Virus record (IMG/VR): IMGVR_UViG_3300009082_000017
Location: 64,001 to 128,000 of that record
Origin: a virus
Reading direction: 5' to 3' (one strand)
Length of the DNA stretch: 64,000 nt
Part shown: piece by piece, positions 1 through 64,000 of the stretch
Layout of the letters: every line of letters begins with the position of its first letter
Position numbering within the stretch: position 1 is the stretch's first letter
Translations under genes and position numbers: made by a program
Notes under the pieces: generated by a model
Databases searched by the model: none
Told to the model about the DNA's origin: nothing
Seen by the model: only the letters and a program-made list of their open reading frames with translations

Positions 1-301
1 AAGTTATGATGCGGAATATGTATCAGAAAAAGATATTGTTTATTGGTTGCAGGATTGCACAAAAACATGGTTTGCTAAAAATCCTCAACGTTTTTATGAT
101 CTTATTGAATCATGGAGAAAAGGCGAAAACATTATTGACTCATTCCTTTCATTCATTAGAATTATGCCTGTTGATGCCTTTGAATTTGAAATTGGTAATC
201 CTGATGAAAATATTCTACCATTACATAAGCACACAATGATTGATTCTAATATGAAAGTCGTTGAACAAAAATCAGTTTAATGAATAAGAAAGGATAACCC
301 T

Positions 302-526
302 ATGAATAACAAAACCGAACAAGAACAATTTCTCAAAGATTTAACCCAAAACATTCTGGATGATATTCTTGGTCACTTATCAGATGGCGATATCCCCGAA
401 AATTGGGATGGTATTGAACTCCGGTGGTTGTTGGCTGAAAAGTTTGCAGACTCCGCTAGTCTTGGAGACAAGGCAACAAAACGTTGGAAGGATTATAAAA
501 ATTGGATGTTAATTAATAACCTATAA
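302..526 (+). CDS. hypothetical phage protein
   Basis: ORF with upstream AAGGA Shine-Dalgarno. Confidence 0.7.
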   Translation: MNNKTEQEQFLKDLTQNILDDILGHLSDGDIPENWDGIELRWLLAEKFADSASLGDKATKRWKDYKNWMLINNL

Positions 527-543
527 CAGAAAGGACTAATAAT

Positions 544-747
544 ATGAAGGTTGAACTTTGGCAAACAACAGATGAAGACGGTCATTATGAAACCGAAGCA
601 GTCTATACTAACGTTGAATCTTTTACCGTTGAAGTAGGTACAACAGAAAAATATTTTAGTCTTCACATAACAGAAAAAGATGGAGCGATACGGACTTGTG
701 GAAATTTTAATGTGGAGTGGCAAAAAGTTGTAGTATCACCAGATTGA
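544..747 (+). CDS. hypothetical phage protein
   Basis: AAAGGA SD; ends just before dyad at 756. Confidence 0.7.
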   Translation: MKVELWQTTDEDGHYETEAVYTNVESFTVEVGTTEKYFSLHITEKDGAIRTCGNFNVEWQKVVVSPD

Positions 748-815
748 CCACACCAATAAAACATCTATTTCATGGCACTTAACAGATAATCATATTTAAA
801 TAAAAGGAGAAAATA

Positions 816-1439
816 ATGCACACACATGCAGAGATTTACTTGGAAAGCAACGAAAATTGGCAAGAACAGGTCGAAGATATTTTGTCACAGTATGATGCAA
901 ATTTAGAAATTCAAGAAGAAAAAGATGAAGATGGCAACCTTTATTGGTGCAACCCTAACGGAATTTTTGATTGGTATGAAATTGGTGGTAGATGGACTGG
1001 ATCACATGGCAATTATAATCCTGAAGAAGATATTAGGAATTATGAGAAGTGTAGACTTTGTGATGGTACAGGATTACGCAATGATGAAATTGGACTAAAA
1101 CACAGACAAGAAAATCCTGATTACAAATGTAACGGATGCTATCATTATAACAGAGATACCGGAGTGGATGAGCCAGGATTCTTTGGTGTCGGAATGGCCT
1201 TGAAGTGGCCTACTGATTGGTTCAATCATGAAAGTAATATTATTCCGATTGAAGAAATTGACGAAAAATTAGATTGTGGCACTATCTTTTTCAATGGTGA
1301 TTATTGGGAAAATGAAGAATGGGATTATGACAATAAAAAATTCAAACCAAACAAAGATTTTAACGGAAACGTAAAAGAATTTTTAACTAAAAATAATATT
1401 ACTACCGGCTTTTTGGTAACAGTTGATTATCACTGGTAG
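816..1439 (+). CDS. hypothetical protein with DnaJ-like CxxCxGxG zinc-finger insert
   Basis: CRLCDGTG...CNGC; DWYEIGGRW motif; AAGGAG SD; bounded by dyads 756 and 1446. Confidence 0.75.
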   Translation: MHTHAEIYLESNENWQEQVEDILSQYDANLEIQEEKDEDGNLYWCNPNGIFDWYEIGGRWTGSHGNYNPEEDIRNYEKCRLCDGTGLRNDEIGLKHRQENPDYKCNGCYHYNRDTGVDEPGFFGVGMALKWPTDWFNHESNIIPIEEIDEKLDCGTIFFNGDYWENEEWDYDNKKFKPNKDFNGNVKEFLTKNNITTGFLVTVDYHW

Positions 1440-1492
1440 TACCCCATGAAATTTCCATTTCATTAGACTATATAACAGAAGGAGACAAATAG

Positions 1493-2047
1493 ATGAGCGA
1501 AGAAATGATTTTACGAAAAGAAATGTGTGGTTCACACCTTATTCAAAGAATTGAAAAGCCTTATGGTGTTCCTAGTGATATTGACTTTTCTAACACTATA
1601 TCAGTTGATGGGTTATCAACGGAAGCAAAAACAATATTAAAAACTATTTATCGTTTTGATTATATGGGATCGGCAGAATTTGAATTTGGTGCAATCCCAA
1701 CCGCTTTTAGATTTATGGCAAAACAAGCGCACGCTAAGAACCTTGTTGCTGGAAGTGTAGGAAATGTTTATTATATTACTCCTAAACCTTATGAGCAAGA
1801 AGTAAAGGTACGCATTGAAAGACTGAGACAAGATGAATATAGTTTTAGATTAAAAGAATGGTGTGGACTAAAAGACGCTTTACTTCCAACAAAAGAATCT
1901 TTTGGCAGTAAGTCTATTGGATGGTTTGAAATTGATAATGGTTTTATGTTTTTCGTTGATAAAGAAATGTTTGAAAATAGTTGTAATTTATTTGGGATTA
2001 AAGTAAAACAATTACCCCATGAAACAGCAATTTCATTGATTTTTTAA
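1493..2047 (+). CDS. hypothetical phage protein
   Basis: 184 aa, AAGGAG SD, DYMGSAEFEFG motif; C-terminus reads through the dyad at 2019. Confidence 0.75.
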   Translation: MSEEMILRKEMCGSHLIQRIEKPYGVPSDIDFSNTISVDGLSTEAKTILKTIYRFDYMGSAEFEFGAIPTAFRFMAKQAHAKNLVAGSVGNVYYITPKPYEQEVKVRIERLRQDEYSFRLKEWCGLKDALLPTKESFGSKSIGWFEIDNGFMFFVDKEMFENSCNLFGIKVKQLPHETAISLIF

Positions 2048-2294
2048 AAGGAGATTACAATGGAAGAAAAAGGCGATTGGTCACAAACTGATATAACCAA
2101 AGTCACAGATGATACATTAGACTTATGGAAAAGAATGCTAGATAAAGCCAGAGGCGACGATCCAGATTGTAAATTTGGTCTAATTCCTTTTAGTAGATAT
2201 GAAGTTTATCAAGAATTATTACGCAGAATTTAAAACTCCCTATTGACTTTAATAAAATGTCGTGCAATAATATATATTAGAAAGGAAAATAAAA

Positions 2295-2549
2295 ATGAGA
2301 ATCAATAAGCACACAGAAAAATTAAAAGCTGGTGATAAAATTACTACTGATTTTTTTGAGGGTGAAGAAAGTGTAGTAAGAACAATTATTTGGATTGAAG
2401 ATAATGCAAGGATGGGATCAGGCAGAGAAGTATTTTTCGATGGAGGTAATGAATGTCCTTGTTGTCATAGACTTCTTGGAACACCATTATCTGAACATGT
2501 AAGAGTCGGTGGCATTGATGCGGCTTGGGCTATTGCCATGAAACAATGA
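2295..2549 (+). CDS. hypothetical protein
   Basis: SD AAAGGA; stop lies inside the dyad at 2538. Confidence 0.7.
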   Translation: MRINKHTEKLKAGDKITTDFFEGEESVVRTIIWIEDNARMGSGREVFFDGGNECPCCHRLLGTPLSEHVRVGGIDAAWAIAMKQ

Positions 2550-2571
2550 TTTCATTGAAAGGAAATGAATT

Positions 2572-2781
2572 ATGGCACTACGAATAAGACAAAATGGTAG
2601 AATCTTTTGTGCCGCTATTTGTCCAGCAGAGGATGGTGATACATATATCAATGACGATCTACACTATGAGATGTCAGTTATACACCGTGTAATCGTTACA
2701 GAGCCATCAGAAAGACATTTACTTCATGGTGAATGGTGGTGGGCAAATAATGTTCCAAAAGGGATTGTGATTGAACATTAG
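2572..2781 (+). CDS. hypothetical protein
   Basis: SD AAAGGA directly after dyad. Confidence 0.65.
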   Translation: MALRIRQNGRIFCAAICPAEDGDTYINDDLHYEMSVIHRVIVTEPSERHLLHGEWWWANNVPKGIVIEH

Positions 2782-2816
2782 AATTGGATTAGAATTCTTA
2801 AATTAACTGAAAATGC

Positions 2817-2845
2817 TTGACTTTTCAATTTTATAACTGTATAAT
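2817..2845 (+). promoter_or_regulatory. sigma70-type promoter
   Basis: TTGACT-17 bp-TATAAT. Confidence 0.85.
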
Positions 2846-4447
2846 ATTACTATAACGAATAAAGAAAAGGAGATAATATTATGAAACAAACTTTAGTAAA
2901 TGTTACAGTAAGACTCGTGATCAATCATGATACTGATCTTGATGAAATTATTGACAATATGGATTATGACTTTTCAAATAAATTTATCACTGGGGCGGAA
3001 ATTGTAGATACTGAAATTTTAGACTATGAAGTTATTAATCCAGAAGAAGAGGAATAACATGAAAAAATATAGTAAAAAAGACACTATTATTATTACAGTG
3101 GATCAGGGATTAATTACAGAATTATTTTATGCCCCCAAAAGCATTAAGAATGTATTACAAATTGATTATAATGAAATTATGGAAAATCCAGAGGCTTATT
3201 GCCCCTCTTGCGAAGAAAGAGTAAAATGGACTGACGATTTGATTTGTCCTAATTGTGGATTTGATGCGATGGAACTTGAAAACAACTTAAAGTAACAACC
3301 ACATGAAATACAATTTTCATGGCAATGAAAGGACATAAATAAAATGAGAAGAAGATTGCCCAAAAACACTAAAATTGTTATTAGAAAAACTCAAATTAGG
3401 AGTTCTCAATTATGTCACAAATGTAATTCTAATATTGAAAAATTAAGCGAAGTGATCCTAGTCAGTAATGGTCGTGGTCAAAATAGAAAGTATTATCATC
3501 TTAAGTGTGCAGAATTAGAAGGGATTAAAAATGACAGAGAATGAAGAAGATAAATTAATGGTGGTATTAGAACATTTTTTATCGTTGCATGAAGCCGATG
3601 AAATTTACAATGCAATATTTGATATAACAGTTGACGAAAAACAGTTGAGTGCGATTCTGGATAGTTATAAAGAACCATGAAATTCTACTTTCATTGGAAA
3701 ACAAAAAGGAGATAATAATGGAACTAAAAATTAACGCTGATAGATGGAATAATCGTGATATGGAAAGCGTAACTGGAATTTATATTCGTGCTATGACCCC
3801 TGACGGAAAATGGGATAACGCCGATCTTGCTCAACTTGATAGGGATTCTATTATTGAGTGGACTAAAACCAGAGAAAATGGCGCATTGAACACTTTACTA
3901 ATTTTGCTCGGATACGATCAAGTAACAAACTAAACCCATGAAATGTAACTTTCATTAGAAAGGAGAATAAAATGAAATTTTTAAACAAATACGAAATAGA
4001 ACACGCTGGCAATTACATTTATTGGAGACCAGATTGGATAAAAGGAAGTCCAGTTTATGTTACTGGTCATCAAGCGAATTTTGATGTGCATTTTGACAAA
4101 AATACTTATCCTACTTTATTAAGAGATGTTCCTGAAGATGCAATATTTATGAGATTACATTCTTCTAATGTTTTCCCTGAACTATAACAGAAAGGACACT
4201 CAACAATGACCTGCAAACAAAAGAATCTACTCGAACACTACTTTTATCAAATACTCACTCGTCAAGGTATTGCTCCAAAGTTTTCTTTTATCCATAGCAA
4301 ATATAAAGACGATGGTTCAGAACTTATTCAAACCATTGTAACAAAAGATAATAAACCTGTGGCAGTATTTGATAGGGTTTATATTGACTCAAAAGGTTAT
4401 GTGCTTAATTATGAAATGATGTTGGCTTAACAGAAAGGACTATAACA

Positions 4448-4816
4448 ATGAAACTCAACATTAACCCTAAAACTAACCCTGATCTCTTAGGTGAAACCCT
4501 ACGTGATGAATTTTTCAAACAAGAACTCAAACATACTAGATATGGTGATTACCGTCAATTAGGGTGCTATGATACATTTGAACTCAAAGACGATGTAACA
4601 CCACTGCCTGACGAGTTGCTAGACGAAGGATATCCTGAAGATGGTTCGTACCATGTATTCAAGAAAGTGGTGAATGGTCAAGAAATTATTATGAAATATT
4701 TTTGGGATGGAGATGGTGAATTGGAGTTTTTCTTCAAAGGTGGTATGATTAGTAATGATGATTGCAAAAAGACTTATGGCTGGACGTTTTATGATGAAAA
4801 GCCGATTGAGTATTAA
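4448..4816 (+). CDS. hypothetical protein
   Basis: 122 aa ORF with AAAGGA SD. Confidence 0.7.
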   Translation: MKLNINPKTNPDLLGETLRDEFFKQELKHTRYGDYRQLGCYDTFELKDDVTPLPDELLDEGYPEDGSYHVFKKVVNGQEIIMKYFWDGDGELEFFFKGGMISNDDCKKTYGWTFYDEKPIEY

Positions 4817-5363
4817 CAGAAAGGGAAAAATAAAATGAGATGTAAACATCCAACCAAAGAAATTTTTAGTAGATGGGTAGATATGAATGGGCGTTCAATC
4901 AACTTCAGCGCCGGTATAGGAGAAGTCAAGAAAGAATATACTTGCCTAGCTTGTGGTAAAGTCGTAAGAAAGCCCAAATCAGAATAACAGTCAACGAAAT
5001 ACCACTTTCATGTGGTTAACAGAAAAGGAGAATAGAATGACAACTTATACAGTTTCGTTTGTAAAAGATGCTTATGTAACAGTAGAAGCAGATAGTGTGG
5101 AAGAGGCGGAAGAATTGGCAACGAAAGAAGTCAATGATCGTGGAGTTGATTGTGAAAGTAAATGGCAATTAGATGAAGTTATTGATGAGTAACACTCAAT
5201 AAAATTTATATTTCATGGTGAAGTAAACCCAAACATCTATTATAAATAGATCAGGGTCTAGAGATTGCGATTTACAATCAGTTTGAATAAATTCAAACAA
5301 AGGAGTGAAATTGCTCCAATAAATTATATCATTCATGGGAAAAATAAAAAGAAAGGAGGTCAA

Positions 5364-6575
5364 TTGATTGTTAATCGCATTGAAAAACATTGCATTAAAA
5401 GGAACACTCCATTATGGAAAGTTATAGATCAAAAATGTTGGGAAGCCAAAAGTTTATATAATTGTGCTAATTATATTATCACACAAGAATTTAAATCTAC
5501 TGGAAAGTGGATTAGATATTATAGTCTTGACAATATGATGCAAAGTACTTTACAATACAAACGATTAGGTTCTCAGGCTGCGCAGAACACATTGGTTTTA
5601 CTTGATAGAGACTGGCGTTCATTTTTTAAAGGAATCAAACAATGGTCTAAAAAGAAAGGAGAAGGATTTTTTGGTAAACCAGAAATGCCTTTCTATAAAA
5701 AGAAAAATGGTAGAAGTGTTTTAATGATAAAAAATATTCAATGTAGAATAGAAGGGAATAAACTTATTTTTTCTTGGCTACCATTAAGAAAATTTAGTGG
5801 TATTCCCACAAAAGCAACAGGAAAATTAATGCAAGTGCGTTTTGTTCCAAAAGGATCATGTTATTATATGGAGATAGTTTATCAAATAAACATTCCTGAC
5901 CAAAAGAAATTTAATAATCGCATTGCAGGAATAGATTTAGGCGTTAATAATTTTGCCACTATTGTAAACAATATCGGTCTTAGACCAATTTTTGTTAAGG
6001 GTAATATTATTAAATCTATGAATCAGTATTATAATAAAGAACGTGCTGAAATATCTAGATCAACTGGAATGGTCTGGAATAATAGAATGAGGAGATTAAC
6101 AGATAAACATTTGAAAAAATTAGATACTTACACCCATACAGTTAGCAAAAGAATTATAGAATATTGTTTAGAAAATAATATAGATACACTTATTGTTGGG
6201 CTTACTAAAGAATGGAAGGATGGAATTAATCTAGGACACGTTAATAATCAAAATTTTGTATGTATTCCTTATGATAAATTTATTCTTCAGTTACAATATA
6301 AATGTGAAAACATTGGAATAAGATTTATTATGAATGAAGAAAACTTTACATCTGGTACAAGTTTTCTTGATAATGAATTACCTATTGAGGAAAACTATAA
6401 TATTAAGCGTAGGATTAAAAGAGGTTTATTTAAATCTAACAATGGCGCAGTTATTAATTCCGATGTTAATGGTGCATATCAAATTGTTAAGAAAGTATAC
6501 CCAAACGCTTTTACAGAAATGTTTAGCAGAGGGATTAGAGGGTGTGATTTACACCCAATTAAGCTAGTAATCTAG
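5364..6575 (+). CDS. tnpB: IS200/IS605-family RNA-guided nuclease TnpB (no TnpA)
   Basis: RuvC-I GIDLG, WKDGINLG..NNQNF, EENFTS, RuvC-III NSDVNGA; probable TTG start at 5364 after AAGGAGG, matching the start of the paralogue at 33399. Confidence 0.9.
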   Translation: MIVNRIEKHCIKRNTPLWKVIDQKCWEAKSLYNCANYIITQEFKSTGKWIRYYSLDNMMQSTLQYKRLGSQAAQNTLVLLDRDWRSFFKGIKQWSKKKGEGFFGKPEMPFYKKKNGRSVLMIKNIQCRIEGNKLIFSWLPLRKFSGIPTKATGKLMQVRFVPKGSCYYMEIVYQINIPDQKKFNNRIAGIDLGVNNFATIVNNIGLRPIFVKGNIIKSMNQYYNKERAEISRSTGMVWNNRMRRLTDKHLKKLDTYTHTVSKRIIEYCLENNIDTLIVGLTKEWKDGINLGHVNNQNFVCIPYDKFILQLQYKCENIGIRFIMNEENFTSGTSFLDNELPIEENYNIKRRIKRGLFKSNNGAVINSDVNGAYQIVKKVYPNAFTEMFSRGIRGCDLHPIKLVI

Positions 6576-6622
6576 ATAATAAAGAAGTGATTTTTTGCTT
6601 CGTAAATTCTTCGTTTTATGAA
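6535..6622 (+). ncRNA. putative omegaRNA / right end of TnpB element 1
   Basis: Hairpins GGGTGT-gattt-ACACCC, CTAG-taat-CTAG and GAAG..CTTC, conserved with compensatory changes in the paralogue at 34558-34644. Confidence 0.6.
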
Positions 6623-6664
6623 AAATAATAAAAAGGAAATAATTATGAAAGCTATATTAACCTT

Positions 6665-7072
6665 ATGAATGACCTTACAAGATATGTAAACATAAACGAT
6701 ACCTATATCCATTGCGCCAAATACCTATCCCCACAAACAACCCTGGTATGGTTATGTTTGAATACCTATTGGTTCAATAAGAAGGATAAGGGTGAACGCA
6801 TCAATGATTATGTCAAACCGTCTATAAACAGCATTGTAGCCGGTACTGGGCTATCTAAAAACACTATCAGGAAGTGTATCAAAGAATTAAATATATTAGG
6901 GTTTATCTCTAAAATTGAAAAAATATATGATAAAGAGACTGGAATGAATAGATCAAATCTTTATTATATGGACGAAAACCCTGAAAACCTTATTGAAAAC
7001 ATGGTAAAATTGAAGGAATTTAGAAGTGTAAAACGGTCAAAAGATACAATAAGTGAGGATGGATTTGACTAA
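6665..7072 (+). CDS. helix-turn-helix (HTH_36 / replisome-organiser-like) DNA-binding protein
   Basis: PSINSIVAGTGLSKNTIRKCIKEL...G.I...NRSNLY pattern typical of the N-terminal wHTH of phage replication initiators. Confidence 0.7.
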   Translation: MNDLTRYVNINDTYIHCAKYLSPQTTLVWLCLNTYWFNKKDKGERINDYVKPSINSIVAGTGLSKNTIRKCIKELNILGFISKIEKIYDKETGMNRSNLYYMDENPENLIENMVKLKEFRSVKRSKDTISEDGFD

Positions 7073-7084
7073 AAAATCTTGTCT

Positions 7085-7142
7085 AAACTCACTATTTGAC
7101 CCACCTAGTTCAAATAGTGAGTTTAGGTAGTTCAAATAGTGA
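7085..7142. repeat. 15-bp inverted repeat plus direct repeat (iteron-like)
   Basis: AAACTCACTATTTGA 7085-7099 / TCAAATAGTGAGTTT 7110-7124; TAGTTCAAATAGTGA at 7106 and 7128. Confidence 0.85.
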
Positions 7143-7440
7143 AGGAGGGGTGGTTCACGGTTTGAACCCGAATAATTACTAAGTATTAATAACTACTAAG
7201 TAGTTAAATAAATACTAATAAATAATCAATCAAAATCAAAAAGGCAAAAACCAAGAGCGCCTTTTTGATTTATGAACACAAATTTTTAATGCTTTTAATT
7301 TAAAGGAGTAAACAGTTTACAACCATGAAACTATTGTTTCATTGAAAATAATTTTAGATTAATTTAAGGTAATGTTCTATTGTAATTAAAAAATTAGGAC
7401 TGTATACTATTAGTATAAATAAATAAGAAAGGAATAAAAA

Positions 7441-8022
7441 ATGATAACTCATGAAAAATATGGTCAATGTACACAGTCCTTTAATCCTTGGCGTGACGCT
7501 ATTGAAAGAAAAGATTTTCTAAATAGATCATGCGGAGAATCAAAAATTACAGACAATGAAGATGGGTCTTATACGGTTGTAAGTGATAGTTACTGGAGTA
7601 CCTTTACTTATTTGCCTAATAACTGGGAGGAACCTTTACAATTTATTGATCCTCAGATTTTTCCATGTATTCAAAAATGTTCAATCCAAATAACAAAATG
7701 GCCTTGGGATGAAGTTGAAGATTACTTCCCACCAAAATTTTATAACAGAAATTTTTACACCGTTTCTATAAAATTATATGATGGTTATGATGAAAAAGGC
7801 AATCCTGAAAATTTGTCTGAATTTGACAATTATTTCTATCCAGAGTATATTTCTAATTTTGATATGTCTGTTTACAAAGAATTTGGATTTTGTACCGACA
7901 AAGACGATCATGATTTTGGAACTTTCAATAAACAATTTGCTATAAAATTAGCAAAGTATGTAAAAACAGAATTAGAAAAATCAGGATTTATTGTTTTTAA
8001 AACCGAACTTCATGAAGCTTAA
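7441..8022 (+). CDS. hypothetical protein
   Basis: 193 aa; own promoter (TTGTAA..TATACT) and SD; bounded by dyads 7325 and 8030. Confidence 0.75.
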   Translation: MITHEKYGQCTQSFNPWRDAIERKDFLNRSCGESKITDNEDGSYTVVSDSYWSTFTYLPNNWEEPLQFIDPQIFPCIQKCSIQITKWPWDEVEDYFPPKFYNRNFYTVSIKLYDGYDEKGNPENLSEFDNYFYPEYISNFDMSVYKEFGFCTDKDDHDFGTFNKQFAIKLAKYVKTELEKSGFIVFKTELHEA

Positions 8023-8339
8023 TTCACCCATGAAAGTTCTATTTCATGGTGTTATAAGAAAGGATTAAAATGAAAATCTTAAAAATTCAAGATATTACAC
8101 CCTTTCGTGGTAAAGAACCTAATGATATGGATTTATTAAATTGTTTGGTAGAATATAACGATGGAGTTACTGGAAATTCATATATGTATCGTGCTAAATA
8201 CGATAAACTTATTTTTCAAGCAGACCTAATTAAAAAATATAATATCACGGAATATGAATTAAATGTGTTTACAGATTTGATCAGAGATGAAATTGATACT
8301 GAACATTTTTATAATGAAACTTAAAGAATAGGAGAAAAA

Positions 8340-8741
8340 ATGAAAGGTAAAATTACTATTTCAAAAACTTATGGCAATTATGACAATCCAAGGCCAGTTC
8401 GTATTACTATTACAGACACAGATGCCAATATTGATTTTGCTGAAATTAATTTAAGTCTGGAAGAAATTGCCGAAGCATTACTTGGATTGGCTCATGTGGA
8501 ATGTGAAATAACAACACATGATTTAAAAAACGTTGGAAAAACAAGGGAAATGGATACATTAATTGTAAAGTTCCCTGAAGAAATTAACTATCCTACCAAA
8601 CAAGATGCTCATGACTTTGCAATTCAACAAATGCCTGAAACTTGGGAATTACGAGACAGTTTTACTTCGCAAAAATCTTTCTTTGAAGAAAATGGTAAAA
8701 AATATGCAAGAGCCAATATTATAAGATGGGTAGAAAAATAG
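8340..8741 (+). CDS. hypothetical protein
   Basis: 133 aa, AGGAG SD. Confidence 0.7.
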   Translation: MKGKITISKTYGNYDNPRPVRITITDTDANIDFAEINLSLEEIAEALLGLAHVECEITTHDLKNVGKTREMDTLIVKFPEEINYPTKQDAHDFAIQQMPETWELRDSFTSQKSFFEENGKKYARANIIRWVEK

Positions 8742-8783
8742 TACCCATGAATTTACCGTTTCATTAGAAAAGGAGAAAAAGAT

Positions 8784-8981
8784 ATGTATAATAAAAATGC
8801 AGAAACAAAAATAAGCGATCATGTTCCTATGTTAATGCTTGCATCTTTTTTAAGTCCACTCGTTCTTGGAATAGCAACAGGAATGATTATAAATGACTTT
8901 AGTGCAGGTGGAGGATTAGGAGTATTTATTATGATTGGTTTATGGGTTTTATGTTTTCTATCAATGGCATTTGATTTTTAA
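8784..8981 (+). CDS. small membrane protein
   Basis: two hydrophobic segments; AAGGAG SD. Confidence 0.65.
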   Translation: MYNKNAETKISDHVPMLMLASFLSPLVLGIATGMIINDFSAGGGLGVFIMIGLWVLCFLSMAFDF

Positions 8982-9250
8982 TAAAGAGGTTGAAAAAATG
9001 AGCAAATATGAATATTTAATAGGGGAAACTGTGTCTTGGAAGGAACATATTGATACAGGTGGAGGCACATATAATTATTGCGAAGGAAAAGTTTTAAACG
9101 TAATTGGTAAAAATGTATTTTTTGAATCAGATGTTAAGTGGATTCCTTATATGCACGAATTAAAAATTATTGAAAAGACGACACAAATAACCCCATGAAA
9201 TTGCTCTTTTATTGAAAACATTAGAATTCTTAAAATTTCTAAAAAAACTA

Positions 9251-9279
9251 TTGTAATTGTGTTTTTCTCGTGGTATACT
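9251..9279 (+). promoter_or_regulatory. sigma70-type promoter
   Basis: TTGTAA-17 bp-TATACT with TG extension. Confidence 0.7.
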
Positions 9280-10400
9280 ATTGCTAGAAAAGGAGATGAA
9301 ATATGACAGATAAAATTAAAACATTAAAATTGTGGTCAAGTGAGTCATATAGTGTAGAATGGCATGAAAACACTATTGATATGGGTGATTATAACCCCGA
9401 AGAACAAGTAAATGTTTTATTGGGGCTAATATATAATCAATTACCAGGAGATGTTTTTGAGGCATTAGCAAAAAGATTGGGCATTACAGAGGAACGTTTA
9501 GCAGATGTTTGTCCATAATTCCCATGAAATAAGGTTTTTCATTGGGTAGTAAATAAAATTTTAAATATACAAAGAAGGAGATAAAATGGAAAAAAGTTAC
9601 GGTTCGGGTTATAATTGGGTTGTCACGGATAATGGGAAAGTCGCTCGTTTCGCAGTAGGCGATCATTATGCTGGTGGTTTGTGGGATTTACAAAAAGAAG
9701 GAACACAAGACTCTTTAGAGAATAAAAGTACTCGTGCGTATCTTTTTGAAGCAATTTATAGTATTTCGCCTAGAGAGTATTTTGAATTAAAAGAAGATGT
9801 TGGAAAAGATTTTATAGAACTATTAGAAAAACAAATATCAAATGATTTAAAAAATGAAAAATAATCCCCATGAAATGAGACATTCATGGGAATAAAGAAA
9901 GGATAATGAAATGGACAAAAAAGAATTGAAAGAATATTTACGCAATAACTTAGGCGTGACAGTTTTTATCAATGATGGCGATCTTCAAGTGGATATTACT
10001 TTAGAGGATGAAGTTATTGCCAGCGCAGGAACTTGTATGCCGTTTGAAAATGCTCGTTATGATGATTATGGTAATCGAATTTAACCCCATAAAACAACGC
10101 TTTCATGTGGAAAGGATAAAATGAAAATAAAAGGAAAGCAAATAGTTGAAGTAGAAATTACTGAAAGAGAATTGGCTTATGCTCTTATGGACATAGTGCG
10201 TAAAAAATTGAAACTTGATAATAGTTTTGATGATGCCGGTTGTGATTGGGTTACCGATAAAGACAAAACATATATTGGAAATAATAAATGGTTAATATCA
10301 AATAATCCTGAAATAGCAAGCATGATCAACACAGTAAATTTATTGATCTATAATCAAACTTTGGGAATATAATATCCAACCTTAAAAAATCTCAAAACGC

Positions 10401-10429
10401 TTGACTTTCGTATTTTATCGTGCTATACT
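10401..10429 (+). promoter_or_regulatory. sigma70-type promoter
   Basis: TTGACT-17 bp-TATACT, extended -10 TG. Confidence 0.85.
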
Positions 10430-10471
10430 ATATACAAGGAATTAAATAAAGCACGTAAAAAGGAGATAATA

Positions 10472-10846
10472 ATGAAAGAAACTGGTGAATATGTAACTTT
10501 CAGTCTTGACAATGATAAGGATTTAGTTATTTCTTTAAATAAAAATATCACTAAAAAATCAAGAAAAGAATTTTTAGATGATACAAAAGATTATCATAGT
10601 GACCAAAGATTTATGGAACTTATTGAAGACTTTTTGTGTAACGGTTGGGATTGGGTTAATGCGGAAGATATTGGAGCTTTAACAGAAGCGCCTTTGTTGA
10701 CCAACGATATTGAAATTGACGATCAAGGTAATGTAATAAAAGTTGGTATAATTTATAAATATGAAATGTATCAGGTTTATGATCCTGTGGAAGAAATTTT
10801 TAGTGAAGGAAAGATTATTTTAACAAAACATGAACCAGAGAATTAA
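10472..10846 (+). CDS. hypothetical protein
   Basis: 124 aa, AAGGAG SD. Confidence 0.7.
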   Translation: MKETGEYVTFSLDNDKDLVISLNKNITKKSRKEFLDDTKDYHSDQRFMELIEDFLCNGWDWVNAEDIGALTEAPLLTNDIEIDDQGNVIKVGIIYKYEMYQVYDPVEEIFSEGKIILTKHEPEN

Positions 10847-11334
10847 TTCCTAATAAAACGTTCATTTCATGTAGTAGAAAGGTAGGATAAAATGGAACTA
10901 ATCAAATCTAGATTAAATTTTGCTATAACACTAGAAGAATTAAAAGTTCTAGTAAAATTATTGGGCAGTATGAGTAGATCAGATGCCACCAAATTAGGTC
11001 TGACTCATGAAGAAGATGACTTAATTCTAAATATTTTTAGAAAGATTGATGAAATACTTATAAAAACACGATGAAATCACTATTTTATTAGAATAAAAGG
11101 AGAAAATATGTTAATTTTTATGGTTTCTGTAAATATTGTTGTTGGATTTGCAATTTTATTAGCATTTTATGGTATGATGAAGGCATGGATTGACACTGAC
11201 AATACGTTAGGATTGGTAATATTGAAAATCATTGGGTCAGTTTGTTGCCTTGCAATAATTCCTTGTTACATTAGTTTATGGTTGGCTACACCGCTATAAA
11301 ATTTCCATGAAATTCGCATTTCGTTGAGAATTTT

Positions 11335-11410
11335 GCCCTTGTAGCTCAGTTGGATTAAGAGCAATTCTCTTCTAAAGAATAGGTCGCGTGTTCGAGCCAC
11401 GCCAAGGGCG
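11335..11410 (+). tRNA. tRNA-Arg (anticodon TCT)
   Basis: Acceptor stem GCCCTTG/CAAGGGC, D arm TAGCTCAGTTGG, anticodon stem ATTCT/AGAAT with loop CT-TCT-AA, T arm GCGTG-TTCGAGC-CACGC; no encoded CCA. Confidence 0.93.
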
Positions 11411-11723
11411 CTAGGTAAAATTATTGAAAGGAGATATAACACAATGCCATTAACAGATGCCGAAGTAATCAAACTAATACCAAAAAAGGCTTTCCTAGAA
11501 TACGAAGAAGCAAAGAAATCAAAGAAGGTAAACTTCTACGACTACAACGCAATGAGGCAATACGCAAAACAAAATAACCTACTACGATTATATAAATTGG
11601 ATTGGAGCGACTACATGGATATGGTCGCAGGTTACAAAGTGCTGATGTACCATTACGGATTGGAATTATGGTTCGATAATAGGTGTGATGAGAAACCTAA
11701 AAAATCAAGAAAGGTGGTAGAAA

Positions 11724-11957
11724 ATGTCTAAATCTCAAAAAGTTGTAATTGTAATAATTGTTGTTATGGCTGTTATTGGAGCGGGAGTTATTGGTTTGTC
11801 TTATGGTAGATCATTAAATCAACAAACCGTGACTCATGTAGAACAAGTTTTTGCAGACGTAAATGGTGATGGAACTCTTGACCTTATCTTAAAAGGTGAT
11901 GTTATTATTAACACTGGACAATCAAATTTAGCAACCAGCCAGTTGAGCAACAATTAA
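11724..11957 (+). CDS. membrane-anchored protein with DxNxDG Ca-binding-like loop
   Basis: N-terminal TM helix; ADVNGDGTLD. Confidence 0.6.
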   Translation: MSKSQKVVIVIIVVMAVIGAGVIGLSYGRSLNQQTVTHVEQVFADVNGDGTLDLILKGDVIINTGQSNLATSQLSNN

Positions 11958-12022
11958 TTGAACCGGTTTCTAGTAACATAGAACAATCACAAGAAAACGT
12001 TTCAACTGGCACAAAAATATTA

Positions 12023-12325
12023 GTGAGAATATCGCACTATACGCCTTGGGTTGGTGGAATTAATTGTTTCAATTTTGTAAATGGTGAATGTGTTAGCAAA
12101 ATGTCAAATGGAGAACGATGGCAGGATTGGATGAATAAGGCTATTGCTTGCCCTCCAGAAATACCATTTGAATCAAAAATAATTGTTGATAATATAGAAT
12201 GGATATGTAAGGATCGTGGTGGAGCTATAACGTATGATGGATACGCTTATTGGATAGACCAATTGACAGCAAGTCCACAATATAGTTATGGTCAAGTAGT
12301 TGAAGCGATATTAATAGAACCATGA
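12023..12325 (+). CDS. 3D-domain-like (peptidoglycan-related) protein
   Basis: IACPPEIPFESKIIV...CKDRGGAI...WID resembles the 3D/DPBB signature; true start may be upstream. Confidence 0.55.
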   Translation: MRISHYTPWVGGINCFNFVNGECVSKMSNGERWQDWMNKAIACPPEIPFESKIIVDNIEWICKDRGGAITYDGYAYWIDQLTASPQYSYGQVVEAILIEP

Positions 12326-13090
12326 TAAATAAAAAAGGAGATTAATATGAAAATTACAGAATTGATCGAGAAGTTAGAACAAATTGCCGTTGATAATGGT
12401 GATATGGAAGTAGTATTACCACAGTCTTGTACCGATGAAATTACTTTGGAAGAAAGAGCATGGAACGCAGATATTAGTGAAGTAGAAACTTCTGGTACTG
12501 GTGCTGATAAAGTAACATTAATCTATTAAATCAAAAGGAGAATATAAAAATGAAAAACTTAAAACTCACACAGGATTCACAACGTAAGTGGAACGTCATT
12601 AACACAATCACTGGTTTGGTTGTGACTGGTCACTTCACCAATAAGTCTCTTGCTCTGGACGCTATGAAGAATTATAAAGAAGATGTTGTAACAGCAACCA
12701 AAAAGTCGATCACGATGTCACGCAAAGACCAGATCCGTCATGCTCGTGCAAAGGCACAGGGTATTAGTTATGCTGACTATGTTGCAAAATATGTGGTTGG
12801 AGGGTAAGATGAAAATCAATTGGAAAGCGATTTTTGGGCGTTTACTAATTTTGGTAGTTTTAGGGACTTTAACCTTTTTGTCATTTTCCCTTGGATGGGA
12901 TCTTTATGCCAAAGCATTAAGTACAGTTTTTACGGCGATTTTCCTTATTGCCATTGGCTTTGAACTGATGTTTTCATGAAATTAGTATTTCGTGGGATTG
13001 GGCAAATTAAAATTTACATTATAGGAGATTAAATGCTATTTTTCTGGATTGTGATATTGATTTTGTTTGCGGGTTGTAAGTAATTGGGTA

Positions 13091-13119
13091 TTGACAGTTT
13101 GAAATAAATATGATAGTAT
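13091..13119 (+). promoter_or_regulatory. sigma70-type promoter
   Basis: TTGACA-17 bp-TAGTAT with TG extension. Confidence 0.75.
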
Positions 13120-13340
13120 TAGTAAAGAAAAGGAGATTTAAATGGATATAAATATTCAAAAAAGTATTTTGCTTGGATTGTTTGGAATGGCATATGCTAT
13201 AAGAAGTTTGCGCCTATATATGTATACTAAATCAAAATGGGATTTATTGGGAATTTTATTTGGGGTTATAAGTATTGTATACAGTTTTACCCCATGAAAC
13301 CTGAATTTCATTGGGTTGTATAACAGAAAAGGAGAATAAA

Positions 13341-13772
13341 ATGGAAGTTGTGATTAATAAATGTTTTGGTGGATTTAGTTTATCTCCAAAAGGAATGATT
13401 GAGTATTACGGGAGAAAAGGGAAAAAAGTTTATTTTTATAAACAGACGGAATATCGTTTCAATACCGGCAAAGACCATTATGTAAAAGTTGATGAAAATA
13501 CGAACGATGGACTTTTTATCAATAGTGTCTTTGAAGACCTTGGAGATTCATTTGATAATTGGCCTGAAAACCACAATGATTTGTGGGCAGATTCAAGACC
13601 TGATCAAAGAGATGATCCTGATTTGGTAGCTACTGTGAAAAGTTTAGGTGAAAAAGCTAATGGTGCTTGCGCGTCTTTAGAGATTGTAGAAATACCTAAT
13701 GGTGTTAATTATGAAATTGATGAATATGACGGAATGGAATCAATTCATGAGTCCCATAGAAGTTGGGGATAA
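13341..13772 (+). CDS. conserved phage hypothetical protein
   Basis: VVINKCFGGFSLS...RDDPDLV...IDEYDGME; ATG at 13341 after AAGGAG. Confidence 0.75.
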   Translation: MEVVINKCFGGFSLSPKGMIEYYGRKGKKVYFYKQTEYRFNTGKDHYVKVDENTNDGLFINSVFEDLGDSFDNWPENHNDLWADSRPDQRDDPDLVATVKSLGEKANGACASLEIVEIPNGVNYEIDEYDGMESIHESHRSWG

Positions 13773-14263
13773 TTATGAATTTACAAGATTTTTTTAGTAA
13801 AACAAATAAAGTTATTGATCTTGAAAATTCACATTATCGTTTTCAAGAAATTAGACCTAGAATAATTTGTCGGGATGGTGTTTCATTATCTGTTCAAGGA
13901 AGCGAAACACATTATTGCCAACCGCGCATTAATGATTATGCCAATTATTATGAAGTAGAAGTTGGATATCCATCAATAAGACCACCTGAAACATGGAAAC
14001 AATATTTTGATGGTGAATGGCAACAAGTAGGAATTATTGGATGGATTAAAAGAGTTTGGAAAGAAAGGTCTAACATTTTCTATTCCTTGAAAAATTTGAA
14101 GGGATTAGGCAAGTGGAAGATTAAAGATATTCTTTCTTTGGAAGATAATGCAACAAGGAGTGTTTATGGTTATATTCTTAGTAGTTTAGTTGAAGATTTT
14201 ATTAATACTCATGGTGGAATAGATGAAGAAGAAACTTTTAAAAAATCTACCATGAAAGAGTAG
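13763..14263 (+). CDS. conserved phage hypothetical protein
   Basis: CRDGVSLSVQ..HYCQPR..VEVGYPS; stop inside dyad at 14252. Confidence 0.7.
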   Translation: MGIIMNLQDFFSKTNKVIDLENSHYRFQEIRPRIICRDGVSLSVQGSETHYCQPRINDYANYYEVEVGYPSIRPPETWKQYFDGEWQQVGIIGWIKRVWKERSNIFYSLKNLKGLGKWKIKDILSLEDNATRSVYGYILSSLVEDFINTHGGIDEEETFKKSTMKE

Positions 14264-14533
14264 ATTCATGTGGTTGGTGGAAAGGACAGTTATGAAAAAA
14301 TTTATATCAACACAGGGCGACTTAACAGTCGAATTAAGTCAGAACACAATCTTTATTGAAGGCACATATATTTTCAATGGTGATATTCATAACCTTCGTG
14401 TTTGGTTGGATGGTGTGGACAGCTTACTTAACAGTAATAGAAATATAGATGCCGATGAAGATATGTGGTTGCCTGAAGATATTTATGGTACTTCGGATAA
14501 TGTGGAATAATAACCCAATGAAACGAGGATTTT

Positions 14534-14917
14534 ATGGGAATGTTTGATAGTGTTGGTTTAGAATGTAATTTGCCAGAAAATATTGAACCATATAGAAAAG
14601 GTTGGTGGCAGACAAAAAGCCTTGGTAGACATATGGATCAATATTATATTGACAATGATCATATTTATAAAGAATTGTGTCATTATGAAGATGTCCCAGA
14701 GCAAGAAAGAACATTCTATGGAGAACCGGAGTGGGATAAAGATGATTTTTATAAATTAATAGGATCACAAAAACGAATAGTAGATAAAACTGTTGTGGTT
14801 GACTATACTGGCGAAATAGAATGCCATGCATATGTTGAAGAAAAACAATTAATGGTTCGATTATTATTTACTTTTGTAAACGGAAATTTATTGAAAAAAG
14901 AAGTTTTGACACCATAA
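14534..14917 (+). CDS. hypothetical protein
   Basis: MGMFD start lies in the right arm of dyad 14518; TAA stop lies in the left arm of dyad 14914. Confidence 0.75.
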   Translation: MGMFDSVGLECNLPENIEPYRKGWWQTKSLGRHMDQYYIDNDHIYKELCHYEDVPEQERTFYGEPEWDKDDFYKLIGSQKRIVDKTVVVDYTGEIECHAYVEEKQLMVRLLFTFVNGNLLKKEVLTP

Positions 14918-15204
14918 AATAATGGTTTCATGGAGAAAAAATGAAAACAAAAATGTATGAAGTATTTTTTGAAATTATTGGAAAGCATTTAGATGCTCAT
15001 AAATTTCTGAACGCTAATGAAGATTGGCTTCTAGAAATGTATAAGGATTTGTCTAATAATATTCCCAATTCTACAATCAAAGATATTAAACGACTTGACC
15101 TATATAACATGGGTCACATTGACTATCATCATAAATTCGCTCTGCATTGTGATGAATTATATCAGAAAAACACCCCATAAATTATGTATTTCATGGGAAA
15201 TTAC

Positions 15205-15233
15205 TTGACTTTTTGCAATAAATATGATAATAT
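15205..15233 (+). promoter_or_regulatory. sigma70-type promoter of the NAD operon
   Basis: TTGACT-17 bp-TAATAT with TG extension. Confidence 0.8.
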
Positions 15234-15250
15234 TATAAAAAAGGAGCATT

Positions 15251-16024
15251 ATGAAAATATTCGCAATAGATAATGGAGCAAATTTAAAACTAACCACATT
15301 CCCAGACGGACAACCTCATATCCAGGTTATTGATTTTGATCCTCCAGATGAGGCTATGGTAGTTTGTTCAATCACATCACCATCAAAACTTTTGCAATTA
15401 TTAGAATTGTCAAATGCATTACAATACCTAAAAACAAAAAGAACTTGTTTGAGTATTCCATATCTTATGTGCGCAAGATCAGATAGGCATATGTTGGAAG
15501 GTGATAGTTTTGATTTGGAAGTAATGGCGATATTAATTAATCTTTGCGATTTTGAAGAAGTTTTGTTATGTGATGTTCATTCTGAAGTTGCAACAAAACT
15601 AATCAAAAACTCTAAAAATATTGTTCCTAACTTATTAGAAAAATATGATAAAGAAAACCCTTTATATATTTGCCCAGACAAGGGAGCAATTAACAGAGTC
15701 CCAAAAGATGTAGAAGTGATTTATTGCGAAAAGTCTAGGGATTTATCAACAGGAAAAATTACACTCAAAGTAAATACTCCAGAAAAAGCGTGGGGTAGAA
15801 ATTGTATTATTGTTGATGACATTTGCGATGGAGGAGGAACATTTATTGCAATAGCCGAACAAATTAATCCAAATCATTTAACGCTTGCTGTGACCCATGG
15901 AATTTTTTCAAAAGGGTTAGACATATTATTTGAATATTTTGATGAAATTATTACTACCAATAGTTATGCCTGTTTTGACTTACAAGAAAAATATAAAAAT
16001 TTAAAAATGATCAGGGTATCATAA
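15251..16024 (+). CDS. ribose-phosphate pyrophosphokinase-like protein (possible ADPR-PP synthetase, Adps)
   Basis: FPDGQ, PYLMCARSDR, DVHS, CPDKGA, PRPP loop IVDDICDGGGTF, VTHGIFS. Confidence 0.9.
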   Translation: MKIFAIDNGANLKLTTFPDGQPHIQVIDFDPPDEAMVVCSITSPSKLLQLLELSNALQYLKTKRTCLSIPYLMCARSDRHMLEGDSFDLEVMAILINLCDFEEVLLCDVHSEVATKLIKNSKNIVPNLLEKYDKENPLYICPDKGAINRVPKDVEVIYCEKSRDLSTGKITLKVNTPEKAWGRNCIIVDDICDGGGTFIAIAEQINPNHLTLAVTHGIFSKGLDILFEYFDEIITTNSYACFDLQEKYKNLKMIRVS

Positions 16025-16049
16025 TAAAAAAGAAAAGGAGAAATATAAT

Positions 16050-17510
16050 ATGAAAGAAATTAATCCATTTTTACTTACCGACTTCTATAAGGTTGGACAT
16101 GTGTTTCAATATCCAAAAGGAACTACCCTTGTTTATTCAAATATGACACCAAGGCAATCACGCTTAAAAGGTGTTGATAAGATGGTGGTTTTTGGTATTC
16201 AGTGGTTTATTAAACGATACTTATTAGAATATTTTAATGAGAATTTCTTCAATCGTCCGAAAGAAGAAGTTATGGCTGAATACAAACGTATGATTTTTTA
16301 TACATTGGGTGGTGATTTGCCATCCTATGAACATATTGCTAAAATCCATGATTTAGGATTTTTGCCAATCGAAATTAAAGCATTACCAGAAGGATCAACA
16401 GTCTCTATGCGTATTCCTTTTCTTACGATTGTAAATACTAAACCAGAATTTTATTGGTTAACTAATTTTATTGAATCTTTGATTTCTTCTGTTATTTGGC
16501 AACCCTGTACAAGTGCCACTATTGCTTACGAATATCGTAAGATTTTGAATAAGTATGGCACAATTACAGGAATGTCTCCAGATACAGTTCAATGGCAAGG
16601 ACATGATTTCTCATTTCGTGGAATGAGCAGTCCTGAAAGTGCTGCGACTAGTGGTATGGCTCATTTGCTTTCCTTTACTGGAACCGATGGTATCCCTGCT
16701 ATTGCAAGACTTGAACAGTACTATAATGCAAATGTTGAAAAAGAACTTGTAGGTGCTAGTATTTCTGCTACGGAGCATTCTGTAATGAGTGCCGGTGGAT
16801 TTGAAAATCAATTCGATACATACAAACGATTGATTACGGAAATCTATCCAAATGGTATGCTTGCTATTGTTAGTGACACCTGGAATCTTTGGGATGTATT
16901 AACTGATTTTATGCCAAGGCTTAAGAATGACATTATGTCTCGTGATGGTAAAATTGTTATTCGTCCTGATAGTGGAGATCCTGTTTTAATTATTTGTGGA
17001 AATCCTGCTGGAAAAACTGAAGAAGAGCGTAAAGGTGTTGTTGAGCTTCTTTGGGAAGTGTTTGGTGGAACTCTTACTTCTACCGGCTATAAACTGCTTG
17101 ATTCTCATATTGGAACCATTTATGGCGATAGTATTACACGAGAACGTTGTGAAGAAATTTGCTCACGTTTAGAGAAAAAAGGTTTTGCTTCTCAGGCGGT
17201 TTTAGGAATTGGTAGTTATACTTACCAATACAATACTCGTGATACTTTTGGAACAGCAATGAAGTCAACTTATGTTGAAATTAAAAATATTGGTATGGCA
17301 ATTTTTAAACATCCTGTTACAGACGATGGAACCAAGTTTTCTGCAACTGGTTTGTTAGAAGTTGTAAAAGATGGTAATAGAGAATTTGTGTTGAAAGAAA
17401 ATGTAACTTGGGATGAAGAAAAACAAGGCGAATTAAAAACTGTATTTTTGGATGGAAAGTTGACAAAAGATTTTACTCTGGCAGAAATTAGAAATAATCT
17501 TTGGGGTTAG
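16050..17510 (+). CDS. nicotinamide phosphoribosyltransferase-like protein (NadV/Namat-like)
   Basis: TDFYKVGH, HDFSFRG, ATEHSVM, VSDTW, IRPDSGDP, IYGDSIT, GIGSYTYQ..TRDT. Confidence 0.93.
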   Translation: MKEINPFLLTDFYKVGHVFQYPKGTTLVYSNMTPRQSRLKGVDKMVVFGIQWFIKRYLLEYFNENFFNRPKEEVMAEYKRMIFYTLGGDLPSYEHIAKIHDLGFLPIEIKALPEGSTVSMRIPFLTIVNTKPEFYWLTNFIESLISSVIWQPCTSATIAYEYRKILNKYGTITGMSPDTVQWQGHDFSFRGMSSPESAATSGMAHLLSFTGTDGIPAIARLEQYYNANVEKELVGASISATEHSVMSAGGFENQFDTYKRLITEIYPNGMLAIVSDTWNLWDVLTDFMPRLKNDIMSRDGKIVIRPDSGDPVLIICGNPAGKTEEERKGVVELLWEVFGGTLTSTGYKLLDSHIGTIYGDSITRERCEEICSRLEKKGFASQAVLGIGSYTYQYNTRDTFGTAMKSTYVEIKNIGMAIFKHPVTDDGTKFSATGLLEVVKDGNREFVLKENVTWDEEKQGELKTVFLDGKLTKDFTLAEIRNNLWG

Positions 17511-17516
17511 GGCACA

Positions 17517-18032
17517 TTGAAAAGATATATTGTATATCTTAAGAAAGTATTGACGCATAAATGGTTTGTGTTTTTGGCTTGTCTAAATTTAGGAGTACCG
17601 TTTTATTTAGCGGTACTCCATGACATTTCAAAATTTAGTTCAGTTGAATTTGTTCCTTACGCAAAATATTTTTATAATAAAAAAGGAGAGTCTAATCAAA
17701 TTAGAAATGCTCATGGATCATACGATCCTGCAAAGCAAGCTGACAGTTTTAGATACGCTTGGTTACACCATCAAAATCATAACAAACATCATTTTGGATA
17801 TTGGTGTATAATTGGGAATGATAGTGTCATAAGCCCGATGCAGATTCCAGATATTTATGTGAGAGAAATGATTGCTGATTGGATTGGAGCAGGGAAGGCG
17901 TATTCTAGTAAATCTACTCCGCAAGAATGGTATGATAAAGAAAAAGGTAATTTGATATTACATGAAAAAACCAGGATTCGAATTGAAGAGTTATTAGGAG
18001 AATTAGATGGAACTACCACAAGAATATTATGA
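17517..18032 (+). CDS. HD-like phosphohydrolase-fold protein (DUF5662-like)
   Basis: HKWFV, HDISK, AWLHH..N.HH, EMIADW; paralogue at 42910. Confidence 0.75.
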   Translation: MKRYIVYLKKVLTHKWFVFLACLNLGVPFYLAVLHDISKFSSVEFVPYAKYFYNKKGESNQIRNAHGSYDPAKQADSFRYAWLHHQNHNKHHFGYWCIIGNDSVISPMQIPDIYVREMIADWIGAGKAYSSKSTPQEWYDKEKGNLILHEKTRIRIEELLGELDGTTTRIL

Positions 18033-18257
18033 TTTCTGTCATCAATTTAAAACAGGTGTAAAATTTAGAATCAACCGATGGAATGTTCAAAATGGCGAAC
18101 GCTTGTTGCATGTCTTAGATAATTATGACGAAGATCATATTGCTATCAAATTCTTTGGCAAACATAAACAATATTGGCATTATGATTTTATGGATGGTTA
18201 TTTGTTATGGGAATGTGATAAAGCTGGTTGGTTAGAGTTTGTTAAATAAAGGAGAAA

Positions 18258-18791
18258 ATGGCAAAGAAAAAAGAATTTAATGAATATGTGATCGAAGGTG
18301 ACACAACTAAAATAAAAGTTAGTTATAAACAACTTACATTGTGGACAATTATTGACACCGAAGATTTACAGAAATTAATCAGTTTAGGTTATCATTGGTA
18401 TGCAAGATATAGAAAATATTTAAATAATTATTACATCCAATGCAATACTTATTTTGATGGAATACATAAAAATGTTTTATTGCACCAATTTGTTTTAAAT
18501 TATTTTGACCCATATGGTATAGATCATATTGATAACAATAGTCTGAATAATACAAAAAATAATTTAAGAATAAGCGATCATAGACAAAATCATAGGAACA
18601 GGAAGTCACGAAATAGTAATAATAAAACAGGGTATCGGAATGTTTCTTTTTCGCATGATAAATATATTGTCACATTACAAGTTGATGGAAAACAGAAAAC
18701 GTTAGGAACTTTTGACGATGTAGACGAAGCAGGCAGGTTCGCGGAAGAGATGAGATTGAAATATTACGGTGATTGGGCAGGGAAGAATTAG
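18258..18791 (+). CDS. HNH homing endonuclease with AP2-like C-terminus
   Basis: IDHIDNNSLNNTKNNLR; NKTGYRNV...LGTFDDVDEA. Confidence 0.85.
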   Translation: MAKKKEFNEYVIEGDTTKIKVSYKQLTLWTIIDTEDLQKLISLGYHWYARYRKYLNNYYIQCNTYFDGIHKNVLLHQFVLNYFDPYGIDHIDNNSLNNTKNNLRISDHRQNHRNRKSRNSNNKTGYRNVSFSHDKYIVTLQVDGKQKTLGTFDDVDEAGRFAEEMRLKYYGDWAGKN

Positions 18792-18827
18792 TTTCAATGA
18801 ATGGAACATTTCATGTGAAATTGGCAC

Positions 18828-18856
18828 TTGACAAAAATCAAGAATAGGTGTATAAA
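18828..18856 (+). promoter_or_regulatory. sigma70-type promoter
   Basis: TTGACA-17 bp-TATAAA. Confidence 0.75.
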
Positions 18857-18876
18857 TATAGAAAGGAGAAAATATT

Positions 18877-19503
18877 ATGTATGCGAGAATAACATTCAAT
18901 AATGGACAACAATTTACATTAAAGAGAATTCAAGAAATTGAAAAAACTATTGCAGACCAATTAGATAAATCGCAAATGTGCAAAGATCCAGAAGGACGAA
19001 TTACCTCTTATAATACATGGAGGTATTCTGATGATCCCGAAAGCGAAGAAGTAAAATCTGGTAAGAAAAAGTTAGTAACTTTTGTTGATTTATATGAGAT
19101 TGGTTCTTCAAAAGAATATATCGTTGATTTAGATTTATTTTTATCAAAACATCCAGAATTAAAAGTGGGATTACGTGGAACTCCTCCAAATGCAACACAG
19201 GATTATTCTTCTTTGATTCAACAAATTATTGGTATTCAAGATAAATTTGAAAATGCTTTAAAAATGTTTGATCAACAAATTGAGTTTAATCAAAAATGTG
19301 ATGTACATGTTGTCAACTTAGGACTATTAAATATTAATCAATTGGGTTATGCTGTTGATTATTGTACAGAGCAATTGCAAGAAATTGTTAATCAAGGTTG
19401 GAGAATTATTGCTTGCTGTGTTCAACCAGATGGACGTAGACCAGATTATATTCTTGGTCGATATGTCGCTGAAGGTAAAGATTTTGAGTGTGTTAAGTTT
19501 TAA
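18877..19503 (+). CDS. hypothetical phage protein
   Basis: 208 aa; own promoter and SD; bounded by dyads 18797 and 19509. Confidence 0.75.
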   Translation: MYARITFNNGQQFTLKRIQEIEKTIADQLDKSQMCKDPEGRITSYNTWRYSDDPESEEVKSGKKKLVTFVDLYEIGSSKEYIVDLDLFLSKHPELKVGLRGTPPNATQDYSSLIQQIIGIQDKFENALKMFDQQIEFNQKCDVHVVNLGLLNINQLGYAVDYCTEQLQEIVNQGWRIIACCVQPDGRRPDYILGRYVAEGKDFECVKF

Positions 19504-19550
19504 TCCCCATGAAAAACTTATTTCATGTGGTATAAAAGAGAGGATAATGA

Positions 19551-19955
19551 ATGGATGGTTATATAGATCATGTAGCAATTTATGCAAAGCAATTAAATGA
19601 TGAATGGCAAAAAGAATTACAATCAAATTTCAAATTAGAATTAGAAAAGGAGATTTATAAAAAAATGGAATACACACCGATTTTTAGTACTTTATATAGT
19701 TATGGGACATCTACACAACAATTTAAGAAATCAGATTTGGTTCCAACAAAGATTATTTACAATGACAAAACCACTGTTTGCTATTTTAAAGATGGTAGTA
19801 AAGAAATGGTTCATTGCGCTGAAGATGAACAATTTGTAAAAGAAGTTGGTGTGATGAGTTGTATTATGAAGAAGTTATTTGATAGCAGGAATGATTTCAA
19901 ACGGCTAGTCAATTCTGGTTATGTACAACCTCAAAAGGTTGAAAAGAAAGACTAA
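19551..19955 (+). CDS. hypothetical phage protein
   Basis: KIIYNDKTTVCYFKDG...EVGVMSCIMKK, similar to 31650-31898; bounded by dyads. Confidence 0.7.
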   Translation: MDGYIDHVAIYAKQLNDEWQKELQSNFKLELEKEIYKKMEYTPIFSTLYSYGTSTQQFKKSDLVPTKIIYNDKTTVCYFKDGSKEMVHCAEDEQFVKEVGVMSCIMKKLFDSRNDFKRLVNSGYVQPQKVEKKD

Positions 19956-20013
19956 CTACCACATGAAATCTGGCTTTCATGGTGTAGTATAAATATAATA
20001 AAAGGAGAATGAA

Positions 20014-20487
20014 ATGATTGTAGTAGTTGGATTTGTAACACTTATTGGTACAATTGCTTTGTCTTGTGCGGCGTTTGAAGGCTGGAATAAAAAATGGTTA
20101 GGAATATTATCTTTAGTAGTGGGAGTATTGCTCATTGCGGGAGAAATTACTTTAGGAGTTATTTCTTGTGATACATATTCGGAAAATAATATTCCCTTAT
20201 ATGCCGGATATAATAATTCAGAAATTAATGCGCACTTCTTTTTGGGGTCTGGATCAATTAATGACACCGACATGGTATATTTCTGGATAGACCAAAATGG
20301 AGTAAAATCAAAGCATGAAGCAAGAATGAGTGACAGTGTATTTATTGAAGATGGTAAAAATACTTTGGTTTTAAAAGAGACTGATTGTAAAGATAATCTG
20401 CATTGGTTATTTATTTGTGACGAAACATTTGAGTATGAATTTCATGTTCCAGAAAATTCAATTGTTCAAATGTATCAATATCATTAA
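20014..20487 (+). CDS. membrane protein
   Basis: two N-terminal TM helices, FFLGSGSI motif; bounded by dyads. Confidence 0.7.
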   Translation: MIVVVGFVTLIGTIALSCAAFEGWNKKWLGILSLVVGVLLIAGEITLGVISCDTYSENNIPLYAGYNNSEINAHFFLGSGSINDTDMVYFWIDQNGVKSKHEARMSDSVFIEDGKNTLVLKETDCKDNLHWLFICDETFEYEFHVPENSIVQMYQYH

Positions 20488-21388
20488 CTCCATGAAACTG
20501 CGCTTTCATGGGAAGATCAGAAAGGATTGATATGAAATCTACAAAAGATATTTCTCAAAAGTTAAAAGAAGCTGAATTGCTTCTTGAAAAATTTAATTTA
20601 GAATATATGGACAAATATGATTATGGCGACCCAGAATGTGGCGAAGAAGAAGTGTCGCTAAAGAAGGAAATAGAAATTTTAAAATGGGTTCTTGGTAAGT
20701 AATACGGGGTAATGAAAGGACGATTTCATGGGAAAACAAGCAGTAATTTATTTCAAAAATGGAACTAAAGATTGGGTTGATCCGATTGACGATGAATCTA
20801 GAGATATATTTTATGGAGATTCTGTTATAATTGTTACCAATGGAGCGAATAATAAATATGTTTATGATAAGTTGTCAGTTGAAAAGATTGAATTTATTGA
20901 ATTGGATAATATAGAATGACAAAAATGATTTGTACTTGTAAAGAATTTACTGAAAATATGTCGAAATTAAATGACTCGACAATGTATGCGTTCCTTCATG
21001 GACATCAACTTGGAGCAGGGTTTGTATATTTTAGATTTTGTCCATGGTGTAGCAAAAAATTATTTGATGACGATATTAATACTTGGTCTGGTTCTGGCGA
21101 AGATAAACAAGGTGAACTAAATTATTAATTGAGAAAGGAATAAAAATGGTACAAAATTCAAATTTGGGATTAAAGATTGATGGTCTCGAAGGTTGCCCTT
21201 GGTGTGGCAGTCATGTTTTGAAACATTATGAGAACAATCAATTTAAGGCATTACAATGTCAATATTGTTTAGCTATTGGAGGAATATTGCCACATATTCA
21301 TTTTGCAGATAGTGAATATTTAGATTCCAGTAGGTGGCAATTAGTATATTCAAGATGGAATAAAAGATTACAATAAAATAACAATTTC

Positions 21389-21823
21389 GTGGGAACAATA
21401 GGTGATAAAATGTTTGACAAATGGTATGTGCAATATTGTTTTAATAATATATTAAAAGAAGCTGGAGATCCTCCATTAAGACTTGTATCAAGAAAATTTT
21501 TTGAAGAACAAGTTGGTAAGGGATTTAAGGGATCTTTTGGTATGGCATCAAATTCTATTAATGTTATTTGGATTAATAAAAATCATCCCGATACACTAGA
21601 ATTACAAGATACTATTTGGCATGAAATCCTTCATTGTTTATTCCCAAGAACGGCCGAATGGTGGATAGAGCTTTCTGCAAAAAGATTATCAAAAAATATA
21701 TTTAGTGACTATGGGTTCCATGCAGAAAAATTAAATAAATGCTTAGAAGATGTTCCATCTCGAACACAATTATTAAAAATGGTAAAAGCAACGTCTGATG
21801 CAATGAATGGTTGTGTAAAATAA
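21389..21823 (+). CDS. putative HExxH metallopeptidase-like protein
   Basis: TIWHEILHC; start uncertain (probably the downstream ATG). Confidence 0.55.
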   Translation: MGTIGDKMFDKWYVQYCFNNILKEAGDPPLRLVSRKFFEEQVGKGFKGSFGMASNSINVIWINKNHPDTLELQDTIWHEILHCLFPRTAEWWIELSAKRLSKNIFSDYGFHAEKLNKCLEDVPSRTQLLKMVKATSDAMNGCVK

Positions 21824-22182
21824 TACCTAATGAAATGTAGGTTTCATGGTAATAAGAAAGGAGAAGTTCTATGCCAGATAACGAATCATTAAAATATTCT
21901 GGTCTTTCAAATACAGATATAAATATGATGATTGCCAAGTTGTTAAAACTAGATTTTACTAGATTTAATGATGTTGATAATCCAGACTCATGTGGCGATT
22001 GGGCGTATACTGGGTCAATTTTAGACGAAGTTATGTCTAAACATCCTATTGAAATTCATAATGTAGAAGCAGGATTTTTAATTTATGTGGATTGTTGCAG
22101 AGAGTTTTCAGGGGAAGATTTAAAAAGATTGTTATGTGAAGTGTGGTTGTCAGATTATGATTAATGAGATTTATATTCCATC

Positions 22183-22211
22183 TTGACAAATTCTTATAAC
22201 TATGATAAACT
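22183..22211 (+). promoter_or_regulatory. sigma70-type promoter
   Basis: TTGACA-17 bp-TAAACT with TG extension. Confidence 0.8.
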
Positions 22212-22240
22212 TGTATTATCTTAGTTATAAGGAGGCATTA

Positions 22241-22597
22241 ATGAGGATGTGGCAATTACCAACGAATTTGCTTTGCAGAAATCATTTGCTTGGGGAGCAT
22301 TCAGAATTGCATAAGCATAAACATAATTTTGAAAAACATCATAGTATTTCTGGGCGTATCAGCCCAATTGTACTGATAGAGCCAGAAAACATGCAGAAAC
22401 GACATGATGAACTGGCACAAGAAATGCTTCGTAGAGGATACAACCATCAAAGTCCATATGAACAACCAGATTTATCATATTTGCCAGATAATGAACGATA
22501 TGCAAAAGTTGACATGGATTATAATATTAGGGATTTAATGGATAGGTGTGTTGAGTGTAGGAAAAGGATTGAGAAATATTATGAAAATTTGGCGTAA
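22241..22597 (+). CDS. pyrimidine-dimer DNA glycosylase / T4 endonuclease V family protein
   Basis: MRMW...LCRNHLLGEHSELH...RHDELAQEMLRRGYNH; ATG 22241 after AAGGAGG. Confidence 0.75.
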   Translation: MRMWQLPTNLLCRNHLLGEHSELHKHKHNFEKHHSISGRISPIVLIEPENMQKRHDELAQEMLRRGYNHQSPYEQPDLSYLPDNERYAKVDMDYNIRDLMDRCVECRKRIEKYYENLA

Positions 22598-22796
22598 AGA
22601 TAAAAGAGTACGATGTTTAAACTGTTATCATGAGTTTTGGATGGATGCGAAATTGCCTAAAAAAATGTCGTGGTGTCCTCGTTGCAACAGCTTAAATATT
22701 GAGTTCGCCAAAGAATATGGCAAACAAGTAATTGAGTTAAGAGAATATGGAGTCTAATAAAATGGGGATTTCATGGAATTTTAGAAGGAGTAAGTA

Positions 22797-23582
22797 TTGA
22801 AACTATATTATAAAGACGAATATTGCACTTTACTTCAAGGTGATTGTCTTGAAGGCATGCAGAAAATGGCAGAAAAGGGTTTGAAATTTGATGCAATCAT
22901 AACAGACCTTCCCTATGGAACTACTGCTTGTAAATGGGATACAATTATTCCTTTTGATAAAATGTGGGAATGTTTGAATAATTTAAGAAAAGATAATTCA
23001 CCAATTATTTTGTTTGGAAGCGAGCCATTTAGTAGCTTGTTGAGATGTAGTAATCTGAAGGAATTCAAGTATGATTGGATTTGGAGGAAAAATACAGGGA
23101 CAGGGTTTGCAACGGCAAAATATCAACCATTAAAATATCATGAAATTATATCAATATTTTCAATTGGCAAAATAAAATATAACCCCATCCCAACTGAAAG
23201 ATTTAGCGAAGCAAGTAAAAGGGTATGTAAAAATCCAGTAAGAGGTGGCGGGAAAACAACAAGCAACCATGTTCCAATGAATATTGTGAAAGTCCAATAT
23301 GATAGCGAAACAAAAACGCCAGAAAGCGTTTTAGAATTTAAAAGTGTTCCTAATGCTGGAGGAAATAAATTGCATCCAACGCAGAAACCAATTGAACTAT
23401 TAGAGTATCTTATAAAAACATATACAAATGAAGGTGATATAATTTTAGATTTTACTTGTGGATCTGGAACTACTTTATTAGCAAGTAAAAAATTAAATCG
23501 TAAATGTTATGGTGTTGAATTAGAAAAGAAATATTGTGAAGTTACCAAAAATAGATTAATTGAGTTAGATAATACCCCATGA
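22797..23582 (+). CDS. N4-cytosine/N6-adenine DNA methyltransferase (beta class)
   Basis: TDLPY, HPTQKP, LDFTCGSGTT. Confidence 0.92.
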   Translation: MKLYYKDEYCTLLQGDCLEGMQKMAEKGLKFDAIITDLPYGTTACKWDTIIPFDKMWECLNNLRKDNSPIILFGSEPFSSLLRCSNLKEFKYDWIWRKNTGTGFATAKYQPLKYHEIISIFSIGKIKYNPIPTERFSEASKRVCKNPVRGGGKTTSNHVPMNIVKVQYDSETKTPESVLEFKSVPNAGGNKLHPTQKPIELLEYLIKTYTNEGDIILDFTCGSGTTLLASKKLNRKCYGVELEKKYCEVTKNRLIELDNTP

Positions 23583-23887
23583 AACTGTTGTTTCATTGAA
23601 AATTTAAAGGAGAGAAAATGAAATACTACAAATATGATTACGGTGCGATTGGCGCTTATTGCTTTGGATTTTCAAATTTGATTGAATCTGATTCTCTTGG
23701 AAATGCAATAAATGAAATTACAAAGAAATCAGAGAGGTTATTTAATCATTATGAGTATGGTGGTTTTGGTGAAGCATCTAGATTCGAAATTAATGAAATT
23801 TCTGAAAGATTATATAACGAGTTGTCAGAAGGAAATAAAAGATTTACCCAATGAAATGTCCAATTCATGTGGTAGAAAGGTTTAGGC

Positions 23888-24421
23888 ATGCCAAGACCAA
23901 TAGAATTTAATGATTATATAACTGAAGGTAATATTACAATAATAAAATTGAATCATAAACCAAACATTCTTTGGGCAATTATAGATACGGAAGATTTGCC
24001 AAAATTAATTGATTTAGAGTATAGATGGTGCGCCAGATATAGAAAATATTTAGATGATTATTATGTTCAATGCAACACATATTTTGGCGGAGTTCATAAA
24101 ACTTTTACATTACATCAGTTTGTTTTAAATTATTTTGAAAAATCAGGAATAGATCACATTAATGGTGATACATTAGATAATAGAAAATCAAATTTGAGAA
24201 TTAGTGATAAAAGGCAAAATCATCAAAATAGGAAATCAAAAAACGCAAACAATAAAACAGGATACAGAAATGTATGCTTTATAAAAGGCAAATATGTTGT
24301 AACATTGCAAATAGATGGAAAGCAAAAAACTTTAGGTAGATTTGATGATGTTGATAAAGCGGGTGCTTTTGCCGAAGAAATGAGACAAGATCACTATAAA
24401 GATTGGGCTGGTAATAATTAA
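23888..24421 (+). CDS. HNH homing endonuclease with AP2-like C-terminus
   Basis: IDHINGDTLDNRKSNLR; close paralogue of 18258-18791. Confidence 0.85.
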   Translation: MPRPIEFNDYITEGNITIIKLNHKPNILWAIIDTEDLPKLIDLEYRWCARYRKYLDDYYVQCNTYFGGVHKTFTLHQFVLNYFEKSGIDHINGDTLDNRKSNLRISDKRQNHQNRKSKNANNKTGYRNVCFIKGKYVVTLQIDGKQKTLGRFDDVDKAGAFAEEMRQDHYKDWAGNN

Positions 24422-24440
24422 TTAAAAAAGGAGAATCCAA

Positions 24441-25580
24441 ATGAACCAAACCCTATACCAAAAAGATTCAAGTGATAGAATTCGTTCCTGGCAAATTGAG
24501 GTTATTCAACATTCTGATTCTAGCGATATTGTTATTAGCACAGGATTATTAGATGGTGCTAAAGTAAAAACTGTAACTCAAATTACAGAAGGAAAGAATA
24601 TTGGTAAGTCCAATGGCACAGATCATTATTCTCAGGCCATATTAGAAGCCAATAGTAAAATTGAATCACAACTTAAAAAGGGATATGTTAAGGATTTTGA
24701 TAATATCCAGAGTAAAGATGTTTTGGGGAGTGGTGTGCTTGCGCCGATGCTTGCCCACAAACATCATCCTACTGGTGCGCAAAAGAGTAGTAAAACTTTA
24801 GCACAGATGGGTATTTTGGGGAAGAAGATATTCTGCCAGCCGAAGCTAGATGGGAATAGATGCCTAATTAAAGTTGAAAATGGTGTAGCGACTATGTACA
24901 CGAGAAGCGGCGATGTTATGCCGGTGCAGCTTAAAAATATTTTAGATGATGTTCTTAAGGGTCGTACTCAAGTAGAATCTTTTATTTTAGATGGCGAATT
25001 GTTTTCAAACAAATTTTCTTTCAATAAATTAAATGGATTGATCAAACGTCAAACGGTATCAAAAGAGGATATTGAAGAACGAAAAAACATCAAGTATCAT
25101 TTGTATGACGTTATGACAGATGAAGGTTATGAAAAGCGTTATGACTTTATTAAAAACTTCGCCTCTGATAATATCGAAGTAATCCCTAATTTTGAGATTA
25201 TTGCAACAGATGAAAATATTCAAAAATATCTTGAACAATTCCTTGCCGCAGGGAACGAAGGGTTGATGATCCGGCAACTTGGAATGCCTTACGATCATAA
25301 ACGTAGTTGGCAATTGGTTAAGGTTAAGGTGTTTGAAGATGAAGAGTTTGAATTAATTGGGTTCGAGGAAGATAAGAGAAAAGGCTTTGTTGGAGCGTTT
25401 GTTATGTTGAATAAAGATGGAAATACTTTTAATGCTGGAGCTTCAGGACAGGGTGAGCAGGAACGAACTTATATGTGGAGCCATCCAGAAGAATTTATTG
25501 GTAAAATGGCGACAGTGTGTTATTTTGGCATGTCTGAGTACAATGTGCCCCGATTCCCCAAATTCAAAGGGCCAAAGTAA
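24441..25580 (+). CDS. ATP-dependent DNA ligase
   Basis: motif I QPKLDGNR, LDGEL, YDV, EGLMIR, KVK, C-terminal OB PRFP. Confidence 0.92.
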   Translation: MNQTLYQKDSSDRIRSWQIEVIQHSDSSDIVISTGLLDGAKVKTVTQITEGKNIGKSNGTDHYSQAILEANSKIESQLKKGYVKDFDNIQSKDVLGSGVLAPMLAHKHHPTGAQKSSKTLAQMGILGKKIFCQPKLDGNRCLIKVENGVATMYTRSGDVMPVQLKNILDDVLKGRTQVESFILDGELFSNKFSFNKLNGLIKRQTVSKEDIEERKNIKYHLYDVMTDEGYEKRYDFIKNFASDNIEVIPNFEIIATDENIQKYLEQFLAAGNEGLMIRQLGMPYDHKRSWQLVKVKVFEDEEFELIGFEEDKRKGFVGAFVMLNKDGNTFNAGASGQGEQERTYMWSHPEEFIGKMATVCYFGMSEYNVPRFPKFKGPK

Positions 25581-25623
25581 ATCCCAATGAATCGTTGATT
25601 TTGTTGGCTAAAAAAGGAGTAAA

Positions 25624-26001
25624 ATGGCAAAAAGACTTGCAGAATTTCAAAAATATAAATTCATCAATCCAGATCCAACCCTACGAAACAATCTTATGGC
25701 TTTTGGGTTTGAAATTGGTGACGGTTGGATTCCTATCATGCGAGAACTGTGTGAGAAAATTCAAGCAGAAATTGATTCTGATCCTGAAGCTTATAAGGAC
25801 TTAGAATTTACACAAGTGAAAGAAAAATGGGGTGGGTTAAGGGTATATTTAACTTATTATTATCCTAAGATTGAAGAATTGGTGGATGATGCTGAAGCGA
25901 AGTCTTTTGAAACTTGTGAAATTTGTGGTAAACCAGGGGAATTAAGAGACAGAGGTTGGATGTCAACTTTATGTAATGAGTGTAACGAAAAGGAGAAATA
26001 A
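25624..26001 (+). CDS. conserved phage hypothetical protein
   Basis: GDGW...QVKEKWGGLRVY...CEICG. Confidence 0.75.
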   Translation: MAKRLAEFQKYKFINPDPTLRNNLMAFGFEIGDGWIPIMRELCEKIQAEIDSDPEAYKDLEFTQVKEKWGGLRVYLTYYYPKIEELVDDAEAKSFETCEICGKPGELRDRGWMSTLCNECNEKEK

Positions 26002-26255
26002 TATGAAAGGCAAATTCAGGAAAGACCATGACGATCACAACTATTTTATTCCAGAAATCTCTCTAGAAGCTTTTGACGATTATCAGACTAGGCTTGGATT
26101 ACTTGATTTTTATGGAGATGAGTGGGAGGCTTTGAATGATGAGTTTTTAGAAAGATTTGAGAAACTTGTTTTGAAGTACCCGCCCAATCATTATTTAATT
26201 GAAATGTCATTACCATGAAATGCCAGTTTTATTAGAATGACGGAAAGGATAAATT

Positions 26256-26696
26256 ATGTGTAGACCAGAACCAGAAAGGACACCTATGGCTGTTTATGAA
26301 AGACCAGAACCAACTACACTACCTCCAACATCAAGACCAACTATTCATAATGAGAATTGTTGTTCACATTGCGGAAGTGGAATTGATGCAGAAGACAAAA
26401 ATTGTACAAGATGTGGTGCCCCAAATGAAAATTATATGCAAAATAATATCAAAAAACAAACATATAATAAGGTTGTATGGATGGATGAATGTTTATATTT
26501 TGATTCAAATGGGTTTACACGGCTTAGTCATAAGGCGAAAAATGGAATTGTTGGAATTGTAGACAAAAGTAATGAAAATTCTTATACATATTACAGAATG
26601 GATACATATATGCCTCATGAAACCTATGACATTATTGGTTGTAGTGATTTGAAAAATAAAACAGTTTTAGTAAGTTACAACCCCATGAATGTGTAA
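26256..26696 (+). CDS. zinc-ribbon protein
   Basis: CSHCG...CTRCG; bounded by dyads 26215 and 26685. Confidence 0.65.
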   Translation: MCRPEPERTPMAVYERPEPTTLPPTSRPTIHNENCCSHCGSGIDAEDKNCTRCGAPNENYMQNNIKKQTYNKVVWMDECLYFDSNGFTRLSHKAKNGIVGIVDKSNENSYTYYRMDTYMPHETYDIIGCSDLKNKTVLVSYNPMNV

Positions 26697-28095
26697 TTTT
26701 ATGGAAAAGAAATGGTGGATAAATATTAAAAAGATGAATAATGATATAAATGTATTGCCCGTTGGTGATATAAAATCGCATATCGAAGATGCAACTTGCC
26801 CCTGCAATCCGAGAATTGAAGTTATAAGGGCTAATTTATTAATTGTTCATCATGCTTGGGATAATAGAGAATTATTTGAGGAAATTGATGCTGCTATAAA
26901 AGATGGTAGTTTAATGAAATAGTGCTTTCATGGATAAAATTAAGGAGAAATAATGGATTATAAAAAGGTTTACGGGCACGTTGATAAGTTTGGTGATTTT
27001 TATGAGGATAAAGAAGAGGCATCAGATGAACCGGATTTGATTATTAATTTTGACGAATATTTTCGATGGTTTTATGTTATGAAAATTGTCAAATTTTTCA
27101 AGAAACTATTACACATAAAATGAGCAATTCATGGAGTACAAATGAATAGTAAAAATAAAAACATACAGACAATAATTTGGATTCTAGGAATCATATTATT
27201 CCTTATAATTACTTTTGGAGAAAGTTTTAGGTGGTGGTAAAGTGACAAAAGAAAAGAAAATTTTACATAATCGTGCTCAATGCAAAAAATGCAACGATAT
27301 TATTGAATCAAAAACTGTTCATAATTTTGTTTCTTGTAAATGTGGTGAAATTTTTATTGATGGTGGTTTAGAATATTGCCATTGGGGAGCTAATGATTTG
27401 GATAATATTATTGATATGTGTGAATATGAAAGCGAAGAATCTAATGGGTAAACTTGGAATACAATTAGTTTTTAAGCCAACATCCGAAGATTATGAAGAT
27501 GATGAATTTTATCGTTTTGATAATTTAAATTGGGGACTATCTGATTACAGTTTCTTTGGAAACGATACTTCTGCTGGAGACTGGTATATAGAATCTATTG
27601 GATTTTCAGATTTATATGAAGGTTATTTAAAAGAAGTTATTGATCCTATTGCTATAGAAAGAATAAGAGAATATTCGCAAAATACAAATTATGATAGACT
27701 CTATGATAAGAAAATACAGATTCCAATTCTTGTTGATGCTTGGTGGGAAGAAGAAATTGATTGGGAGTCAGGTGTAGATGAAGGCTCATATGAATTTCAG
27801 TTTGATAGAATTTTAGATATATAATTAGTATGGAAGGAATGAAAATGTATAAAGATATTTGTACAATAGCGACAGTATTATTGCGAGATGGAACTTTCTT
27901 ACGGGCAGTAATATTTGATGATAATAATCCCAAAGAAAGATCAATCCAAGACGAAGCGATAATTCGTCAAAAGTTTACTGAAGATAAATTAATAGCATTT
28001 CAAACCGCAAATATCAATGGTCATTTCCATCCTATTAATGTTTTGTGGTATGATATTATTTTTGAAGAGTTTTAACCCCATAAAAGGAGAATTTC

Positions 28096-28371
28096 ATGGA
28101 TTACAGAGATGAGATACAAGAATTTTTAAAAGAGTTTGAAAAAGAATTTAAATTAAATTTACAACAACTAAATTGGGTAGACCAAAGACTAGAGGAAGTA
28201 TATAGTTTTGGTTTAGACGATGGTCAAAATTCTAGATCTGAAAAAGATTATGACGAAGGCTATAGTGACGCTAAAGATTATTTTACAAACGAAGATAGAG
28301 AAGATGAATTTTATGACGATGGATATAAAAAAGGATATGAAGAAGCAAAAAGGGATTATGGGATCGAATGA
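28096..28371 (+). CDS. acidic hypothetical protein
   Basis: ATG in the right arm of dyad 28080; SD (AAGGAG) formed by the left arm plus spacer. Confidence 0.7.
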   Translation: MDYRDEIQEFLKEFEKEFKLNLQQLNWVDQRLEEVYSFGLDDGQNSRSEKDYDEGYSDAKDYFTNEDREDEFYDDGYKKGYEEAKRDYGIE

Positions 28372-29345
28372 AAATTAACACTGAAGAATATTATGATTAT
28401 GACGATCTTGTTATTAAACCGAAACCATCATCTATCCCATCAAGGGATGATGTTGATATTTCTGTTAATGTGCTAGATAGATTCACATTAAAATTTCCAG
28501 TTTTTGCAAGCCCAATGAGGGCAATTGTAAACGCTGATTTTTGTAAATTGTTTGCTGATTTAGGAGGTTGTGGAATCCTTCATCGTTTCTATGACACAAA
28601 AGACGAATGGTATCTAGAAGCAGAAAAAATATCTGAAGCAAAAATATTTGGTTTGTCTATTGGCATGAATGATTATGCAGTTGCCATGGATTTTCTTAAA
28701 TTTAATCCTCATGTGATTTTATTAGATGTCGCAAATGGCTACACCGACTCTGTTATTAATTTTTGTAAAAGTTTGCGAAAGTTAATTGATAAGGAAAGTC
28801 CTAGTACGTTATTAATGGCTGGCAATATTGCAAGTTATGAAGGAGCCGAAAATCTTTATAAAGCAGGTGTTGATATGGTTCGCTGCGGAATTGGGGGTGG
28901 CGGTCTTTGCTCAACTAGGAATAAAACTGGTGTGGCGGTTCCTCAACTTTCAGCAGTTATGGATTCATCTAAATCTGATGTGTTTATTGTAAATGATGGT
29001 GGAATTAGAAATGCTGGTGATGCAACAAAAGCATTTATAGCAGGAGCAGATGCAATTATGTGTGGCAGTATCCTTGCACAAACTTATGAAAGTCCAGCCG
29101 AGAATACCATTTTCGGTATGGCCTCAAGAAAGTTACAGGATTTGCGTCACACACAAGTAAAATCTGTTGAAGGAATTGAAAAGTTTATTGAAAAGAAAAT
29201 GTCTCTAAAAGATTTTGTGGAAGAATTTTCTTGGGATATGCGATCTACTGGAACAATGATTAATGCTAGAAGTCTTCAAGAAATGCGAAATAATGGCGAA
29301 TTTCTTAAGGTTGGCAAAGGTACATTGAGTCTTGACAAGAATTAG
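28368..29345 (+). CDS. GMP reductase / IMP dehydrogenase family enzyme (no CBS domains)
   Basis: ASPM, DVANG, AGNIA, GIGGGGLCSTR (catalytic Cys), DGGIR, GMAS, VEG. Confidence 0.9.
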   Translation: MKINTEEYYDYDDLVIKPKPSSIPSRDDVDISVNVLDRFTLKFPVFASPMRAIVNADFCKLFADLGGCGILHRFYDTKDEWYLEAEKISEAKIFGLSIGMNDYAVAMDFLKFNPHVILLDVANGYTDSVINFCKSLRKLIDKESPSTLLMAGNIASYEGAENLYKAGVDMVRCGIGGGGLCSTRNKTGVAVPQLSAVMDSSKSDVFIVNDGGIRNAGDATKAFIAGADAIMCGSILAQTYESPAENTIFGMASRKLQDLRHTQVKSVEGIEKFIEKKMSLKDFVEEFSWDMRSTGTMINARSLQEMRNNGEFLKVGKGTLSLDKN

Positions 29346-29360
29346 TTTATGTGATATAGT
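29332..29360 (+). promoter_or_regulatory. sigma70-type promoter of the RNA-repair operon
   Basis: TTGACA-17 bp-TATAGT with TG extension. Confidence 0.8.
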
Positions 29361-29393
29361 TATGGTATAAAATAAATAAACCAAGGAGATAAT

Positions 29394-30482
29394 ATGAGCA
29401 CATTGATTGTAGAAATTTGCGAAATTGAAAACGTCCAGAAGCATCCTAACGCTGACCGATTATCGGTAGCCCAAGTGAAGGGTTGGAACGTGATCATCGG
29501 ATTAGACCAATATAAAAATGGAGACCTCGTAACATTTATCCCTCCAGATTGCATCATACCTCCTAACCTTATTGAAGAACATAAGTTGGAATATTTACGT
29601 AGCGATGGTCGCACCAAAAGTGTTAAACTTCGTGGGTATTTGTCTCAAGGTCTTGTGTTAGATGTACCTAAAGGAAAATTCAAATTAGGAGATGATGTAT
29701 CTTCTGTTTTGGGTATTACAAAATGGCAACCTCCTGAACCAAAATATTCTGCACAAAATCAAACAAAGAAAACTTCTAAAAAGAAAATTAATCCTTTGTT
29801 TGATAAATATACTGATATTGAGAATATCAAACATTATAATGATGTTTTCAAAGATGGTGATATTGTTGCGATAACCGAAAAGATCCATGGCGCGAATTCA
29901 CGTTACGCCAATCTTGAAATTTCTATCAATAAAAACCAACCATTCTTTGATAGGATTGAATCATTTATTAAAAAATATATTTTAAAACATACTCATGAAT
30001 TTGTATATGGTTCACACAATGTTCAAATTACTTATCATTCAAACAGAAAGTCTTTCTATGGAGAAGATGTTTGGGGGAGTATTGCAAAGAAATATAATTT
30101 GGCAAATATTATTCCTCAAGATTATATTGTTTATGGTGAGGTGTATGGGCAAGGAATTCAAGATTTGACCTATGGGCTTTCTAGTGTTGATTTAGTAGTA
30201 TTTGATATTAAATATAAAAATCAATATTTAGATTGGGAAGTTGTAAAAGATTTATGCCAGCAATGGAATTTAAAGACTGTCCCACAATTATATGTAGGAG
30301 AATTTTCAAATGAAATCCTAAGACTGACTGATGGGAATTCTATGGTTTGCCCATATCAAATTCGTGAGGGAATTGTAATCAAGATGCTTCATGAAGAAAA
30401 TGATCCTATAATTGGGAGGAAAATTTTGAAGAGTGTTAGTGCTGATTATTTGACCCGTAAGGGAGCGACGGAATACCAATGA
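29394..30482 (+). CDS. RNA ligase, DRB0094/Rnl5-like family
   Basis: N-terminal HPNADRL tRNA-binding-like domain, KLRGYLSQG, motif I TEKIHGAN, YGEVYG, FDI, REGIV, LKSVS. Confidence 0.88.
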   Translation: MSTLIVEICEIENVQKHPNADRLSVAQVKGWNVIIGLDQYKNGDLVTFIPPDCIIPPNLIEEHKLEYLRSDGRTKSVKLRGYLSQGLVLDVPKGKFKLGDDVSSVLGITKWQPPEPKYSAQNQTKKTSKKKINPLFDKYTDIENIKHYNDVFKDGDIVAITEKIHGANSRYANLEISINKNQPFFDRIESFIKKYILKHTHEFVYGSHNVQITYHSNRKSFYGEDVWGSIAKKYNLANIIPQDYIVYGEVYGQGIQDLTYGLSSVDLVVFDIKYKNQYLDWEVVKDLCQQWNLKTVPQLYVGEFSNEILRLTDGNSMVCPYQIREGIVIKMLHEENDPIIGRKILKSVSADYLTRKGATEYQ

Positions 30483-31312
30483 AAAAAGTTATTCTCACTA
30501 AGGGACTCCAAGGTTGCGGGAAAACAACTTGGGCAAAACAGATGCAAGCAGATTTTCCTAATCAGTATAAGCGCGTCAATAAGGACGATCTTAGACTCAT
30601 GCTTGATAATTCTATTTGGAGCAAAGGAAATGAAAAGTTTGTTTTAAAACTTCGTGATCATATTATTTTACAAGCATTAGAAGATGGAAAGCATGTGATT
30701 GTGGACGACACTAATTTAAATGTCGTCCACGAAAACCATATCAAAGAATTAGTAAAGGGTTTGGCAGAAGTAGAAATAAAAGACTTCACGGACATTGATA
30801 TTGAAACTTGTATCAAAAATGATACTAAACGTGCTAATCCTGTTGGAGAAAAGATTATTCGTCAAACCTATAAACAATGGTTGTATAAAGAACCGGTTAA
30901 GCCAGAATATATAAACGATGCTCCAGATGTGATTATTTGTGACATGGATGGTACACTATCATTATTCGGTGATAAGAATCCATACGAAAGAGATTTTGAA
31001 AATGATATATTAAATAATGTTATTTATGATATTATCAAAAATAAAAACTTACTTTTCGTTTCTGGACGTAAAAATAAATATAGAAATAAAACATTAGAAT
31101 TTTTGCAAAACAATAATATTAAATTTATTTCTTTGTTTATGCGAGGCGATGAGGATGATAGAAAAGATTCTATTGTCAAAAAAGAAATTTACGAGAAATA
31201 TATCTTAGGGAAATATAATGTTCAATTTGTTTTAGATGATCGAACACAGGTTGTAAAATTATGGCGTTCTTTAGGACTGACATGTCTACAAGTAGCAGAT
31301 GGTGATTTTTAA
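30479..31312 (+). CDS. polynucleotide 5'-kinase / 3'-phosphatase (T4 PseT-like)
   Basis: P-loop GLQGCGKTT, NKDDLR, HAD DMDGT, SGR, DDRTQVV. Confidence 0.92.
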   Translation: MKKVILTKGLQGCGKTTWAKQMQADFPNQYKRVNKDDLRLMLDNSIWSKGNEKFVLKLRDHIILQALEDGKHVIVDDTNLNVVHENHIKELVKGLAEVEIKDFTDIDIETCIKNDTKRANPVGEKIIRQTYKQWLYKEPVKPEYINDAPDVIICDMDGTLSLFGDKNPYERDFENDILNNVIYDIIKNKNLLFVSGRKNKYRNKTLEFLQNNNIKFISLFMRGDEDDRKDSIVKKEIYEKYILGKYNVQFVLDDRTQVVKLWRSLGLTCLQVADGDF

Positions 31313-32381
31313 CCCCATGAAATAACCCTTTTATTGGGATTTTTCAATCAATTATTAGTAAAAAGGAGAGAAAATGGACGCAAAATGATGTTGGATTTAG
31401 GAAAAGAAAACGGACTACAAACTATGCGCGAATGTTATGAATCTGTTATGACAGACTATAAAAAGTTTTTCTCAGATGAAAATTATTTGAATGAAGAAGC
31501 TACTTTTGAAAATGATATTGATAAATATGGTCTAGAATTGACTGACACTATTAAAGAAGCTTATGTTAAACTTGGTGTTGAAGAATCTGTTTGGAATGAA
31601 GTAGAAGATTCACAAAATAAAAATTTATTAGGATGTTAAAGGATAAAATATGACAAATAAAATCACCATCACCTCAATAACTATAACTCCTCCTAAAACT
31701 ATTGTTCGTTGGAGTGATAAAACACGCACAGAAGTAAACTGCGATACAGATCCTTTTGATGAAGAAAAAGGTGTATTGTTATGTATTTGTAAGAAATTTT
31801 TAGGGTCATATTCTGAAGTTATGAAGGCAGTGGATATGGGCAAGAATGATGTTAAGGAAAGTATTAAGAAGTTTAATGAGAGTAGGAAATTACTCTAATG
31901 AAATCTCTGTTTCATGGAGTAAGGAAAATTATGGACTGGATATTTAAAAGATTAACTTGTTTCTTTAAAGGATGCAATAAAACATATTGGCACGAAAATG
32001 AATATGTTGGAGGAACTGATTGCTCTAGATGCGAAGCGGGGATTGAAAGTACAGGATATAAAACTTCACATAAATTATTTGAAGGCAATCTTATTGCTAG
32101 ATTGTTTCCTAGATTTTGGATGGATTATTTTGAATAGGAGAAAATAAAATGGAAGTATCTTTTTATGGCATACATGGAAACTCTGGTATGATTGGATTTT
32201 CTTTAAATTGGGAAGATCCAAAATTTGGGTTTGGGCAAATTGAGATCAATCAAGGTAATGCAGATGGGAAGATTTTTATTGATTCAGAATCAATGTCGCC
32301 AGAATTTGTAAAATCGGTATTGTGTGCGTTGGTTGATAATAGCACCATGAAATAGCATTTTCATGTGGTTAAAAAGGAGTA

Positions 32382-32780
32382 ATGATGATAGATTTTTGGG
32401 ATAGCGATTATATAAAAAAATCAAGAAAAGATCATGTGTGTGAATTTTGCCATGGTAAAATCTTGCAAAGTAGTTCGTGTTATCATGAACATGGCAAATA
32501 TGACGGAGAATTTCAAGATTATTATTTATGTGAAAGATGCAGAGAATTGATTGATAGCCGAGATGAAAGATGGGAATGGTATGATTCTGGAGAGCTTGGA
32601 GAATTTCATGAATTATTTATAGATGGCGGTTATATTAAATGCCCCAAATGTGGATCTAATAATTATGATGAAATAGACTATTCTGGAGATGCGCTGTCTT
32701 GCACAATTTCTTGTGATAACTGTGAAAACGAATATAAATTAAATTTATCAGCAGAAAATCTTTTGGGACAAAACAAATGA
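32382..32780 (+). CDS. Cys-rich zinc-binding hypothetical protein
   Basis: four CxxC pairs. Confidence 0.65.
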   Translation: MMIDFWDSDYIKKSRKDHVCEFCHGKILQSSSCYHEHGKYDGEFQDYYLCERCRELIDSRDERWEWYDSGELGEFHELFIDGGYIKCPKCGSNNYDEIDYSGDALSCTISCDNCENEYKLNLSAENLLGQNK

Positions 32781-33038
32781 ACATAAATGAATCTTTTGGT
32801 AAAGAGTTTGATGCTTTATCTGTTGAAAGCAATCAATTAATGACTTACGTGACAGAGATTAGAAATAAAATTAATGATATTCCTCAGATAACAGACTTAA
32901 ATGTTTGTTTAGAATTAGAAAAAGAATATGGTAATCTTGGAGAATATACTAGGCTTTTAGGAGATACGTTTTTCAAATTATCACAAATGTATCATTATGT
33001 TAGACTAGTGAACAAAGTTGCTTTGGACGAACAATAAT

Positions 33039-33362
33039 ATGAAAATAAATAGACAACAAGTTTTAGATAAATATAACGGTCATTGCGCTTATTGCGGATG
33101 TGGAATAACACTAAAGACAATGCAAGTAGATCATAAAAAGTCAAAAGCATATGGTGGAACAGACGAATACCAAAATCTTATGCCATCATGTAGATTGTGT
33201 AATCATTATAAACGAGCCAATAACTTAGAAACGTTTCGAAGATATATTATAGAAATGTATAAAAAATTATCAAAGGTTTATATTTTCAGAGTAGCCGAGA
33301 AATATGGAATGTTTGTATGGAAAGATTGGGATGGAAAGTTTTATTTTGAGAGATTGCCATGA
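33039..33362 (+). CDS. HNH endonuclease
   Basis: CAYCG...VDH...NLMPSCRLCNHYK. Confidence 0.85.
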   Translation: MKINRQQVLDKYNGHCAYCGCGITLKTMQVDHKKSKAYGGTDEYQNLMPSCRLCNHYKRANNLETFRRYIIEMYKKLSKVYIFRVAEKYGMFVWKDWDGKFYFERLP

Positions 33363-33398
33363 AAGTTATTTTATAATGTTGATAAAAGGATAAAATCT

Positions 33399-34598
33399 TT
33401 GATTGTAAATAGAACCGAAAGACATATTATTAAAAACACCGATGCTATGTGGAAAATCATAGATCGAAAATCTTTTTTAGCTAAAAATTTGTATAACGAA
33501 GCCACATATGCCGTTAGACAGGAATTTTTCGCAACGGGAAGTTGGATTAGAGACCACGAACTAGATAAATTGTTGCAAAGTAGTGAAAATTATAAACAAT
33601 TGGGTTCGCAAGCATCACAAAAAACAATTCAACTTGTAGACAAGAACTTTAAATCATATTTTAAGGGAATTAAAGACTGGTCTAAGAAAAGCGGGAAAGG
33701 TTATTTTGGCAAACCATCTCTTCCTAATTACAAAAAGAAAGATGGACGCAGTATTGTAATAATTAAAAATATTCAGTGTAGGATACAAAATGGAGAAATT
33801 TATTTTTCTTGGAAGCCTTTACGAGAATTTACAGGTATTAAAACTAGTATATTAGGAGGATTACAACAAATTCGTTTTGTGCCCATGGGTTCAACTTATG
33901 TAATGGAAATTGTTTATCAAATTAAAGTGCCAAAAGTGAAAAATTTTACTAATAGAATTATGGGAATAGACCTAGGAGTTAATAATCTTGCAACTATTTC
34001 AAACAATATTGGTATTCAACCAATTATTGTTAAGGGTGGGGTTATTAAGTCTATGAATAGATACTATAATAAAGAGAGAAAGAATATTTCAATAGAGACA
34101 GGTATGATTTGGAACAAGAGGATGCGTTTACTAACTGACAAACATATGCGAAAGATGGACAGCTATATGCATTTAGTAAGTCGAAGGATTGTGGAATATT
34201 GCCAGAAATATGACGTGGGTACTTTGGTAATTGGCTTGACAAAAGAATGGAAAGATGGTATAAATATTGGACACGTAAATAATCAAAATTTTGTATCAAT
34301 CCCTCATGAGAAATTGATCCAACAATTGCAATATAAGTGTGAGAATGTTGGAATTAATTGTGTTGTTACAGAGGAAAAGTTTACATCAGGGACAAGTTTT
34401 TTGGATAATGAGCTTCCTACAGAGGATAATTATAATATAAAGAGAAGAGTCAAAAGAGGAGTATTTAAATCTAATGATGGTATAAAATTGAATTCTGATG
34501 TTAATGCGGCATTTCAAATTATTAAAAAAGTATTCCCAGACGCTTTCAAGCAATGGGATAGAGGTTGTGGTTTACAGCCGGTTGCGCTAGAAATCTAG
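33399..34598 (+). CDS. tnpB: IS200/IS605-family TnpB (no TnpA), paralogue of 5364-6575
   Basis: GIDLG, WKDGINIG..NNQNF, EEKFTS, NSDVNAA. Confidence 0.9.
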   Translation: MIVNRTERHIIKNTDAMWKIIDRKSFLAKNLYNEATYAVRQEFFATGSWIRDHELDKLLQSSENYKQLGSQASQKTIQLVDKNFKSYFKGIKDWSKKSGKGYFGKPSLPNYKKKDGRSIVIIKNIQCRIQNGEIYFSWKPLREFTGIKTSILGGLQQIRFVPMGSTYVMEIVYQIKVPKVKNFTNRIMGIDLGVNNLATISNNIGIQPIIVKGGVIKSMNRYYNKERKNISIETGMIWNKRMRLLTDKHMRKMDSYMHLVSRRIVEYCQKYDVGTLVIGLTKEWKDGINIGHVNNQNFVSIPHEKLIQQLQYKCENVGINCVVTEEKFTSGTSFLDNELPTEDNYNIKRRVKRGVFKSNDGIKLNSDVNAAFQIIKKVFPDAFKQWDRGCGLQPVALEI

Positions 34599-34644
34599 AC
34601 AGCAAAGGGATGATTCTATCCCATAAATTGATACTTTTATGAGG
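34558..34644 (+). ncRNA. putative omegaRNA / right end of TnpB element 2
   Basis: GGTTGT-ggttt-ACAGCC, CTAG-aaat-CTAG, GGGAT..ATCCC hairpins parallel those at 6535-6622. Confidence 0.6.
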
Positions 34645-35097
34645 CAAACAATGAACAAAGGTTACATAGCAGATCAACAAATCATGGACAAATACAACCA
34701 CCTCTTATCTTATAAAAAAGATTTAGGCGAAATATCAATACAATATCGTAGAACCAATAATGCGTTTTGTCAAAACCTTATTCATAATAATAAAAATGTT
34801 GGTAGGATTTATATCTTTGGGCTACAAGAGAAAAACAATAATATCCATGGTTATGTTGCAAGAGTTCATTTGAATCCTAAGTTTAGGGTAAATGGTTATG
34901 CAATACAAATGATGTCTGATATTATTAAACATTTTGGAAATTGTGTTTTACATATTACATCTGCTAGTCCAAACAGAATTGAAGGGCTTACGGATGATAA
35001 TAGGGAAATTTATAGAGACAAATTATATAAATTTTATGGTAGGTTTGGGTTTGTGAGAACGAGTGAAGAACATACTGGAATGATAAGGAGAATATGA
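34639..35097 (+). CDS. GNAT-fold acetyltransferase-like protein
   Basis: V.LNPKFRVNGYA and LYKFYGRFGF motifs; start possibly 34651. Confidence 0.6.
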   Translation: MRQTMNKGYIADQQIMDKYNHLLSYKKDLGEISIQYRRTNNAFCQNLIHNNKNVGRIYIFGLQEKNNNIHGYVARVHLNPKFRVNGYAIQMMSDIIKHFGNCVLHITSASPNRIEGLTDDNREIYRDKLYKFYGRFGFVRTSEEHTGMIRRI

Positions 35098-35385
35098 TGT
35101 TATTGGAAACACATTTTACTGTTTCAAAAAATTTACAAGATATGCCAGATCATATTGAAAGATTAAAAGAAAATTCAATATTAACATTAAAAGATTTACT
35201 TTTTAATTTGATCAAAGATGGTGGTAGATTTGAATTTGGTGAAGCAATTGAAAAATCACATTATAATGAATATAGTAAAGAAACTCAATATGATTTTTAT
35301 ATTACTTATGAGAATTTAGATATTCATTTGCGTCCGTTGTATAAAGAATAGTTTCCATGAAAGAGGGATTTCATGGGGAATTCGC

Positions 35386-35414
35386 TTGACAAAAATACAA
35401 TAGTGTGATAATAT
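35386..35414 (+). promoter_or_regulatory. sigma70-type promoter
   Basis: TTGACA-17 bp-TAATAT with TG extension. Confidence 0.8.
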
Positions 35415-35655
35415 TATTATATAAAAAAATAAAAAGGAGATATAAAATGAGTGGATTAACAGATATTGATGATGGAGCAGTACAATTAAATGATGGTTCA
35501 TACAGCATTAAACAAGAAGATATTGATAGGGAACATCTAAAATATTCTATTTGGAATATTTTAGATAAAGTCATTCCAATTGTTTTTCTTTTATTAGTGG
35601 TTATTGTAGGATCATTCTTTTTATCTAATTTATTTGCACACCCAAAATAAAAATA

Positions 35656-36645
35656 ATGAAAATATTATTAGTTGATGTTGATAGCAAAATACCCAATTTA
35701 GCATTAATGAAAATATCAACATATCATAAACAATTGGGCAATAATGTTGTCTTAAAGAAAATAGGATTGGATGGGTATCCAAAGAAGAAACATATTGTAG
35801 TAGATGCATTCGGGTATGATAACGTTTATGCATCTACGTTGTTTGTTGCAAATCAAAAATGTTATGAAATAAAAAATTGTAAAAATATTGAAATTGGTGG
35901 TACGGGATATGATATTGAGAAAAAACTTCCAATCATTATAGATGATCTAGATCCCGATTATTCAATTTATCCTGAAAACGATACAAGTGTAGGGTTTATA
36001 ACCAGAGGATGTGTTAGGGATTGTTATTTTTGTGTTGTCAGAAAAAAAGAAGGTTTGATATATAAGTATAGGGATATAAATCAAATTGTCAAACATAAAA
36101 AAGTTGATTTCCTAGATAATAATATATTAGCATACAATAAACATTTAGAAATTTTACAAGAATTAATAGATAAAAAAATATATTGTTGGTTTAATTCTGG
36201 ATTAGATATTAGGCTTATTAATGATAAAAATGCTGAACTATTATCTAAACTAAAATATTTAGGAGAATATACTTTTGCTTTTGATCTTATTGAAAATGAA
36301 GAAATTATAAATAAAAAATTACAAATATTGAAAAAATATATTGATAAAGATTGGAAATTAAAATTTGATTTATATGTCAATCCAAAAGATGATATTAGTG
36401 ATATTTTATTTAGAATAAATTGGTGTAGAAAAAATAAAGTTTTGCCTTATGTAATGCGAGACAAATCTTGTTGGGAAAGTGAAAATAATGAGTTCTATGT
36501 TGATTTGGCGGCTTACTGTAATCAACCAAATATTTTTAAAAAAATGAGTTGGGAAGAATTTTTAAATAAAAGACATACAAAGCAAGAGCGCATTCAATCA
36601 AGTTTAAACTTATGGAGAGAAGGAATAAAAAATGTTCAAATATGA
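35656..36645 (+). CDS. radical SAM protein
   Basis: TRGCVRDCYFC (CxxxCxxC); N-terminal PNLALMKIS..GGTG domain. Confidence 0.85.
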   Translation: MKILLVDVDSKIPNLALMKISTYHKQLGNNVVLKKIGLDGYPKKKHIVVDAFGYDNVYASTLFVANQKCYEIKNCKNIEIGGTGYDIEKKLPIIIDDLDPDYSIYPENDTSVGFITRGCVRDCYFCVVRKKEGLIYKYRDINQIVKHKKVDFLDNNILAYNKHLEILQELIDKKIYCWFNSGLDIRLINDKNAELLSKLKYLGEYTFAFDLIENEEIINKKLQILKKYIDKDWKLKFDLYVNPKDDISDILFRINWCRKNKVLPYVMRDKSCWESENNEFYVDLAAYCNQPNIFKKMSWEEFLNKRHTKQERIQSSLNLWREGIKNVQI

Positions 36646-36991
36646 TGTTTTTTTAATTTGTCCAGTTCGGAATGCTACTGAAGATCAAAAAGAAAAAATG
36701 CAACAATATATAAATGAAATAGAGAATCAAGGAAAAACTATTTATTATCCCGCCAGAGATACAGATCAAAATGACACTATTGGATTTAGGATTTGTACAG
36801 ATAATAAAAATGCTATTAAAAATTCTAAAGAAATTCATATTTTTTGGGACAAAAATAGTACTGGGAGTTTATTTGATTTGGGTATGGCGTTTGCTACTGA
36901 TAAAAAATTAAAGATTGTGAATTTAGATGATGCGCCTTTGACTGAAGGAAAAAGCTTTACAAATATGATTCGTTATTGGAGTGAACAATAA
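36632..36991 (+). CDS. nucleoside 2-deoxyribosyltransferase/TIR-like fold protein
   Basis: VFLICPV...YYPARD...STGSLFDLGMAFA. Confidence 0.6.
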   Translation: MFKYDVFLICPVRNATEDQKEKMQQYINEIENQGKTIYYPARDTDQNDTIGFRICTDNKNAIKNSKEIHIFWDKNSTGSLFDLGMAFATDKKLKIVNLDDAPLTEGKSFTNMIRYWSEQ

Positions 36992-37549
36992 TACACCATG
37001 AAACACAGATTTCATGAACAAATAAAGGAGTAAAATGTTAACAAATATTGTAGGAGACATACATAGACATATGGCATATTTCGGAACAGTTCCGAAATTA
37101 GTAATTGGCAAATTTACTTTAGAGACCATAAGAAAAGAATTTGGCAACTTAATTATTGATGCTGATTTAGATAATCAAAGAGGACAAACTATTGCCGGAT
37201 GTGAATTTGAAGAAGCCGATTTTTGGTGGGGATATTATTTGAAAAAGTTTATATCATGAAACTTGTATTTCATTAGGGAAGAAAGGATAATTTATGATAG
37301 ATGCGATTATTGCGATTGTAGTAGGATTGTTGCTTTTATATTTTGGCATATCATCAATAATATTGTTTATAAAAAATGTTAATAAAAATGATGGAATATG
37401 GATTATAGCGAGTGCATTAATTTGTTCCATTGGATTATTTTTATTTGGTGGTGGAATTTTACAAATAATAAAAATTATTTTACCATGAAACTAGAATTTC
37501 ATGGTGTATTACAAATAAGATAATATTAGTATAGTGTAAGGAGATAAAT

Positions 37550-38584
37550 TTGGGAATAAACGTACTTTCATGTTTTGATGGAATTTCTGCCGGTCAATTG
37601 GCATTACAAAGAGCAGGAATTAAAGTAGACAATTATTTTGCATCAGAAATTGACAAATATGCAATTCAAATTACACAGAAGAATTTTCCTAATACTATTC
37701 AACTAGGAAGTATTAATGATTATAAAGACTGGGATTTGCCTAAAATTGATTTGGTTATTGGCGGTAGTCCATGTCAAGGCTTTAGCAATGCAGGGAAAGG
37801 ATTAAATTTTGAAGACCCAAGAAGCAAATTGTTTTTCACATTTTCTGATATTATCAAATATTATAACCCTAAATATTTTTTGTTAGAAAATGTAAAAATG
37901 AAAAAAGAATGGCAAGATGTTATTAGTGAATATATGGGTGTTGGCCCTATTGAAATTAATTCATCTTTAGTTTCTGCTCAAAATAGAAAACGCTTATACT
38001 GGACAAATATTAATTCTGTTGAAGTCCCCTTGGATAAAAATATTTATATTGCAGATATTGCCGAAGAAGATGCAGAGCCTATCATATTACATAATTTATA
38101 TGGTGGTTTTGGAGAATCAAAACCAAGAGTTTTTACAGAAAAATCTCCAACAATAAGAACTGCAAGTGGTAGAGGTCATATTCCAAGCGTTGTTCGTAAA
38201 GATATTTATTGGAAAGACGTTCAGGAAACTGATGCCAAAGATGTTTTTTATTATACTGATAAATCATTTAATTGGATAAATAAGTCAGAAGAACGAAAAG
38301 CAAAATTTAAGATTTATGATAAAAATACTGAAGAAAAAATGCAAATGGTTGAGGCATCACATTATAAATTGTATAGTAATCAACGTTGTTTTGGCATAAG
38401 AGATAAAGGTGGAATTAGGTATATTTCAAATATTGAATGTGAAAGATTACAAACGTTTCCAGATAATTATACGGAAGGCGTATCCAAAACTCAACGATAC
38501 AAAGCAATTGGTAATTCCTGGACGGTAGATGTAATTGCTCATATTTTTTCATATTTGCCTGAAAACTGGAAAGTCACCACATAA
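37550..38584 (+). CDS. C5 cytosine DNA methyltransferase
   Basis: FDGISAG, GGSPCQGFS, LENV, QNRKR, ERLQTFP, IGNSW. Confidence 0.93.
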   Translation: MGINVLSCFDGISAGQLALQRAGIKVDNYFASEIDKYAIQITQKNFPNTIQLGSINDYKDWDLPKIDLVIGGSPCQGFSNAGKGLNFEDPRSKLFFTFSDIIKYYNPKYFLLENVKMKKEWQDVISEYMGVGPIEINSSLVSAQNRKRLYWTNINSVEVPLDKNIYIADIAEEDAEPIILHNLYGGFGESKPRVFTEKSPTIRTASGRGHIPSVVRKDIYWKDVQETDAKDVFYYTDKSFNWINKSEERKAKFKIYDKNTEEKMQMVEASHYKLYSNQRCFGIRDKGGIRYISNIECERLQTFPDNYTEGVSKTQRYKAIGNSWTVDVIAHIFSYLPENWKVTT

Positions 38585-38621
38585 AAGTGTCATTTCATTG
38601 GAAATTGATATTGATTTACTC

Positions 38622-38650
38622 TTGACAGATTTATAAAACTGTGTTATAAA
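38622..38650 (+). promoter_or_regulatory. sigma70-type promoter
   Basis: TTGACA-17 bp-TATAAA with TG extension. Confidence 0.75.
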
Positions 38651-38673
38651 TAAAAGAAAAAAGGAGATTTAAA

Positions 38674-39189
38674 ATGGCCTATAGTAATCCTAATAATATT
38701 ATTACAAAAGGAAAAGAATTGTCTCATTCATCAGAGAATAAAATTGAAGCTATTAATGCTCTTGAAAAAGCATTAAGCACATTAAATGAAACAATAAGAA
38801 GTGCTTGTGATCTTGGTATTTTCCCAAAAGTGGAAGTTAGGCAACAGATGTCCTTTTATGAATCTAATCCCGATTCTATTATGGGAATTATTCATTATCT
38901 TTCAGCAGATTCCGTATTTTTAGAATATTTAGAAATGTATGATAATGCTCAAGGTTTAGTTGGTATGGCACTTCCTCATGGCGAAACCGCAAAGCATAGA
39001 CTTTCAATATATGAAAGCTCATATAATGAAAGAAAAGAATTTTTAGAAAAATCTGAATTAGAAGATAAAAAAGATCAATTATTAAAGTTGGAAGATTGGT
39101 GGACAAATACAAAAGATACTTTTGAATCCAGAATGGAAAAAACAGAAAAAGATATTATTAAAGAGTCTTGTGTAGAAGTTACCCCATGA
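38674..39189 (+). CDS. hypothetical protein
   Basis: 171 aa; bounded by dyads 38581 and 39186. Confidence 0.7.
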   Translation: MAYSNPNNIITKGKELSHSSENKIEAINALEKALSTLNETIRSACDLGIFPKVEVRQQMSFYESNPDSIMGIIHYLSADSVFLEYLEMYDNAQGLVGMALPHGETAKHRLSIYESSYNERKEFLEKSELEDKKDQLLKLEDWWTNTKDTFESRMEKTEKDIIKESCVEVTP

Positions 39190-39235
39190 AAGATTTGTTT
39201 CATGGTATAAAAATTAGATAAGAAGGAGATTAAAC

Positions 39236-39409
39236 ATGCAAACAAAGCAAATTATTGGAATTGTTTTGGGAATTTTAATATTGTTGGGATTTTTGTCAAT
39301 CCCTATTTTTATAGCAGGATGGGTAATAGGTCTTTTATCAGATTTAATTATCATTGTAGCTTTAGGAATTATTGTTGTTGTGACGGGTTTAGCTAGTGGC
39401 GCATTGTAA
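39236..39409 (+). CDS. small membrane protein (not in ORF track)
   Basis: AAGGAG SD, MQTKQIIGIVLGIL..., 57 aa, two TM helices; bounded by dyads. Confidence 0.65.
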   Translation: MQTKQIIGIVLGILILLGFLSIPIFIAGWVIGLLSDLIIIVALGIIVVVTGLASGAL

Positions 39410-39469
39410 TTATTTGTCACATGAAATCAATATTTTATGGTGCTAAACACCATAGAAAGGATAAATCTA

Positions 39470-40300
39470 TTGAAAGAATTACAACCGGCAATCAAATGGT
39501 CAGGAAGTAAACGTCCTATTGCAAAAGAAATTGTAGAATCATTTCCAGATAATATTGAAACATATTATGAACCTTTTTGTGGCGGATGTTCTGTACTGTA
39601 TTATTTATTGAATAGCAATAAACTTGGTGCAAAACGATATGTTTGTTCAGATATCAATAATGATTTAATAGATTTGTGGAATACAATTAAATCTAATCCA
39701 AGTCAAGTTATTAATAATTATTCGAGAATGTGGAATGAGTTACAAGTTTTAAGTATTGCAGATCGCAGACAATATTTCTACGATGTTCGAAGTAGATTCA
39801 ATAAAGAAAAATCACCTTATGACTTTATGTTTATTATGAGAACTACAACCAATGGTATGCCTAGATATAATAAATTAGGAGAATTTAATAATTCTTTTCA
39901 TATTACAAGAGATGGTATTAATCCAAAAGAATTTACAACTACGATTGATAAATGGTCTAGTTTATTAAATAATTATGAAGTAGAATTTGTTTGTCAAGAT
40001 TATATTAATATTGTTTCAGATAGCGAAGATGTGATTTATTTAGACCCGCCTTATGCTGGGACAAAAGGAATGTATTATGGAGTAATTGATTATAATAAAT
40101 TATGGGAATGGGTGAAGATTCAAAAAGGATTTGTCGCACTAAGTTTTGATGGAAGAACCACAAGCACAGAATATTCTGATTTAGTTCCAAAGGATATTTT
40201 TAGTAATCATAAATTGATTTGTTCTGGTAATTCTTCATTCAGAAGGACTATCGGAAAATCAAGATCAGAGTATGTTTATGAAAGTTTATATACCCAATGA
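39470..40300 (+). CDS. Dam-like (D12 class) N6-adenine DNA methyltransferase
   Basis: KWSGSK, EPFCGG, SDIN, YLDPPY; probable TTG start at 39470. Confidence 0.92.
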   Translation: MKELQPAIKWSGSKRPIAKEIVESFPDNIETYYEPFCGGCSVLYYLLNSNKLGAKRYVCSDINNDLIDLWNTIKSNPSQVINNYSRMWNELQVLSIADRRQYFYDVRSRFNKEKSPYDFMFIMRTTTNGMPRYNKLGEFNNSFHITRDGINPKEFTTTIDKWSSLLNNYEVEFVCQDYINIVSDSEDVIYLDPPYAGTKGMYYGVIDYNKLWEWVKIQKGFVALSFDGRTTSTEYSDLVPKDIFSNHKLICSGNSSFRRTIGKSRSEYVYESLYTQ

Positions 40301-41167
40301 AAGAACTATTTCATGGAGAATAAACATTTGAAAACTAAAAATTTGGTATATTATTTATTTGGGGCAAATGATCTAGTTTCTTTATGGAAGTTGTTTCTTG
40401 CCACTATCTCAATAAAATATTTTTTGCCTAATAGACGATCCAAAAAAATGTTAAGAGAAAAGATAAAATATCTTAAAATATTAGAAAACATAAATAAGGA
40501 GAATAAAAATGAGTAAATATCTTGTAAATATTATGGTTCCTGTAACTTTTCAAATTAAAATTGAAGCTGAAAATGAAGATGAAGCGTGGGATATTGCAGA
40601 AAAAGAAGGCTATGATCGTATTGATTTTTCTAGTGATGCAATTGATGACGATAAGGGTGGCAGTGAAGTATATGATGTAATGCTTGATAGTGATTAACCC
40701 AATGAAAGGACTCTTTCATGGGAGAAAGGACAAATTATGAATAAAAAACAATGGTTTTTGAATATTGAAGGAAGCAAACAAAAGTGGGATATCCCAATCG
40801 AGATCAATGAAAAATATCTTTCTGACTACACATCAGATAATCTCAAAATTCATTATCAATACATCCCTATAAAATTTTCTTTATCTAAAAAATATGTATA
40901 TGGCATTGATGTTAGAGGCAAGTATAAGCAATGGGGACTCCCTGTTGAGGCTACACCTAAAGAAGTAGAAGCATGGAGAGAAGATGGTATAGAGATTAAT
41001 CGAATTATAAATTCTATCCCATCTTGGTGGGTAGATATGGGATTCTCTGTTAGGGTTTGGTGCTTTTGGCAGGATGTGTTTAATTTTAATAATCCGTTTG
41101 TAAATAAGTAATTATCACAAAACAAACTAATCGTATTATTAATTACATTATAGGAGGATTTTTTCTA

Positions 41168-41962
41168 TTGAACAAAAAAATAAAAATTTATAATTTGAAA
41201 TATTTTTTTATTACCATTTGTTTGTTAATTTTTATATTCTTTATTTTTCAAAAACAGTCTAGTGTTGTTGCGGTATTCTCAACTCCTACTTCAATCCCAT
41301 TCCCAGAAAAGACTCCTATGGTTTTTGATCATTCTGAAATAAACAATGATAATTATAAATATAATGGATATTGGGAAGGGAACTATTGGATAAAAGGAGT
41401 CCCCTCATATGAAACTCTTATGCTTAGAATGCCAATGGTTGCCGGTGGTTCGGCAGTTACTTACGATCCTTATTTAATGGAAGTCACTGCAAATAAAGCG
41501 GGATTTGATATTGAAAAATATGTTGGAACCGTCGCTGTTTCTTTTTGGTCAGAAGTGGGGCATGAAGTGTGGATATATCATCCTAATTATGGTTGGGAAG
41601 GCCCATTTTTAGTAGTAGATGTGTCTCGACAAATTGATGTTTATCGTCAAATTGTATATCAAAATCAAGTTGTTGAATTAGATTTTGAAACAGCAAAAAG
41701 ATGGGAGATGTGGGAAGTGGTTAATGGAAATAATATTTTGGTAAATGGCAGGGTTGATGGAGTTATTGTATCAAAAGTTCCACCAGAAAAAGTAAATAGG
41801 TATCCTGTTGTACAATTATCAGATTTCTTTTTAGAGAATGTGAAATATATAACTTCTTATGAAAAAACGCCAGTATATAATCCTCCTAAAAATACGGGGC
41901 TACCACTTCCTATCTGGAAAATAGGTGATTATTGGGTAATATTCCCAACAGAAAAATATTAA
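41168..41962 (+). CDS. membrane-anchored protein, possibly DPBB/RlpA-like
   Basis: N-terminal TM; GHEVWI...WEGPFLVVD...VVELDFETA. Confidence 0.55.
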   Translation: MNKKIKIYNLKYFFITICLLIFIFFIFQKQSSVVAVFSTPTSIPFPEKTPMVFDHSEINNDNYKYNGYWEGNYWIKGVPSYETLMLRMPMVAGGSAVTYDPYLMEVTANKAGFDIEKYVGTVAVSFWSEVGHEVWIYHPNYGWEGPFLVVDVSRQIDVYRQIVYQNQVVELDFETAKRWEMWEVVNGNNILVNGRVDGVIVSKVPPEKVNRYPVVQLSDFFLENVKYITSYEKTPVYNPPKNTGLPLPIWKIGDYWVIFPTEKY

Positions 41963-42136
41963 ATTGTTTATACCACTATATGTGATGGTATAAAAAGTAA
42001 CGACACACTATATGATGTATATATAATTCAACGGAAAATTGTGAATGGCATATGATTATATATCCAAGTGTAGGATAATTACTTCATGAAATATAACCTT
42101 CATGGAAACTAGTTCAAAATTGGTATCAATTTACCC

Positions 42137-42165
42137 TTGACAAAAATCAAATTATGTGATAGACT
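42137..42165 (+). promoter_or_regulatory. sigma70-type promoter
   Basis: TTGACA-17 bp-TAGACT with TG extension. Confidence 0.75.
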
Positions 42166-42909
42166 TGTATAGTCTTGGTACGCGGATATACTTTTGGAGA
42201 TGAAGGAGATGGGGTCGCGGTTGGGATTGCTGGGCGACTAACCAAAAGAAATTTAGCATAAGATAGAAGCAAAATAAAGTGTATGAATATGCTTCAAAAA
42301 ATCTTGGTGAGATTAATTATATAATAATATGTATAAGATTCCTAGAAATAAACTCACAAAATACTAGGATTAAAAAAACTTATAAAGGAGAAAAACAAAA
42401 TTGAAAGATTATAGAAAAACACATAGTAAAATTCGAATCCCCGCAAAACAAAATAATAACATTATTGTTTCACCTCTATCTACCTCCAAAGAAGAAACTT
42501 CTGTCGAAGGCTTAGAACCTAAAATCATTCCCGATAACGGCAAACGTTTTACAGTTAAATCCAATCAATGGGTTATGGAGAAGTTTCAAAACCAAGACAC
42601 TCCTACTAGAAAAATTATTGATTTAGGTAAAGATTTGACCTGGCAGGAAGCCAAGAAAATGAAGAAAGAAAATAAGAATTCGTGGATTATTTAATTCCCC
42701 ATAAAACGAATATTTCATGTGATAAGAGAGACGTAAATGTGTTTTAAAAAGAAAAATAATAAATATATGAAATGCCCATTATGTAGAGGGAAAGGTTATA
42801 CGGGAATTATAATACATGAAAAGTGTCCAAGGTGTGAAGGCGATAAAAAAGTATTAAAATCAGAAGACGAATCAAAAACTTGTGGAACTTGTGGTGGAAG
42901 ATTAGATTG

Positions 42910-43422
42910 ATGCGTTATCTCGTACATTTAAAAAATATTTTGCTTCATAAATATTATGTTTTTTTTGCTTGTTTGAAATTAAAAGTCCCTTTGTATTTAG
43001 CAATTTTTCACGATATTTCAAAATTTAAATTATCTGAATTTATTCCATATGCTAAATATTATTATAATAAAGACGGATCTCATGCCGATGTAAAAGACAA
43101 ACACGGTGAATTAGAATACACTAAAGAAGCAAACAATATTAAAGTGGCGTGGCTATATCATTCTCATACAAACAGGCATCATTGGAACTATTGGATTACT
43201 ATTAGGTCTGATGGATTAATTTATCCAAATATAATTCCCGATAAATATATAAAAGAAATGGTTGCAGATTGGATAGGTGCATCTAAAGCTTATAATCTAA
43301 ATATTAAGGTTATTGATTGGTATAATAAGGAAAAAGAAAACTTAATATTACATCAAGATACTAGAACAAAAATAGAAAAAATATTACAAATATTGGAGTA
43401 TAATGGAAATAATAGAAACTGA
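42910..43422 (+). CDS. HD-like protein (DUF5662-like), paralogue of 17517
   Basis: HKYYV, HDISK, EMVADW. Confidence 0.75.
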   Translation: MRYLVHLKNILLHKYYVFFACLKLKVPLYLAIFHDISKFKLSEFIPYAKYYYNKDGSHADVKDKHGELEYTKEANNIKVAWLYHSHTNRHHWNYWITIRSDGLIYPNIIPDKYIKEMVADWIGASKAYNLNIKVIDWYNKEKENLILHQDTRTKIEKILQILEYNGNNRN

Positions 43423-43945
43423 AATCCCAGAAGTTGTTATTTTTAATCCCATTATTTATGGAGATAATAGAGGTTTTTTTGCAGAGATATTTGTTTATAA
43501 AGAATTTGAAAATAGATGTGGGAATTATTTATTTGTTCAAGAAAATTATTCAAAATCTATTAAGAATACTTTACGTGGACTTCATTATCAATTACAAAAA
43601 GAGCAAGGCAAATTGGTATCTTGTATTAATGGTGAAATATTTGATGTGGCTGTGGATATTAGAAAAAATTCGCCCACTTATAAAAAATATGTATCTGTTT
43701 TATTATCAGATAAAAACAAAAAAATGGTTTGGATTCCACCTGGATTTGCTCACGGGTTTTTTACTTTAAGCGATATTGCCGAAATAGAATATCGTTGTAC
43801 AAATTATTATAGCAAAGAAAATGAAAGAGGTATTAGGTGGGATGATCCGAGTGTTGGAATTAATTGGCCTATACAAGATGGAGAATTGCCTATATTGTCT
43901 GAAAAAGATAGTAAATTAAATTTTATTAATAGTGAGGAGAATTGA
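43403..43945 (+). CDS. rmlC: dTDP-4-dehydrorhamnose 3,5-epimerase
   Basis: DNRGFF, LRGLHYQ, QGKLV, DVAVDIR, IPPGFAHGF, WDDP, LSEKD. Confidence 0.93.
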   Translation: MEIIETEIPEVVIFNPIIYGDNRGFFAEIFVYKEFENRCGNYLFVQENYSKSIKNTLRGLHYQLQKEQGKLVSCINGEIFDVAVDIRKNSPTYKKYVSVLLSDKNKKMVWIPPGFAHGFFTLSDIAEIEYRCTNYYSKENERGIRWDDPSVGINWPIQDGELPILSEKDSKLNFINSEEN

Positions 43946-45081
43946 TGCAAAAAGGTAATACGTTGAAAGTTCCAGTTACTGGGCAAGTTACAGGCGATGA
44001 AGAAACTGAAGCAATTATAGAAGTTGCAAAATCAAAGCAATATGCTCCTAATAAAAAAGTTGAGCAATTTGAGCATGATTTTGCAAAATTTGTTAAAAAA
44101 AGATATGGTTTATTTGTAAATAGTGGATCTTCTGCTAATTTATTAGCGACAACTGCTTGGGCGAAATATCATGAAAAAGAAACAAAAGCATTGGAATGTA
44201 CTCTTCCTGCTTTAATGTTTCCTACTACCTTGAATCCCTATCTCCAAAATAATTTTACTATAAAATTAATAGACGTAGAAGTTGAAACTCTGCAAGCAAA
44301 AAGCCCAGAAAAACATGGTGTGCATACATTAGGGAATTATGCGGATTTGTCAAATATAGAGGACAGTTGTGACGCCATGCTTCCAGGTCATTACAAGGGA
44401 GAGATACAAACCTTTTCTTTCTTCCCCGCACATTTTTTGTGTACCGGCGAAGGGGGAATGGTCACTACAGATAATCCTGAATTATATAAGTTGATGCGTT
44501 CAATTATGCATTGGGGTAAGGATTGCTGGTGCCCTCTTGGTAGCGACAATACTTGTGGTAAAAGATTTGAACATCAATTTGGAGAAATGCCTTATGGGTA
44601 TGATCATAAATATATTTATACCAATATTGGATATAATTTAGCCAATACTGAAATGGCTGCTGCAATGGGAATTGAACAATTGAAAAAACTTCCTTATTTT
44701 CTTGAAACTAGAAAAAATAATTTTAAGAAATTATATGAAGGATTGTCTAAATTTTCTGATAGCTTTATTCTTCCAAAAACAGTTTTACCAGATACTCCAT
44801 GGTTTGCATTTCCTATTACCGTCAAAAGAGAATCAAAAATTTCAAGACGAGATATGGTAGAATTTCTTAATAATGAAGGTGTTGCTTCAAGACCTATCAT
44901 GGGTGGAAATTTAAAGAGACAACCTGCATATTTAAATATAAAATTTAAGTATGGTGGGATATTAGAAAATTCTGATCTCATCACAGATAATTCATTTTAT
45001 ATTGGTTTATGGCATGGATTGTTCGAAGAACAAATTGAATATAGTATTAATACTATTGAAAGATTTATGGAAATGCAATGA
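43945..45081 (+). CDS. RfbH/DdhC-like NDP-4-keto-6-deoxyglucose 3-dehydratase (DegT family)
   Basis: NSGSSANL, SFFPAHFLCTGEGG (His where aminotransferases have Lys), Fe-S motif DCWC...NTC, YDHKY. Confidence 0.88.
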   Translation: MQKGNTLKVPVTGQVTGDEETEAIIEVAKSKQYAPNKKVEQFEHDFAKFVKKRYGLFVNSGSSANLLATTAWAKYHEKETKALECTLPALMFPTTLNPYLQNNFTIKLIDVEVETLQAKSPEKHGVHTLGNYADLSNIEDSCDAMLPGHYKGEIQTFSFFPAHFLCTGEGGMVTTDNPELYKLMRSIMHWGKDCWCPLGSDNTCGKRFEHQFGEMPYGYDHKYIYTNIGYNLANTEMAAAMGIEQLKKLPYFLETRKNNFKKLYEGLSKFSDSFILPKTVLPDTPWFAFPITVKRESKISRRDMVEFLNNEGVASRPIMGGNLKRQPAYLNIKFKYGGILENSDLITDNSFYIGLWHGLFEEQIEYSINTIERFMEMQ

Positions 45082-45788
45082 AAATATTAGCATTAGGATA
45101 CGGAAAGTTAGGACAAGAAATTGTTAAACAATCTGGTTGGGATTATATTAGCCGAGAAAAAAATAATTTTGATTTCAACAATATAAATTCTTACAATAAA
45201 TATCTTTACAATTATGACACAATAATAAATTGTATAGCAAACACATATACTTATTCTGACGACAAACAATCAATGATCGATACTAACTTCAAAGCAGTTG
45301 TGAACCTAATAGAATTCTCAAATTTGTATAATAAGAAGTTAATCCAAATAGGAACGGATTACATTTATGATGGGTCAGTAGAAAATGCTTCAGAAGAAGA
45401 TATTCCTGTCCATGCAAGAAATTGGTATTCTTATTCAAAACTTTTAATAGATGGATATATACAAAGCTTTTGTGAAAATTATTTATTAATAAGAACATCG
45501 TTCAAGTCCAATCCATTTCCTTATCCAAAAGCAATCACTACGCAAAAAGGTAATTTTGATTATACAGATAAAATTGTTGAAAAAATAATTAACTTAATAA
45601 ACAATAATGCAATCGGTGTTTACAATGTTGGACATAATACACCATGGACTATTTACGAAATGGCTTTAGAAACAAATAAAGATGTTGTACCTTGTGATGA
45701 TATTTTAAATGAATCAATGCCTACAAATATTACAATGAATATGGAGAAGTATAATGAGTTTATTAGAAATCTTAATACCGGTTTATAA
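45078..45788 (+). CDS. RmlD-like NAD-dependent sugar-nucleotide reductase
   Basis: GYGKLG, GTDYIYDG, YSYSK. Confidence 0.8.
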   Translation: MKILALGYGKLGQEIVKQSGWDYISREKNNFDFNNINSYNKYLYNYDTIINCIANTYTYSDDKQSMIDTNFKAVVNLIEFSNLYNKKLIQIGTDYIYDGSVENASEEDIPVHARNWYSYSKLLIDGYIQSFCENYLLIRTSFKSNPFPYPKAITTQKGNFDYTDKIVEKIINLINNNAIGVYNVGHNTPWTIYEMALETNKDVVPCDDILNESMPTNITMNMEKYNEFIRNLNTGL

Positions 45789-46446
45789 TATGCAAGGTAA
45801 GGGACTGGAAATGCTTGCATACAGTTTTAAACAACTTAAGTTGCAGCGTTTTAAAGATTTTAGCGTTCTTATTTCTGATGATTCAGAAGATGAAACAATT
45901 AAAACTTATGTAAGTGGGATCAAAGACCTAGAAATAAAATATGTAAAAAATGAAGGGATGCATAGTATTGCTGGCAATATGAATAATGCCATTAAAAATG
46001 CAACTGGAGAAATTCTTCAAGTAATGTGTCAAGATGATTATTTTTACAATAAAGATTCTTTACAAAAAATTGTAGATAATTTTGATAGGGGTAAGGGTTG
46101 GATGTGTAGTATGTATATGCATACAAAAGACAGGCTAGGGTTATTCAATCAACAAATTCCCAAATGGAATCCTAAGATTTGTTTGGATAATACTTTGGGC
46201 ACACCTTCTTGTTTGTCATTTTTGAACGATAAAGACGTTCCTTTATTGGATGAAAATTTAAAATGGTATGTTGATTGTGACCATTATTATCGGTTATTCA
46301 AAAAATGGGGCGAACCTAAGATTTTGAAAGAATTAATTTTTGTTCAGTTATTATGGGAAGGACAAACGACTCAAGGAATTACTCAAGAAATTGTTAATAC
46401 TGAAGTTGCATATATTAATGATAAGTATGTAGGAGAGTTGGGTTGA
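45754..46446 (+). CDS. glycosyltransferase family 2
   Basis: LIPVYN, ISDDS, QDD. Confidence 0.85.
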   Translation: MSLLEILIPVYNMQGKGLEMLAYSFKQLKLQRFKDFSVLISDDSEDETIKTYVSGIKDLEIKYVKNEGMHSIAGNMNNAIKNATGEILQVMCQDDYFYNKDSLQKIVDNFDRGKGWMCSMYMHTKDRLGLFNQQIPKWNPKICLDNTLGTPSCLSFLNDKDVPLLDENLKWYVDCDHYYRLFKKWGEPKILKELIFVQLLWEGQTTQGITQEIVNTEVAYINDKYVGELG

Positions 46447-47096
46447 AAAAATATTTAAAAGATGTTACTCTCCTTGCATATGATACTCGCCCAGATAAAA
46501 TTGAAGGGACTATTTGGGCACTACAAAAATGTTGTGAGGGATTAGATTTTTATGAGGTTAAGTTGTTGACAGATATAATGCCTGATAATTTACCTGAAAA
46601 TATTAAATTGGAATATGCTCCACACATTAATCATATTAATGATTTTAATTTGTATATGTTCTTAGAGTTAGGGAAACACATAGATAGTTCACATTGTTTG
46701 TATGTACAGGATCATGGGTTTGTTATTTCGCCTCAGATTTGGCGTGATGAGTGGTTAGAATACGATTATATTGGGGCTGGATGGAATTGGATGCCTGATG
46801 CTTATGTTTGTCATGAAACGGGTGAACATGTTCGACAGGGCAATGGGGGATTTTCACTTCGCAGTTCTCAAATTTTAAATTTGCCTAAAGAAAAAGGGTG
46901 GTATTTGAAAGAAGAACAAGGCTGGAAAAATGAAGATGGACAAGTGTGTGTTTATTGGCGCAAAGATATGTTAAAAAATGGAATAAAATATGCCCCTATT
47001 GAAGTTGCATCTGTTTTTTCTTATGAAAAAGATACCCCAGAGAATATGAATATTAAAGAATTTTTCGGATATCATAGAAATATGCCTAGGAGATAA
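46443..47096 (+). CDS. DUF5672-like putative glycosyltransferase
   Basis: YDYIGA.W, GNGGFSLRS, ED, FGYH. Confidence 0.7.
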   Translation: MKKYLKDVTLLAYDTRPDKIEGTIWALQKCCEGLDFYEVKLLTDIMPDNLPENIKLEYAPHINHINDFNLYMFLELGKHIDSSHCLYVQDHGFVISPQIWRDEWLEYDYIGAGWNWMPDAYVCHETGEHVRQGNGGFSLRSSQILNLPKEKGWYLKEEQGWKNEDGQVCVYWRKDMLKNGIKYAPIEVASVFSYEKDTPENMNIKEFFGYHRNMPRR

Positions 47097-47098
47097 TA

Positions 47099-47755
47099 TT
47101 GAATAAACTTTTTATAATTAGTCGATATAATGAAGATTATTCTTGGATAAAAGAATATACTAAAAATTATCTTATTTATAATAAAGGTGATCTAATTTTA
47201 GATGATTCTCACGTTATCAATACCGAAAATATTGGTGGAAATCAACGAGACATATCCAAATTTGCTTTTGAAAATTATAATAATTTACCAGATATTATGA
47301 TATTTATTCAGTCGTTTGTTTGGGATCATTGTAAAAAAGATATTTTTGACAACCTAATCCAAAATACAACATTTACCCCTTTGGAATATTATGGAAGTAT
47401 TCCGGCAAATGGATGGGAACAAAGAGATGAATTTGGAGGGTTCCTTGAGACGAATAATAATTGGTACATTTCTGCACATAATTCAACTTATAATTTAACT
47501 TGCAGATATGAATCTTTTGATCAGTTTATGAATAAATATTTTGAAGACTACCAACATTTAGATTTTATTCGTTTTGCTCCAGGTTCACAATATATCATTA
47601 CACCAAAAGAAATTTTACAATATCCAAAAACATTTTGGAAATGCTTGATGGAAGAATTGACAACAAAAAATTCAACTGAAGCGCACATCGTAGAAAGAAG
47701 TTTATATTATATTCTTAATGGTGATTATAATTTGAGAAAGGATTTTTATGGATAA
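47099..47755 (+). CDS. DUF3431-like protein
   Basis: ISRYNED..W, IYNKG, F.PG.QY, HIVER. Confidence 0.65.
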   Translation: MNKLFIISRYNEDYSWIKEYTKNYLIYNKGDLILDDSHVINTENIGGNQRDISKFAFENYNNLPDIMIFIQSFVWDHCKKDIFDNLIQNTTFTPLEYYGSIPANGWEQRDEFGGFLETNNNWYISAHNSTYNLTCRYESFDQFMNKYFEDYQHLDFIRFAPGSQYIITPKEILQYPKTFWKCLMEELTTKNSTEAHIVERSLYYILNGDYNLRKDFYG

Positions 47756-48683
47756 TTTTTCACAATACAAACCAGGTTTACATAAATTGGTTCATCATTT
47801 AGATCATTTAAAAAAATTACAAAACAGAGAACCATCCTCCCCTTTACATTTATCTGTTTTCCCTACAAATTTTTGCCAATTAGAATGTCCTTATTGTGGA
47901 TTTAGAAAAGTAAAAAGAAATAACACAGAATTATCTTTTGAAGATTTTAGCAAAGCAATTGATGTTTTAGTAAAGTATGGGTTGAAAGCTATGGAACAAT
48001 CAGGTGGTGGTGATCCTCTTTTATGGTCTCATTTTGATAAGGCAACAGAATATGCATATAACAAAGGTTTGAAATTATCACTAGTCACTAATGGATTGGA
48101 ATTAGGTCACATGTCATCAAAAACTTTATCTTTATTTTCTTGGATACGAGTTTCAATACAATCAGAAGCATATGCAAGAAAAATAGATTTGAGTAAAATT
48201 CCAAATAATATAAAAAGAAGTATGTCATTTATTGTTCACGATGAAAAATCTTTTAATGAATTGGATAAAATACATGAATTTGCAAAAGAAAAAAATATTC
48301 TTATTAGGATTGCACCAAATAGACCTTGCGACAAAAGTTGGGCAAATAAAGTAAAAGATAAAGCAGAAAATTTAGGACACCCATTTTTGTTTTTTGAAAA
48401 ATCTAATGAAACTCCTAACGGATGCTACATGGCTTGGATAAGAGCAGCATTAGATTGGGAAGGTAATTTTCTTCCTTGCCCATCAATTGAATTGACACCA
48501 GAATGTGCTGGATATATTCCTGATAATTTTAAATTATGCAAAGTGTCGGAATTGGAAGAATGGATTTTAAATAACCCTGTACACGATTTAGGACATCGTT
48601 GTAAATTCTGCAATTGTGGTAAAGACACAAATGATTTTGTGTATGGGATGCTTCAAGATATAGAGGATGTGGATTTTGTATAA
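47748..48683 (+). CDS. radical SAM protein with C-terminal SPASM/twitch-like cysteines
   Basis: CQLECPYC, SGGGDPL, VTNG, C..C..CKFC. Confidence 0.85.
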   Translation: MDNFSQYKPGLHKLVHHLDHLKKLQNREPSSPLHLSVFPTNFCQLECPYCGFRKVKRNNTELSFEDFSKAIDVLVKYGLKAMEQSGGGDPLLWSHFDKATEYAYNKGLKLSLVTNGLELGHMSSKTLSLFSWIRVSIQSEAYARKIDLSKIPNNIKRSMSFIVHDEKSFNELDKIHEFAKEKNILIRIAPNRPCDKSWANKVKDKAENLGHPFLFFEKSNETPNGCYMAWIRAALDWEGNFLPCPSIELTPECAGYIPDNFKLCKVSELEEWILNNPVHDLGHRCKFCNCGKDTNDFVYGMLQDIEDVDFV

Positions 48684-49314
48684 TATTGATGGGAATTTTT
48701 TTGATAAAGATTATTTTGAAAATGGGAAACAAACCAATAAAAGTTTCTATGAAAATTATCATTGGATGCCTCAAAGAAGTTTTAGAGAAGCGTTAGCTTT
48801 TATTGACTGTTTGCAACTCAATGAAAATTCTTATGTTCTAGAAATTGGCTGTGCGAAAGGTTTTCTTATTCGTGCATTAAGAGAATTAGAAATTAAAGTA
48901 GATGGTGCAGATATCAGCAATTATGCCTTGTCGTTTGCACCGGAAGGATGTTGGAATTGCTCGAATGATTCTTCTTGGGATAACCATGCTAATTTTGGAT
49001 ACACAAATATAATTATCAAAGATATGTTGGAACACTTGAATAAAGAACAATTGGGAATATCTTTAAATAATTTTTCAAAAGTTTCAAATAAAATGATATG
49101 TGTTGTTCCAATTGGAAGCAATGGTAAATATCGAATCCCAGAATATGAATGTGATCAGAGCCACGTCATACGAGAAAACGAGTCATTCTGGTATTGTTTT
49201 TTTGAAATGAATGGTTGGAAAGTTATAAATCATTTTCCACATTTAAAAGGGATAAAAGATAATTGGACTCATTATCCTGATGGCAACCATGTTTTTGTAT
49301 TGGAGTATAAATAA
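48667..49314 (+). CDS. class I SAM-dependent methyltransferase
   Basis: VLEIGCAKG, GADIS, DMLEH. Confidence 0.85.
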   Translation: MWILYNIDGNFFDKDYFENGKQTNKSFYENYHWMPQRSFREALAFIDCLQLNENSYVLEIGCAKGFLIRALRELEIKVDGADISNYALSFAPEGCWNCSNDSSWDNHANFGYTNIIIKDMLEHLNKEQLGISLNNFSKVSNKMICVVPIGSNGKYRIPEYECDQSHVIRENESFWYCFFEMNGWKVINHFPHLKGIKDNWTHYPDGNHVFVLEYK

Positions 49315-50168
49315 TGTTGAGTATTGATTTAACCGGTAACTGCGGAGACCAAATCCTACGCTACTGTATTTGCAGAAGTGTAGCTGAAAAAAACAATTAT
49401 AGGTATGGGATAAATTCAATTACTAGTAATGATTATTATAATGGAAAAGGACAATTATATTTTTTTAAGGGTATTGATTATGGTGAACCTAACAATACAC
49501 CCTTTAGTCAATTGCCCCCAAACACAGACAATGTTTGGGAAGAAAAAAGAGAGTTTTATCAAGGATATAATTTTCATCCTTTCCAACCAGATATTTTTGA
49601 TGTTACACCTAATACTAAATTGATAGTTTATTGTGGACAAGATGCATTCTATCTGGATAAAGAAAAAGTTTCGAAATGGTTAGAGATTAAAGATGAATAT
49701 GCGGAAGAATCTAAAAGGTTATTAGAAGGATCAGAAATTGAATTAAATGAAAATACTTGTGTGATTAATTGTCGTGGTGGAGAATATAAATCAGTTCCAT
49801 CTTTATTTTTAACACATAATTATTGGGACAAAGCAATTGCTTTTATGAAACAAAAAAATCCTAACTTTAAATTTATTGTTGTTACGGAAGATCCAGAATT
49901 TTATAAAACATTTTTTGATGTACCTGTTTATCATTTTAATATTCATACTGATTACTATATTCTTAATAATGCAAAAAATATTATCGCTTCAAATTCTGGG
50001 TTTGGAATATTTCCGATTTGGACTAATAAAAATAATCCATATGTTATCGCCCCTTATTTATGGGCGAATCATAACTACGGTGAGAATGAGGAGTGGGCAA
50101 ATTCGAATATGAGAAGTTGGGATTGTTTTAATTTTATGGATAGGGATGGAGAGTTGTATGACAAATGA
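49314..50168 (+). CDS. GT11-like (alpha-1,2-fucosyltransferase family) glycosyltransferase
   Basis: GNCGDQ, INCRGGEY, VTED, IASNSGF. Confidence 0.75.
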   Translation: MLSIDLTGNCGDQILRYCICRSVAEKNNYRYGINSITSNDYYNGKGQLYFFKGIDYGEPNNTPFSQLPPNTDNVWEEKREFYQGYNFHPFQPDIFDVTPNTKLIVYCGQDAFYLDKEKVSKWLEIKDEYAEESKRLLEGSEIELNENTCVINCRGGEYKSVPSLFLTHNYWDKAIAFMKQKNPNFKFIVVTEDPEFYKTFFDVPVYHFNIHTDYYILNNAKNIIASNSGFGIFPIWTNKNNPYVIAPYLWANHNYGENEEWANSNMRSWDCFNFMDRDGELYDK

Positions 50169-50186
50169 GTTGCATAAGGGCGGAGT

Positions 50187-50906
50187 ATGTTTATTTATAA
50201 AACGACAAACTTAGTTAATGGTAAAATTTATATAGGGCAATCTCAGCACGACATTAGTTTTGATTATTTAGGTTCTGGAGTATTGTTTACAAAAGCTATA
50301 AAAAAATATGGAAAGAAAAATTTTAAAAGAGAAATTTTAGAAGACGGTATTGTTGATATAAAAACATTAAATGATAGAGAAATTTATTGGATAGAATATT
50401 TTCATGCGACGGATATAAATATAGGATATAATATTTCTATAGGAGGATTCGGTACAATAGATCCTACTGGAAGAGTTGCAAAAAGAATATCTGAAGGAAG
50501 AAAAGGGGTTAGGTTATCTGAAGAGTCTAAAAAAATATTATCAGATGCACATCTTGGAATAAGACAAACAGAAGAAAGTAAAGTGAAAATATCAAAAACA
50601 TGCAAAGAGAATATAGAAAAATTTGGTCATCCTCAAGCGGGGATACCTAAACCTGAAGAATTAAAAGAAATTATGCGGAGAAATTCTCAAGGCAAAATTC
50701 GTGGAGGGGCATCCAAATATATAGGTGTTCAAAAAGGAAGAAGAAAAAAGTGGAAATCCCAAATAGTTTATAAGAAAAAGATTTATTATTTGGGAGAATT
50801 TGACGATGAAAAAGATGCGGCAAGAGCATATAATAATAAAGCATTAGAGCTTTATGGGACAACCGCTAGATTAAATATTATAGAAGAGGATGAGAATAAT
50901 GAATAA
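50187..50906 (+). CDS. GIY-YIG homing endonuclease with NUMOD3 and AP2 domains
   Basis: FIYKTTNLVNGKIYIGQS, YLGSG, SEESKKILS repeats, YLGEFDDEKDAARAYN. Confidence 0.88.
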   Translation: MFIYKTTNLVNGKIYIGQSQHDISFDYLGSGVLFTKAIKKYGKKNFKREILEDGIVDIKTLNDREIYWIEYFHATDINIGYNISIGGFGTIDPTGRVAKRISEGRKGVRLSEESKKILSDAHLGIRQTEESKVKISKTCKENIEKFGHPQAGIPKPEELKEIMRRNSQGKIRGGASKYIGVQKGRRKKWKSQIVYKKKIYYLGEFDDEKDAARAYNNKALELYGTTARLNIIEEDENNE

Positions 50907-51636
50907 TTTTAAAATTTATTTTAGAATTTCTAGCAAGGGCAATCCACTTGGACGCACAGAACTTTCTGGTACTGAATTAGATGGAATTACTAGACAAGAT
51001 TGTTTTAATAATTTATTAAGAGTTTTTGGTACAGAGAATTTAATAGTGATTGCAGATAATGCTGACGATGATGTAATATCATTTTTACAATCTAAAGGAA
51101 TAAAAAATATTGATAGAACATATTTTGGGAATACTCTTAGTTTTAGATATATTTTAGATCGAGCAGTTAGTGAATTAGATGAGGATGGCATTGTTTACTT
51201 TTTAGAAGATGACTATGCTCACAATTATAATGCCGAAACAATAATTAGGGAAGGGCTAGAAATTGGGGATTATGTATCCTTATATGACAGCATGGACAAA
51301 TACAAAGATACTGATAAAGGAGGATATAATCCCTTTATTCATAATGGAGGGGAAGATACGAGAGTGATGATTACAGATACTTGTCATTGGAAAATTACAA
51401 ATGCTACGACTATGAGTTTTGCTTCAAAAATAAAAACGTTGCGAGAAGATTATGGTGTAATTACAAAATATTGTCCTAATGGCGCACAGCATCCCATGGA
51501 TTTTTTGATGTTTAGAGAATTGGTTACGCAAAAAAACAGAAAATTAATCAATCCTATCCCTGGATATTCTGCACATATTGGGCTTGAAATGTCACCTTTT
51601 GTTCCATGGATTAAATTATTAAAAGGAGAATTATGA
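50890..51636 (+). CDS. GT-A fold putative glycosyltransferase
   Basis: VIADN, YFLEDDY. Confidence 0.7.
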   Translation: MRIMNNFKIYFRISSKGNPLGRTELSGTELDGITRQDCFNNLLRVFGTENLIVIADNADDDVISFLQSKGIKNIDRTYFGNTLSFRYILDRAVSELDEDGIVYFLEDDYAHNYNAETIIREGLEIGDYVSLYDSMDKYKDTDKGGYNPFIHNGGEDTRVMITDTCHWKITNATTMSFASKIKTLREDYGVITKYCPNGAQHPMDFLMFRELVTQKNRKLINPIPGYSAHIGLEMSPFVPWIKLLKGEL

Positions 51637-52256
51637 GTAAAGATATTGCTATTGAAGTACTTAAATATTTAGATTTTAATGATGGGGTGTACTTTGACGC
51701 AGGCGCGCAAAATGGCGAATTTCAGTCGAACACAGTCATTTTAGAAAGAGCAAAAAATTGGACAGGTATACTTGTGGAACCATCTCCAAAAGCATATAGT
51801 GATTGCTTGAAAAATAGAAGCCAAGAAAAAAATATTATTATTCATGGAGCATTAGTTTCTGCCGATTATGGTAAACCTACTATTATGGGGGATTTCTTTG
51901 GTCATCCTATGAATAGTATTGGTGGTAAAAGATTAAATAATGCAGGTAATTCTGTTATTGAAGTTCCCGCTTATACTATGAATGAAGTTTTGGAAAAATA
52001 TAACGTTGATAAAATTGATTTTCTAAGTTTGGATATCGAAGGGCTAGAATACTGGGTATTGAAAGATTTAAACTTTGATAAATGGGCACCAAAATGGGCA
52101 TTGATTGAATGGAACGAAGGGGAAGATGAATTATTTCCATTTATGAAAAGTAAAGGATATGACTGTGTTGGAAATATTTCTGATTTTAATTTAGTGGACG
52201 ACCCTCAATGGCCTCAAACACACCAAGACTGGCTCTTCAAATTAAAGGATAAATAA
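51633..52256 (+). CDS. FkbM family methyltransferase
   Basis: DAGAQNG..SNT, GILVEP, IDFLSLDIEGLE. Confidence 0.88.
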   Translation: MSKDIAIEVLKYLDFNDGVYFDAGAQNGEFQSNTVILERAKNWTGILVEPSPKAYSDCLKNRSQEKNIIIHGALVSADYGKPTIMGDFFGHPMNSIGGKRLNNAGNSVIEVPAYTMNEVLEKYNVDKIDFLSLDIEGLEYWVLKDLNFDKWAPKWALIEWNEGEDELFPFMKSKGYDCVGNISDFNLVDDPQWPQTHQDWLFKLKDK

Positions 52257-52260
52257 TATT

Positions 52261-53079
52261 ATGTCAAAAGTCTATGACGTTCAAACAGTCTTTAATGAAA
52301 TTGATACATGGATGCTCCGTTTCGAGGTCTTGAATGATTCAGTAGATTATTTTGTAGTTAACGAGGCACCGTTAACTTTTAGTGGCAAACCTAAACCTTT
52401 ATATTTCTGGGAGAATCGTGATAAGTTTGCAAAATTTTCAAACAAAATTATCTACAATGTTTTTGACGAAGAAAAACAAGGTTGGGATCAATGGGATAGG
52501 GATAGAGAACATAAAAATGGAGCGATGAAAGCTCTTGAAGGTGTCGCCAATGATGAAGATATAATTTTCTATTCCGATGCTGACGAAATCTGGAACCCTT
52601 CCAATATCAATTTTGATAATTTTAAAGATGACACTTTATATATTCTATACCAATCGGTATATTATTACTATCTAAATTGCCTTTGGGAAAATACTGTAGA
52701 CCCAACTGCCATTTGGAGAGGGAGCCGTTATAGCTCCTATGGTTTATTAAAAAATCATTCTTTTGATGCTTTTAGAGCATACGATGGGTATTTCTTCCAG
52801 AATCAATTATTTAAAAAAGAATATATTAATAAAGGTGGTTGGCACTTTTCATTCTTAGGAGGCGCTGAGAATATTAAATATAAAATAGATTCTTACGGCC
52901 ATCAAGAACTTAATGTACCTGTTATTAATGATAATGTTCAAAATAATATTGATGCTTTACGAGATCCATTTTTCAGACCAAATTTCAGAATTAGTCCCAT
53001 TGATATAACTTTAGAGACTCATCCTAAATATTTAGTTGATCATTTAAATGAATATAGTAAATATATTTATAAAAGTTAA
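52261..53079 (+). CDS. GT17-like (beta-1,4-GlcNAc transferase family) glycosyltransferase
   Basis: FNEID, TFSGKPKPL, SDADEI, GGWHFSF. Confidence 0.85.
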   Translation: MSKVYDVQTVFNEIDTWMLRFEVLNDSVDYFVVNEAPLTFSGKPKPLYFWENRDKFAKFSNKIIYNVFDEEKQGWDQWDRDREHKNGAMKALEGVANDEDIIFYSDADEIWNPSNINFDNFKDDTLYILYQSVYYYYLNCLWENTVDPTAIWRGSRYSSYGLLKNHSFDAFRAYDGYFFQNQLFKKEYINKGGWHFSFLGGAENIKYKIDSYGHQELNVPVINDNVQNNIDALRDPFFRPNFRISPIDITLETHPKYLVDHLNEYSKYIYKS

Positions 53080-53092
53080 TTTGTTTTAACCC

Positions 53093-53121
53093 TTGACAGA
53101 TTTTAGTTTATGTGTTATAGT
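53093..53121 (+). promoter_or_regulatory. sigma70-type promoter
   Basis: TTGACA-17 bp-TATAGT; upstream TTGTTTTAACCC is shared with the promoter at 57652. Confidence 0.8.
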
Positions 53122-53151
53122 AATAGAAATATATTGGGTTAGGAGGATAAG

Positions 53152-53787
53152 GTGAAATTAGACCAAATTTTTGAATTAGGATATTTAATCAATTTAAAAG
53201 AAAGAGTTGATCGTTGGGAATTATGCGATCATGAGTTCTATAAAATCAATTATTATCCACAACGATTTGAAGCAATTAAAAATGAAGTAGGTAGAGTTGG
53301 ATGCTTTCTTAGTCATTTAGAAATATTAAAAAAAGCACAAAGAGAAAATAAAAATGTTTTAATAATGGAGGATGATGTAGAGTTTGATGAAGATTGCAGA
53401 CAAGTATTGGAAGCGTCTCTAGACGAACTTTGTGATTTAAATTTTGATATGGCTTATTTCGGTGGGAATATTCTCCGTCCATTTTTCCAAGTCACAAAAC
53501 ATTGGGCAAGATTAAGCCATTGCCAATCAACCCATTGTTATAGTATTCATCGAAATTTTTTATCAACAATTATAAATTTTCTTGAAAATAATTCTACTCA
53601 AAAAACAGGATTGGCAATTGATCAATTATATGCAGACTATCTTATTCCTAATTGTAAAGCTTATATTATTATGCCCATAATCGCAAGACAACGTTCGGAT
53701 TTTTCAACTATTGAAAATAGAGAAGTAACTTATGATTTGCCGGTTAAAAGATATTGGCATTATTTGGTGAAAAATGAAAAAGTGTAA
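53152..53787 (+). CDS. GT25 family glycosyltransferase
   Basis: INLKERVDR, GCFLSH, IMEDDV. Confidence 0.85.
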   Translation: MKLDQIFELGYLINLKERVDRWELCDHEFYKINYYPQRFEAIKNEVGRVGCFLSHLEILKKAQRENKNVLIMEDDVEFDEDCRQVLEASLDELCDLNFDMAYFGGNILRPFFQVTKHWARLSHCQSTHCYSIHRNFLSTIINFLENNSTQKTGLAIDQLYADYLIPNCKAYIIMPIIARQRSDFSTIENREVTYDLPVKRYWHYLVKNEKV

Positions 53788-54619
53788 AACAATTATATTC
53801 TCTCGCAATCGTCCTCTTCAATTAACCTTATGCCTTAAAACATTATTAAATCATTGTACGGACATTTTACAACAATCAAACATTACAGTTTTATACAGAA
53901 ATGATGAGGAATATCGGCAGTCTTTTGACAATTTAATGTTGGAATTTCCCCAAATATCGTTCAAAAAGGAGGAAAATTTCAAAAAAGACCTGCTTTCTTT
54001 GCTACCACATGAAAGCAACATTTCATGGGGTAAAAATGAAGGTTTTGTCACTTTTGTTGTCGATGATCAGATTTTCACCGAAGATTTTTCAATGAAAGAA
54101 GTTATTTCAACACTTGTTGAAAATCAGGATTGTATAGGGTTTAGTTTACGTCTTGGCAAAAATTGTGTACGATGTTTCCCTTATGATTGTGAGCAAGCAA
54201 TTCCAAAGACAGAAAAAGTTTCAAAGAATGTTGTAAAATATAATTGGCAAGAAGCAGAGTATGACTTCAATTATTGTTTAGAGTTATCTGCAAGCGTTTA
54301 CAGGGTAAACGACCTTATAGAGATGTTTGAGATTTGCGATTATGACTCACCCAACCACCTCGAATCAATTATGAGTTCGTGTTTTTATAAGGACAAACCA
54401 AACCTTTTAATGTTTGAAAAATCGGCATCCTTCAGTTATCCGATGAATAAGGTTCAAACATCACACCCAAATAGGAGTGGAGATTTCAATCCTGACACTC
54501 TTAGATTAATTTATGAAAAGGGTGGAAGATTTGAAAATAAGCAATTTGATGGTTATATTAGTAATGGAGCACATGAGATTCCAGAAAGTATAAATTTGGT
54601 GGACACATATGGCAAATGA
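53774..54619 (+). CDS. GT-A fold putative glycosyltransferase containing an in-frame dyad site
   Basis: FSRNRPLQL, FVVDD, FSLRLG; dyad at 54005-54030. Confidence 0.7.
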   Translation: MKKCKTIIFSRNRPLQLTLCLKTLLNHCTDILQQSNITVLYRNDEEYRQSFDNLMLEFPQISFKKEENFKKDLLSLLPHESNISWGKNEGFVTFVVDDQIFTEDFSMKEVISTLVENQDCIGFSLRLGKNCVRCFPYDCEQAIPKTEKVSKNVVKYNWQEAEYDFNYCLELSASVYRVNDLIEMFEICDYDSPNHLESIMSSCFYKDKPNLLMFEKSASFSYPMNKVQTSHPNRSGDFNPDTLRLIYEKGGRFENKQFDGYISNGAHEIPESINLVDTYGK

Positions 54620-55391
54620 TCTAGTAAGTATCTTAACCCCCACATACAACCGTCCAGACTGGTTAGTATTAACATTGAAATCATTAATTGCACAAACCTA
54701 TACTAATTGGGAATGTATCGTGGTAAATGATGCTGGTATGGATGTTGGTAATATTATAAAAAATCTTGACGATAATAGAATAAAATATTATACAAACCCC
54801 GTTAATTTGGATTTGTCGGGTACGCGCAATGTGGCAACAGAAAAAGCAACTGGTGATTGGTTTATTATGCTTGACGATGATGATCAACTTTTTCCAGAAG
54901 CCATTGAATTTAGATTATGGAGAGCACATAAATTAAATGCAGAAATAGTTTATTCTAGGGTTTTGCAATGTTATTACGAAAAACGAGATAATGGTTATCA
55001 ATATATTGGAGAAAAGCTTTATTGGGACAGCATTTATGACCCAGATTTGATACTTTTGCAAAATGTTAGCCCTTGCAATGGAATAATGTATTCTAGGAAA
55101 GCGCAAGAAGTAGGAGGATTGTTTGATACCGAATTAAAAGCAGGAGAAGATTGGTCGCATTCAATTGCTATGTCAAGACATTATCCGTTTTATGAAACTA
55201 AAATTATTGACTGTAGTTGTAGTTTTCGGACAGACAATAACCAAATGACCGGTAGCCGCAATTTTGCAATAGATCAAGCAAAGATTTATAAAAGATGGCG
55301 TTCGACAGCAAAGAACTTATCTTGGGTAGTTGAGAATCAAAACAAATCATTATTAGCACGAGGGATTAATCCTTCTGACTTTGGACTATAG
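54609..55391 (+). CDS. glycosyltransferase family 2
   Basis: VSILTPTYNR, VVND, LDDDD, ED. Confidence 0.9.
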   Translation: MANDLVSILTPTYNRPDWLVLTLKSLIAQTYTNWECIVVNDAGMDVGNIIKNLDDNRIKYYTNPVNLDLSGTRNVATEKATGDWFIMLDDDDQLFPEAIEFRLWRAHKLNAEIVYSRVLQCYYEKRDNGYQYIGEKLYWDSIYDPDLILLQNVSPCNGIMYSRKAQEVGGLFDTELKAGEDWSHSIAMSRHYPFYETKIIDCSCSFRTDNNQMTGSRNFAIDQAKIYKRWRSTAKNLSWVVENQNKSLLARGINPSDFGL

Positions 55392-55402
55392 GAGAGAATA
55401 AA

Positions 55403-56515
55403 TTGACCCGTTTCGCAATGTTTTATTCAGACGACATTGGCTCGTTGAATTGCAGCCTTTATAATATTATTTATCCAGCAAAATATATTAATGAAAAATA
55501 TCCAGGAATTCATTCTGCTGACACTTTTAATATTAATCAATTAAATCAATGGACTCCAGAAGTTGTAGAGTCAATTGAAAAAGCAGATTTAGTATTGATT
55601 GAAAGAAATTTATTTGGCGATGCACTCATTCGAGAGATGCAACTTTTTTTACAAAATAAACCTGTCGCATTAATATGGGATGATTCTTATGAAAATATTT
55701 GCGAGGAGAACGCTAGTTTTTCGTTCTGGCACGATAGTCTTGTTCAACGTCAAAATGAAAAAGGAGTATTAGAAAATATAAAAATATTTCCGCATAATAT
55801 TACACAACTTCGTAAAGCAGCTAGATTGGCAAAAGCATATATTGGGCCATCTAGATTACTTGCAGAAGATTGGAGTAAATATACTGATTCTTATCGCATT
55901 TATAATTATTTAGATTTGGAACGTTATCCTGAAGATTCTAAACCATTGTTGCCTTTCAATGGAATTACTATTGGTTGGTGTGGATCTCTTTCTCATGTAT
56001 CATCTTTTACTGAAAGTGGAATTATTCCTGCTTTAACTTATATCGGTAGAAAATATGACAATGTTAGAATTATGACAGGTGGAGACAAAAGGATTTATGA
56101 TAAAATTAATCTTCCGAATACAAGAAAAATATTTTCATCATATGTTCCAGATGAACAATGGGCATCGTTACAAAAAAGTGTAGATATTGGTATTGCCCCA
56201 CTTACGTCATCTTTTGATCGTCGCAGATCACATATCAAAGTATTAGAATATATGCTTTTGAAAATTCCATGGATCGCCAGTAATTTTGAAACATATGAGG
56301 AATTGGGTGAATATGGGCATCTTATTGAAAATGGGGTTGACAATTGGAAGAAGGCTATGAGTGATGCAATTGAAAATATTGATAAGTATCGTGAGTTAGC
56401 GAATGGTAAAGCTTATGAGTTTGCCAAAGAACAAACCTATGAAAAGAATATTGATAAATTGATCGCTGTGTACCAACAGATTATAAGTTCTCCTGATAGA
56501 GATGACCCACAATGA
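55403..56515 (+). CDS. GT-B fold glycosyltransferase (GT4-like)
   Basis: IGWCGS..H, DIGIAPL...KVLEY...PWIAS. Confidence 0.85.
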   Translation: MTRFAMFYSDDIGSLNCSLYNIIYPAKYINEKYPGIHSADTFNINQLNQWTPEVVESIEKADLVLIERNLFGDALIREMQLFLQNKPVALIWDDSYENICEENASFSFWHDSLVQRQNEKGVLENIKIFPHNITQLRKAARLAKAYIGPSRLLAEDWSKYTDSYRIYNYLDLERYPEDSKPLLPFNGITIGWCGSLSHVSSFTESGIIPALTYIGRKYDNVRIMTGGDKRIYDKINLPNTRKIFSSYVPDEQWASLQKSVDIGIAPLTSSFDRRRSHIKVLEYMLLKIPWIASNFETYEELGEYGHLIENGVDNWKKAMSDAIENIDKYRELANGKAYEFAKEQTYEKNIDKLIAVYQQIISSPDRDDPQ

Positions 56516-57408
56516 TTGAAAGAATATCTGCAATTTATTCCATAAGAAATATTATTACAAATATGAGATATATTGGTGCATCTACAGATATTAAGAAAAG
56601 ATGGGATAAGCATAAAAGATATTTAAAGCACAACAAACATTGGAATTTTTTATTTCAAGAAGAATATAATATTTATGGTGAAAACGCATACGAATATACA
56701 ATTGTTCAATTGCTACCGTCAGACAAAGAATTACTAAAATTTATGGAAACATATTGGATTGTGTATTACGATTCTTTTGTTGATTGTGGGAAAGGATATA
56801 ATTTGACATATGGTTCTCCAAATTTTTGCCCATCAAATACTACGAGGGAGAGAAATAGAGAAGCCCAAAAGGGAAAAACAATGTCCGAAGAAACAAAAAA
56901 GAAAATATCTGATTTCATGTCCAGCGAAGACAATCCACATTTAGGAGCAAAAAGAAGTGAAGAAACAAAAAAGAAAATGTCAGATGCCGGAAAAGTAAAA
57001 ATATTTACAGAAGAACATAAAAAGCATTTATCAGAATCTTTATCTGGTGAAAATCATCCGTGGTTTAATAAACATTTACCAGAAGATACAAAAGAGAAAA
57101 TTGCAGAGGCTCAAAGAGGAGAGAAAAGCCCTAGGTTTAATTGGCAATACACAGAAGAGGAATTGGACTTAATTTCTAGAGGAAGACAGGGAATAAAAAA
57201 TAGCGGAGAACATACGAGTACTTATGTTGGAGTTTCTTTTTCAGATGCAACATGTGAATGGAGATCTTCTATCACTTTTAGAAAACAGGTTTATAATTTA
57301 GGCTTTTTTAATGATGAAATAAATGCAGCTAAAGCTTATGATAAAAAAGCTATTGAATTATATGGCGAGAATGCTAAAACAAATTTCCCAAAGGAAAATT
57401 ATAAATGA
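56512..57408 (+). CDS. GIY-YIG homing endonuclease with NUMOD3 repeats and AP2 domain
   Basis: AIYSIRN...YIGAS..R, SEETKKKIS/SEETKKKMS, LGFFNDEINAAKAYD. Confidence 0.88.
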   Translation: MIERISAIYSIRNIITNMRYIGASTDIKKRWDKHKRYLKHNKHWNFLFQEEYNIYGENAYEYTIVQLLPSDKELLKFMETYWIVYYDSFVDCGKGYNLTYGSPNFCPSNTTRERNREAQKGKTMSEETKKKISDFMSSEDNPHLGAKRSEETKKKMSDAGKVKIFTEEHKKHLSESLSGENHPWFNKHLPEDTKEKIAEAQRGEKSPRFNWQYTEEELDLISRGRQGIKNSGEHTSTYVGVSFSDATCEWRSSITFRKQVYNLGFFNDEINAAKAYDKKAIELYGENAKTNFPKENYK

Positions 57409-57651
57409 ACATCCCCGAAACCCTAACCTATCTCAACACAGAAATACAACTCAAAAAAGCGAGCCTCAAAAACTCGCTTTTTATTCTATCTATGGTTATT
57501 GAAGATACAAACGTTGGAAGTATAGAAGATGTTATTATAAATTATTATAATAGTCAAGGAATATCGTGTAAGGTAAAACGATGTAATTTGACAGGTGAAT
57601 TTGAGATTAGTATTTGGTGGTAATTTAATGTAACGAGTTTTGTTTTAACCC

Positions 57652-57680
57652 TTGACAAGATTTATATTTAATGATAAACT
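57652..57680 (+). promoter_or_regulatory. sigma70-type promoter
   Basis: TTGACA-17 bp-TAAACT with TG extension. Confidence 0.8.
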
Positions 57681-57714
57681 TCTTGCACAAATAAGAAAAA
57701 AGGAGAATAAAAAA

Positions 57715-58062
57715 ATGACTAGATCAACTCAATACATCGGACTAAACAATCTTGCTAGAACCTATATCAAAAACGCTCTTTCTGTCGAAAAATATGAAAT
57801 GACAGAAGGAATGTTTGACGAAAAAATTATGGGGTGTATTTATCATATGCCAGTTCCAGAAGGGCTAAATAAAGAATATATCTTTAAGGAAGTTGTTCAG
57901 TTTACTGCGTGGTCTTCTGGCCAGATGATCTTTACTCATTTGCAAGGTACTCTTATAAAAGAAATTGGTCAAGTCTGCGATATGGGTGAATATTTTTCAT
58001 GGATGAAAGTCCCTGATAATGATGTGGAATATGATCCTGATTTGGGTGTTTATAGTTTATAA
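57715..58062 (+). CDS. hypothetical protein
   Basis: ATG 57715 after AAGGAG. Confidence 0.7.
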   Translation: MTRSTQYIGLNNLARTYIKNALSVEKYEMTEGMFDEKIMGCIYHMPVPEGLNKEYIFKEVVQFTAWSSGQMIFTHLQGTLIKEIGQVCDMGEYFSWMKVPDNDVEYDPDLGVYSL

Positions 58063-58077
58063 GTTATTTAAGAATAT

Positions 58078-59253
58078 TTGAATTTCAAAAGGAAGGAGGA
58101 ATACATTATATATAAAACGATTTTTGTTCCAGTGAAATGCAATAAAAAAGATTTTGAATACATAAAAACTTTAAATAAAATTTCTGCAAATGTGTGGAAT
58201 TATTGTGTTGAAATAGACAAAGAAAATGGTCAAAAATTAACTTTATCGCAATTAGAATTTATGACTAAAAATAAATTTCCATTACATGCAAAAGGAATAC
58301 ATCATATTGTTTTTAAATATTTGAATGCAAGGAAGTCAATGTGGGAAGTTATTAAAAAGAATAAAGACAATGGAAATAAAATAACCTTACCATATAGATT
58401 AAAAGAATATATGCCCACTGGTTGGGATTCACAGGCAATACATCCAGAATATGACAATAATAAAATTAGGCTTACTTGCATTTTGGGTAGAGGACAAATT
58501 GTTTGCAAAGTTAAATCAATACCCAACAATATCGCAGAGATTGAATTGGTCTATAAAGACGAATATTATTTATCTATCAAATATAAAGAAGAAAATGATA
58601 CAAATTTAATTCAATCGGATAATATTGCTAGTATTGACCTTGGAGAAATTCATGCAATTACAAGCATTGACAAATTTGGGAATTGTGTTATAGTTACTAA
58701 TAGAAAGATTCGTAGTTTAATTAGATTAAAAGATAAAAGACAAGGCGAATTACAATCTTTAAGATCAAAATGCGTCAAAGGAAGCAAACAATCTAAAAAA
58801 TATACAAAAGCAATTTATGATATTAAATATGAGTTTGATAACAAAATTTTGGATGCGCTTCACAAACAAACAAATTTATACGTCAAATGGTGTAGAAGTC
58901 ATAAAATTTCGAAAGTTTATTATGGAGATTTAGATACCACTACTAGAAACAGCAAAGGCAAGAAAAGTCAAAAAATAAATCATAAATTAAGTATGTGGAG
59001 ATTTGGTATATTAATTAAACAACTTCAATATAAACTTTTTCAATATGGTATTGTAATGGAAGAAATAAGTGAAGCATATACAAGCCAAACTTGCCCAAAT
59101 TGTGGCAATAGAAAAAAGACGGGAAGTAGAAACTATTCTTGTAAGTGTGGATACATTCAACACAGAGATATTGTAGGTGCAATAAATATATTGAATTTTA
59201 ATACAGATACTGATTTAAAAATGTATAAAAACAAGGTATATCTACAAATCTAG
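58078..59253 (+). CDS. tnpB: TnpB family RNA-guided nuclease with C-terminal zinc ribbon (no transposase)
   Basis: SIDLG, YGDL, EAYTSQTCPNCG, CKCG, HRDIVGAINI; start uncertain (AAGGAGG near 58093 is followed by ATT/ATA). Confidence 0.88.
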   Translation: MNFKRKEEYIIYKTIFVPVKCNKKDFEYIKTLNKISANVWNYCVEIDKENGQKLTLSQLEFMTKNKFPLHAKGIHHIVFKYLNARKSMWEVIKKNKDNGNKITLPYRLKEYMPTGWDSQAIHPEYDNNKIRLTCILGRGQIVCKVKSIPNNIAEIELVYKDEYYLSIKYKEENDTNLIQSDNIASIDLGEIHAITSIDKFGNCVIVTNRKIRSLIRLKDKRQGELQSLRSKCVKGSKQSKKYTKAIYDIKYEFDNKILDALHKQTNLYVKWCRSHKISKVYYGDLDTTTRNSKGKKSQKINHKLSMWRFGILIKQLQYKLFQYGIVMEEISEAYTSQTCPNCGNRKKTGSRNYSCKCGYIQHRDIVGAINILNFNTDTDLKMYKNKVYLQI

Positions 59254-59375
59254 AAATAGTGAGTAGTAGAAGTTGACGTTATCAACCTAGTTTAAAGACT
59301 GGTGGTTTCTTATTAGAAAAAATTTGGCTATTGCCAAAAATAACGGAAGTGTTCTTTTGTTACATAACAAATAAA
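59245..59375 (+). ncRNA. putative omegaRNA of TnpB element 3
   Basis: Tandem hairpins GTTGA..TCAAC, CTAGTT..GACTGG, TTTGGC..GCCAAA, TTTGTTA..TAACAAA immediately 3' of tnpB. Confidence 0.5.
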
Positions 59376-61021
59376 AAGTAGCAAATATATTATTTGCTCA
59401 AATTATTTAAGGAGAAAATATGAACAACGAATATCAAGACTGGCGATCCATTCTCAATCCACCTACAAAAGATGGTGAGATTTGGATTTATGCTTATATT
59501 TGGGACGACGGATGGTGTATCATTAGAAAATATTATTACATGTCTGAGGGATTCAAAAAAGGTACGGCAAGATGGATGCCCATTATAGTTCCTCAACCAC
59601 CTACCGATGTAGATTTTAGTTTATATGAAACCCCATAAAACGACTGTTTCATGCGCAAAAAAAGGAAAATAAATGAAAAAATCTAAAAAAGCAAAATTAG
59701 TAATCACAGAAAAACAATATACTAAAAAAGAATGTCAACTTACTTGCCCACATTGTCATACTGAATTTCATTATATGAATGGATTTGATGAAAATATTTT
59801 ATTATACAAATGTACTCAATGTGGAAATTCTATTAGACTATATGATTAAGGATAAAATAAAATGCCCCTAGATAGAGACCTAGAAGATACTCGTGACGAA
59901 GAATCATATCAAAACTATTCTGATGAAAAAGAAGAAGCATTTTGGGATGAGGTTGATTATGAATATGATAGAATGATGGATGATAAAATGGATAAAGAAA
60001 ATTGGTGAAAAATATGACTGATCAACCGGCTGATAGTTATTGTAAAGGATGTAAATTTTTGAAATTAATTTATGAATTGGATGACAGGCAATATTATTTT
60101 GGATGTGAAAGCAAAATGACTTGTGATAAAATTAAAGAAAGTGAAGAAAACAAAAATGGCAGAGAAAACTAACCCTATCTATAAAATTTGTACTTGTTGC
60201 CAAACCCCATTCCACTATACTAAAAAATGGAATGACAAAATTCTCGAACAAGAAGCCATCAAACGATATGGTGATACTGTGGTGAAGCAAGAGGGTGTTG
60301 AAATTTGTAAGAAGTGTTGGGATGGGTTGGAGAAACCGGAAGGAAATAAAAATGATTGATGCTGAAAAATTAAGAATTATTACTAAAGAAGGTAGTATTA
60401 AAAAAGAAAAAACAATTTTGGAAAAAATCAATGATTTTATTGAATATGTAGAAAAAGAAATAAAATATAAAGCGTCAAATGGATTTTATTCTGCAAAAAT
60501 TGATCCTATTAATTTTGATAAAAATTTAATAGACACAAAAATAATCAATGAAATTAGAAAAAAACTAGAAAATTTTGGCTATAAAGTTGAAATGGATTAT
60601 ATTAGTGATGATATTTATATTAGTTGGTATAATTCATGAAACCGGTATTTCATGTGGTAAAAAGGATAAAAAATGACAAAAAATAAATGTATATATGAAA
60701 AATGGGGTGTATATTTTGCTCAGGGATGTACGGATCAACATATATCAGAGCACACTTGTAGTGATTGGTGCATATGCCCAAAATGCGGAAAAGAAATTGA
60801 ATTTTATGTTGAGCCAGAAGAGTACAGAGAAAAACAACCAGAAATTTATGAGGATGTAACTAGTGAAAAATGGTTCGCTGAAATAGTTTTTGAAGATGGA
60901 GAGCGCATTAAAGCTATTGGGAATTCTAAAATGGATGTTACTTTGAGATGGAATAGACTGCAAAGAGAATTATTATAACCCCACGAAAGAACCATTTCAT
61001 GAACTTGATTAAATTGGTATC

Positions 61022-61050
61022 TTGACAAGTACATCAAAGTATGATAAACT
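61022..61050 (+). promoter_or_regulatory. sigma70-type promoter
   Basis: TTGACA-17 bp-TAAACT with TG extension. Confidence 0.8.
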
Positions 61051-61592
61051 TATTAAAATTGAATTTACATTAAGGAGAAAATATTATGAGTAGCAATAAA
61101 GGTATGAAAAATTTAGATATTGAAAGTATGAAAGGCGATATTAATAGTGACGAGAATACAACAAATGCAATAGACGACTTTGAACCAACCGACGCAGAAT
61201 TACAAGAAATGATGAAAGAACTCCACATCGAAGAAGAAGCAGAAACCAAGAATAAAATTTTAGAAGACTGGTCGGAAGTGACTTGTATTTCTTGCTTAAA
61301 GCCAGTAGACTTAATGAAGGCAGTTTTCATTGATGAAGCACCTTACCATAAACATTGTGCAGAAGAAGAGTTGCGATATGAAGACTAGTATTACACAAAA
61401 CGAATACGAATTACTTACTTTTTTAAAATCGCAACAAGATCAATTGGAACGTATGTCTAACCGTATGTATTATTATGCAAAGAAACTCTTAGAATTAGAA
61501 GATGACAACTGGCTCACAGATTACTTTAATGATACTATTGGTGTTACGGCGTTTTTGAATCAAGTTGGTATTGATATTGATACGAAAAACCC

Positions 61593-61621
61593 TTGACAGA
61601 TAGCGAATAATGTAGTAAACT
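61593..61621 (+). promoter_or_regulatory. sigma70-type promoter of the tyrosine recombinase
   Basis: TTGACA-17 bp-TAAACT, followed by AAGGAGG. Confidence 0.8.
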
Positions 61622-61646
61622 TATCTTATAGAAAAGGAGGCATCAC

Positions 61647-62597
61647 ATGGTTACTGAAAAAAATAAAAAAGAACTCAAAATAATTGAGAAAAAAGAATTA
61701 GATAAATTCTTGCATCGCAAGTCTATTAAGTCTGAGCATACTAGGAAGTCATACAAAAATTGCATTGGACAATTGTTTGATCATTATAATATTGAAACGA
61801 TAGAAGATTATCAAAAACTCACATTGTCTAATTTCGAAGATTATCTTAATTCTTTACCAATCAAAGATGCCTCGTATAATCAACACCTTCGCTCTCTAAA
61901 GGTTTTCTCGTCTTGGTTAAAGAAGCATGATAAAATTCAAGAAGATATCCTCCAACCAATTAAATTGACTAAGGTAAACGCAGTTACTGGCGATAAAGAA
62001 TATGATAAGAAAAGACGAGCGAAAGAAAAGTTATATCTTACAGATAATGAAATTCAAAAAATGATTGCTGTGTCAAAAAATATAAATTCTAAATTAGCTA
62101 TTGCCCTTATGGGGTATATGGGACTTCGCAGAGAAGAACTTGTTGGTTTGACTATCACAGATGTTCATGGAGATTTCTTAGGGATTCCAGGGAAAGGCGG
62201 TACATACGAAGAAAGAAAAATGCCTCCTGCTGTAAAGTTTTTGGTAAATGAATATTTGAAAACCAGAAATAATAATTCTGAATATCTTATCGTTTCAAAA
62301 GTTGGGCAACATCAAATTACAAATACCAATTCTATTTATGAAAGGATCAAATCTGCCGGAAGAAAAGCTGGAATTGATGCCGAAAAAATGAAATTAGTTA
62401 CCCCACATACAATGAGACGAAGTACTGCTTGTAATGCTGTACTTAGGGGTGTTCCAAGTACTGTAGTCAAAGAGATGCTTAGGCATCAACGACAAGTTAC
62501 AACTGATATCTATTTGGAAGCGTTAAAAGGATCTGAGGCAGTTGATGCAGCTTTTGATTCACAACCAATGCCCGATATGTCAGTTTTGATGGTATAG
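61647..62597 (+). CDS. XerC/XerD-like tyrosine recombinase
   Basis: SAM-like N-domain (SEHTRKSY...LRSLKVFSSWL); catalytic GLRREE (R), GKGG (K), HTMRR (HxxR), LRH, TDIY (Y); 316 aa, no arm-binding domain. Confidence 0.93.
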   Translation: MVTEKNKKELKIIEKKELDKFLHRKSIKSEHTRKSYKNCIGQLFDHYNIETIEDYQKLTLSNFEDYLNSLPIKDASYNQHLRSLKVFSSWLKKHDKIQEDILQPIKLTKVNAVTGDKEYDKKRRAKEKLYLTDNEIQKMIAVSKNINSKLAIALMGYMGLRREELVGLTITDVHGDFLGIPGKGGTYEERKMPPAVKFLVNEYLKTRNNNSEYLIVSKVGQHQITNTNSIYERIKSAGRKAGIDAEKMKLVTPHTMRRSTACNAVLRGVPSTVVKEMLRHQRQVTTDIYLEALKGSEAVDAAFDSQPMPDMSVLMV

Positions 62598-63469
62598 GAG
62601 AATAACATGGAAATCGAATTATCTAAACTAGAATGGGAAAGATTTTTAACCTACCATGAAGAAAAATATGGTGAGTATGGATGGTATCCAAATTTAACCG
62701 GAGTAAACGTAGTAGATAGAAATACTGGTAAGTTGGTTGGATTTCGTCAAAATATTCCAGAGCGATGTTTTATTTTGGAAGAATGGTTAGTGGGGACACC
62801 ATGGGAAAAATTTGTAAGTGTAACCACGGTTACTAATTAAAAGGATAAAAAATGAATATTTTTAATATGTTGATAATTCTGTTCCTTGTGTTAATGTTTT
62901 TTATTAGTTTGACTATTGATTCAAAATATTATAATAAATCGACAGGGGAGTTGCCATAATGACACATGTTACGGTTCATCAACTTACAGCAAGAAATAGT
63001 GAGAAAGTTTTCTTAAATGTCGATAATGATGTTTATGGATGTGTTAGTGTTTGGGGATCTTGTTATCAAAGACGAACATTTTTAATTCAAAAAGATTGTG
63101 ATTTTTATCTTATGCAATTTGAAAATGATGAGTATTATAAAGAATGGCAAGAAAGCGAATCTGGTAAATTTTGGAAAGATGCAAGAATAACAGAAATTTT
63201 ACCAATTATTAAAGATGATTATTACACCATGAAATAGAGATTTCATTCGGTTGAAGAAAGATAAATTATGAGTAAACCTATTATTACAGAAATTAGTGAC
63301 GAAGATGGTCTTTATGAAATTAGAGAAGATTATTTGGGTAAAGAAATTATTCCTTGTAAAGACGTAGAAAAATGGGGGAATAATAGTTTTTTTGGAAATA
63401 AATTGAATGGATTTATGTCTGGCCATTTTATAGTGGATGGTAGAGAAACTTGTTTCTTTGCTGTAAAAT

Positions 63470-63967
63470 ATGGAAAGGGAAAATAATATGTCACAACACT
63501 ACGACTTAATTACAGAAATAAAAAATCTACCCTTTAACATCAAAAATATTTTTGATTGGTCAAAAGTACTCTGGAATAATTTCGATTGGAGTGGTGATTT
63601 TCTTCTTGAAATTATCGAGTATAAATTAAAGAGAATGAAGCAGTATATGGAAGTTGATACTTTTGTTTGCAAAGAATCGGCTAAAGAAGATATTGACCAG
63701 ATCAATTCTTGTTTAGAAGCATGTAGAAACTTGATATCAAATGATTTTGAAAGTGATTTGGCAATAAAACATTATGATAAATACCCAATTAAATATGAAC
63801 GTTACGTTGACGAAAAAGGACTTAGGCATACAGTTTGGAAGAATATGGGCGAACAAGAAAAAATAGAGTTTGATGAAATGACAAAATTAATTGATGAATA
63901 TCAAGAAAAATATAAACACCAATTATTCGACACCTTGCGTGAAAAATATAATTGGTGGGGAGATTAG
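63470..63967 (+). CDS. conserved phage hypothetical protein
   Basis: WNNFDW..FLLEI..KLKRM...WWGD; start probably the second Met. Confidence 0.7.
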   Translation: MERENNMSQHYDLITEIKNLPFNIKNIFDWSKVLWNNFDWSGDFLLEIIEYKLKRMKQYMEVDTFVCKESAKEDIDQINSCLEACRNLISNDFESDLAIKHYDKYPIKYERYVDEKGLRHTVWKNMGEQEKIEFDEMTKLIDEYQEKYKHQLFDTLREKYNWWGD

Positions 63968-64000
63968 TATGACACATTGGAATCACCGTGTAGTAAAGAA

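Follow-up and report, generated by a model that had tools for sequence, protein, structure and literature searches.

Cassette exchange has been engineered with heterospecific lox or FRT sites, which have common arms and different spacers and recombine only where the spacers are alike, a non-palindromic spacer setting the orientation. Such arrangements are artificial and comprise two sites with 8-bp spacers. The stoperators of mycobacteriophage L5 are asymmetric 13-bp sequences without a variable centre, arranged in one orientation relative to transcription, and to our knowledge nothing ties them to mosaic boundaries. In Acinetobacter, recombination between pdif sites of the XerCD type takes place if the 6-bp spacers agree fully or almost fully, and where two plasmids have the same spacers to the left and right of a dif module, that single module is replaced between them (PMC13141974). 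Xer sites served by a single recombinase are exemplified by difH (AGTTATGAAAA) and difSL (TTTCCGAAAA) (PMC5357621). The promoter-early stem-loops (PeSLs) of T4-type phages are repeated intergenic elements concentrated in accessory ("hyperplastic") regions; their positions coincide with the borders of DNA that has been inserted, deleted or replaced when related phages are compared (PMC2839356, PMC4122927). In SPbeta, the master repressor MrpR has a tyrosine-recombinase fold and binds a repeated element; ChAP-seq revealed ten MrpR peaks, all of them in promoter regions with the 15-bp SPBRE (PMC10516654).

The stretch of 64,000 nt analysed here (the window) is part of a 160,042-bp genome (G000), which is that of an SPbeta-like, probably temperate phage. 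When the core ATGAAA-N6-TTTCAT was searched with up to two mismatches, 74 matches were detected in the window compared to 25.6 +/- 5.4 in shuffled sequences, and none of 100 shuffles reached this number. At most one mismatch was present in 54 sites, 28 of which were exact, and four additional sites with two mismatches (15177, 21373, 26685 and 27115) possess good CCCC/GGGG flanks. The window total is 54-58 sites and that of the whole genome 94-98. The dyad array reported in the first-pass annotation was confirmed by these data, even though its figure of about 64 copies was slightly high. The array runs on past both edges of the window (Table 1). Genome-wide, the 6-bp spacer yielded 43 exact and 94 near-exact sites while every other length from 3 to 10 gave at most one exact and eight near-exact matches; the fixed spacing with a single 7-bp exception (at 9524) was correctly described before. 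The extended consensus is a 26-bp palindrome, YCCM-ATGAAA-B....V-TTTCAT-KGGR (centre B....V).

Table 1. Features of the site array, in window coordinates; joints are named for the reading discussed in the text.
Feature	Position	Strand	Centre	Remark
Array of joints	752..63250	.		58 palindromic joints and one variant with 7-bp spacer
Joint	752..777	.	CATCTA	same centre in relative G001
Joint	1442..1467	.	TTTCCA	
Joint	2015..2040	.	CAGCAA	
Joint	2534..2559	.	CAATGA	
Joint	3299..3324	.	TACAAT	
Joint	3673..3698	.	TTCTAC	
Joint	3934..3959	.	TGTAAC	
Joint	4990..5015	.	TACCAC	
Joint	5195..5220	.	TTTATA	
Joint	7321..7346	.	CTATTG	
Joint	8026..8051	.	GTTCTA	
Joint	8743..8768	.	TTACCG	
Joint	9191..9216	.	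TTGCTC	
Joint variant	9520..9546	.	TAAGGTT	sole 7-bp centre
Joint	9866..9891	.	TGAGAC	
Joint	10085..10110	.	CAACGC	syntenic G001 site one base off
Joint	10849..10874	.	CGTTCA	
Joint	11067..11092	.	TCACTA	
Joint	11303..11328	.	TTCGCA	tRNA-Arg directly after
Joint	12972..12997	.	TTAGTA	
Joint	13290..13315	.	CCTGAA	example of the first-pass annotation
Joint	14248..14273	.	GAGTAG	
Joint	14514..14539	.	CGAGGA	
Joint	14910..14935	.	TAATGG	
Joint	15173..15198	.	TATGTA	two core mismatches; followed by strong promoter-like site
Joint	18793..18818	.	GGAACA	
Joint	19505..19530	.	AACTTA	
Joint	19959..19984	.	TCTGGC	
Joint	20488..20513	.	CTGCGC	
Joint	20708..20733	.	GGACGA	
Joint	21369..21394	.	TAACAA	two core mismatches
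Joint	21826..21851	.	TGTAGG	
Joint	22753..22778	.	TGGGGA	
Joint	23575..23600	.	CTGTTG	
Joint	23847..23872	.	TGTCCA	
Joint	26211..26236	.	TGCCAG	
Joint	26681..26706	.	GTGTAA	two core mismatches
Joint	26910..26935	.	TAGTGC	
Joint	27111..27136	.	TGAGCA	two core mismatches
Joint	28076..28101	.	GGAGAA	centre also SD; ATG from right arm
Joint	31313..31338	.	TAACCC	
Joint	31894..31919	.	TCTCTG	
Joint	32343..32368	.	TAGCAT	
Joint split by TnpB element	33359..33364 (left arm); 34629..34640 (centre and right arm TTTTAT)	.	TGATAC	
Joint	35353..35378	.	GAGGGA	
Joint	36994..37019	.	CACAGA	
Joint	37252..37277	.	CTTGTA	
Joint	37481..37506	.	CTAGAA	
Joint	38577..38602	.	GTGTCA	
Joint	39182..39207	.	GATTTG	
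Joint	39417..39442	.	TCAATA	
Joint	40293..40318	.	GAACTA	
Joint	40698..40723	.	GGACTC	
Joint	42082..42107	.	TATAAC	syntenic G001 site one base off
Joint	42697..42722	.	CGAATA	syntenic G001 site one base off
Joint	54005..54030	.	GCAACA	sole copy within a gene (53774-54619); kept in three relatives
Joint	59631..59656	.	CGACTG	kept in four genomes, each with different genes on both sides
Joint	60632..60657	.	CCGGTA	
Joint	60979..61004	.	GAACCA	followed by promoter-like site of recombinase operon
Joint	63225..63250	.	TAGAGA	
Xer-like tyrosine recombinase, 316 aa	61647..62597	+		full set R161 E164 K183 H254 R257 H280 Y289

Gene junctions hold 86 of the 94 sites of the genome. In the plus-strand region, 66 of 81 sites (81%) have the end of an ORF (45 codons or more) inside them or not more than 15 nt upstream, and in 24 of these 66 the left arm provides the stop codon, mostly as the TGA within ATGAAA. 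The copy at 54009 had been singled out as intragenic and indeed lies within a gene. Many units between the sites have an SD sequence of their own, and a few have promoter-like sequences. The pairs at core position 3 were G/C (43), A/C (21) and G/T (16), while A/T was absent against 4.2 expected doubles, i.e. weak half-sites are never paired with each other. At the flanking positions -1/+1, CG (34), CT (27), AG (24) and AT (6) were counted; a clear co-segregation of arm variants with the adjoining flank was not seen. Due to the lack of covariation between the arms, an RNA or DNA hairpin is unlikely, and a protein dimer that recognises double-stranded DNA is the better fit. The previous statement that the arm variants are indifferent to pairing thus held, as no compensatory changes were found. 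The geometry of tyrosine-recombinase core sites was recognised in the 10-6-10 layout with its strict 6-bp centre, again in agreement with the earlier proposal, and the inner arm (...ATGAAA) is similar to those of difH and difSL (PMC5357621).

The 98 centres of G000 include no duplicates, no reverse-complement pairs and no palindromes, although 8.3 such cases (2.9 + 2.9 + 2.5) were expected (0 of 3000 shuffles, P<0.001). The relative G001 showed one case versus 8.5 expected (P=0.002). Between both genomes, 48 centres are identical and collinear, four are one base off and at most six are two bases off; same-strand matches amounted to 44, reverse-complement matches to zero. Per-site divergence was 41% in the outer arms, 5.6% in the core arms and not higher than 5% in the centres. 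The DNA next to the sites gave a different picture: 33 of 46 same-centre pairs lack homology on both flanks, of 27 slots that have the same pair of centres as borders 19 share no nucleotide similarity and differ in length, and the ORFs between the joints are mostly singletons across five genomes. Centres such as CGACTG, CCGGTA, GTTCAA and CAAGAG nevertheless recur in order, and this extends to a relative with only 58% identity in the recombinase. The comparison of relatives thus bore out that the sites bound units of gene gain, loss and replacement. What this analysis adds is the uniqueness of the centres, their conservation across relatives and the replacement of genes between kept centres. 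Overlap regions of recombinase sites behave in this way. Since the joints keep their own centres in order while the genes between them differ, position-labelled crossover points are the most likely interpretation. SPbeta contains 34 TAAAA-N6-TTTTA sites compared to three or fewer for other spacer lengths, and in the comparison with SPbetaL7, 17 of 64 ends of high-identity blocks were located within 12 nt of a site, while about 1% is expected at random (SPbeta alone). In cultured phages of the SPbeta family, the sites bound such units of gain, loss and replacement at base-pair resolution.

Some observations deviate from this pattern. To the right of the sites, weak slot-specific identity continues up to about +45. 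In at least one case, the joint with the centre CATCTA, a leader of ~24 nt to the right of the joint stays with the centre and not with the downstream gene, placing one breakpoint near the SD sequence or start codon, outside the centre. Moreover, members of the same gene family can occupy several slots whose left and right centres differ (e.g. the ORF at 816-1439), which indicates that exchange is not strictly in register.

The ORF that had been annotated as a Xer-like recombinase is intact and its set of catalytic residues is complete, making the protein a candidate for the catalyst or binder at the joints. A second intact recombinase is encoded outside the window (G000:15909-16943), adjoining a RuvC-like gene, and is matched by its SPbeta homologue YomM. 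Both recombinases of G000 have kept all catalytic residues while MrpR is devoid of four of the seven. At the expected place of the second catalytic Arg, YomM and YopP of SPbeta read HxxK, and a clear homologue of the 316-aa protein was not detected in SPbeta despite the same site architecture. Every relative examined possesses the 316-aa recombinase; these relatives were found through it.

General homologous recombination is a serious rival to the position-labelled joints, albeit a less likely one. The sites would be conserved linkers (Botstein-type module boundaries, PeSLs), and the 26-bp site, often together with leader and SD sequence, would be a mere patch of identity at which the phage or host machinery for homologous recombination crosses over. 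The palindromic arms would serve another purpose, e.g. a regulator, and the same centre would lengthen the identity from 10 to 26 bp. The CATCTA breakpoint in the leader, the identity up to about +45 and cassettes that change slots with generic arms and SD as the sole shared sequence speak for this explanation, as do a Sak4-like annealing protein and a Holliday-junction resolvase encoded by SPbeta and the RuvC-like protein of G000. Selection against duplicate and inverted centres would be expected under this model, too, and the PeSLs demonstrate that modules can be shuffled by homologous recombination at intergenic repeats (PMC2839356, PMC4122927). However, PeSLs are composites of a sigma-70 promoter and a terminator, thought to recombine by homology, while the phage element is a protein-type palindrome with a position-specific centre and without promoter or terminator features. 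Homologous recombination explains neither the one strict 10-6-10 palindromic design at all joints nor the centre length of exactly 6 bp, nor why the centres are far better kept than outer arms or leaders. Besides, 26 bp are short for efficient exchange.

It is rather improbable that the sites bind a regulatory protein, a repressor or roadblock at every gene end which silences or insulates transcription, the link to mosaic boundaries being a by-product of intergenic location. As with the L5 stoperators, one short site is present in many copies in short intergenic spaces of the genome of a phage that is temperate, in the present case probably so. The sites bear the signature of a dimer site; nearly all small genes have one at their 3' end, and where promoters are present, the sites lie upstream of them. 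MrpR of the same phage lineage exemplifies a tyrosine-recombinase-fold protein on a repeated short element (PMC10516654). On the other hand, a regulator gives no reason for unique, non-palindromic, never reverse-complemented centres kept per position amid changing genes, and promoter-like sequences after the sites are not clearly enriched (8 versus about 4 expected). The repressor alternative offered in the first-pass annotation is also weakened by the MrpR peaks, which were restricted to the ten SPBRE promoter regions (PMC10516654); the element derived here from these regions, approximately CAAATAATATGTATA, is unlike the dyad. By contrast to the about 10 promoters with SPBRE, a different 15-bp sequence, there are ~100 sites at gene ends here, and the phage recombinases are catalytically complete.

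An integron-like system, in which gene-plus-site units are excised as circles and reinserted so that the array is reshuffled, is still less probable. The location of the sites after the 3' end of each gene as in attC, the appearance of some gene families in different slots and a recombinase gene inside the array would agree with it. This idea from the initial annotation is nevertheless unsupported because the sites are in fixed order, with every centre remaining in place, and the genes are replaced in register. Adjacent sites differ in centre, and the uniqueness of the centres disfavours excision or reordering between neighbours. Furthermore, there was no sign of the hairpin selection on which attC sites depend, no attI/Pc platform was evident, an SD is present in many units and a promoter-like sequence in some, and the integron-integrase model scored 40.8 bits, far below the cutoff of 265. 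It is very unlikely that each gene ends in an RNA hairpin that terminates transcription, is processed or stabilises the mRNA, for although 3' hairpins typically follow directly on stop codons and PeSL stem-loops are terminators (PMC2839356), left-arm G-to-A changes (21) are as common as right-arm C-to-T changes (16) without doubles, the outer pairs are Watson-Crick in less than half of the sites, there is no U-tract, terminator-like matches do not exceed those in shuffles, and an RNA loop would not stay conserved per position.

We therefore return to fixed, address-coded (position-labelled) recombination joints for swapping genes between phages, a reading to which we give about an even chance. 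It has to be reconciled with the CATCTA breakpoint, the gene family in several slots and SPbeta, which has the same architecture but lacks a clear 316-aa homologue and carries HxxK in YomM and YopP; selection keeping the centres for exchangeability would moreover be second-order. The closest natural likeness is to the dif modules of Acinetobacter, where recombinase core sites with a 6-bp spacer also divide accessory genes into modules and spacer identity chooses the partner site. Differences are the plasmid context and the handful of sites, compared to a phage with about 100. Phage centres are all unique per genome and in fixed order across relatives, and the candidate enzymes are phage-encoded. 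While pdif sites require the pair XerC plus XerD, the symmetric phage arms suggest one reader and, thus, no C/D alternation. We infer that a protein binds the arms, that strands are exchanged at the centre and that identity of the centres is needed. A protein with two-fold symmetry, most likely a phage tyrosine recombinase, would recognise the two 10-bp arms (consensus CCCCATGAAA) in double-stranded DNA, and the 6-bp centre would be the overlap region. As each joint has a different, non-palindromic centre, productive exchange would be confined to the same joint of two related genomes, in one orientation; the partner may be a co-infecting phage or a resident prophage. The logic matches that of engineered lox/FRT exchange, but the phage arrangement is natural and genome-wide, has 6-bp centres, and its mechanism is a proposal. 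Two exchanges would replace the DNA between two joints while nothing else is deleted, inverted or reordered, and the array, with its roughly 100 heterospecific sites, would resemble a natural form of recombinase-mediated cassette exchange.

The first-pass annotation had reported about 64 copies of a dyad with a fixed spacer, one 7-bp exception and one copy away from gene junctions, and this description held up when the sites were counted. A search for ATGAAA-N6-TTTCAT with up to two mismatches yielded 74 matches compared to 25.6 +/- 5.4 in shuffled sequences. With no more than one mismatch, 54 sites were found in the window and 94 in the whole phage genome (G000, an IMG/VR record; 160,042 bp, G+C content approximately 31%, bases 64001-128000 of which form the window), and four extra window sites showed two core mismatches, yet typical flanks. 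A spacer of 6 bp was present in 43 exact sites genome-wide, while any other length between 3 and 10 bp occurred at most once; the single case of a 7-bp spacer is the site at 9524. The sites conform to a 26-bp palindromic consensus, YCCM-ATGAAA-(not A)NNNN(not T)-TTTCAT-KGGR, and are hereafter called joints. Their layout of 10-6-10 corresponds to the geometry of tyrosine recombinase core sites, in which inverted arms of about 10 to 13 bp enclose an overlap of 6 to 8 bp.

Joints cluster in regions with small genes, and few lie in the structural and replication modules. In the plus-strand part, an ORF of at least 45 codons ends in or just before the site at 66 of 81 sites. The stop codon is located inside the left arm in 24 of these 66 cases and within the centre in six, and the start codon is sometimes supplied by the ATG of the right arm. 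Nearly all genes of the window lie on the plus strand; beside minus-strand genes, too, the site adjoins the stop codon of the gene upstream. The sole joint within a gene belongs to a conserved ORF, and its centre GCAACA, here coding as well, is retained in three relatives. Many genes have the hexamer TAACAG between their Shine-Dalgarno sequence and the joint, and in a region upstream of the window the joints are flanked by a TAGAACA/TGTTCTA motif. The coordinates of these and other features are compiled in the table.

Coordinates of features discussed in the text (positions in the window unless another sequence is named)
Feature	Coordinates	Strand	Characteristics
Candidate Xer-like tyrosine recombinase, 316 aa	61647-62597	+	catalytic set and profile matches
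Second Xer-like tyrosine recombinase, 344 aa	G000:15909-16943 (outside the window)		R, HxxR, W and Y motifs (whole-genome search)
344-aa recombinase with RuvC-like resolvase gene	G000:15909-17482		tail-gene region
Joint within a gene	54005-54030		ORF 53774-54619
Gene placed in a different slot in G001	816-1439		
Solo TnpB element	33359-34640		tnpB at 33399-34598; left arm ATGAAA at 33359-33364, centre and right arm TGATAC-TTTTAT at 34629-34640
Second tnpB	5265-6575 (region 5217-6619)		ends ...GTAAAT, then TCTTCG-TTTTAT at 6608-6619 (sequence read)
Third tnpB	58078-59253		
TAACAG hexamer (examples)	778-790, 1470-1480, 5016-5024		
TAGAACA/TGTTCTA flanks	G000 55-63 kb		
tRNA-Arg (TCT)	11335-11411		immediately past joint 11307
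Auxiliary genes	16050-17510, 24441-25580, 28368-30482, 37550-38584		NAMPT-like nicotinamide phosphoribosyltransferase, ATP-dependent DNA ligase, GMP-reductase/IMPDH-family enzyme, RNA ligase, C5 cytosine methyltransferase
SPbeta yomM	L063:40301-41302		HxxK
SPbeta yopP	L064:28691-29767		HxxK
Intein in DnaE-type polymerase gene of a relative	L053:19151-20909		

The terminase of the phage shares 32-37% identity with the terminases of SPbeta, of Thomasclavelia phages, of Staphylococcus 'SPbeta-like' phages and of large temperate phages of C. difficile. Its replication genes encode a DnaE-type polymerase III alpha and a RecD2-like helicase; the polymerase (1066 aa) gave no intein domain match. A close isolate was not found: a megablast search with 15 kb against GenBank phages produced no matches, and scans of metagenome and genome contigs with a recombinase alignment detected neither close relatives nor prophage relatives.

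An exact-motif scan of viral contigs revealed one true relative, G001, a 143-kb fragment with about 90 sites and without a counterpart of the 77-103 kb region of G000. Forty-eight centres are identical in the two genomes and perfectly collinear, and among the syntenic pairs four have one mismatch and at most six have two. Centres matched on the same strand in 44 cases and as reverse complement in none. Around shared centres, ungapped identity is approximately 0.95-1.0 across the 18-bp core and decays to what random sequence would give within 20-30 bp, and per-site divergence amounts to no more than 5% in the centres, 5.6% in the core arms and 41% in the outer arms. Flank homology is absent on both sides in 33 of 46 same-centre pairs. 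Among 27 slots, i.e. the DNA between two joints, that have the same two bounding centres in both phages, 19 contain DNA without detectable similarity, often of unequal length. Within a genome the centres are private: the 98 centres of G000 include no duplicates, no reverse-complement pairs and no palindromes, compared to a total of 8.3 expected from column shuffles (0 of 3000 shuffles), and G001 has one such case versus 8.5 expected.

Further relatives, contigs from other samples, were reached via homologues of the 316-aa recombinase, and all of them carry AT[G/A]AAA-N6-TTT[C/T]AT at gene junctions. The centres GCAACA, GTGTTC, CGACTG, CCGGTA, GTTCAA, TAGAGA, TGCCCG, CAGATA, CGAAAA and CAAGAG reappear in an unchanged order, while the ORFs between them are mostly singletons; CGACTG, for instance, occurs in four genomes and has a different neighbouring gene on either side in each. 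TAAGGA, GTTCAA and CAAGAG are still syntenic in a contig with a recombinase of only 58% identity. At 46% recombinase identity the core arms persist and the outer arm has changed from CCCC to about ACA.

The same architecture was detected in SPbeta (NC_001884), which contains 34 TAAAA-N6-TTTTA sites but no more than three with any other spacer. At many of these sites the preceding gene ends with the TAA of the arm. The SPbeta joints are mostly unannotated, apart from a few at which the record has a 'stem_loop' feature, and a non-exhaustive search of the SPbeta-family literature revealed no description of the dyads. In other SPbeta-like phages, the TAAAA-type arm is less enriched or not enriched. 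SPbeta shares 27 of 36 centres with the isolate SPbetaL7, and this pair allows a sharper test of block ends than G000 and G001, a diverged pair in which block ends are about six- to ninefold enriched near sites at fuzzy positions. Seventeen of 64 ends of high-identity blocks between the isolates are no more than 12 nt away from a site, compared to approximately 1% of random positions (SPbeta alone), and several blocks begin or stop exactly at the site.

Tyrosine recombinase core sites at which the overlap selects the partner have four hallmarks that the joints share: the arms are generic, the centres have a constant length, within a genome the centres are private and asymmetric and do not occur inverted, and between genomes they are better conserved than the arms. 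In Acinetobacter dif modules, identity of the pdif overlap (spacer) selects the partner site (PMC13141974), and the ...ATGAAA arm of the joints resembles the arms of difH and difSL (PMC5357621). Because of these four properties, the pdif rule and the arm resemblance, we favour in-register, recombinase-mediated cassette exchange as the probable role of the joints, as judged from sequence comparison. The arms are predicted to be core-site arms of a recombinase, and the centre would be the overlap that chooses the partner. What the joints have in common with dif modules is the replacement of modules between replicons with the same spacers on both sides. However, dif modules possess distinct XerC and XerD arms in alternating C and D configuration, whereas both arms of the joints follow one consensus.

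A serious rival is homologous recombination at conserved linkers, as has been proposed for PeSLs (PMC2839356, PMC4122927). Like the joints, PeSLs are repeats that mark the boundaries of indels and replacements between close relatives. They consist, however, of a sigma-70 early promoter and a terminator stem-loop, and such a composite is not present at the joints: promoter-like sequences past them numbered eight versus about four expected, at most a weak enrichment, and a U-tract is absent. Two observations keep this rival in play. At the centre CATCTA the right-hand leader stays with the centre though the downstream gene differs, so that this breakpoint lies near the Shine-Dalgarno sequence and start codon. 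Moreover, one gene occupies the slot CATCTA>TTTCCA in G000 and the slot GAACGA>CATCTA in G001, with homology that stops at the sites. Arm variants showed no clear co-segregation with the adjacent flank, a pattern that would be expected for crossovers within the centre.

The integron-like array that had initially been envisaged is not supported by the data. Integron cassettes change their order and are excised or inserted at an attI platform, whereas the joints keep both their order and their centres in every relative examined. Integron attC sites are folded single strands whose structure is kept while their sequence is free; in the joints, by contrast, the arm sequence is kept and pairing is not under selection. 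The 316-aa recombinase does not resemble IntI, the integron-integrase model scoring 40.8 bits with it (cutoff 265). Repressor stoperators as in phage L5, an alternative offered at the outset, are also less likely. The L5 stoperator is an asymmetric site with a single orientation relative to transcription, whereas the joints are palindromic and have the same design beside plus- and minus-strand genes.

As had been noticed in the first-pass annotation, the arms vary without regard to pairing. The pairs at core position 3 are G/C in 43 joints, A/C in 21, G/T in 16 and A/T in none, although 4.2 double changes are expected under independence; the first flanking pair is C-G in 34, C-T in 27, A-G in 24 and A-T in six. 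From these counts it follows that pairing is not maintained and that weak half-sites avoid each other. Both are to be expected if a dimer binds duplex DNA cooperatively. An RNA hairpin was rejected for lack of covariation between the arms, and intrinsic terminators for the missing U-tract and for terminator-like matches that do not exceed those in shuffles. An origin from REP/RAYT or IS200-IS605-end hairpins was rejected since neither G000 nor G001 contains the Y1 (HUH) transposase PF01797 and since the centres do not represent copies of a single sequence.

For in-register exchange, the recombinase proposed initially, the 316-aa protein, remains a candidate. Its catalytic residues R161, E164, K183, H254, R257, H280 and Y289 are invariant between two orthologues. 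The models of XerA (125.5 bits, cutoff 220), XerC (77.4, cutoff 335) and XerD (66.5, cutoff 330) match it over both domains but under cutoff. The XerA match spans residues 21-291, and the best PDB match is XerA 4a8e. By sequence, the protein is Xer-like and no Xer equivalog. No convincing inverted repeat that could represent a lox-like site was found beside its gene. It has no clear homologue in SPbeta, and identity with YopR (MrpR) or YopP of that phage was ruled out for want of any meaningful similarity. The second recombinase (344 aa) adjoins genes for a RuvC-like resolvase and the tape measure and is a homologue of SPbeta YomM. SPbeta YomM and YopP have HxxK at the position of the expected HxxR, the second catalytic arginine, and their activity is therefore uncertain. 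MrpR of SPbeta, a tyrosine recombinase fold turned master repressor, binds the element SPBRE (PMC10516654); four of its seven catalytic residues are absent. From ten MrpR-bound SPbeta promoter regions we derived SPBRE as about CAAATAATATGTATA. This 15-bp promoter element is unlike the dyads of both SPbeta and the phage studied here, and the known role of MrpR as a repressor thus fails to explain the joints.

One of the three tnpB genes of G000, all of which are solo and without PF01797, belongs to an element that splits a joint. The 3' end of this element (CCCATAAAT) mimics the left arm. Its omega-RNA guide would correspond to the centre and right arm of the joint and, owing to this predicted guide, the element might insert at this very address in relatives lacking it. 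The second tnpB has an end of the same kind. The third tnpB is more distant and has no joint at its ends.

Tentatively, and with somewhat less than even confidence, we propose that SPbeta-like phages possess a natural, genome-wide system of cassette exchange, in which about 100 heterospecific tyrosine recombinase sites with unique, conserved 6-bp overlaps serve as addresses and a phage recombinase swaps accessory blocks with relatives strictly in register. If true, the modular evolution of phages would have a dedicated molecular mechanism, and the spacer-matching rule of Acinetobacter dif modules would be extended to viruses. The modular theory posited special linker sequences, and how genes are exchanged at boundaries without wreckage of the genome has been debated since. 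Here the linkers are explicit: about 100 sites follow one design, and their private addresses are kept in relatives better than nearly all of their surroundings. The joints would also provide orthogonal recombination sites ready for use. The idea is directly testable, and the architecture is present in SPbeta, a genetically tractable model. If a recombinase reads the joints, mosaicism in this lineage would be an encoded function and not an accident filtered by selection.

Follow-up and report, generated by a model that had tools for sequence, protein, structure and literature searches.

Dyad sites with unique centres separate the accessory genes of a 160-kb uncultured phage and are possible dif-like crossover sites

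Small accessory genes of a 160-kb uncultured phage are separated by 26-bp mirror-image dyad sites, present in about 90 copies. We compared the whole contig of this phage (G0, 160,042 bp), of which the window described here is a stretch of 64,000 nt, with its only close relative in the comparison, the 143-kb phage contig G1. In both, the same centres stand in the same order with different genes between them; hence, the sites look like numbered joints for gene swaps between co-infecting phages. Their architecture is regular, their centres are unique and asymmetric, their order is kept while the genes are replaced, no selection for pairing is seen, and recombinases are encoded by the phage itself; all this we established directly. 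The interpretation that we favor, with about evenly divided confidence, is that they are dif-like crossover sites at which the centre decides the partner.

The dyad consensus is CCCCATGAAA-N6-TTTCATGGGG, each arm having its own half, CCCCATGAAA or TTTCATGGGG. A search of the window for CATGAAA-N6-TTTCAT with at most 2 mismatches gave 119 strand matches, against 11.9 expected from shuffles. When both 7-bp arms are scored, the window contains 56 sites at the cut-off of ≤2 arm mismatches and 64 at the looser one of ≤3, and the whole contig contains 92 at ≤2. The spacing is strict, with 92 sites at 6 bp versus 0–12 at any other distance; matches at 7 bp are mostly register shifts of these sites, a true 7-bp centre occurring only at window 9523, and the 6-bp spacing is fixed in four genomes. 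As many as 88% of the CCATGAAA octamers fall within full sites. Both arms admit the same half-site variants ([C/A]AT[G/A]AAA), and sites with a variant in both arms at once are rarer than expected (A-T at positions 3/16, 1 vs. ~9; A-T at positions 0/19, 15 vs. ~25), as would be seen where a protein binds duplex DNA cooperatively, and not in a stem. The sites follow the upstream stop codon at −13 to +11 nt, whichever strand codes; they are dense in the early/accessory region, missing from a 15-kb biosynthetic operon, and carry no promoter and no terminator.

The features of the window are given below. Site coordinates are those of the 20-bp core (7+6+7), the centre running from start+7 to start+12; no strand is assigned to the sites. 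The G1 contig is without the region corresponding to window 12,995–39,184, and G0 sites there are not comparable.
755..774, dyad site, centre same in G1, collinear
1445..1464, dyad site, centre common to G1, collinear
2018..2037, dyad site, centre common to G1, collinear; both flanks unrelated
2537..2556, dyad site, centre common to G1
3302..3321, dyad site, centre private to G0
3676..3695, dyad site, centre common to G1
3937..3956, dyad site, centre private
4993..5012, dyad site, centre common to G1
5198..5217, dyad site, centre common to G1; then TnpB-like gene
7324..7343, dyad site, collinear G1 site differs at 2/6 centre letters
8029..8048, dyad site, centre common to G1
8746..8765, dyad site, centre common to G1 and G2
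9194..9213, dyad site, centre common to G2 only
9523..9543, dyad site, the only 7-bp centre
9869..9888, dyad site, centre common to G1
10088..10107, dyad site, G1 centre one letter different
10852..10871, dyad site, centre common to G1 and G2; G1 homology in left flank, not in right
11070..11089, dyad site, degenerate with 3 mismatches in the arms, centre common to G1
11306..11325, dyad site, centre private; then tRNA-Arg
12975..12994, dyad site, centre common to G1, there at extreme end of contig
13293..13312, dyad site, not comparable (G1 without the region)
14251..14270, dyad site, not comparable
14517..14536, dyad site, not comparable; the following gene starts at the right-arm ATG
14913..14932, 15176..15195, 18796..18815, 19508..19527, 19962..19981, 20491..20510, 20711..20730, 21829..21848, 22756..22775, 23578..23597, 23850..23869, 26214..26233, 26684..26703, 26913..26932 and 27114..27133, dyad sites, none comparable
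28079..28098, dyad site, not comparable; centre also ribosome-binding site, right-arm ATG also start codon
31316..31335, 31897..31916 and 32346..32365, dyad sites, none comparable
35356..35375, dyad site, not comparable; sigma-70-like promoter begins 9 nt downstream
36997..37016, 37255..37274, 37484..37503 and 38580..38599, dyad sites, none comparable
39185..39204, dyad site, centre common to G1, there at extreme start of contig
39420..39439, dyad site, centre common to G1; unrelated flanks
40296..40315, dyad site, centre common to G1; unrelated flanks
40701..40720, dyad site, centre common to G1; unrelated flanks
42085..42104, dyad site, G1 centre one letter different
42700..42719, dyad site, G1 centre one letter different
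54008..54027, dyad site, centre common to G1; homologous flanks on both sides
59634..59653, dyad site, centre common to G1; unrelated flanks
60635..60654, dyad site, centre common to G1; unrelated flanks
60982..61001, dyad site, centre common to G1; unrelated flanks
61647..62597, + strand, Xer-like tyrosine recombinase gene, 316 aa, intact
63228..63247, dyad site, same centre in G1, within a more degenerate site

An earlier note on this DNA had claimed that no spacer occurs twice, and we found no identical pair either in the window or in G0; the spacers it listed were located at window 755, 1445, 2018, 2537, 3302, 3676, 3937 ... 60635, 60982 and 63228. Its caveat that the window spacers could all differ by chance was justified (P = 0.39 for no duplicate among 56). 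The collision rate was then computed genome-wide, as the note had suggested, and 0 direct plus 0 reverse-complement duplicates were found against 4.98 expected (P = 0.007), direct duplicates alone giving P = 0.09 in G0. Spacer pairs one letter apart number 26 for 36 expected (P = 0.046). Statistically, the evidence for uniqueness is of modest strength (P about 0.01) and comes from one independent genome. The centres are also asymmetric, a property that, in loxP and FRT, gives direction to sites with symmetric arms. Spacers near their own reverse complement are depleted in G0 (9 vs. 19.2, P = 0.003), near-palindromic ones in the union of three genomes (18 vs. 32.7, P = 0.001), and the two outermost letters of a centre are complementary less often than expected (40 vs. 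57.5, P = 0.0007). The rarity of A as first and of T as last spacer base, already pointed out from the window, extends to the genome (A in 2/92, T in 6/92), and both edges follow one dyad-symmetric rule, i.e., the base after GAAA is not A on either strand.

The note had also asked whether syntenic sites keep their spacers around different cargo, and the comparison with G1 was positive. Indeed, 43 of the 92 G0 centres recur exactly in G1, for 4.7 expected (maximum 13 in 3000 shuffles), and 42 of these 43 are collinear, while G0 and G1 have no gene in common in 25 of the 40 intervals that shared centres delimit, and in none of the 40 is the content identical. Within 300 nt, flank homology is absent on both sides at 19/40 shared sites and present on one side only at 12/40. 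The ungapped island of identity around a shared site has a median of 26 bp (≤40 bp in 33/40), the right-hand flank showing a weak excess identity over 15–20 nt. At the same addresses, the variable arm positions are just 70–85% identical between G0 and G1; on the contrary, the centres are ~1.5–1.9% diverged, as estimated from the ratio of one-letter to zero-letter differences, versus at least 6.5% for the best-conserved neighbouring DNA (P ≤ 7e-4 for this contrast). No DNA segment exceeds 93.5% identity, and a recent backbone common to both genomes is thus not evident. The G1 contig begins and ends no more than 6 nt from shared sites; if the cargo next to these sites varies within the sample, the assembly graph would branch at such points, and contig ends would be expected there. 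A further relative, G2, has 5/26 centres in common with G0 (1.35 expected), and the more distant G011 has no more centres in common than chance would give, so that over long times the addresses are replaced.

Two intact Xer-like tyrosine recombinases are encoded by the phage; a serine recombinase was looked for in the phage and not found. The first gene (window 61647–62597, +) is located within the site array, and its product matches Phage_integrase (PF00589, 3.5e-21). Among solved structures, XerA and XerD are nearest to it, and among NCBIfam models XerA, XerC, and XerD, with scores far below the equivalog cut-offs (125 bits vs. the 220-bit cut-off for XerA). Its G1 homologue is intact and 76% identical, and 22 metagenome homologues (46–80% identity) are found on contigs up to 165 kb. 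The second gene lies elsewhere (G0 15909–16943) and adjoins RuvC. The product of 61647–62597 is a candidate enzyme for the dyad sites, though either recombinase could merely be an integrase or a dimer resolvase.

We propose that the 26-bp dyads would be dif/lox-type core sites for one or both of these enzymes. The two inverted arms, of ~10 bp each, would bind the recombinase; the 6-bp centre would be the overlap region in which strands are exchanged, and matching centres would be required between partners. Two events at matched junctions would replace the DNA between them, leaving the gene order unchanged. The earlier note had suggested that unique spacers would curb deletions within a genome yet permit exchange at matched sites between co-infecting phages, and this is supported in part. 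The spacers conserved in collinear order, the different cargo, and the recombinase genes speak for it; the junctions at 755 and 1445, a displaced gene, and divergent pairs do not. At window 755, the leader accompanies the site, and not the downstream gene, over its first 27 nt, and at 1445 conservation extends through the next start codon; both exchange points are easier explained by homology-driven exchange nearby. In G1, the gene encoding 207 aa at window 816–1439 occupies the adjacent slot and is flanked by other centres, so that one exchange or more must have taken place regardless of the centre. The centres differ at 2/6 letters in three site pairs whose flanks are homologous (two of these pairs belong to the structural module, which is inherited vertically) and at 3/6 in one further pair. 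The leader at 755, the shifted gene, these pairs, and the chance-level sharing with G011 count against a strict slot address. The number of arm differences is independent of whether the flanks are homologous (2.6 against 2.8 per 12 nt), and the prediction that an arm travels with its own cargo was not confirmed.

Some of these discrepancies would fit an unlikely alternative, in which the sites are conserved linker islands for homology-dependent recombination (Botstein linker model, T4-type PeSLs): the 26-bp identity would let a phage or host recombination system pair the same junction, the dyad would serve otherwise (e.g., for a regulator), and the recombinases would be unrelated. Exchange points outside the centre (27 nt into a leader, just past a start codon), a gene between non-matching centres, arm variants independent of flank homology, and the weak excess identity of the right flank agree with this. 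PeSLs, too, are short motifs that recur between genes in the hyperplastic regions of large phages, where they mark swap points of unrelated genes, and modular shuffling through them is documented in T4-type phages (PMC2839356, PMC4122927). However, PeSLs comprise a promoter and a working terminator hairpin, are alike within a genome, and recombine there by homology, giving deletions and mini-circles (PMC2839356, PMC4122927), whereas the dyad sites have no promoter, terminator, stable stem, or T-tract, and their unique centres seem built against such events. Moreover, an island of 26 bp is at the lower limit for homologous exchange, and neither the fixed 6-bp spacing nor the non-palindromic centres, the not-A border rule, or the avoidance of reverse-complement duplicates is predicted.

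It is rather improbable that the sites are operator-like, bound at gene ends by a dimeric phage DNA-binding protein (a roadblock or "stoperator" repressor, a nucleoid organiser), with centres conserved merely through a recent backbone common to both genomes. Mycobacteriophage stoperators, i.e., dozens of intergenic repressor sites, are a precedent, and the symmetric half-site degeneracy, the depletion of doubly weak sites, and the distribution (dense in the early/accessory region, missing from the 15-kb operon) are what such binding would give. On the other hand, the spacer of protein-binding dyads is normally the least conserved part and here is the most conserved (~1.5–1.9% divergence vs. 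15–30% non-identity at variable arm positions and ≥6.5% in neighbouring DNA), the G0–G1 ceiling of 93.5% identity gives no sign of a recent backbone, and asymmetric centres used once per genome are left unexplained.

We also find it very doubtful that the centres all differ by chance, any six letters being acceptable, and that plain descent accounts for their conservation in G1. The window alone (56 draws, P = 0.39), the direct duplicates genome-wide (P = 0.09), and the chance-level sharing with G011 would allow it; the combined avoidance of direct and reverse-complement duplicates (P = 0.007), the asymmetry (P = 0.001), and the 43 exact matches for 4.7 expected argue against it, and neutral drift, given how far the surrounding DNA has diverged, could not produce the ratio of one-letter to zero-letter differences. 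Finally, RNA hairpins at gene 3′ ends (for termination, processing, or stabilisation, with the loop read by a factor) would suit the position on the coding strand (−13 to +11 nt from the upstream stop) and the depleted first/last complementarity, which would keep a 6-nt loop open, but are hardly tenable, since compensatory double changes are depleted rather than enriched, 70/92 sites have a true mismatch within the 7-bp core (mean MFE −4.7 kcal/mol), no T-tract follows (2.5 T in the next 10 nt vs. a background of 3.2), the coding strand has A.C mismatches as often as G.U pairs, the key pair in G011 is non-Watson-Crick in 20/27 sites (A.C in 11 of those), no Rfam family matches, and ~90 different loops cannot each have their own reader.

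Returning to the crossover-site proposal, several known systems share part of this organization. With heterospecific lox/FRT sites, as used in RMCE, the arms are identical, the asymmetric spacer must match, and two spacers cause a cassette to be exchanged and not excised. Identical arms and asymmetric spacers are found here as well, and a match between partners is what we propose; RMCE is, however, engineered in the laboratory and uses 8-bp spacers and only two or three orthogonal sites, whereas this would be a natural case with 6-bp spacers and ~90 sites. The archaeal XerA/dif, XerH/difH, and XerS/difSL systems likewise combine a stand-alone Xer-type enzyme with dyad arms around a short central region, but they resolve chromosome dimers from one site per replicon, against ~90 sites here. 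As with integron attC sites and IntI, the array consists of small genes in one orientation, most of them promoterless, each with a site at its 3′ end, and the enzyme is a tyrosine recombinase. Unlike these 26-bp sites, which show no selection for folding, attC sites are 57–141 bp single-stranded hairpins with extrahelical bases, have a single attI partner, and their cassettes move as circles; insertion of a circle would duplicate a centre, which is never seen here. A further parallel is pdif (XerC/XerD) of Acinetobacter Rep_3 plasmids, with short inverted arms, a 6-bp spacer, and many sites per replicon bounding accessory modules. In Acinetobacter, pdif sites recombine only if their 6-bp spacers are identical or near-identical, and single dif modules replace one another between matched spacers (PMC13141974). 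The differences are that pdif plasmids are small, carry 4–10 sites, and borrow the recombinases of the host, whereas this 160-kb phage has ~90 sites per genome and encodes its own; that both arms here follow one consensus, without one arm for XerC and another for XerD and without modules whose C/D orientation alternates; and that pdif spacers recur within a plasmid, leading to inversions and deletions, whereas each spacer here is unique in both orientations.

Since the arms are alike everywhere and each centre is asymmetric and present once per genome, productive recombination would be confined to the same junction in co-infecting relatives. Different junctions of one genome, by our proposal, would not recombine, so that deletions and inversions would be avoided. 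Furthermore, because each site abuts the upstream stop codon, a swapped unit would bring its own leader and ribosome-binding site.

The dyad sites of the phage are 26-bp mirror-image elements in which two inverted arms surround a 6-bp centre. In the window (bases 64,001–128,000 of the virus contig), the pattern CATGAAA-N6-TTTCAT with up to two mismatches gave 119 strand matches where 11.9 were expected; when both 7-bp arms are scored, this corresponds to 56 sites at up to two mismatches and 64 at up to three. The whole 160,042-bp contig (G0; 31% G+C, rated 100% complete in IMG/VR) carries 92 dyad sites at up to two mismatches, mostly in its accessory parts. The logo of these 92 sites shows that the arms reach about 10 bp (CCCCATGAAA ... 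TTTCATGGGG), with information at positions -3 to 6 and 13 to 22 as mirror images, which agrees with the two inverted binding arms of about 10–13 bp in a dif/lox-type site. The centre has a fixed length, as in the core sites of tyrosine recombinases (6–8 bp): 92 sites are found at spacing 6 against 0–12 at other spacings, and likewise in the close relative G1 (IMGVR_UViG_3300029288_000086), the second relative G2 and the distant relative G011 (IMGVR_UViG_3300025000_000144). Matches at spacing 7 are mostly register shifts, and the single true 7-bp centre lies at window position 9523. Of the CCATGAAA octamers in the genome, 88% fall within full dyad sites. The spacers listed in the earlier note are all in place, no two of them identical, and the end bias that it had described by eye is borne out by the counts, the first letter being A in 2 of the 92 sites and the last letter T in 6. 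With both strands considered, this bias is a single symmetric rule: the base after GAAA is not A.

The earlier note proposed that these spacers are address codes for cassette exchange between co-infecting phages, which could be checked by looking for conserved spacers with different cargo at syntenic sites of a relative. That is what we observed. The motif-bearing relatives in IMG/VR are G1 (143,090 bp, 88 sites) and G2 (55,798 bp, 26 sites). G0 and G1 are syntenic, with a nucleotide identity that nowhere exceeds 93.5% and is 64–86% in structural genes; the G1 contig is incomplete, the counterpart of G0 76,995–103,184 (about 26 kb) being missing or unassembled. Forty-three G0 centres recur exactly in G1 (4.7 expected; maximum of 13 in 3000 shuffles), i.e., about two thirds of the 65 comparable G0 sites, and 42 of the 43 are in the same order. 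Of the 40 intervals between consecutive shared centres, 15 are partly alike, none has identical content, and 25 are without BLASTP match in their G1 counterpart, so that the replacement of modules between matched spacers in related replicons, as known from Acinetobacter dif modules, is found in 25 of 40 intervals. Homology within 300 nt of the shared sites is absent on both sides in 19 of 40 and one-sided in 12, and the ungapped island of identity extending outward from the centre has a median of 26 bp (at most 40 bp in 33 of 40). Even at matching addresses, the variable arm positions are just 70–85% identical. The divergence of the centres was estimated free of ascertainment bias by comparing, for collinear sites, just the numbers with one and with no letter changed (4–5 versus 43), which gives 1.5–1.9%; the best-conserved neighbouring DNA has diverged by 6.5–9%, a level that would predict 15–18 sites with a single changed letter (P<=7e-4).

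G2 and G0 have 5 centres in common (1.35 expected), 4 of them also present in G1, and the flanks are again unrelated. Both ends of the G1 contig (positions 1–25 and 143,066–143,090) lie within 6 nt of a dyad site whose centre is shared with G0 (window 39185 and 12975), which suggests that the assembly graph branches there. In G011, 54 sites occur in 51 kb, all with distinct centres and with arms shifted to AAT[A/G]AAA. Its same-orientation sharing is close to chance (4 versus 2.6 expected with G0, 5 versus 2.65 with G1), and sharing as reverse complements with G1 is nominally raised in this one comparison (7 versus 2.3, P=0.009). Since sharing is high among close relatives and near chance in G011, addresses are stable among near kin and are replaced over longer periods. 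We also observed, in the G011 loci L148–L150, that an ATGAAA-type half is paired with an ATAAAA-type half in 20 of 27 sites, in either order and in excess over independence; by analogy, such mixed half-sites would fit two different recombinase subunits of XerC/XerD type.

Beyond these genomes, window 1–20,000 had no megablast match among GenBank phages, and tblastn with the DNA polymerase III alpha homologue found in this set only distant Firmicutes-phage relatives (at most 33% identity); there is no cultured relative for comparison. A kinship to SPbeta was not confirmed by tblastn of this protein and the recombinase against GenBank phages. Scans of IMG/VR for three particular addresses gave mostly chance matches in AT-rich contigs, and G011 as a further distant relative. 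The two DNA runs listed are a freshwater sediment metagenome, the probable source, and a groundwater metagenome; contigs of the groundwater run gave many partial matches and 'joints' on window 1–20,000, their short sides being 20–35 nt with at least 85% likeness, in contigs and not reads, with 12 of 589 loose ends listed.

Several observations fit a strict address model poorly. A 207-aa gene (window 816–1439) has 91% nucleotide identity in G1 and lies there one slot upstream, between different centres. At the address of window 755, conservation of the first 27 nt of the leader goes with the site rather than with the gene downstream of it, and at window 1445 the conserved stretch ends 8 nt past the next start codon; in both cases the junction is beside the site and outside the centre. 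Among orthologous sites defined by flank homology alone, centres are identical in 8, different by two letters in 3 and by three letters in 1, two of the three two-letter pairs belonging to the vertically inherited structural module. The idea that arms travel with the cargo was dropped, arm differences being independent of adjacent flank homology. The main rival explanation is that exchange is driven by homology within these 26-bp islands, as with PeSL cassettes (PMC2839356, PMC4122927). It accounts better for the off-centre junctions and less well for the statistics of the centres, and we consider it unlikely.

The genes of the window are nearly all small and on the + strand. Each dyad site adjoins the stop codon of the gene located 5' of it in the direction of transcription, mostly at -13 to +11 nt, and this is also true of the minus-strand structural genes. 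The stop is often a TGA within the left arm (about 20 sites genome-wide) or a TAA immediately 5' of CCC. The next start codon is at a more variable distance (8 to about 300 nt) and the sigma-70-like promoter, where one exists, is 3' of the site; hence, each right-hand unit carries its own leader. That the dyad sites are purely the binding sites of a regulator is a poorer fit and, in our opinion, improbable. At window 28079–28098, the centre doubles as ribosome-binding site and the ATG of the right arm is the next start codon, with similarly extreme packing at 14517–14536 and 20711–20730. TAACAG recurs between dyad site and ribosome-binding site (e.g., window 775–800, 1470–1480 and 13318–13325), adding to a weak likeness among right-hand flanks. 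A tRNA-Arg (anticodon TCT, window 11335–11411) begins 10 nt past the dyad site at 11306. Of the elements at window 29328, 35382, 42133, 53089, 57648 and 61589, several are directly 3' of a dyad site and one precedes the recombinase gene. Over 15 kb (window 42,900–57,600), longer genes overlap one another and there is a sole dyad site, at 54008. Their products include an aminotransferase, radical-SAM proteins and a glycosyltransferase, so that the region resembles a sugar or DNA-modification operon; part of it is conserved in G1. Auxiliary genes carried as cassettes are the following:

Window 16050–17510: nicotinamide phosphoribosyltransferase (E 3e-195 to phrog_448)
Window 24441–25580: DNA ligase (ATP-dependent)
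Window 35656–36645: radical-SAM protein
Window 37550–38584: DNA methyltransferase

The earlier note had warned that all spacers could differ by chance. With a null that preserves the composition of every spacer column, this caution holds for the window alone, where 39% of null trials contain no duplicate. Genome-wide, collisions are rarer than chance would give: direct and reverse-complement duplicates together number 0 for 4.98 expected (P=0.007), that is, no direct duplicate for 2.4 expected (P=0.09) and no reverse-complement one for 2.6. Centre pairs one letter apart are also fewer than expected (26 versus 36, P=0.046). A stronger effect, absent from the earlier note, is that centres avoid dyad symmetry. 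Three genomes together have 158 distinct centres: none is identical to its reverse complement (3.9 expected, P=0.02), 18 come within two letters of it (32.7 expected, P=0.001), and in 40 the first letter is complementary to the last (57.5 expected, P=0.0007). The arms being symmetric, the direction of a site comes solely from the asymmetry of its centre. Pure chance as the origin of the all-different centres is therefore a poorer fit, and we hold it to be very improbable.

The least probable reading, to which we give little credit, is that the dyad sites are RNA hairpins. Sites were defined with the tested pair masked and three genomes were pooled. Compensatory double changes are depleted, A-T at positions 3/16 occurring once for about 9 expected from the marginals and at 0/19 in 15 cases for about 25, and single arm variants are common, with equal frequency on both arms. 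A.C mismatches and G.U pairs are equally common on the coding strand; a true mismatch in the 7-bp core is present in 70 of 92 sites, the mean MFE of the sites is -4.7 kcal/mol, and in G011 the key pair is non-Watson-Crick in 20 of 27 sites. The 10 nt 3' of the right arm contain less T than the genome average, with at least 6 T after only 3 of 92 sites. Rfam 15 at gathering score recovered one tRNA from the window and matched none of the dyad sites. An RNA or DNA hairpin was thus rejected. Tolerance of one weak half, but not of a second, is characteristic of a protein that binds duplex DNA cooperatively. An extended -10 promoter 3' of the right arm was also dropped, the logo containing no conserved -10.

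The dyad sites also differ from known cassette systems. PeSL cassettes join a sigma-70 promoter to a stem-loop terminator, whereas the dyad sites have no conserved -10/-35 beyond the arms. Integron attC sites measure 57–141 bp, fold as a single strand and go with attI and Pc by intI, whereas the dyad sites measure 26 bp. In Acinetobacter dif modules, XerC and XerD arms are distinct and the C/D orientation alternates; on the contrary, the dyad sites have one arm consensus, with variants equal on either arm. The candidate enzymes and related genes are listed below.

Window 61647–62597: 316-aa tyrosine recombinase (PF00589, 3.5e-21)
G0 15909–16943 (minus strand): second tyrosine recombinase, Xer-like (344 aa; 24% identity with the 316-aa protein)
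G0 17015–17482 (minus strand): RuvC-family resolvase, adjoining the second recombinase
Window 5265–6575, 33399–34598 and 58078–59253: TnpB-like genes (OrfB_IS605 and Cas12f1-like TNB domain; phrog_506)

Both PF00589 proteins are intact. The 316-aa recombinase lacks an arm-binding domain. Among solved structures it is nearest to XerA and XerD, and among NCBIfam models to XerA, XerC and XerD, all under the equivalog cut-offs; of the catalytic R-K-H-R-H-Y set, the alignment to XerA makes the R (GLRREEL), HxxR (HTMRR), H and Y (IY) motifs visible. Its integron likeness is low, with a weak IntI4 match (E 3.5e-4) and 40.8 bits with the integron-integrase model for a 265-bit cut-off. The G1 homologue is intact and 76% identical, G1 being the sole match in an IMG/VR search for related loci, and 22 metagenomic homologues (46–80% identity) are on contigs of up to 165 kb, such as P0008, P0013 and P0014 on contigs of 48–165 kb. 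By tblastn, no GenBank phage protein exceeds 27% identity, the only relatives being distant ones in Firmicutes phages, and an alignment of the two recombinases retrieved only distant integrases from metagenome and genome contigs. The second recombinase is conserved in G1 and in the fragment G006; with the RuvC gene (locus L001), it lies in the tail-gene region, a dyad site occupying the 70-nt gap between the two. No serine recombinase was found in G0. In REP/RAYT and IS200-IS605 systems, a Y1 HUH transposase (TnpA) recognises the hairpin, whereas G0 has only the TnpB-like genes and no match to PF01797 anywhere in the genome. Two of these three genes are about 70–75% identical over 300–440 nt.

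A dif/lox-type crossover reading is favoured because the dyad is of protein type, has a constant 6-bp spacing and follows a symmetric rule where arm and centre meet, because the phage encodes Xer-like enzymes itself, and because the centres, asymmetric and unique within each genome, are conserved best of all letters in a neighbourhood otherwise replaced. In this mechanism, the centre would be the region of strand exchange and exchange would depend on its identity. The self-encoded Xer-like enzyme would act on about 90 mutually orthogonal sites, the 6-bp centres serving as position labels, and co-infecting relatives could trade accessory genes slot by slot while leaving the genome order unscrambled. 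From the sequences compared here, we regard recombinase-mediated, centre-matched exchange between co-infecting relatives as an evenly balanced proposition. More tentatively, the phage group may carry a natural, genome-wide form of recombinase-mediated cassette exchange, with its own Xer-like enzyme and about 90 orthogonal sites.

The principle itself is established in dif modules and in engineered exchange between heterospecific lox or FRT sites; to our knowledge, orthogonal labelled junctions are otherwise known only from these small Acinetobacter plasmids and engineered lox/FRT cassettes. In the literature that we searched, no virus is described that has about 90 orthogonal sites, a single arm consensus and its own enzyme(s), and this combination appears to be what is new. 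If the proposal is true, one small recombinase would come with a natural set of dozens of orthogonal 6-bp centres, useful in multiplex genome engineering. Ever since the modular theory, opinions have differed on how phages achieve precise exchange at gene boundaries, either through conserved linkers and site-specific events or through random illegitimate recombination followed by selection. If about 90 of its gene junctions are labelled in this way, this phage would provide a concrete and testable case for the linker and site-specific view and, if so, a dedicated mechanism of gene-boundary mosaicism in viruses.

What the first reader, a model, noticed from the sequence alone, without database searches (positions are those of the whole stretch)
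5316..6622. Transposase-less TnpB bracketed by dyads, with the RNA 3' end running into the site
Seen: tnpB-1 has a dyad just upstream of its SD (5319) and a variant dyad TTC-GTAAAT-tcttcg-TTTTAT-GAA (6602) abutting its last 3' hairpin. The paralogue at 33399 has the same layout: a degenerate site at 33359 and CCC-ATAAAT-tgatac-TTTTAT-GAGG at 34623. Both right sites share RTAAAT and TTTTATGA. No tnpA is present. Established: the TnpB guide is the sequence just beyond the element's right end, and TnpB cuts empty alleles. Inference: these TnpBs may move as recombinase cassettes and take a guide that includes the unique spacer, giving RNA-guided homing into specific slots or attack on competing phages.
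Basis: partly seen in the sequence, partly recalled or inferred. Interest (0 to 1): 0.8.

Follow-up and report, generated by a model that had tools for sequence, protein, structure and literature searches.

The report
Phage TnpB genes parked in palindromes
Two transposase-less RNA-guided nuclease genes (TnpB) in a 160-kb phage each end exactly inside one of the phage's palindromic intergenic sites, so the site's unique 6-base spacer would start the guide RNA; this fits a selfish "homing" nuclease aimed at the same slot in rival phages, but no activity was measured.

Summary
tnpB-1 (5364-6575) and tnpB-2 (33399-34598) are intact TnpB genes, 63% identical. The whole 160-kb phage has no Y1 or serine TnpA.

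The right-hand "dyad" is real and conserved. A covarying four-helix RNA module ends in a hexamer (GTAAAT 6602, ATAAAT 34623). A variable 6-nt spacer and then TTTYAT follow it directly. The same layout holds in 36 of 41 independent contexts across phage and Firmicute relatives (background 3%).

Sister phages hold tnpB-less alleles of relatives' sites. There the same spacer and right arm follow an ordinary left arm. So the element ends at the hexamer, and spacer plus right arm are target DNA, the presumptive guide.

The left "dyad" at 5319 is not a left end. It closes a second, tnpB-less copy of the RNA module (5215-5324) with compensatory stem changes. No conserved left end exists.

Best reading: free-standing, IS607-related TnpB/omegaRNA units lodged in palindromic sites, acting as RNA-guided homing or exclusion nucleases. 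Movement by a recombinase is not shown. The TAM, RNA ends and empty alleles of these two copies remain unknown. I rate it a new variant of a known kind. Other first-stage notes had flagged this stretch; none was followed up.

The parts
5199..5216 (+). Generic intergenic dyad (1 mismatch) that precedes the orphan RNA module
5215..5324 (+). Orphan, tnpB-less copy of the tnpB 3' RNA (omegaRNA-like) module. It has the four helices, with two compensatory double changes in helix P2 (GATTG/CAATC against GGGTG/CACCC), and ends in the hexamer ATAAAT (5319-5324).
   Evidence: blastn 73-77% to 3' ends of L004/L005/L011; nhmmer E 3.6e-14, model positions 23-143; fold z -3.4; the only orphan among 168 loci
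5325..5344 (+). Spacer TATATC, right arm ATTCAT and following bases: presumptive guide of the orphan module
   Evidence: position relative to the hexamer; inference
5364..6575 (+). tnpB-1 CDS (TTG start, SD GGAGG at 5355-5359). Conserved D, E and D columns (D190, E325, D366 in the numbering of window:5367-6575, taken by homology as the RuvC triad) are present. There are no zinc-finger cysteines.
6466..6607 (+). omegaRNA-like module of tnpB-1. It overlaps the last ~110 nt of the ORF and ends in a variable-stem hairpin (6585-6601) plus the hexamer GTAAAT (6602-6607).
   Evidence: nhmmer E 2.9e-27; covariation in 11 of 16 predicted pairs; fold
6608..6627 (+). Spacer TCTTCG (6608-6613), right arm TTTTAT (6614-6619) and following bases: presumptive guide of tnpB-1. 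SD and start of the next gene follow.
   Evidence: boundary by analogy
33018..33362 (+). HNH endonuclease gene directly upstream of tnpB-2. Its TGA stop lies in the left arm CCATGAAA (33359-33366).
33359..33380 (+). Degenerate dyad (good left arm, poor right arm) 19 nt upstream of the tnpB-2 start. It is a possible left junction of a simple insertion after the left arm.
   Evidence: inference
33399..34598 (+). tnpB-2 CDS (399 aa, TTG start)
34501..34628 (+). omegaRNA-like module of tnpB-2, ending in hairpin GGGAT..ATCCC and the hexamer ATAAAT (34623-34628)
   Evidence: nhmmer E 5.8e-29
34629..34648 (+). Spacer TGATAC, right arm TTTTAT and following bases: presumptive guide of tnpB-2. It overlaps the SD and start of the GNAT-like gene.
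37483..37530 (+). Uninterrupted dyad that is the tnpB-less counterpart of the right flank of the tnpB in relative L009. The spacer is 5/6 identical, and the right arm and downstream methylase gene are homologous.
58078..59253 (+). Third, distantly related tnpB (has CxxC zinc finger) with no dyad at its 3' end. It serves as a contrast case.
61647..62597 (+). Tyrosine recombinase (Phage_integrase family). It is relevant only to the recombinase-cassette rival.

Best explanation
tnpB-1 and tnpB-2 are intact, free-standing members of a large phage-resident branch of the IS607-related TnpB family. This branch has lost its transposase and its left end.

Each gene carries a conserved four-helix RNA module (the omegaRNA scaffold) in its last ~100 nt and the 30-45 nt after the stop. 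The module stops at a hexamer (ATGAAT, ATAAAT or GTAAAT). That hexamer sits where the left arm of one of the phage's palindromic intergenic sites (ATGAAA-N6-TTTCAT) would be. The site's spacer and right arm are neighbouring target DNA and would be the first 12 nt of the guide. All 94 spacers in this genome differ, so each guide is an address for one slot.

The most likely activity is RNA-guided cutting of the uninterrupted version of that slot in a co-infecting relative. Recombinational repair would then copy tnpB in, or simply disadvantage the rival. This is the behaviour of the free-standing homing endonuclease genes of T4-type phages, but RNA-guided.

The module at 5215-5324 is a second guide RNA gene without its own nuclease.

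Shown: gene identity, absence of TnpA, RNA-structure covariation, the fixed register with the site, the element boundary, and empty alleles in relatives. Inferred: transcription, guide use, TAM, cleavage and homing.
For: Gene identity and absence of a transposase:
- Both ORFs are in the TnpB family.
- D, E and D columns are invariant in 32 homologues, and the first aligns with the ISDra2-type GxDLG motif.
- The genome has no Y1 or serine TnpA. Five other tnpB-bearing phage records have none either.
- Bacterial relatives at 43-45% identity sit behind a serine recombinase, as in IS607.

RNA module:
- 11 of 16 predicted pairs show double compensatory changes.
- The three window copies fold alike.
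- The orphan copy keeps the helices through compensatory changes without any coding constraint.

Fixed register with the site:
- TTT lies at +7 to +9 after the hexamer in 36 of 41 non-redundant contexts, and in 15 of 21 HMM-anchored contexts. Background is 3.3%.
- This holds in distant phages, where such dyads are about 8 times rarer than here.
- Spacer composition after the hexamer matches that of generic dyad spacers.

Element boundary:
- Elements 93-95% identical diverge right after the hexamer (L060/L068, L037/L039).
- Reciprocal empty and occupied alleles exist between the phages of L041 and L050, 28/28 and 25-28/28 identical from the spacer onward. Four further empty sites were found, one of them in this window at 37483.

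Context:
- All loci inspected are phage-like and co-oriented with their neighbours. There are at least 471 relatives in IMG/VR.

Precedents in papers:
- In an IS607-family element the right end resembles the TAM, differing at one base (PMC10690162).
- Homing into co-infecting phages is discussed as theoretically possible (PMC13565253).
Against:
- No empty allele of tnpB-1 or tnpB-2 themselves was found.
- The six bases before the spacer in empty alleles are of the same kind as the element's own hexamer, and at L089:740 they are identical over 7 nt. I therefore cannot name a TAM that would spare the phage's own locus. The T-for-A difference (11/11 against 9/119, p 6e-11) holds only in this phage group.
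- Several close pairs share spacer and right arm and diverge only afterwards (L041/L048, L018/L021, L026/L029, L005/L012). A pure 'flank' reading does not predict this.
- How units reach new dyads without a transposase is unexplained.
- Synonymous-site conservation over the RNA module is only slightly raised (0.65 against 0.57).
- These TnpBs lack the zinc-finger cysteines, so nuclease competence is assumed, not known.
Confidence: 0.55

Rival explanations
1. Recombinase cassettes. The dyads would be dif/lox-like core sites for the phage's tyrosine recombinases. Genes, tnpB included, would move as units cut at the left-arm/spacer boundary. The tnpB guide would then be rewritten whenever the downstream cassette changes.
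For: - Site geometry is 9-11-bp inverted arms around a fixed 6-bp spacer.
- Two Phage_integrase genes are in the genome, and 4 of 5 other tnpB-bearing records have one or more.
- Homology blocks between this phage and relatives start and stop at dyads.
- The tnpB junction lies exactly at the arm/spacer boundary, where such enzymes cut.
- In 8 of 11 close relatives a complete dyad lies just upstream of tnpB, so a circularised unit would rebuild one dyad.
Against: - No test of recombinase and site was possible.
- Tyrosine recombinases are common in phages, so their presence carries little weight.
- All 94 spacers differ, which blocks ordinary two-strand exchange between sites.
- Left junctions of tnpB units are ragged or lie inside genes.
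- In distant phages dyads are rare, yet tnpB still sits on one. That ties the site to tnpB rather than to a genome-wide cassette system.
- Short conserved intergenic sequences can create mosaic boundaries by ordinary homologous recombination.
Confidence: 0.15
2. Ordinary insertion-sequence relics. IS607/IS605-type elements once inserted next to a TGAA-type target by a transposase supplied in trans. They survive only in tolerated intergenic palindromes and are now inert passengers.
For: - The right end has an IS-type subterminal hairpin with flanking short motifs.
- Bacterial relatives are true IS607-type elements with sharp ends.
- IS elements that target extragenic palindromes are known (my own knowledge, not checked here).
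- The left ends are lost.
Against: - The ORFs are intact at 63-77% identity with invariant catalytic columns.
- The RNA helices are kept by compensatory change, including in the orphan.
- At least 471 phage copies exist with the same anatomy.
- No TnpA was found in any of six phage records searched.
Confidence: 0.12
3. Domesticated function within the phage. The RNA-protein complex would bind or cut a site for the phage's own benefit, for example control of the gene downstream of the dyad, or attack on host or satellite DNA, rather than homing.
For: - The presumptive guide overlaps the SD and start region of the next gene.
- Phage-encoded TnpB relatives that act as RNA-guided repressors are described (abstracts listed).
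- The orphan module supplies an extra guide.
Against: - The catalytic D, E and D columns are conserved, unlike nuclease-dead repressors.
- The guide matches only its own flank in this genome.
- Presence/absence polymorphism among sister phages looks like a selfish element.
Confidence: 0.1

Closest known systems
IS607-family TnpB with omegaRNA (e.g. the Clostridium botulinum IStron studied in PMC10690162)
   Same: - TnpB with a guide RNA encoded across the 3' end of the gene and the right end.
- The guide is the DNA just beyond the right end.
- The right-end terminus resembles the target-adjacent motif (TAM).
- Bacterial homologues of the window's TnpB at 43-45% identity sit behind a serine recombinase.
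   Different: - No serine TnpA, no left end and no intron.
- An AT-rich terminal hexamer instead of a G-rich one.
- Resident in lytic-looking phage genomes.
- The right end is always lodged in a palindromic site with a fixed 6-nt spacer.
IS1341-type (tnpB-only) members of IS200/IS605
   Same: tnpB without tnpA, and a subterminal hairpin at the right end.
   Different: IS1341-type elements keep both ends and are thought to be mobilised in trans. Here no left end is conserved and the units begin at the ribosome-binding site.
Free-standing homing endonuclease genes of T4-type phages (Seg, Mob), as summarised in PMC13565253
   Same: - An intergenic nuclease gene co-oriented with its neighbours.
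- Present or absent at the same slot in related phages.
- No discrete element boundaries on at least one side.
- An HNH gene even sits next to tnpB-2.
   Different: Target recognition would be by RNA. The target is a repeated palindromic site made unique by its spacer.
Insertion sequences that target extragenic palindromes
   Same: A mobile element found specifically inside short intergenic palindromic repeats.
   Different: Those are DDE-type IS elements in bacterial chromosomes. Here the passenger is an RNA-guided nuclease whose guide is set by the palindrome it occupies.
TldR, phage-encoded nuclease-dead TnpB-like RNA-guided repressors (abstracts)
   Same: Phage-borne TnpB relatives with a fixed guide and no transposase.
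   Different: The window's proteins keep the catalytic D, E and D columns.

Membership tests
TnpB (RNA-guided nuclease of IS200/IS605/IS607) | OrfB_IS605 (RuvC-containing) domain plus TNB domain | tested here: met
   Pfam matches over the curated cut-offs for both proteins. tnpB-3 passes for the TNB domain only.
TnpB (RNA-guided nuclease of IS200/IS605/IS607) | RuvC catalytic D, E, D | tested here: met
   D190, E325 and D366 are invariant in 32 homologues. The GIDLG motif aligns with the first catalytic Asp region of solved TnpB-type chains. Assigning them as catalytic is by homology.
TnpB (RNA-guided nuclease of IS200/IS605/IS607) | CCCC zinc finger in the TNB domain (usual, not universal) | tested here: not met
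   The region between the E and the last D has no cysteines in tnpB-1 or tnpB-2. tnpB-3 has them.
TnpB (RNA-guided nuclease of IS200/IS605/IS607) | omegaRNA: structured RNA overlapping the 3' end of the gene, followed by the guide | tested here: inconclusive
   A conserved, covarying structure is present. No Rfam family matches.
IS200/IS605 element | Y1 (HUH) TnpA, in cis or elsewhere in the genome | tested here: not met
   PF01797 is absent from the 160-kb genome and from five other tnpB-bearing phage records.
IS200/IS605 element | Left end with hairpin, preceded by the TAM | tested here: not met
   Homology between copies starts at the SD or start codon. Upstream sequences are unrelated.
IS607 element | Serine recombinase TnpA upstream of tnpB | tested here: not met
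   PF00239 is absent from the phage and from five other records. It is present in the bacterial relative L117.
Free-standing homing endonuclease gene | Presence/absence at one slot among related genomes, with the target intact in the empty allele | tested here: inconclusive
   Met for homologous elements (L041/L050 reciprocal; L018, L070, L089, L009). Not found for tnpB-1 or tnpB-2 themselves.
Free-standing homing endonuclease gene | Cleavage of the empty allele and biased inheritance | not testable with these tools
   Needs cleavage and co-infection assays.
Site-specific recombinase cassette system (integron- or Xer-like) | Recombinase gene plus repeated core sites with inverted arms and a fixed spacer | tested here: met
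   Two Phage_integrase genes and 94 dyads with a 6-nt spacer. Their co-presence does not show that they work together.
Site-specific recombinase cassette system (integron- or Xer-like) | Cassette junctions at one fixed position of the site on both sides; circular intermediates | tested here: inconclusive
   The right junction is fixed at the arm/spacer boundary. Left junctions are ragged. Circular forms could not be sought.

The most novel reading that the evidence does not exclude
The palindromic sites and this TnpB lineage form one system. Each TnpB unit carries a right-arm-like start and a left-arm-like end, so every insertion into a dyad creates a second dyad. The phage's ~94 uniquely addressed dyads would then be landing pads and footprints of this traffic. 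TnpB, possibly together with the phage's tyrosine recombinase, would drive RNA-addressed exchange of whole gene cassettes between co-infecting phages. The guide would be rewritten automatically by whatever cassette lies downstream.
Probability: 0.15. Interest if true: 0.9.

Novelty: new variant of a known kind. Interest (0 to 1): 0.62.

Why it matters
TnpB is the ancestor of Cas12, and its known natural role is keeping bacterial transposons from being lost. This lineage of at least several hundred phage copies has shed both transposase and left end, yet keeps nuclease residues and guide RNA structure. It always sits in one register inside a palindromic intergenic site.

If these units home between phages, they would be the RNA-guided counterpart of the classic phage homing endonucleases. 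They would also be a ready-made natural experiment in how a fixed-guide nuclease picks addresses.

The reciprocal empty and occupied alleles give concrete target/guide pairs to test. The stand-alone guide module next to tnpB-1 shows a possible first step from one fixed guide towards several. The CRISPR-like mini-arrays seen beside related tnpB genes point the same way.

Tried and rejected
- **Public phage records.** The two loci gave no nucleotide match. Flanking proteins of both copies gave no relatives in IMG/VR.
- **Empty alleles of these copies.** Exact searches for the presumptive guides found nothing for copy 2 in viral contigs. They found 17 unrelated chance hits in metagenomes and one chance hit in a giant-virus contig for copy 1.
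- **Known RNA families.** Rfam has no family for the module.
- **Withdrawn claim: distant phages lack dyads.** I first concluded this from a search with the window's own consensus. Spacing-controlled counts show they do have them, at about one eighth of the density, with variant arms.
- **Withdrawn claim: T-for-A spares the element's own locus.** This holds in the window's phage group. Empty alleles of distant groups carry T as well.
- **Rejected: the right arm is part of the element.** One fold suggested it closes a long-range helix. I rejected this because empty alleles already contain the spacer and right arm.
- **Rejected: the adjacency is incidental.** It is true that about 40% of junctions here have a dyad. 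But the association holds at 88% where dyads are rare.
- **Synonymous-site conservation.** The signal over the RNA module was weak.
- **L009 left flank.** It looked similar to the window over 14 nt, but the upstream proteins are unrelated.
Full report
**Setting**

The window is bases 64001-128000 of a 160,042-bp IMG/VR phage record with 31.8% G+C, rated complete. Almost all genes are on the + strand, in arrays of small ORFs.

A palindromic motif, CCC(C/A)ATGAAA-N6-TTTCAT(G/T)GG, is strongly over-represented:
- It has 54 matches at <=1 mismatch in the window against 2 expected, and 94 in the genome.
- 51 of the 54 lie at gene junctions, either 5-8 nt after a stop codon or with the TGA stop inside the left arm.
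- 39% of all junctions carry one, and 48% in the first 43 kb.
- All 94 spacers are different. Their first base is almost never A and their last rarely T.
- Matches with two mismatches are no more frequent than in shuffled sequence.

**The observation**

- ORFs 5364-6575 and 33399-34598 pass the Pfam cut-offs for OrfB_IS605 and the Cas12f1-like TNB domain. They are 63% identical.
- The whole genome has no Y1 transposase and no serine recombinase. It does have two tyrosine recombinases, one of them at 61647-62597.

Against the generic consensus, the TnpB-linked sites are poor matches, with 3-4 of 12 arm positions differing. On this window alone they are not significant, and their reality rests on comparison with relatives.

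**Relatives**

The protein has thousands of homologues. Those at 57-77% identity lie on phage-like contigs, co-oriented with neighbouring small genes. A profile scan found at least 471 relatives in IMG/VR, of which 80 loci were kept. It found 163 in bacterial and MAG contigs, mostly Clostridia and Bacilli.

Loci L004-L012 come from mosaic relatives of the window's phage. They share genes at 80-92% identity and the same dyads at about 1 per kb.

**The right end**

In all ten close relatives and most distant ones, the 3' end of tnpB has the same build. It consists of:
- a helix enclosing a small hairpin;
- the helix GGGTG..CACCC inside the ORF;
- a hairpin across the stop codon;
- a short A-rich linker;
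- a hairpin whose stem sequence differs from copy to copy;
- and then, without a gap, a hexamer (ATGAAT, ATAAAT, ATAGAA and a few variants), six variable bases, and TTT(C/T)A(T/A).

RNAalifold on 24 copies predicts 16 pairs, of which 11 show double compensatory changes. The three window copies fold alike. No Rfam family matches.

Using anchors chosen by the hairpin alone, TTT follows at +7 to +9 in 36 of 41 non-redundant contexts. Using anchors from an HMM truncated at the hexamer, the figure is 15 of 21. The background frequency of TTT is 3.3%. Base composition at the first and last spacer positions matches that of the generic dyads.

I first thought the distant phages had no dyads, and that was wrong. 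With spacing controls, TGAAA-N6-TTTCA occurs 26 times in 467 kb, against 0-8 for other spacings. So dyads exist there at about one eighth of the window's density, often with variant arms. Even so, a few percent of junctions against 88% for tnpB shows that the site is tied to tnpB. It is not merely the generic junction signal.

A sister subclade, including true IS607-type bacterial elements with a serine recombinase, has a different right end (…ATAACCT or …ATAACGT). Its boundaries are sharp and carry no dyad. tnpB-3 has no dyad either.

**Where the element ends**

Two kinds of evidence place the boundary between the hexamer and the spacer.

The first is divergence between near-identical copies.
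- Elements 93-95% identical over their last 200 nt have unrelated spacers and flanks: L060/L068 share 1 of 6 spacer bases, and L037/L039 also diverge there.
- Some pairs instead share spacer and right arm and diverge only afterwards: L041/L048, L018/L021, L026/L029 and L005/L012. I cannot fully explain these. Exchange of the downstream gene at the dyad would produce this pattern.

The second is tnpB-less alleles in sister phages.
- The phage of L050 has an ordinary left arm followed by exactly the spacer, right arm and gene start that follow tnpB in L041 (28/28 identical).
- The phages of L041, L042, L046 and L048 hold the tnpB-less version of L050's site (25-28/28).
- Further empty sites exist for the flanks of L018/L021, L070 and L089.
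- This window's dyad at 37483 is the empty counterpart of L009's site.

So spacer and right arm are target DNA. In a TnpB system, the DNA just beyond the right end is what the guide is copied from (established knowledge; PMC10690162). For tnpB-1 and tnpB-2 themselves no empty allele was found.

**The left side**

There is no conserved left end.
- Homology between copies begins at the ribosome-binding site or the first codons.
- Upstream sequences are unrelated.
- In L050 the unit replaces most of a gene that is whole in L041.

A complete generic dyad lies 10-30 nt upstream of the start in 8 of 11 close copies. That is only modestly more than the junction average.

For tnpB-2, the good left arm at 33359 holds the HNH gene's stop. 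This is consistent with the model but untested.

**The dyad at 5319**

Region 5215-5345 is homologous to the 3' ends of L004, L005 and L011 (73-77% identity). The module profile finds it at E 3.6e-14 across positions 23-143, and it is the only extra copy in the genome. It is also the only orphan among 168 loci examined.

It has all four helices. In the helix that is coding in tnpB it carries two double compensatory substitutions. It folds far better than shuffles (z -3.4). It ends in ATAAAT followed by a spacer and a right arm.

The left dyad is therefore the terminus of a tnpB-less guide-RNA-like module lying directly in front of tnpB-1. It is not an end of the tnpB-1 unit. Kept base-pairing without coding constraint argues that this module is used.

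**Mechanism**

I commit to free-standing TnpB/omegaRNA units that act as RNA-guided homing or exclusion nucleases between co-infecting phages. The guide would be addressed by the unique spacer of the dyad they occupy. The following steps are inference: transcription through the site, guide use, TAM, cleavage and repair-mediated copying.

The weakest point is self-avoidance. In this phage group the hexamer always ends in T, where generic arms have A (11/11 against 9/119, p 6e-11). That would resemble the one-base difference between right end and TAM in the IS607-family element of PMC10690162. But empty alleles in distant groups also carry T, and once the same 7 bases.

How units reach new dyads without a transposase is also open. 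The options are:
- past transposition next to a TGAA-type motif;
- recombination at the conserved arms;
That idea fits the site geometry and the junction position. It has no direct support, and the ragged left junctions and all-different spacers count against it.

**Literature**

Full-text searches found the homing role of TnpB in bacteria, the IS607 work and a 2026 review. The review treats homing into co-infecting phages as theoretically possible. I found no description of phage TnpBs lodged in palindromic sites or of orphan guide modules. A cyanophage paper only speculates on function.

**Verdict**

The guide-includes-the-spacer inference is supported by boundary mapping. Recombinase movement is not shown. 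I rate the finding a new variant of a known kind, of moderate to high interest.

Noticed in passing
L039:2315-2481, L082:2328-2496, L069:2274-2499, L070:2397-2484 (also L037, L038, L040, L047, L081): A CRISPR-like mini-array sits directly upstream of tnpB in one subclade of the same family. It has 2-4 copies of a 36-nt repeat starting GTTTTAGAGCTATG (as in type II-A repeats), spaced 65-67 nt apart, with spacers that differ between phages. The last, degenerate repeat overlaps the tnpB start. These genes still carry the 3' RNA module.
   Followed up: partly
window 58078-59253: A third tnpB, distantly related and with CxxC zinc-finger motifs, is followed by about 150 nt of non-coding sequence and a terminator-like hairpin. 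It has no dyad on either side.
   Followed up: partly
window 5367-6575 and 33399-34598 (protein positions about 326-366): The TNB domain of this TnpB branch has no cysteines where TnpB usually has a CCCC zinc finger. The replacement segment is itself highly conserved.
   Followed up: no
window 19494-21129, 36996-37273, 37483-38010 against L005, L007, L009, L012: Blocks of homology with related phages begin and end at dyads, and the genes between two conserved dyads can be unrelated. The dyads therefore mark mosaic boundaries for ordinary genes too.
   Followed up: partly
whole phage genome, 94 dyads: All 94 spacers are different. The first spacer base is A in only 2 of 94 and the last is T in only 6 of 94, while T...A is favoured. 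The symmetric half-site is therefore really CCCCATGAAAT.
   Followed up: partly
window 33018-33362: An HNH endonuclease gene lies immediately upstream of tnpB-2, so two putative selfish nuclease genes sit side by side.
   Followed up: no
window 8747, 15177, 18797, 26685; L007:6367; L005:2424; L012:4443: A few dyads without tnpB have the T-ending left arm typical of tnpB right ends. Some are preceded by AAAG...CCCC, faintly like a decayed terminal hairpin. They may be footprints of lost units.
   Followed up: no
window 11335-11410: A tRNA gene was the only Rfam match in the window.
   Followed up: no

Follow-up and report, generated by a model that had tools for sequence, protein, structure and literature searches.

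The closest described systems are the single-recombinase Xer/dif pairs (XerH/difH, XerA/dif and XerS/difSL), the PeSLs of T4-like phages, the R64/IncI shufflon and the integrons. In Xer/dif sites, a 6-bp centre is flanked on either side by an inverted arm of about 10-11 bp (ATGAAAA-N6-TTTTCAA in the published difH, with its 6-bp central region; PMC3325230, PMC5357621), and a dif site proper is a single site near the terminus with a role in dimer resolution. PeSLs (promoter-early stem-loops; Arbiol et al. 2010, PMC2839356; Comeau et al. 2014, PMC4122927) consist of a sigma-70-like early promoter and a terminator hairpin, whose stem has a G/C clamp and a T run behind it, are described as intergenic, and recombine by homology without a dedicated recombinase. 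In the R64/IncI shufflon (Rci/sfx; PMC5430464, 10.1101/2024.10.25.620183), several inverted sfx sites with the same core allow the C-termini of PilV to be exchanged by inversion within one genome. Integron attC sites are long (about 57-141 bp) imperfect palindromes with R and L boxes and extrahelical bases, which are recognised as folded single strands and share a crossover point. In engineered recombinase-mediated cassette exchange with heterospecific lox or FRT sites, the identity of the spacer decides which sites pair.

A dyad located in frame within a glycosyltransferase gene of a large phage was analysed here together with the family to which it belongs. The evidence leans, though not heavily, towards reading this in-gene dyad as a working family member, selected at the DNA level and lodged in a surface loop of a GT-A enzyme, and the family as putative core sites of an Xer-like recombinase, each with a unique centre.

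The dyad family and the described systems

The window, i.e., the whole stretch of 64,000 nt that was analysed, corresponded to bases 64001-128000 of a complete virus record (160,042 bp, 31.8% GC). The genome was that of a tailed phage, not T4-like, encoding a tape-measure protein, a terminase, a large DNA polymerase, and RecJ-like and RecD-like proteins. The minus strand of the first 48 kb was occupied by long structural genes, and most dyads were carried by a plus-strand part of about 110 kb, in which most genes are small. The core ATGAAA-N6-TTTCAT was found 28 times in the window (0.05 expected), and the whole record held 43 exact and 51 one-mismatch copies (about 94), every one with a 6-nt spacer; the reversed sequence of the whole record, used as a control, gave none at N6. 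Other spacings were at background counts (0-2 relaxed sites per spacing vs. 80 at N6). A position matrix built from the 94 sites gave the symmetric consensus CCCC-ATGAAA-(t....a)-TTTCAT-GGGG, with 10-11 informative arm positions per side, conserved arm sequence and a variable 6-nt centre. In the plus-strand part, nearly all copies began 5-8 nt past a stop codon, or supplied the stop themselves (as A-TGA-AA), and ended about 17-34 nt (mostly about 20) ahead of the next start. The relatives compared, all of them metagenomic, held the same family (55-84 relaxed copies per record vs. 0-1 in controls), and a literature search on the motif itself returned nothing relevant.

The candidate enzyme for the family was an Xer-like tyrosine recombinase of 316 aa, encoded on the plus strand at 61647-62597. 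This ORF matched PF00589 (E 3.5e-21), and its best solved relatives were XerA 4a8e (E 3.9e-18), XerA 5hxy and XerD; the R, H-x-x-R, H and Y positions were aligned with those of XerA 4a8e, and a tyrosine recombinase with the catalytic set is present in the genome. Homologues were detected in 8 of 10 related phage records, and recombinase and dyads co-occurred in nearly all of these 10, an association that does not discriminate. The dyads, for their part, have the core-site architecture of tyrosine recombinases (inverted arms of 10-11 bp and a strict 6-nt centre), and the recombinase may be their partner, as judged from sequence.

The centres were conserved site by site. Forty-four of the 94 were identical and collinear in the related genome G001 (about 2 expected by chance), and none of the shared centres was inverted or duplicated within the phage's own genome. 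The bases directly outside the arms usually differed at these shared centres, and the DNA between consecutive ones often had no detectable similarity and differed in length between the phage's own genome (G000) and G001. Likewise, the centre cgactg was kept at the first dyad past the glycosylation island (see below) in the window, L005, L006 and L047, with different arms. Conserved, site-specific centres beside replaced contents are expected of a crossover region, and not of an operator spacer or an RNA loop.

The alternative that survives best is that a dimeric phage transcription factor binds the family, as an operator or roadblock, and that the in-gene copy regulates transcription through the long island, e.g., by controlling the genes downstream of it from within. 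Strict spacing, conserved half-sites, a free spacer and the lack of covariation fit a dimeric DNA-binding protein equally well; moreover, the majority of copies precede a start codon by about 20 nt, and the in-gene copy stands alone in 17 kb. The spacer of an operator should drift, however, which is not what was seen for the 44 centres kept beside replaced DNA. In addition, no sigma-70-type promoter was associated with the dyads, the in-gene copy is not followed by a gene start, and a candidate for the regulator did not emerge. Operator function was considered unlikely on these grounds.

As putative recombinase core sites, the dyads share with the Xer/dif systems the two inverted arms and the 6-bp centre, an inner arm that resembles that of difH (PMC3325230, PMC5357621), and a genome that also encodes an Xer-like tyrosine recombinase, whose closest solved relatives are XerA and XerD. 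They differ in number (about 94 per genome, spread over the early and accessory region, vs. one dif), in having a private centre at each site, kept at the same slot in relatives, and in their location, the phage being virulent-looking and its sites lying where genes meet, except for one within a gene; nothing indicated a dimer-resolution role or a link to FtsK, and assignment as dif sites proper was rejected. Like PeSLs, the dyads are short palindromic motifs between small accessory genes in plastic regions and mark swap points among related phages, the in-gene copy being the exception to an intergenic location. Unlike PeSLs, they are without promoter or terminator, have site-specific centres, coexist with a tyrosine recombinase and belong to a phage that is not T4-like. 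Promoter-like sites in a sigma-70 scan were as numerous as expected (105 vs. 107.8), with no conserved -35/-10 beside the dyad in the matrix, and the same was true of intrinsic terminator-like sites (9 vs. 7.5), the 3' flank of the dyads being A-rich, not T-rich; the arms can fold, but the hairpins of relatives were weak.

The likeness to the shufflon lies in the reading frame: as with sfx in pilV, the site is in frame within a gene (codons 78-86 of ORF 53774-54619), so that exchange would join a constant N-terminal part to alternative C-terminal parts, and the relationships of the two parts were incongruent across the dyad. By contrast with the several same-core sites of the shufflon, a single gcaaca dyad was present in the phage genome and no centre was duplicated; any partner of this site must therefore be another genome, and the unit exchanged from it would include several downstream genes. 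The arrays of gene-plus-site units and the Xer-related tyrosine recombinase recall attC and IntI, but the phage sites are 26-bp near-perfect dyads with unique centres, and the match of the recombinase to IntI4 was marginal (E 3.5e-4), behind XerA and XerD; membership of the attC class was rejected. Relative to these systems, three elements are new: the logic of one unique centre per site, a slot boundary placed in frame, and a documented case of a protein remodelled so that a site is kept.

The in-gene dyad and its host gene

The original prediction described a full-consensus dyad, read in frame as PHESNISWG inside a glycosyltransferase gene and present only once between 42720 and 59630, and was borne out on both counts. 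The sequence CCAC-ATGAAA-gcaaca-TTTCAT-GGGG (local context ctaCCAC...GGGGt) occupied 54005-54030, and was the sole copy with at most one mismatch in 42720-59630; two-mismatch matches at 50158 and 58822 were at chance level (the control gives 1). The nearest family members were the intergenic cccc ATAAAA cgaata TTTCAT gtga at 42701-42718, where a dyad-poor glycosylation island starts, and cccc ATAAAA cgactg TTTCAT at 59635-59652. The core at 54009 was the only strong-consensus copy deep within a long gene of the window. Elsewhere in the genome, the other exact dyad deep within a gene was at genome position 8324, in a tail-protein gene, and a blastn counterpart of it was absent from G001. An independent assembly of the probable source sequencing run, spanning 48871-54845, had zero differences from the window, so the in-gene dyad is not an assembly artefact of this record.

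The left arm, CCAC ATGAAA (54005-54014), coded for P-H-E and the first base of the S codon. The centre gcaaca (54015-54020), the putative crossover region or “address”, fell within codons S-N-I. The right arm, TTTCAT GGGG (54021-54030), coded for (I)-S-W-G and lay over the former start of the DxD beta-strand (I-L-F of the insertion-free homologues). It was followed on the plus strand by lineage-specific extra codons recognised in the homologue alignment (54031-54043; the end of G, then K-N-E-G), by a rebuilt strand F91-V96 (54044-54061) and by the DxD motif (54062-54067). The FVVDD motif was found eleven residues past the dyad-coded peptide (translation stretch LLPHESNISWGKNEGFVTFVVDD). The centre gcaaca was also present in the orthologues L005/L038, L039, L044, L045 and L006 and in G001 (at 17203), and synonymous variants of it (gtaata, gcgaca, gcaatg) were found in other lineages; since the in-gene centre also codes for S-N, its conservation is confounded.

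The host gene (53774-54619, plus strand) encodes a glycosyltransferase of 281 aa with a GT-A fold, as indicated by an AF2 model, Foldseek and invariant columns. The product had zero Pfam family matches. The model was of high confidence (pLDDT 91), Foldseek matched it to TarP, GnT-I and SpsA at probability 1.0, and D97, D98 and other columns were invariant among 23 homologues; as modelled, the protein is a GT-A enzyme, with a Rossmann-like fold and a strand (91-96) followed by D97-D98. The dyad-coded residues were in its sole low-confidence loop (77-90), with a helix (69-76) before it and the DxD strand after it. The gene belonged to a 13-kb glycosylation island, together with genes for a DegT-type aminotransferase, an RmlD-like protein, a radical SAM enzyme, an FkbM methyltransferase, and GT11, GT17, GT25, GT2 and GT1 proteins; blastn of 50500-58000 against a phage collection gave zero matches. 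Two further hypotheses were rejected: an internal in-frame start, since no ATG within or beyond the right arm is in frame, and a fusion of two genes, since the protein has a single GT-A domain.

Ancestry of the site and selection on its DNA

Homologues from 108 loci (100 distinct sequences) were compared, the analysis having covered, with their DNA, 80 of about 470 metagenomic homologues. In about 85 of the 100, a helix FKxDLLxLL was joined to the strand [IV]LFxVDD via a fixed linker of 4-5 residues. Many homologues of 39-49% identity carried nAT AAA nnn nnn nTT TTA TTy, that is, ATAAAA-N6-TTTTAT, at the identical nucleotide offset and with no extra residues. L049 had ATGAAA-gcaatg-TTTTAT (N-E-S-N-V-L-F), also without insertion, L046 and L048 had a perfect core (H-E-S-D-I-S-W) and three extra residues, and the window, L005/L038, L039, L044, L045, L047 and L006 had a perfect core followed by 5-21 extra residues. 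Codon-for-codon alignment with homologues down to 39% identity placed the ancestral D-K-S-G-I-L-F opposite H-E-S-N-I-S-W. The weaker dyads at the same offset and the insertion-free L049 indicate that the dyad overlies ancestral codons and that the insertion is 3' of it. The site is evidently old, a weaker version being present at the same codons throughout this range of identity.

Comparison of the models suggests what the insertion did. In the insertion-free L052, I83-L84-F85, encoded under the right arm, were inside strand 82-86; in the window, I83-S84-W85 were in the low-confidence loop, and the new strand F91-V96 followed. The simplest reading of these models is that the upgrade of the right arm to TTTCAT-GG would have destroyed the start of the strand, and that the added residues rebuilt it.

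One explanation offered in the original prediction was a scar, which would reveal the site itself to be mobile: a cassette would have integrated and then been excised, leaving one in-frame site and a few codons tolerated in a loop. An insertion of 8-10 aa at PHESNISWG was expected in this case, and an insert does exist, though of variable length (3-21 aa), confined to the dyad-bearing clade of the window and always beginning 3' of the dyad, after ISW, where it adjoins the right arm. The inserts of L006 and L047 contain further CCCCCATATATGG palindromes, and in L007, L042 and L058 gcaaca is found again in an intergenic dyad, 3-4 kb past the transferase gene. Against a scar, the core lies over codons that belonged to the ancestral linker and strand, always at the same offset, with ATGAAA..TTTTAT in L049 in the absence of any insertion; the weaker dyad pre-exists under synonymous constraint in the homologues of 39-49% identity; a stepwise path from gcgtca through gcgaca to gcaaca is present among real sequences; and relatives with a cassette at this position were looked for in the 108 loci and none was found. 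Excision by tyrosine recombinases is, besides, conservative and leaves no extra bases. A scar was thus regarded as quite improbable.

Codon usage in the arms was far more uniform than elsewhere in the gene. In 22 homologues with x-K-x-x-[IV]-L-F, the codons were always xAT, AAA, xTT and TTA: the arm Leu was TTA in 22 of 22 (vs. 38% of Leu codons in the same genes) and the third position of the arm Ile/Val was T in 22 of 22 (vs. 39%), AAA having a background of 78% of Lys codons. In the close clade (ten distinct sequences), a single codon was kept in only 5 of 48 residue-conserved degenerate columns gene-wide (about 10%), but all 4 arm codons, xAT and GAA of the left arm among them, were invariant at synonymous positions, and both centre codons varied (AGC/AGT and AAC/AAT/GAC); these sequences are related, and the figures are to be taken as a large contrast with the rest of the gene rather than as exact probabilities.

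The arms also varied with the genome. The double A/T form ATAAAA..TTTTAT made up 0 of 80 sites in the phage's own genome, 1 of 84 in G001 and 19 of 65 in G002, rising to 53 of 69 in G003, 48 of 66 in G004 and 55 of 55 in G005; within the gene, the own genome has G/C arms and G001 has G/T arms, and both G002 and G004 have A/T arms. In these alignments the in-gene arms followed the arm dialect of each genome, at the price of the K>E, L>S and F>W replacements. Synonymous invariance and dialect together support selection for the site, as the original prediction had also proposed: the in-gene dyad would be kept by selection on the DNA sequence itself, and the protein remodelled to carry it. The genome-organising role suggested at the same time found no specific support, other long stretches (e.g., genome 133-148 kb) being free of sites. 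The claim that a promoter, operator or terminator can hardly account for the dyad held, promoter- and terminator-like signals not being enriched. Nor did homologues from dyad-free surroundings share the peptide, which would have pointed to a coincidental match; GC-rich loci without flanking dyads carried unrelated linkers of 4-5 residues. The site is dispensable, since it was lost in L042 and absent at that position in the dyad-bearing L015, L016, L020 and L023.

Selection on the sequence could also act in the mRNA, on a hairpin with a role in processing, stability or translation coupling, the in-gene copy being a processing or pause site within the long transcript of the island. The copies of the window can form hairpins of -7 to -13 kcal/mol, with z about -2.3 to -3.6, and dyads are located between cistrons, just past stop codons and ahead of ribosome-binding sites. 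Against this, 21 left-arm (A.C) and 16 right-arm (G.U) single variants were found, with 0 compensated A-U doubles; in relatives, where sequence and 6-nt spacing were both kept, the hairpins reached only -2.4 to -6.6 kcal/mol. Typical RNA-protein recognition would show the opposite of conserved stems with free loops, no RNA rationale accounts for loops conserved site by site, and terminators were not enriched. These points make an RNA hairpin highly improbable. A coincidence, in which the dyad is a chance product of the peptide and of AT-rich codon usage, is barely credible: at 31% GC, CAT, GAA, ATT and TCA are codons that a genome uses often, and the ancestral D-K..I-L-F easily spells ATAAAA..TTTTAT, but the core is expected only 0.05 times per 64 kb, the choice of arm codons was far from the background, the outer CCAC/GGGG arms are present too, and the arms follow the genome dialect.

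Probable exchange at the in-gene site and its meaning

If the dyads are core sites, the in-gene copy may be a junction at which genomes are joined. In the N-terminal part of the protein, the window, P0001, L038, L039 and L045 formed one tight group, and P0018, P0011, P0015 and L047 another. Across the dyad, the identity of the window to L045 fell from 87% to 55%, and that to P0018 (known as protein only) rose from 51% to 78%. A scan of the agreement between left and right distance matrices gave two troughs, one at residues 72-92, which include the dyad (78-86), and an equally deep one near residue 131, without a dyad. The nucleotide similarity of the window to L006 and L047 began at 54071-54074, directly after the dyad and the insert. 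Some pairwise maximum-chi-square breakpoints were at gene nt 219-295 and others at 376-406, 516 and 704; because they are scattered, the dyad was not called a hotspot. In the assembled contigs of three DNA datasets, at 85% likeness, no joint was tied to the dyad, and joints and loose ends came from many relatives. These alignments support exchange at the dyad, which would not be the sole process shaping the gene: given the dyad-free trough near residue 131 and the scattered breakpoints, ordinary homologous recombination could be the source of the mosaic.

Other copies of in-gene sequences were observed. In L007, L042 and L058, the ORF upstream of the intergenic gcaaca dyad reads it in the same frame (...HNESNIL*), and the in-gene centre was different or the in-gene site destroyed, which hints at exchange between in-gene and downstream intergenic gcaaca sites, although the stepwise path to gcaaca noted above is there as well. 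In L081, a match of 18/18 nt to the in-gene dyad of L052 lay about 180 nt deeper in the gene; this relocated dyad was not an evident insertion.

In the proposed mechanism, the dyads would be dif/lox-architecture core sites for the phage's own Xer-like tyrosine recombinase. The unique centre of each would act as an address, so that sites of one genome could not recombine together, and the same slot in two co-infecting relatives could be used for exchange of the adjoining DNA. The in-gene copy would then be a slot boundary that divides the glycosylation island, elsewhere free of sites, into two modules that can each be exchanged, and crossovers at this boundary would produce chimeric transferases, with the N-terminal 78 residues from one parent and the remainder from the other. 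Selection for exchangeability would be a second-order benefit. Taken together, these steps would constitute a natural address-coded cassette exchange, in which about a hundred dif-like sites with private centres mediate swaps between co-infecting relatives, halves of a glycosyltransferase are exchanged in frame, and coding sequence tracks the specificity of a recombinase; this fuller scheme is put forward tentatively, and with rather less than even confidence.

The in-gene copy serves as a natural control for the whole family, as it neither follows the end of a gene nor precedes the start of one, and is nevertheless conserved at synonymous positions and in line with the family consensus. The function of the family must therefore be a sequence-specific, context-independent property of the DNA, and thus not promoter, terminator or ribosome-site activity. 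At this locus a signal at the DNA level seems to override constraint at the protein level, three residues of a beta-strand having been ceded to the site and the strand rebuilt downstream. If the link to the recombinase is true, the dyad would be a natural in-frame “lox-like” site that shuffles enzyme halves and gene modules between phages, with a bearing on how large phages diversify the glycosylation of the host surface or of their own DNA or virions, and the family would supply, ready for use with a single recombinase, about a hundred heterospecific sites.

Dyads within genes

The transferase homologue of L081 (a relative's locus; the same as L008) had no dyad at the canonical codon position of the gene, which corresponds to window positions 54005-54030. 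Its displaced dyad, ATAAAAGTGGTATTTTAT (L081:1012-1029), was located approximately 180 nt deeper into the gene and matched exactly, centre included, the canonical in-gene dyad of three other relatives (L052, L050 and L051). The peptide around the displaced dyad was one residue longer than in relatives, and no more.

The sole other exact-core copy deep within a long gene in the window's genome was outside the window, at genome 8324-8341 (L033:8324-8341), in a minor tail protein gene (899 aa, minus strand); its outer arms were weak (ttca/ttgg), and no counterpart of this region was found in the related phage genome G001.

Use of the 6-bp centres

G001 was collinear with the window's genome and circularly permuted (L122-L129). 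One duplicate centre was present in G001 (GAGTGG, at 39825 and 122084), and none was used twice in the window's genome, which held no second gcaaca dyad. Three relatives carried an intergenic dyad, ATGAAA-gcaaca-TTTTAT, sharing the centre of the window's in-gene site (L007:14268-14285, L058:7062-7079 and L042:8043-8060). In all three the transferase gene was followed by this dyad at a distance of 3-4 kb downstream, and an ORF of 136-141 aa, with the C-terminal end ...HNESNIL*, ran through the dyad.

Genes of the glycosylation island

The island, the dyad-poor stretch surrounding the in-gene dyad, was headed by a DUF5662 protein ORF (42880-43422, E 1.9e-35), the first past the dyad at 42701. 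Past the in-gene dyad and ahead of the one that follows it at 59635, the downstream half of the island included a GIY-YIG/NUMOD3 homing-endonuclease gene (56512-57408) and a third TnpB-like gene (58078-59253), encoding OrfB_IS605 and TNB domains.

Arms and inserts in relatives

The in-gene copy of L006 was fully symmetric (ATGAAA..TTTCAT), whereas its intergenic dyads were mostly asymmetric (cccc-ATAAAA-N6-TTTCAT-gggg in 6 of the 8 at L006:7564-9132). Inserts adjoined the in-gene dyad on its 3' side in L006 (3826-3890) and L047 (93-125). Further short palindromes, CCCCCATATATGGGG and CCATATATGGTGG, were observed within these inserts, and CCATATATGGTGG was repeated in that of L006. The stretch 3' of the in-gene dyad thus looks as if it were prone to duplication or slippage.
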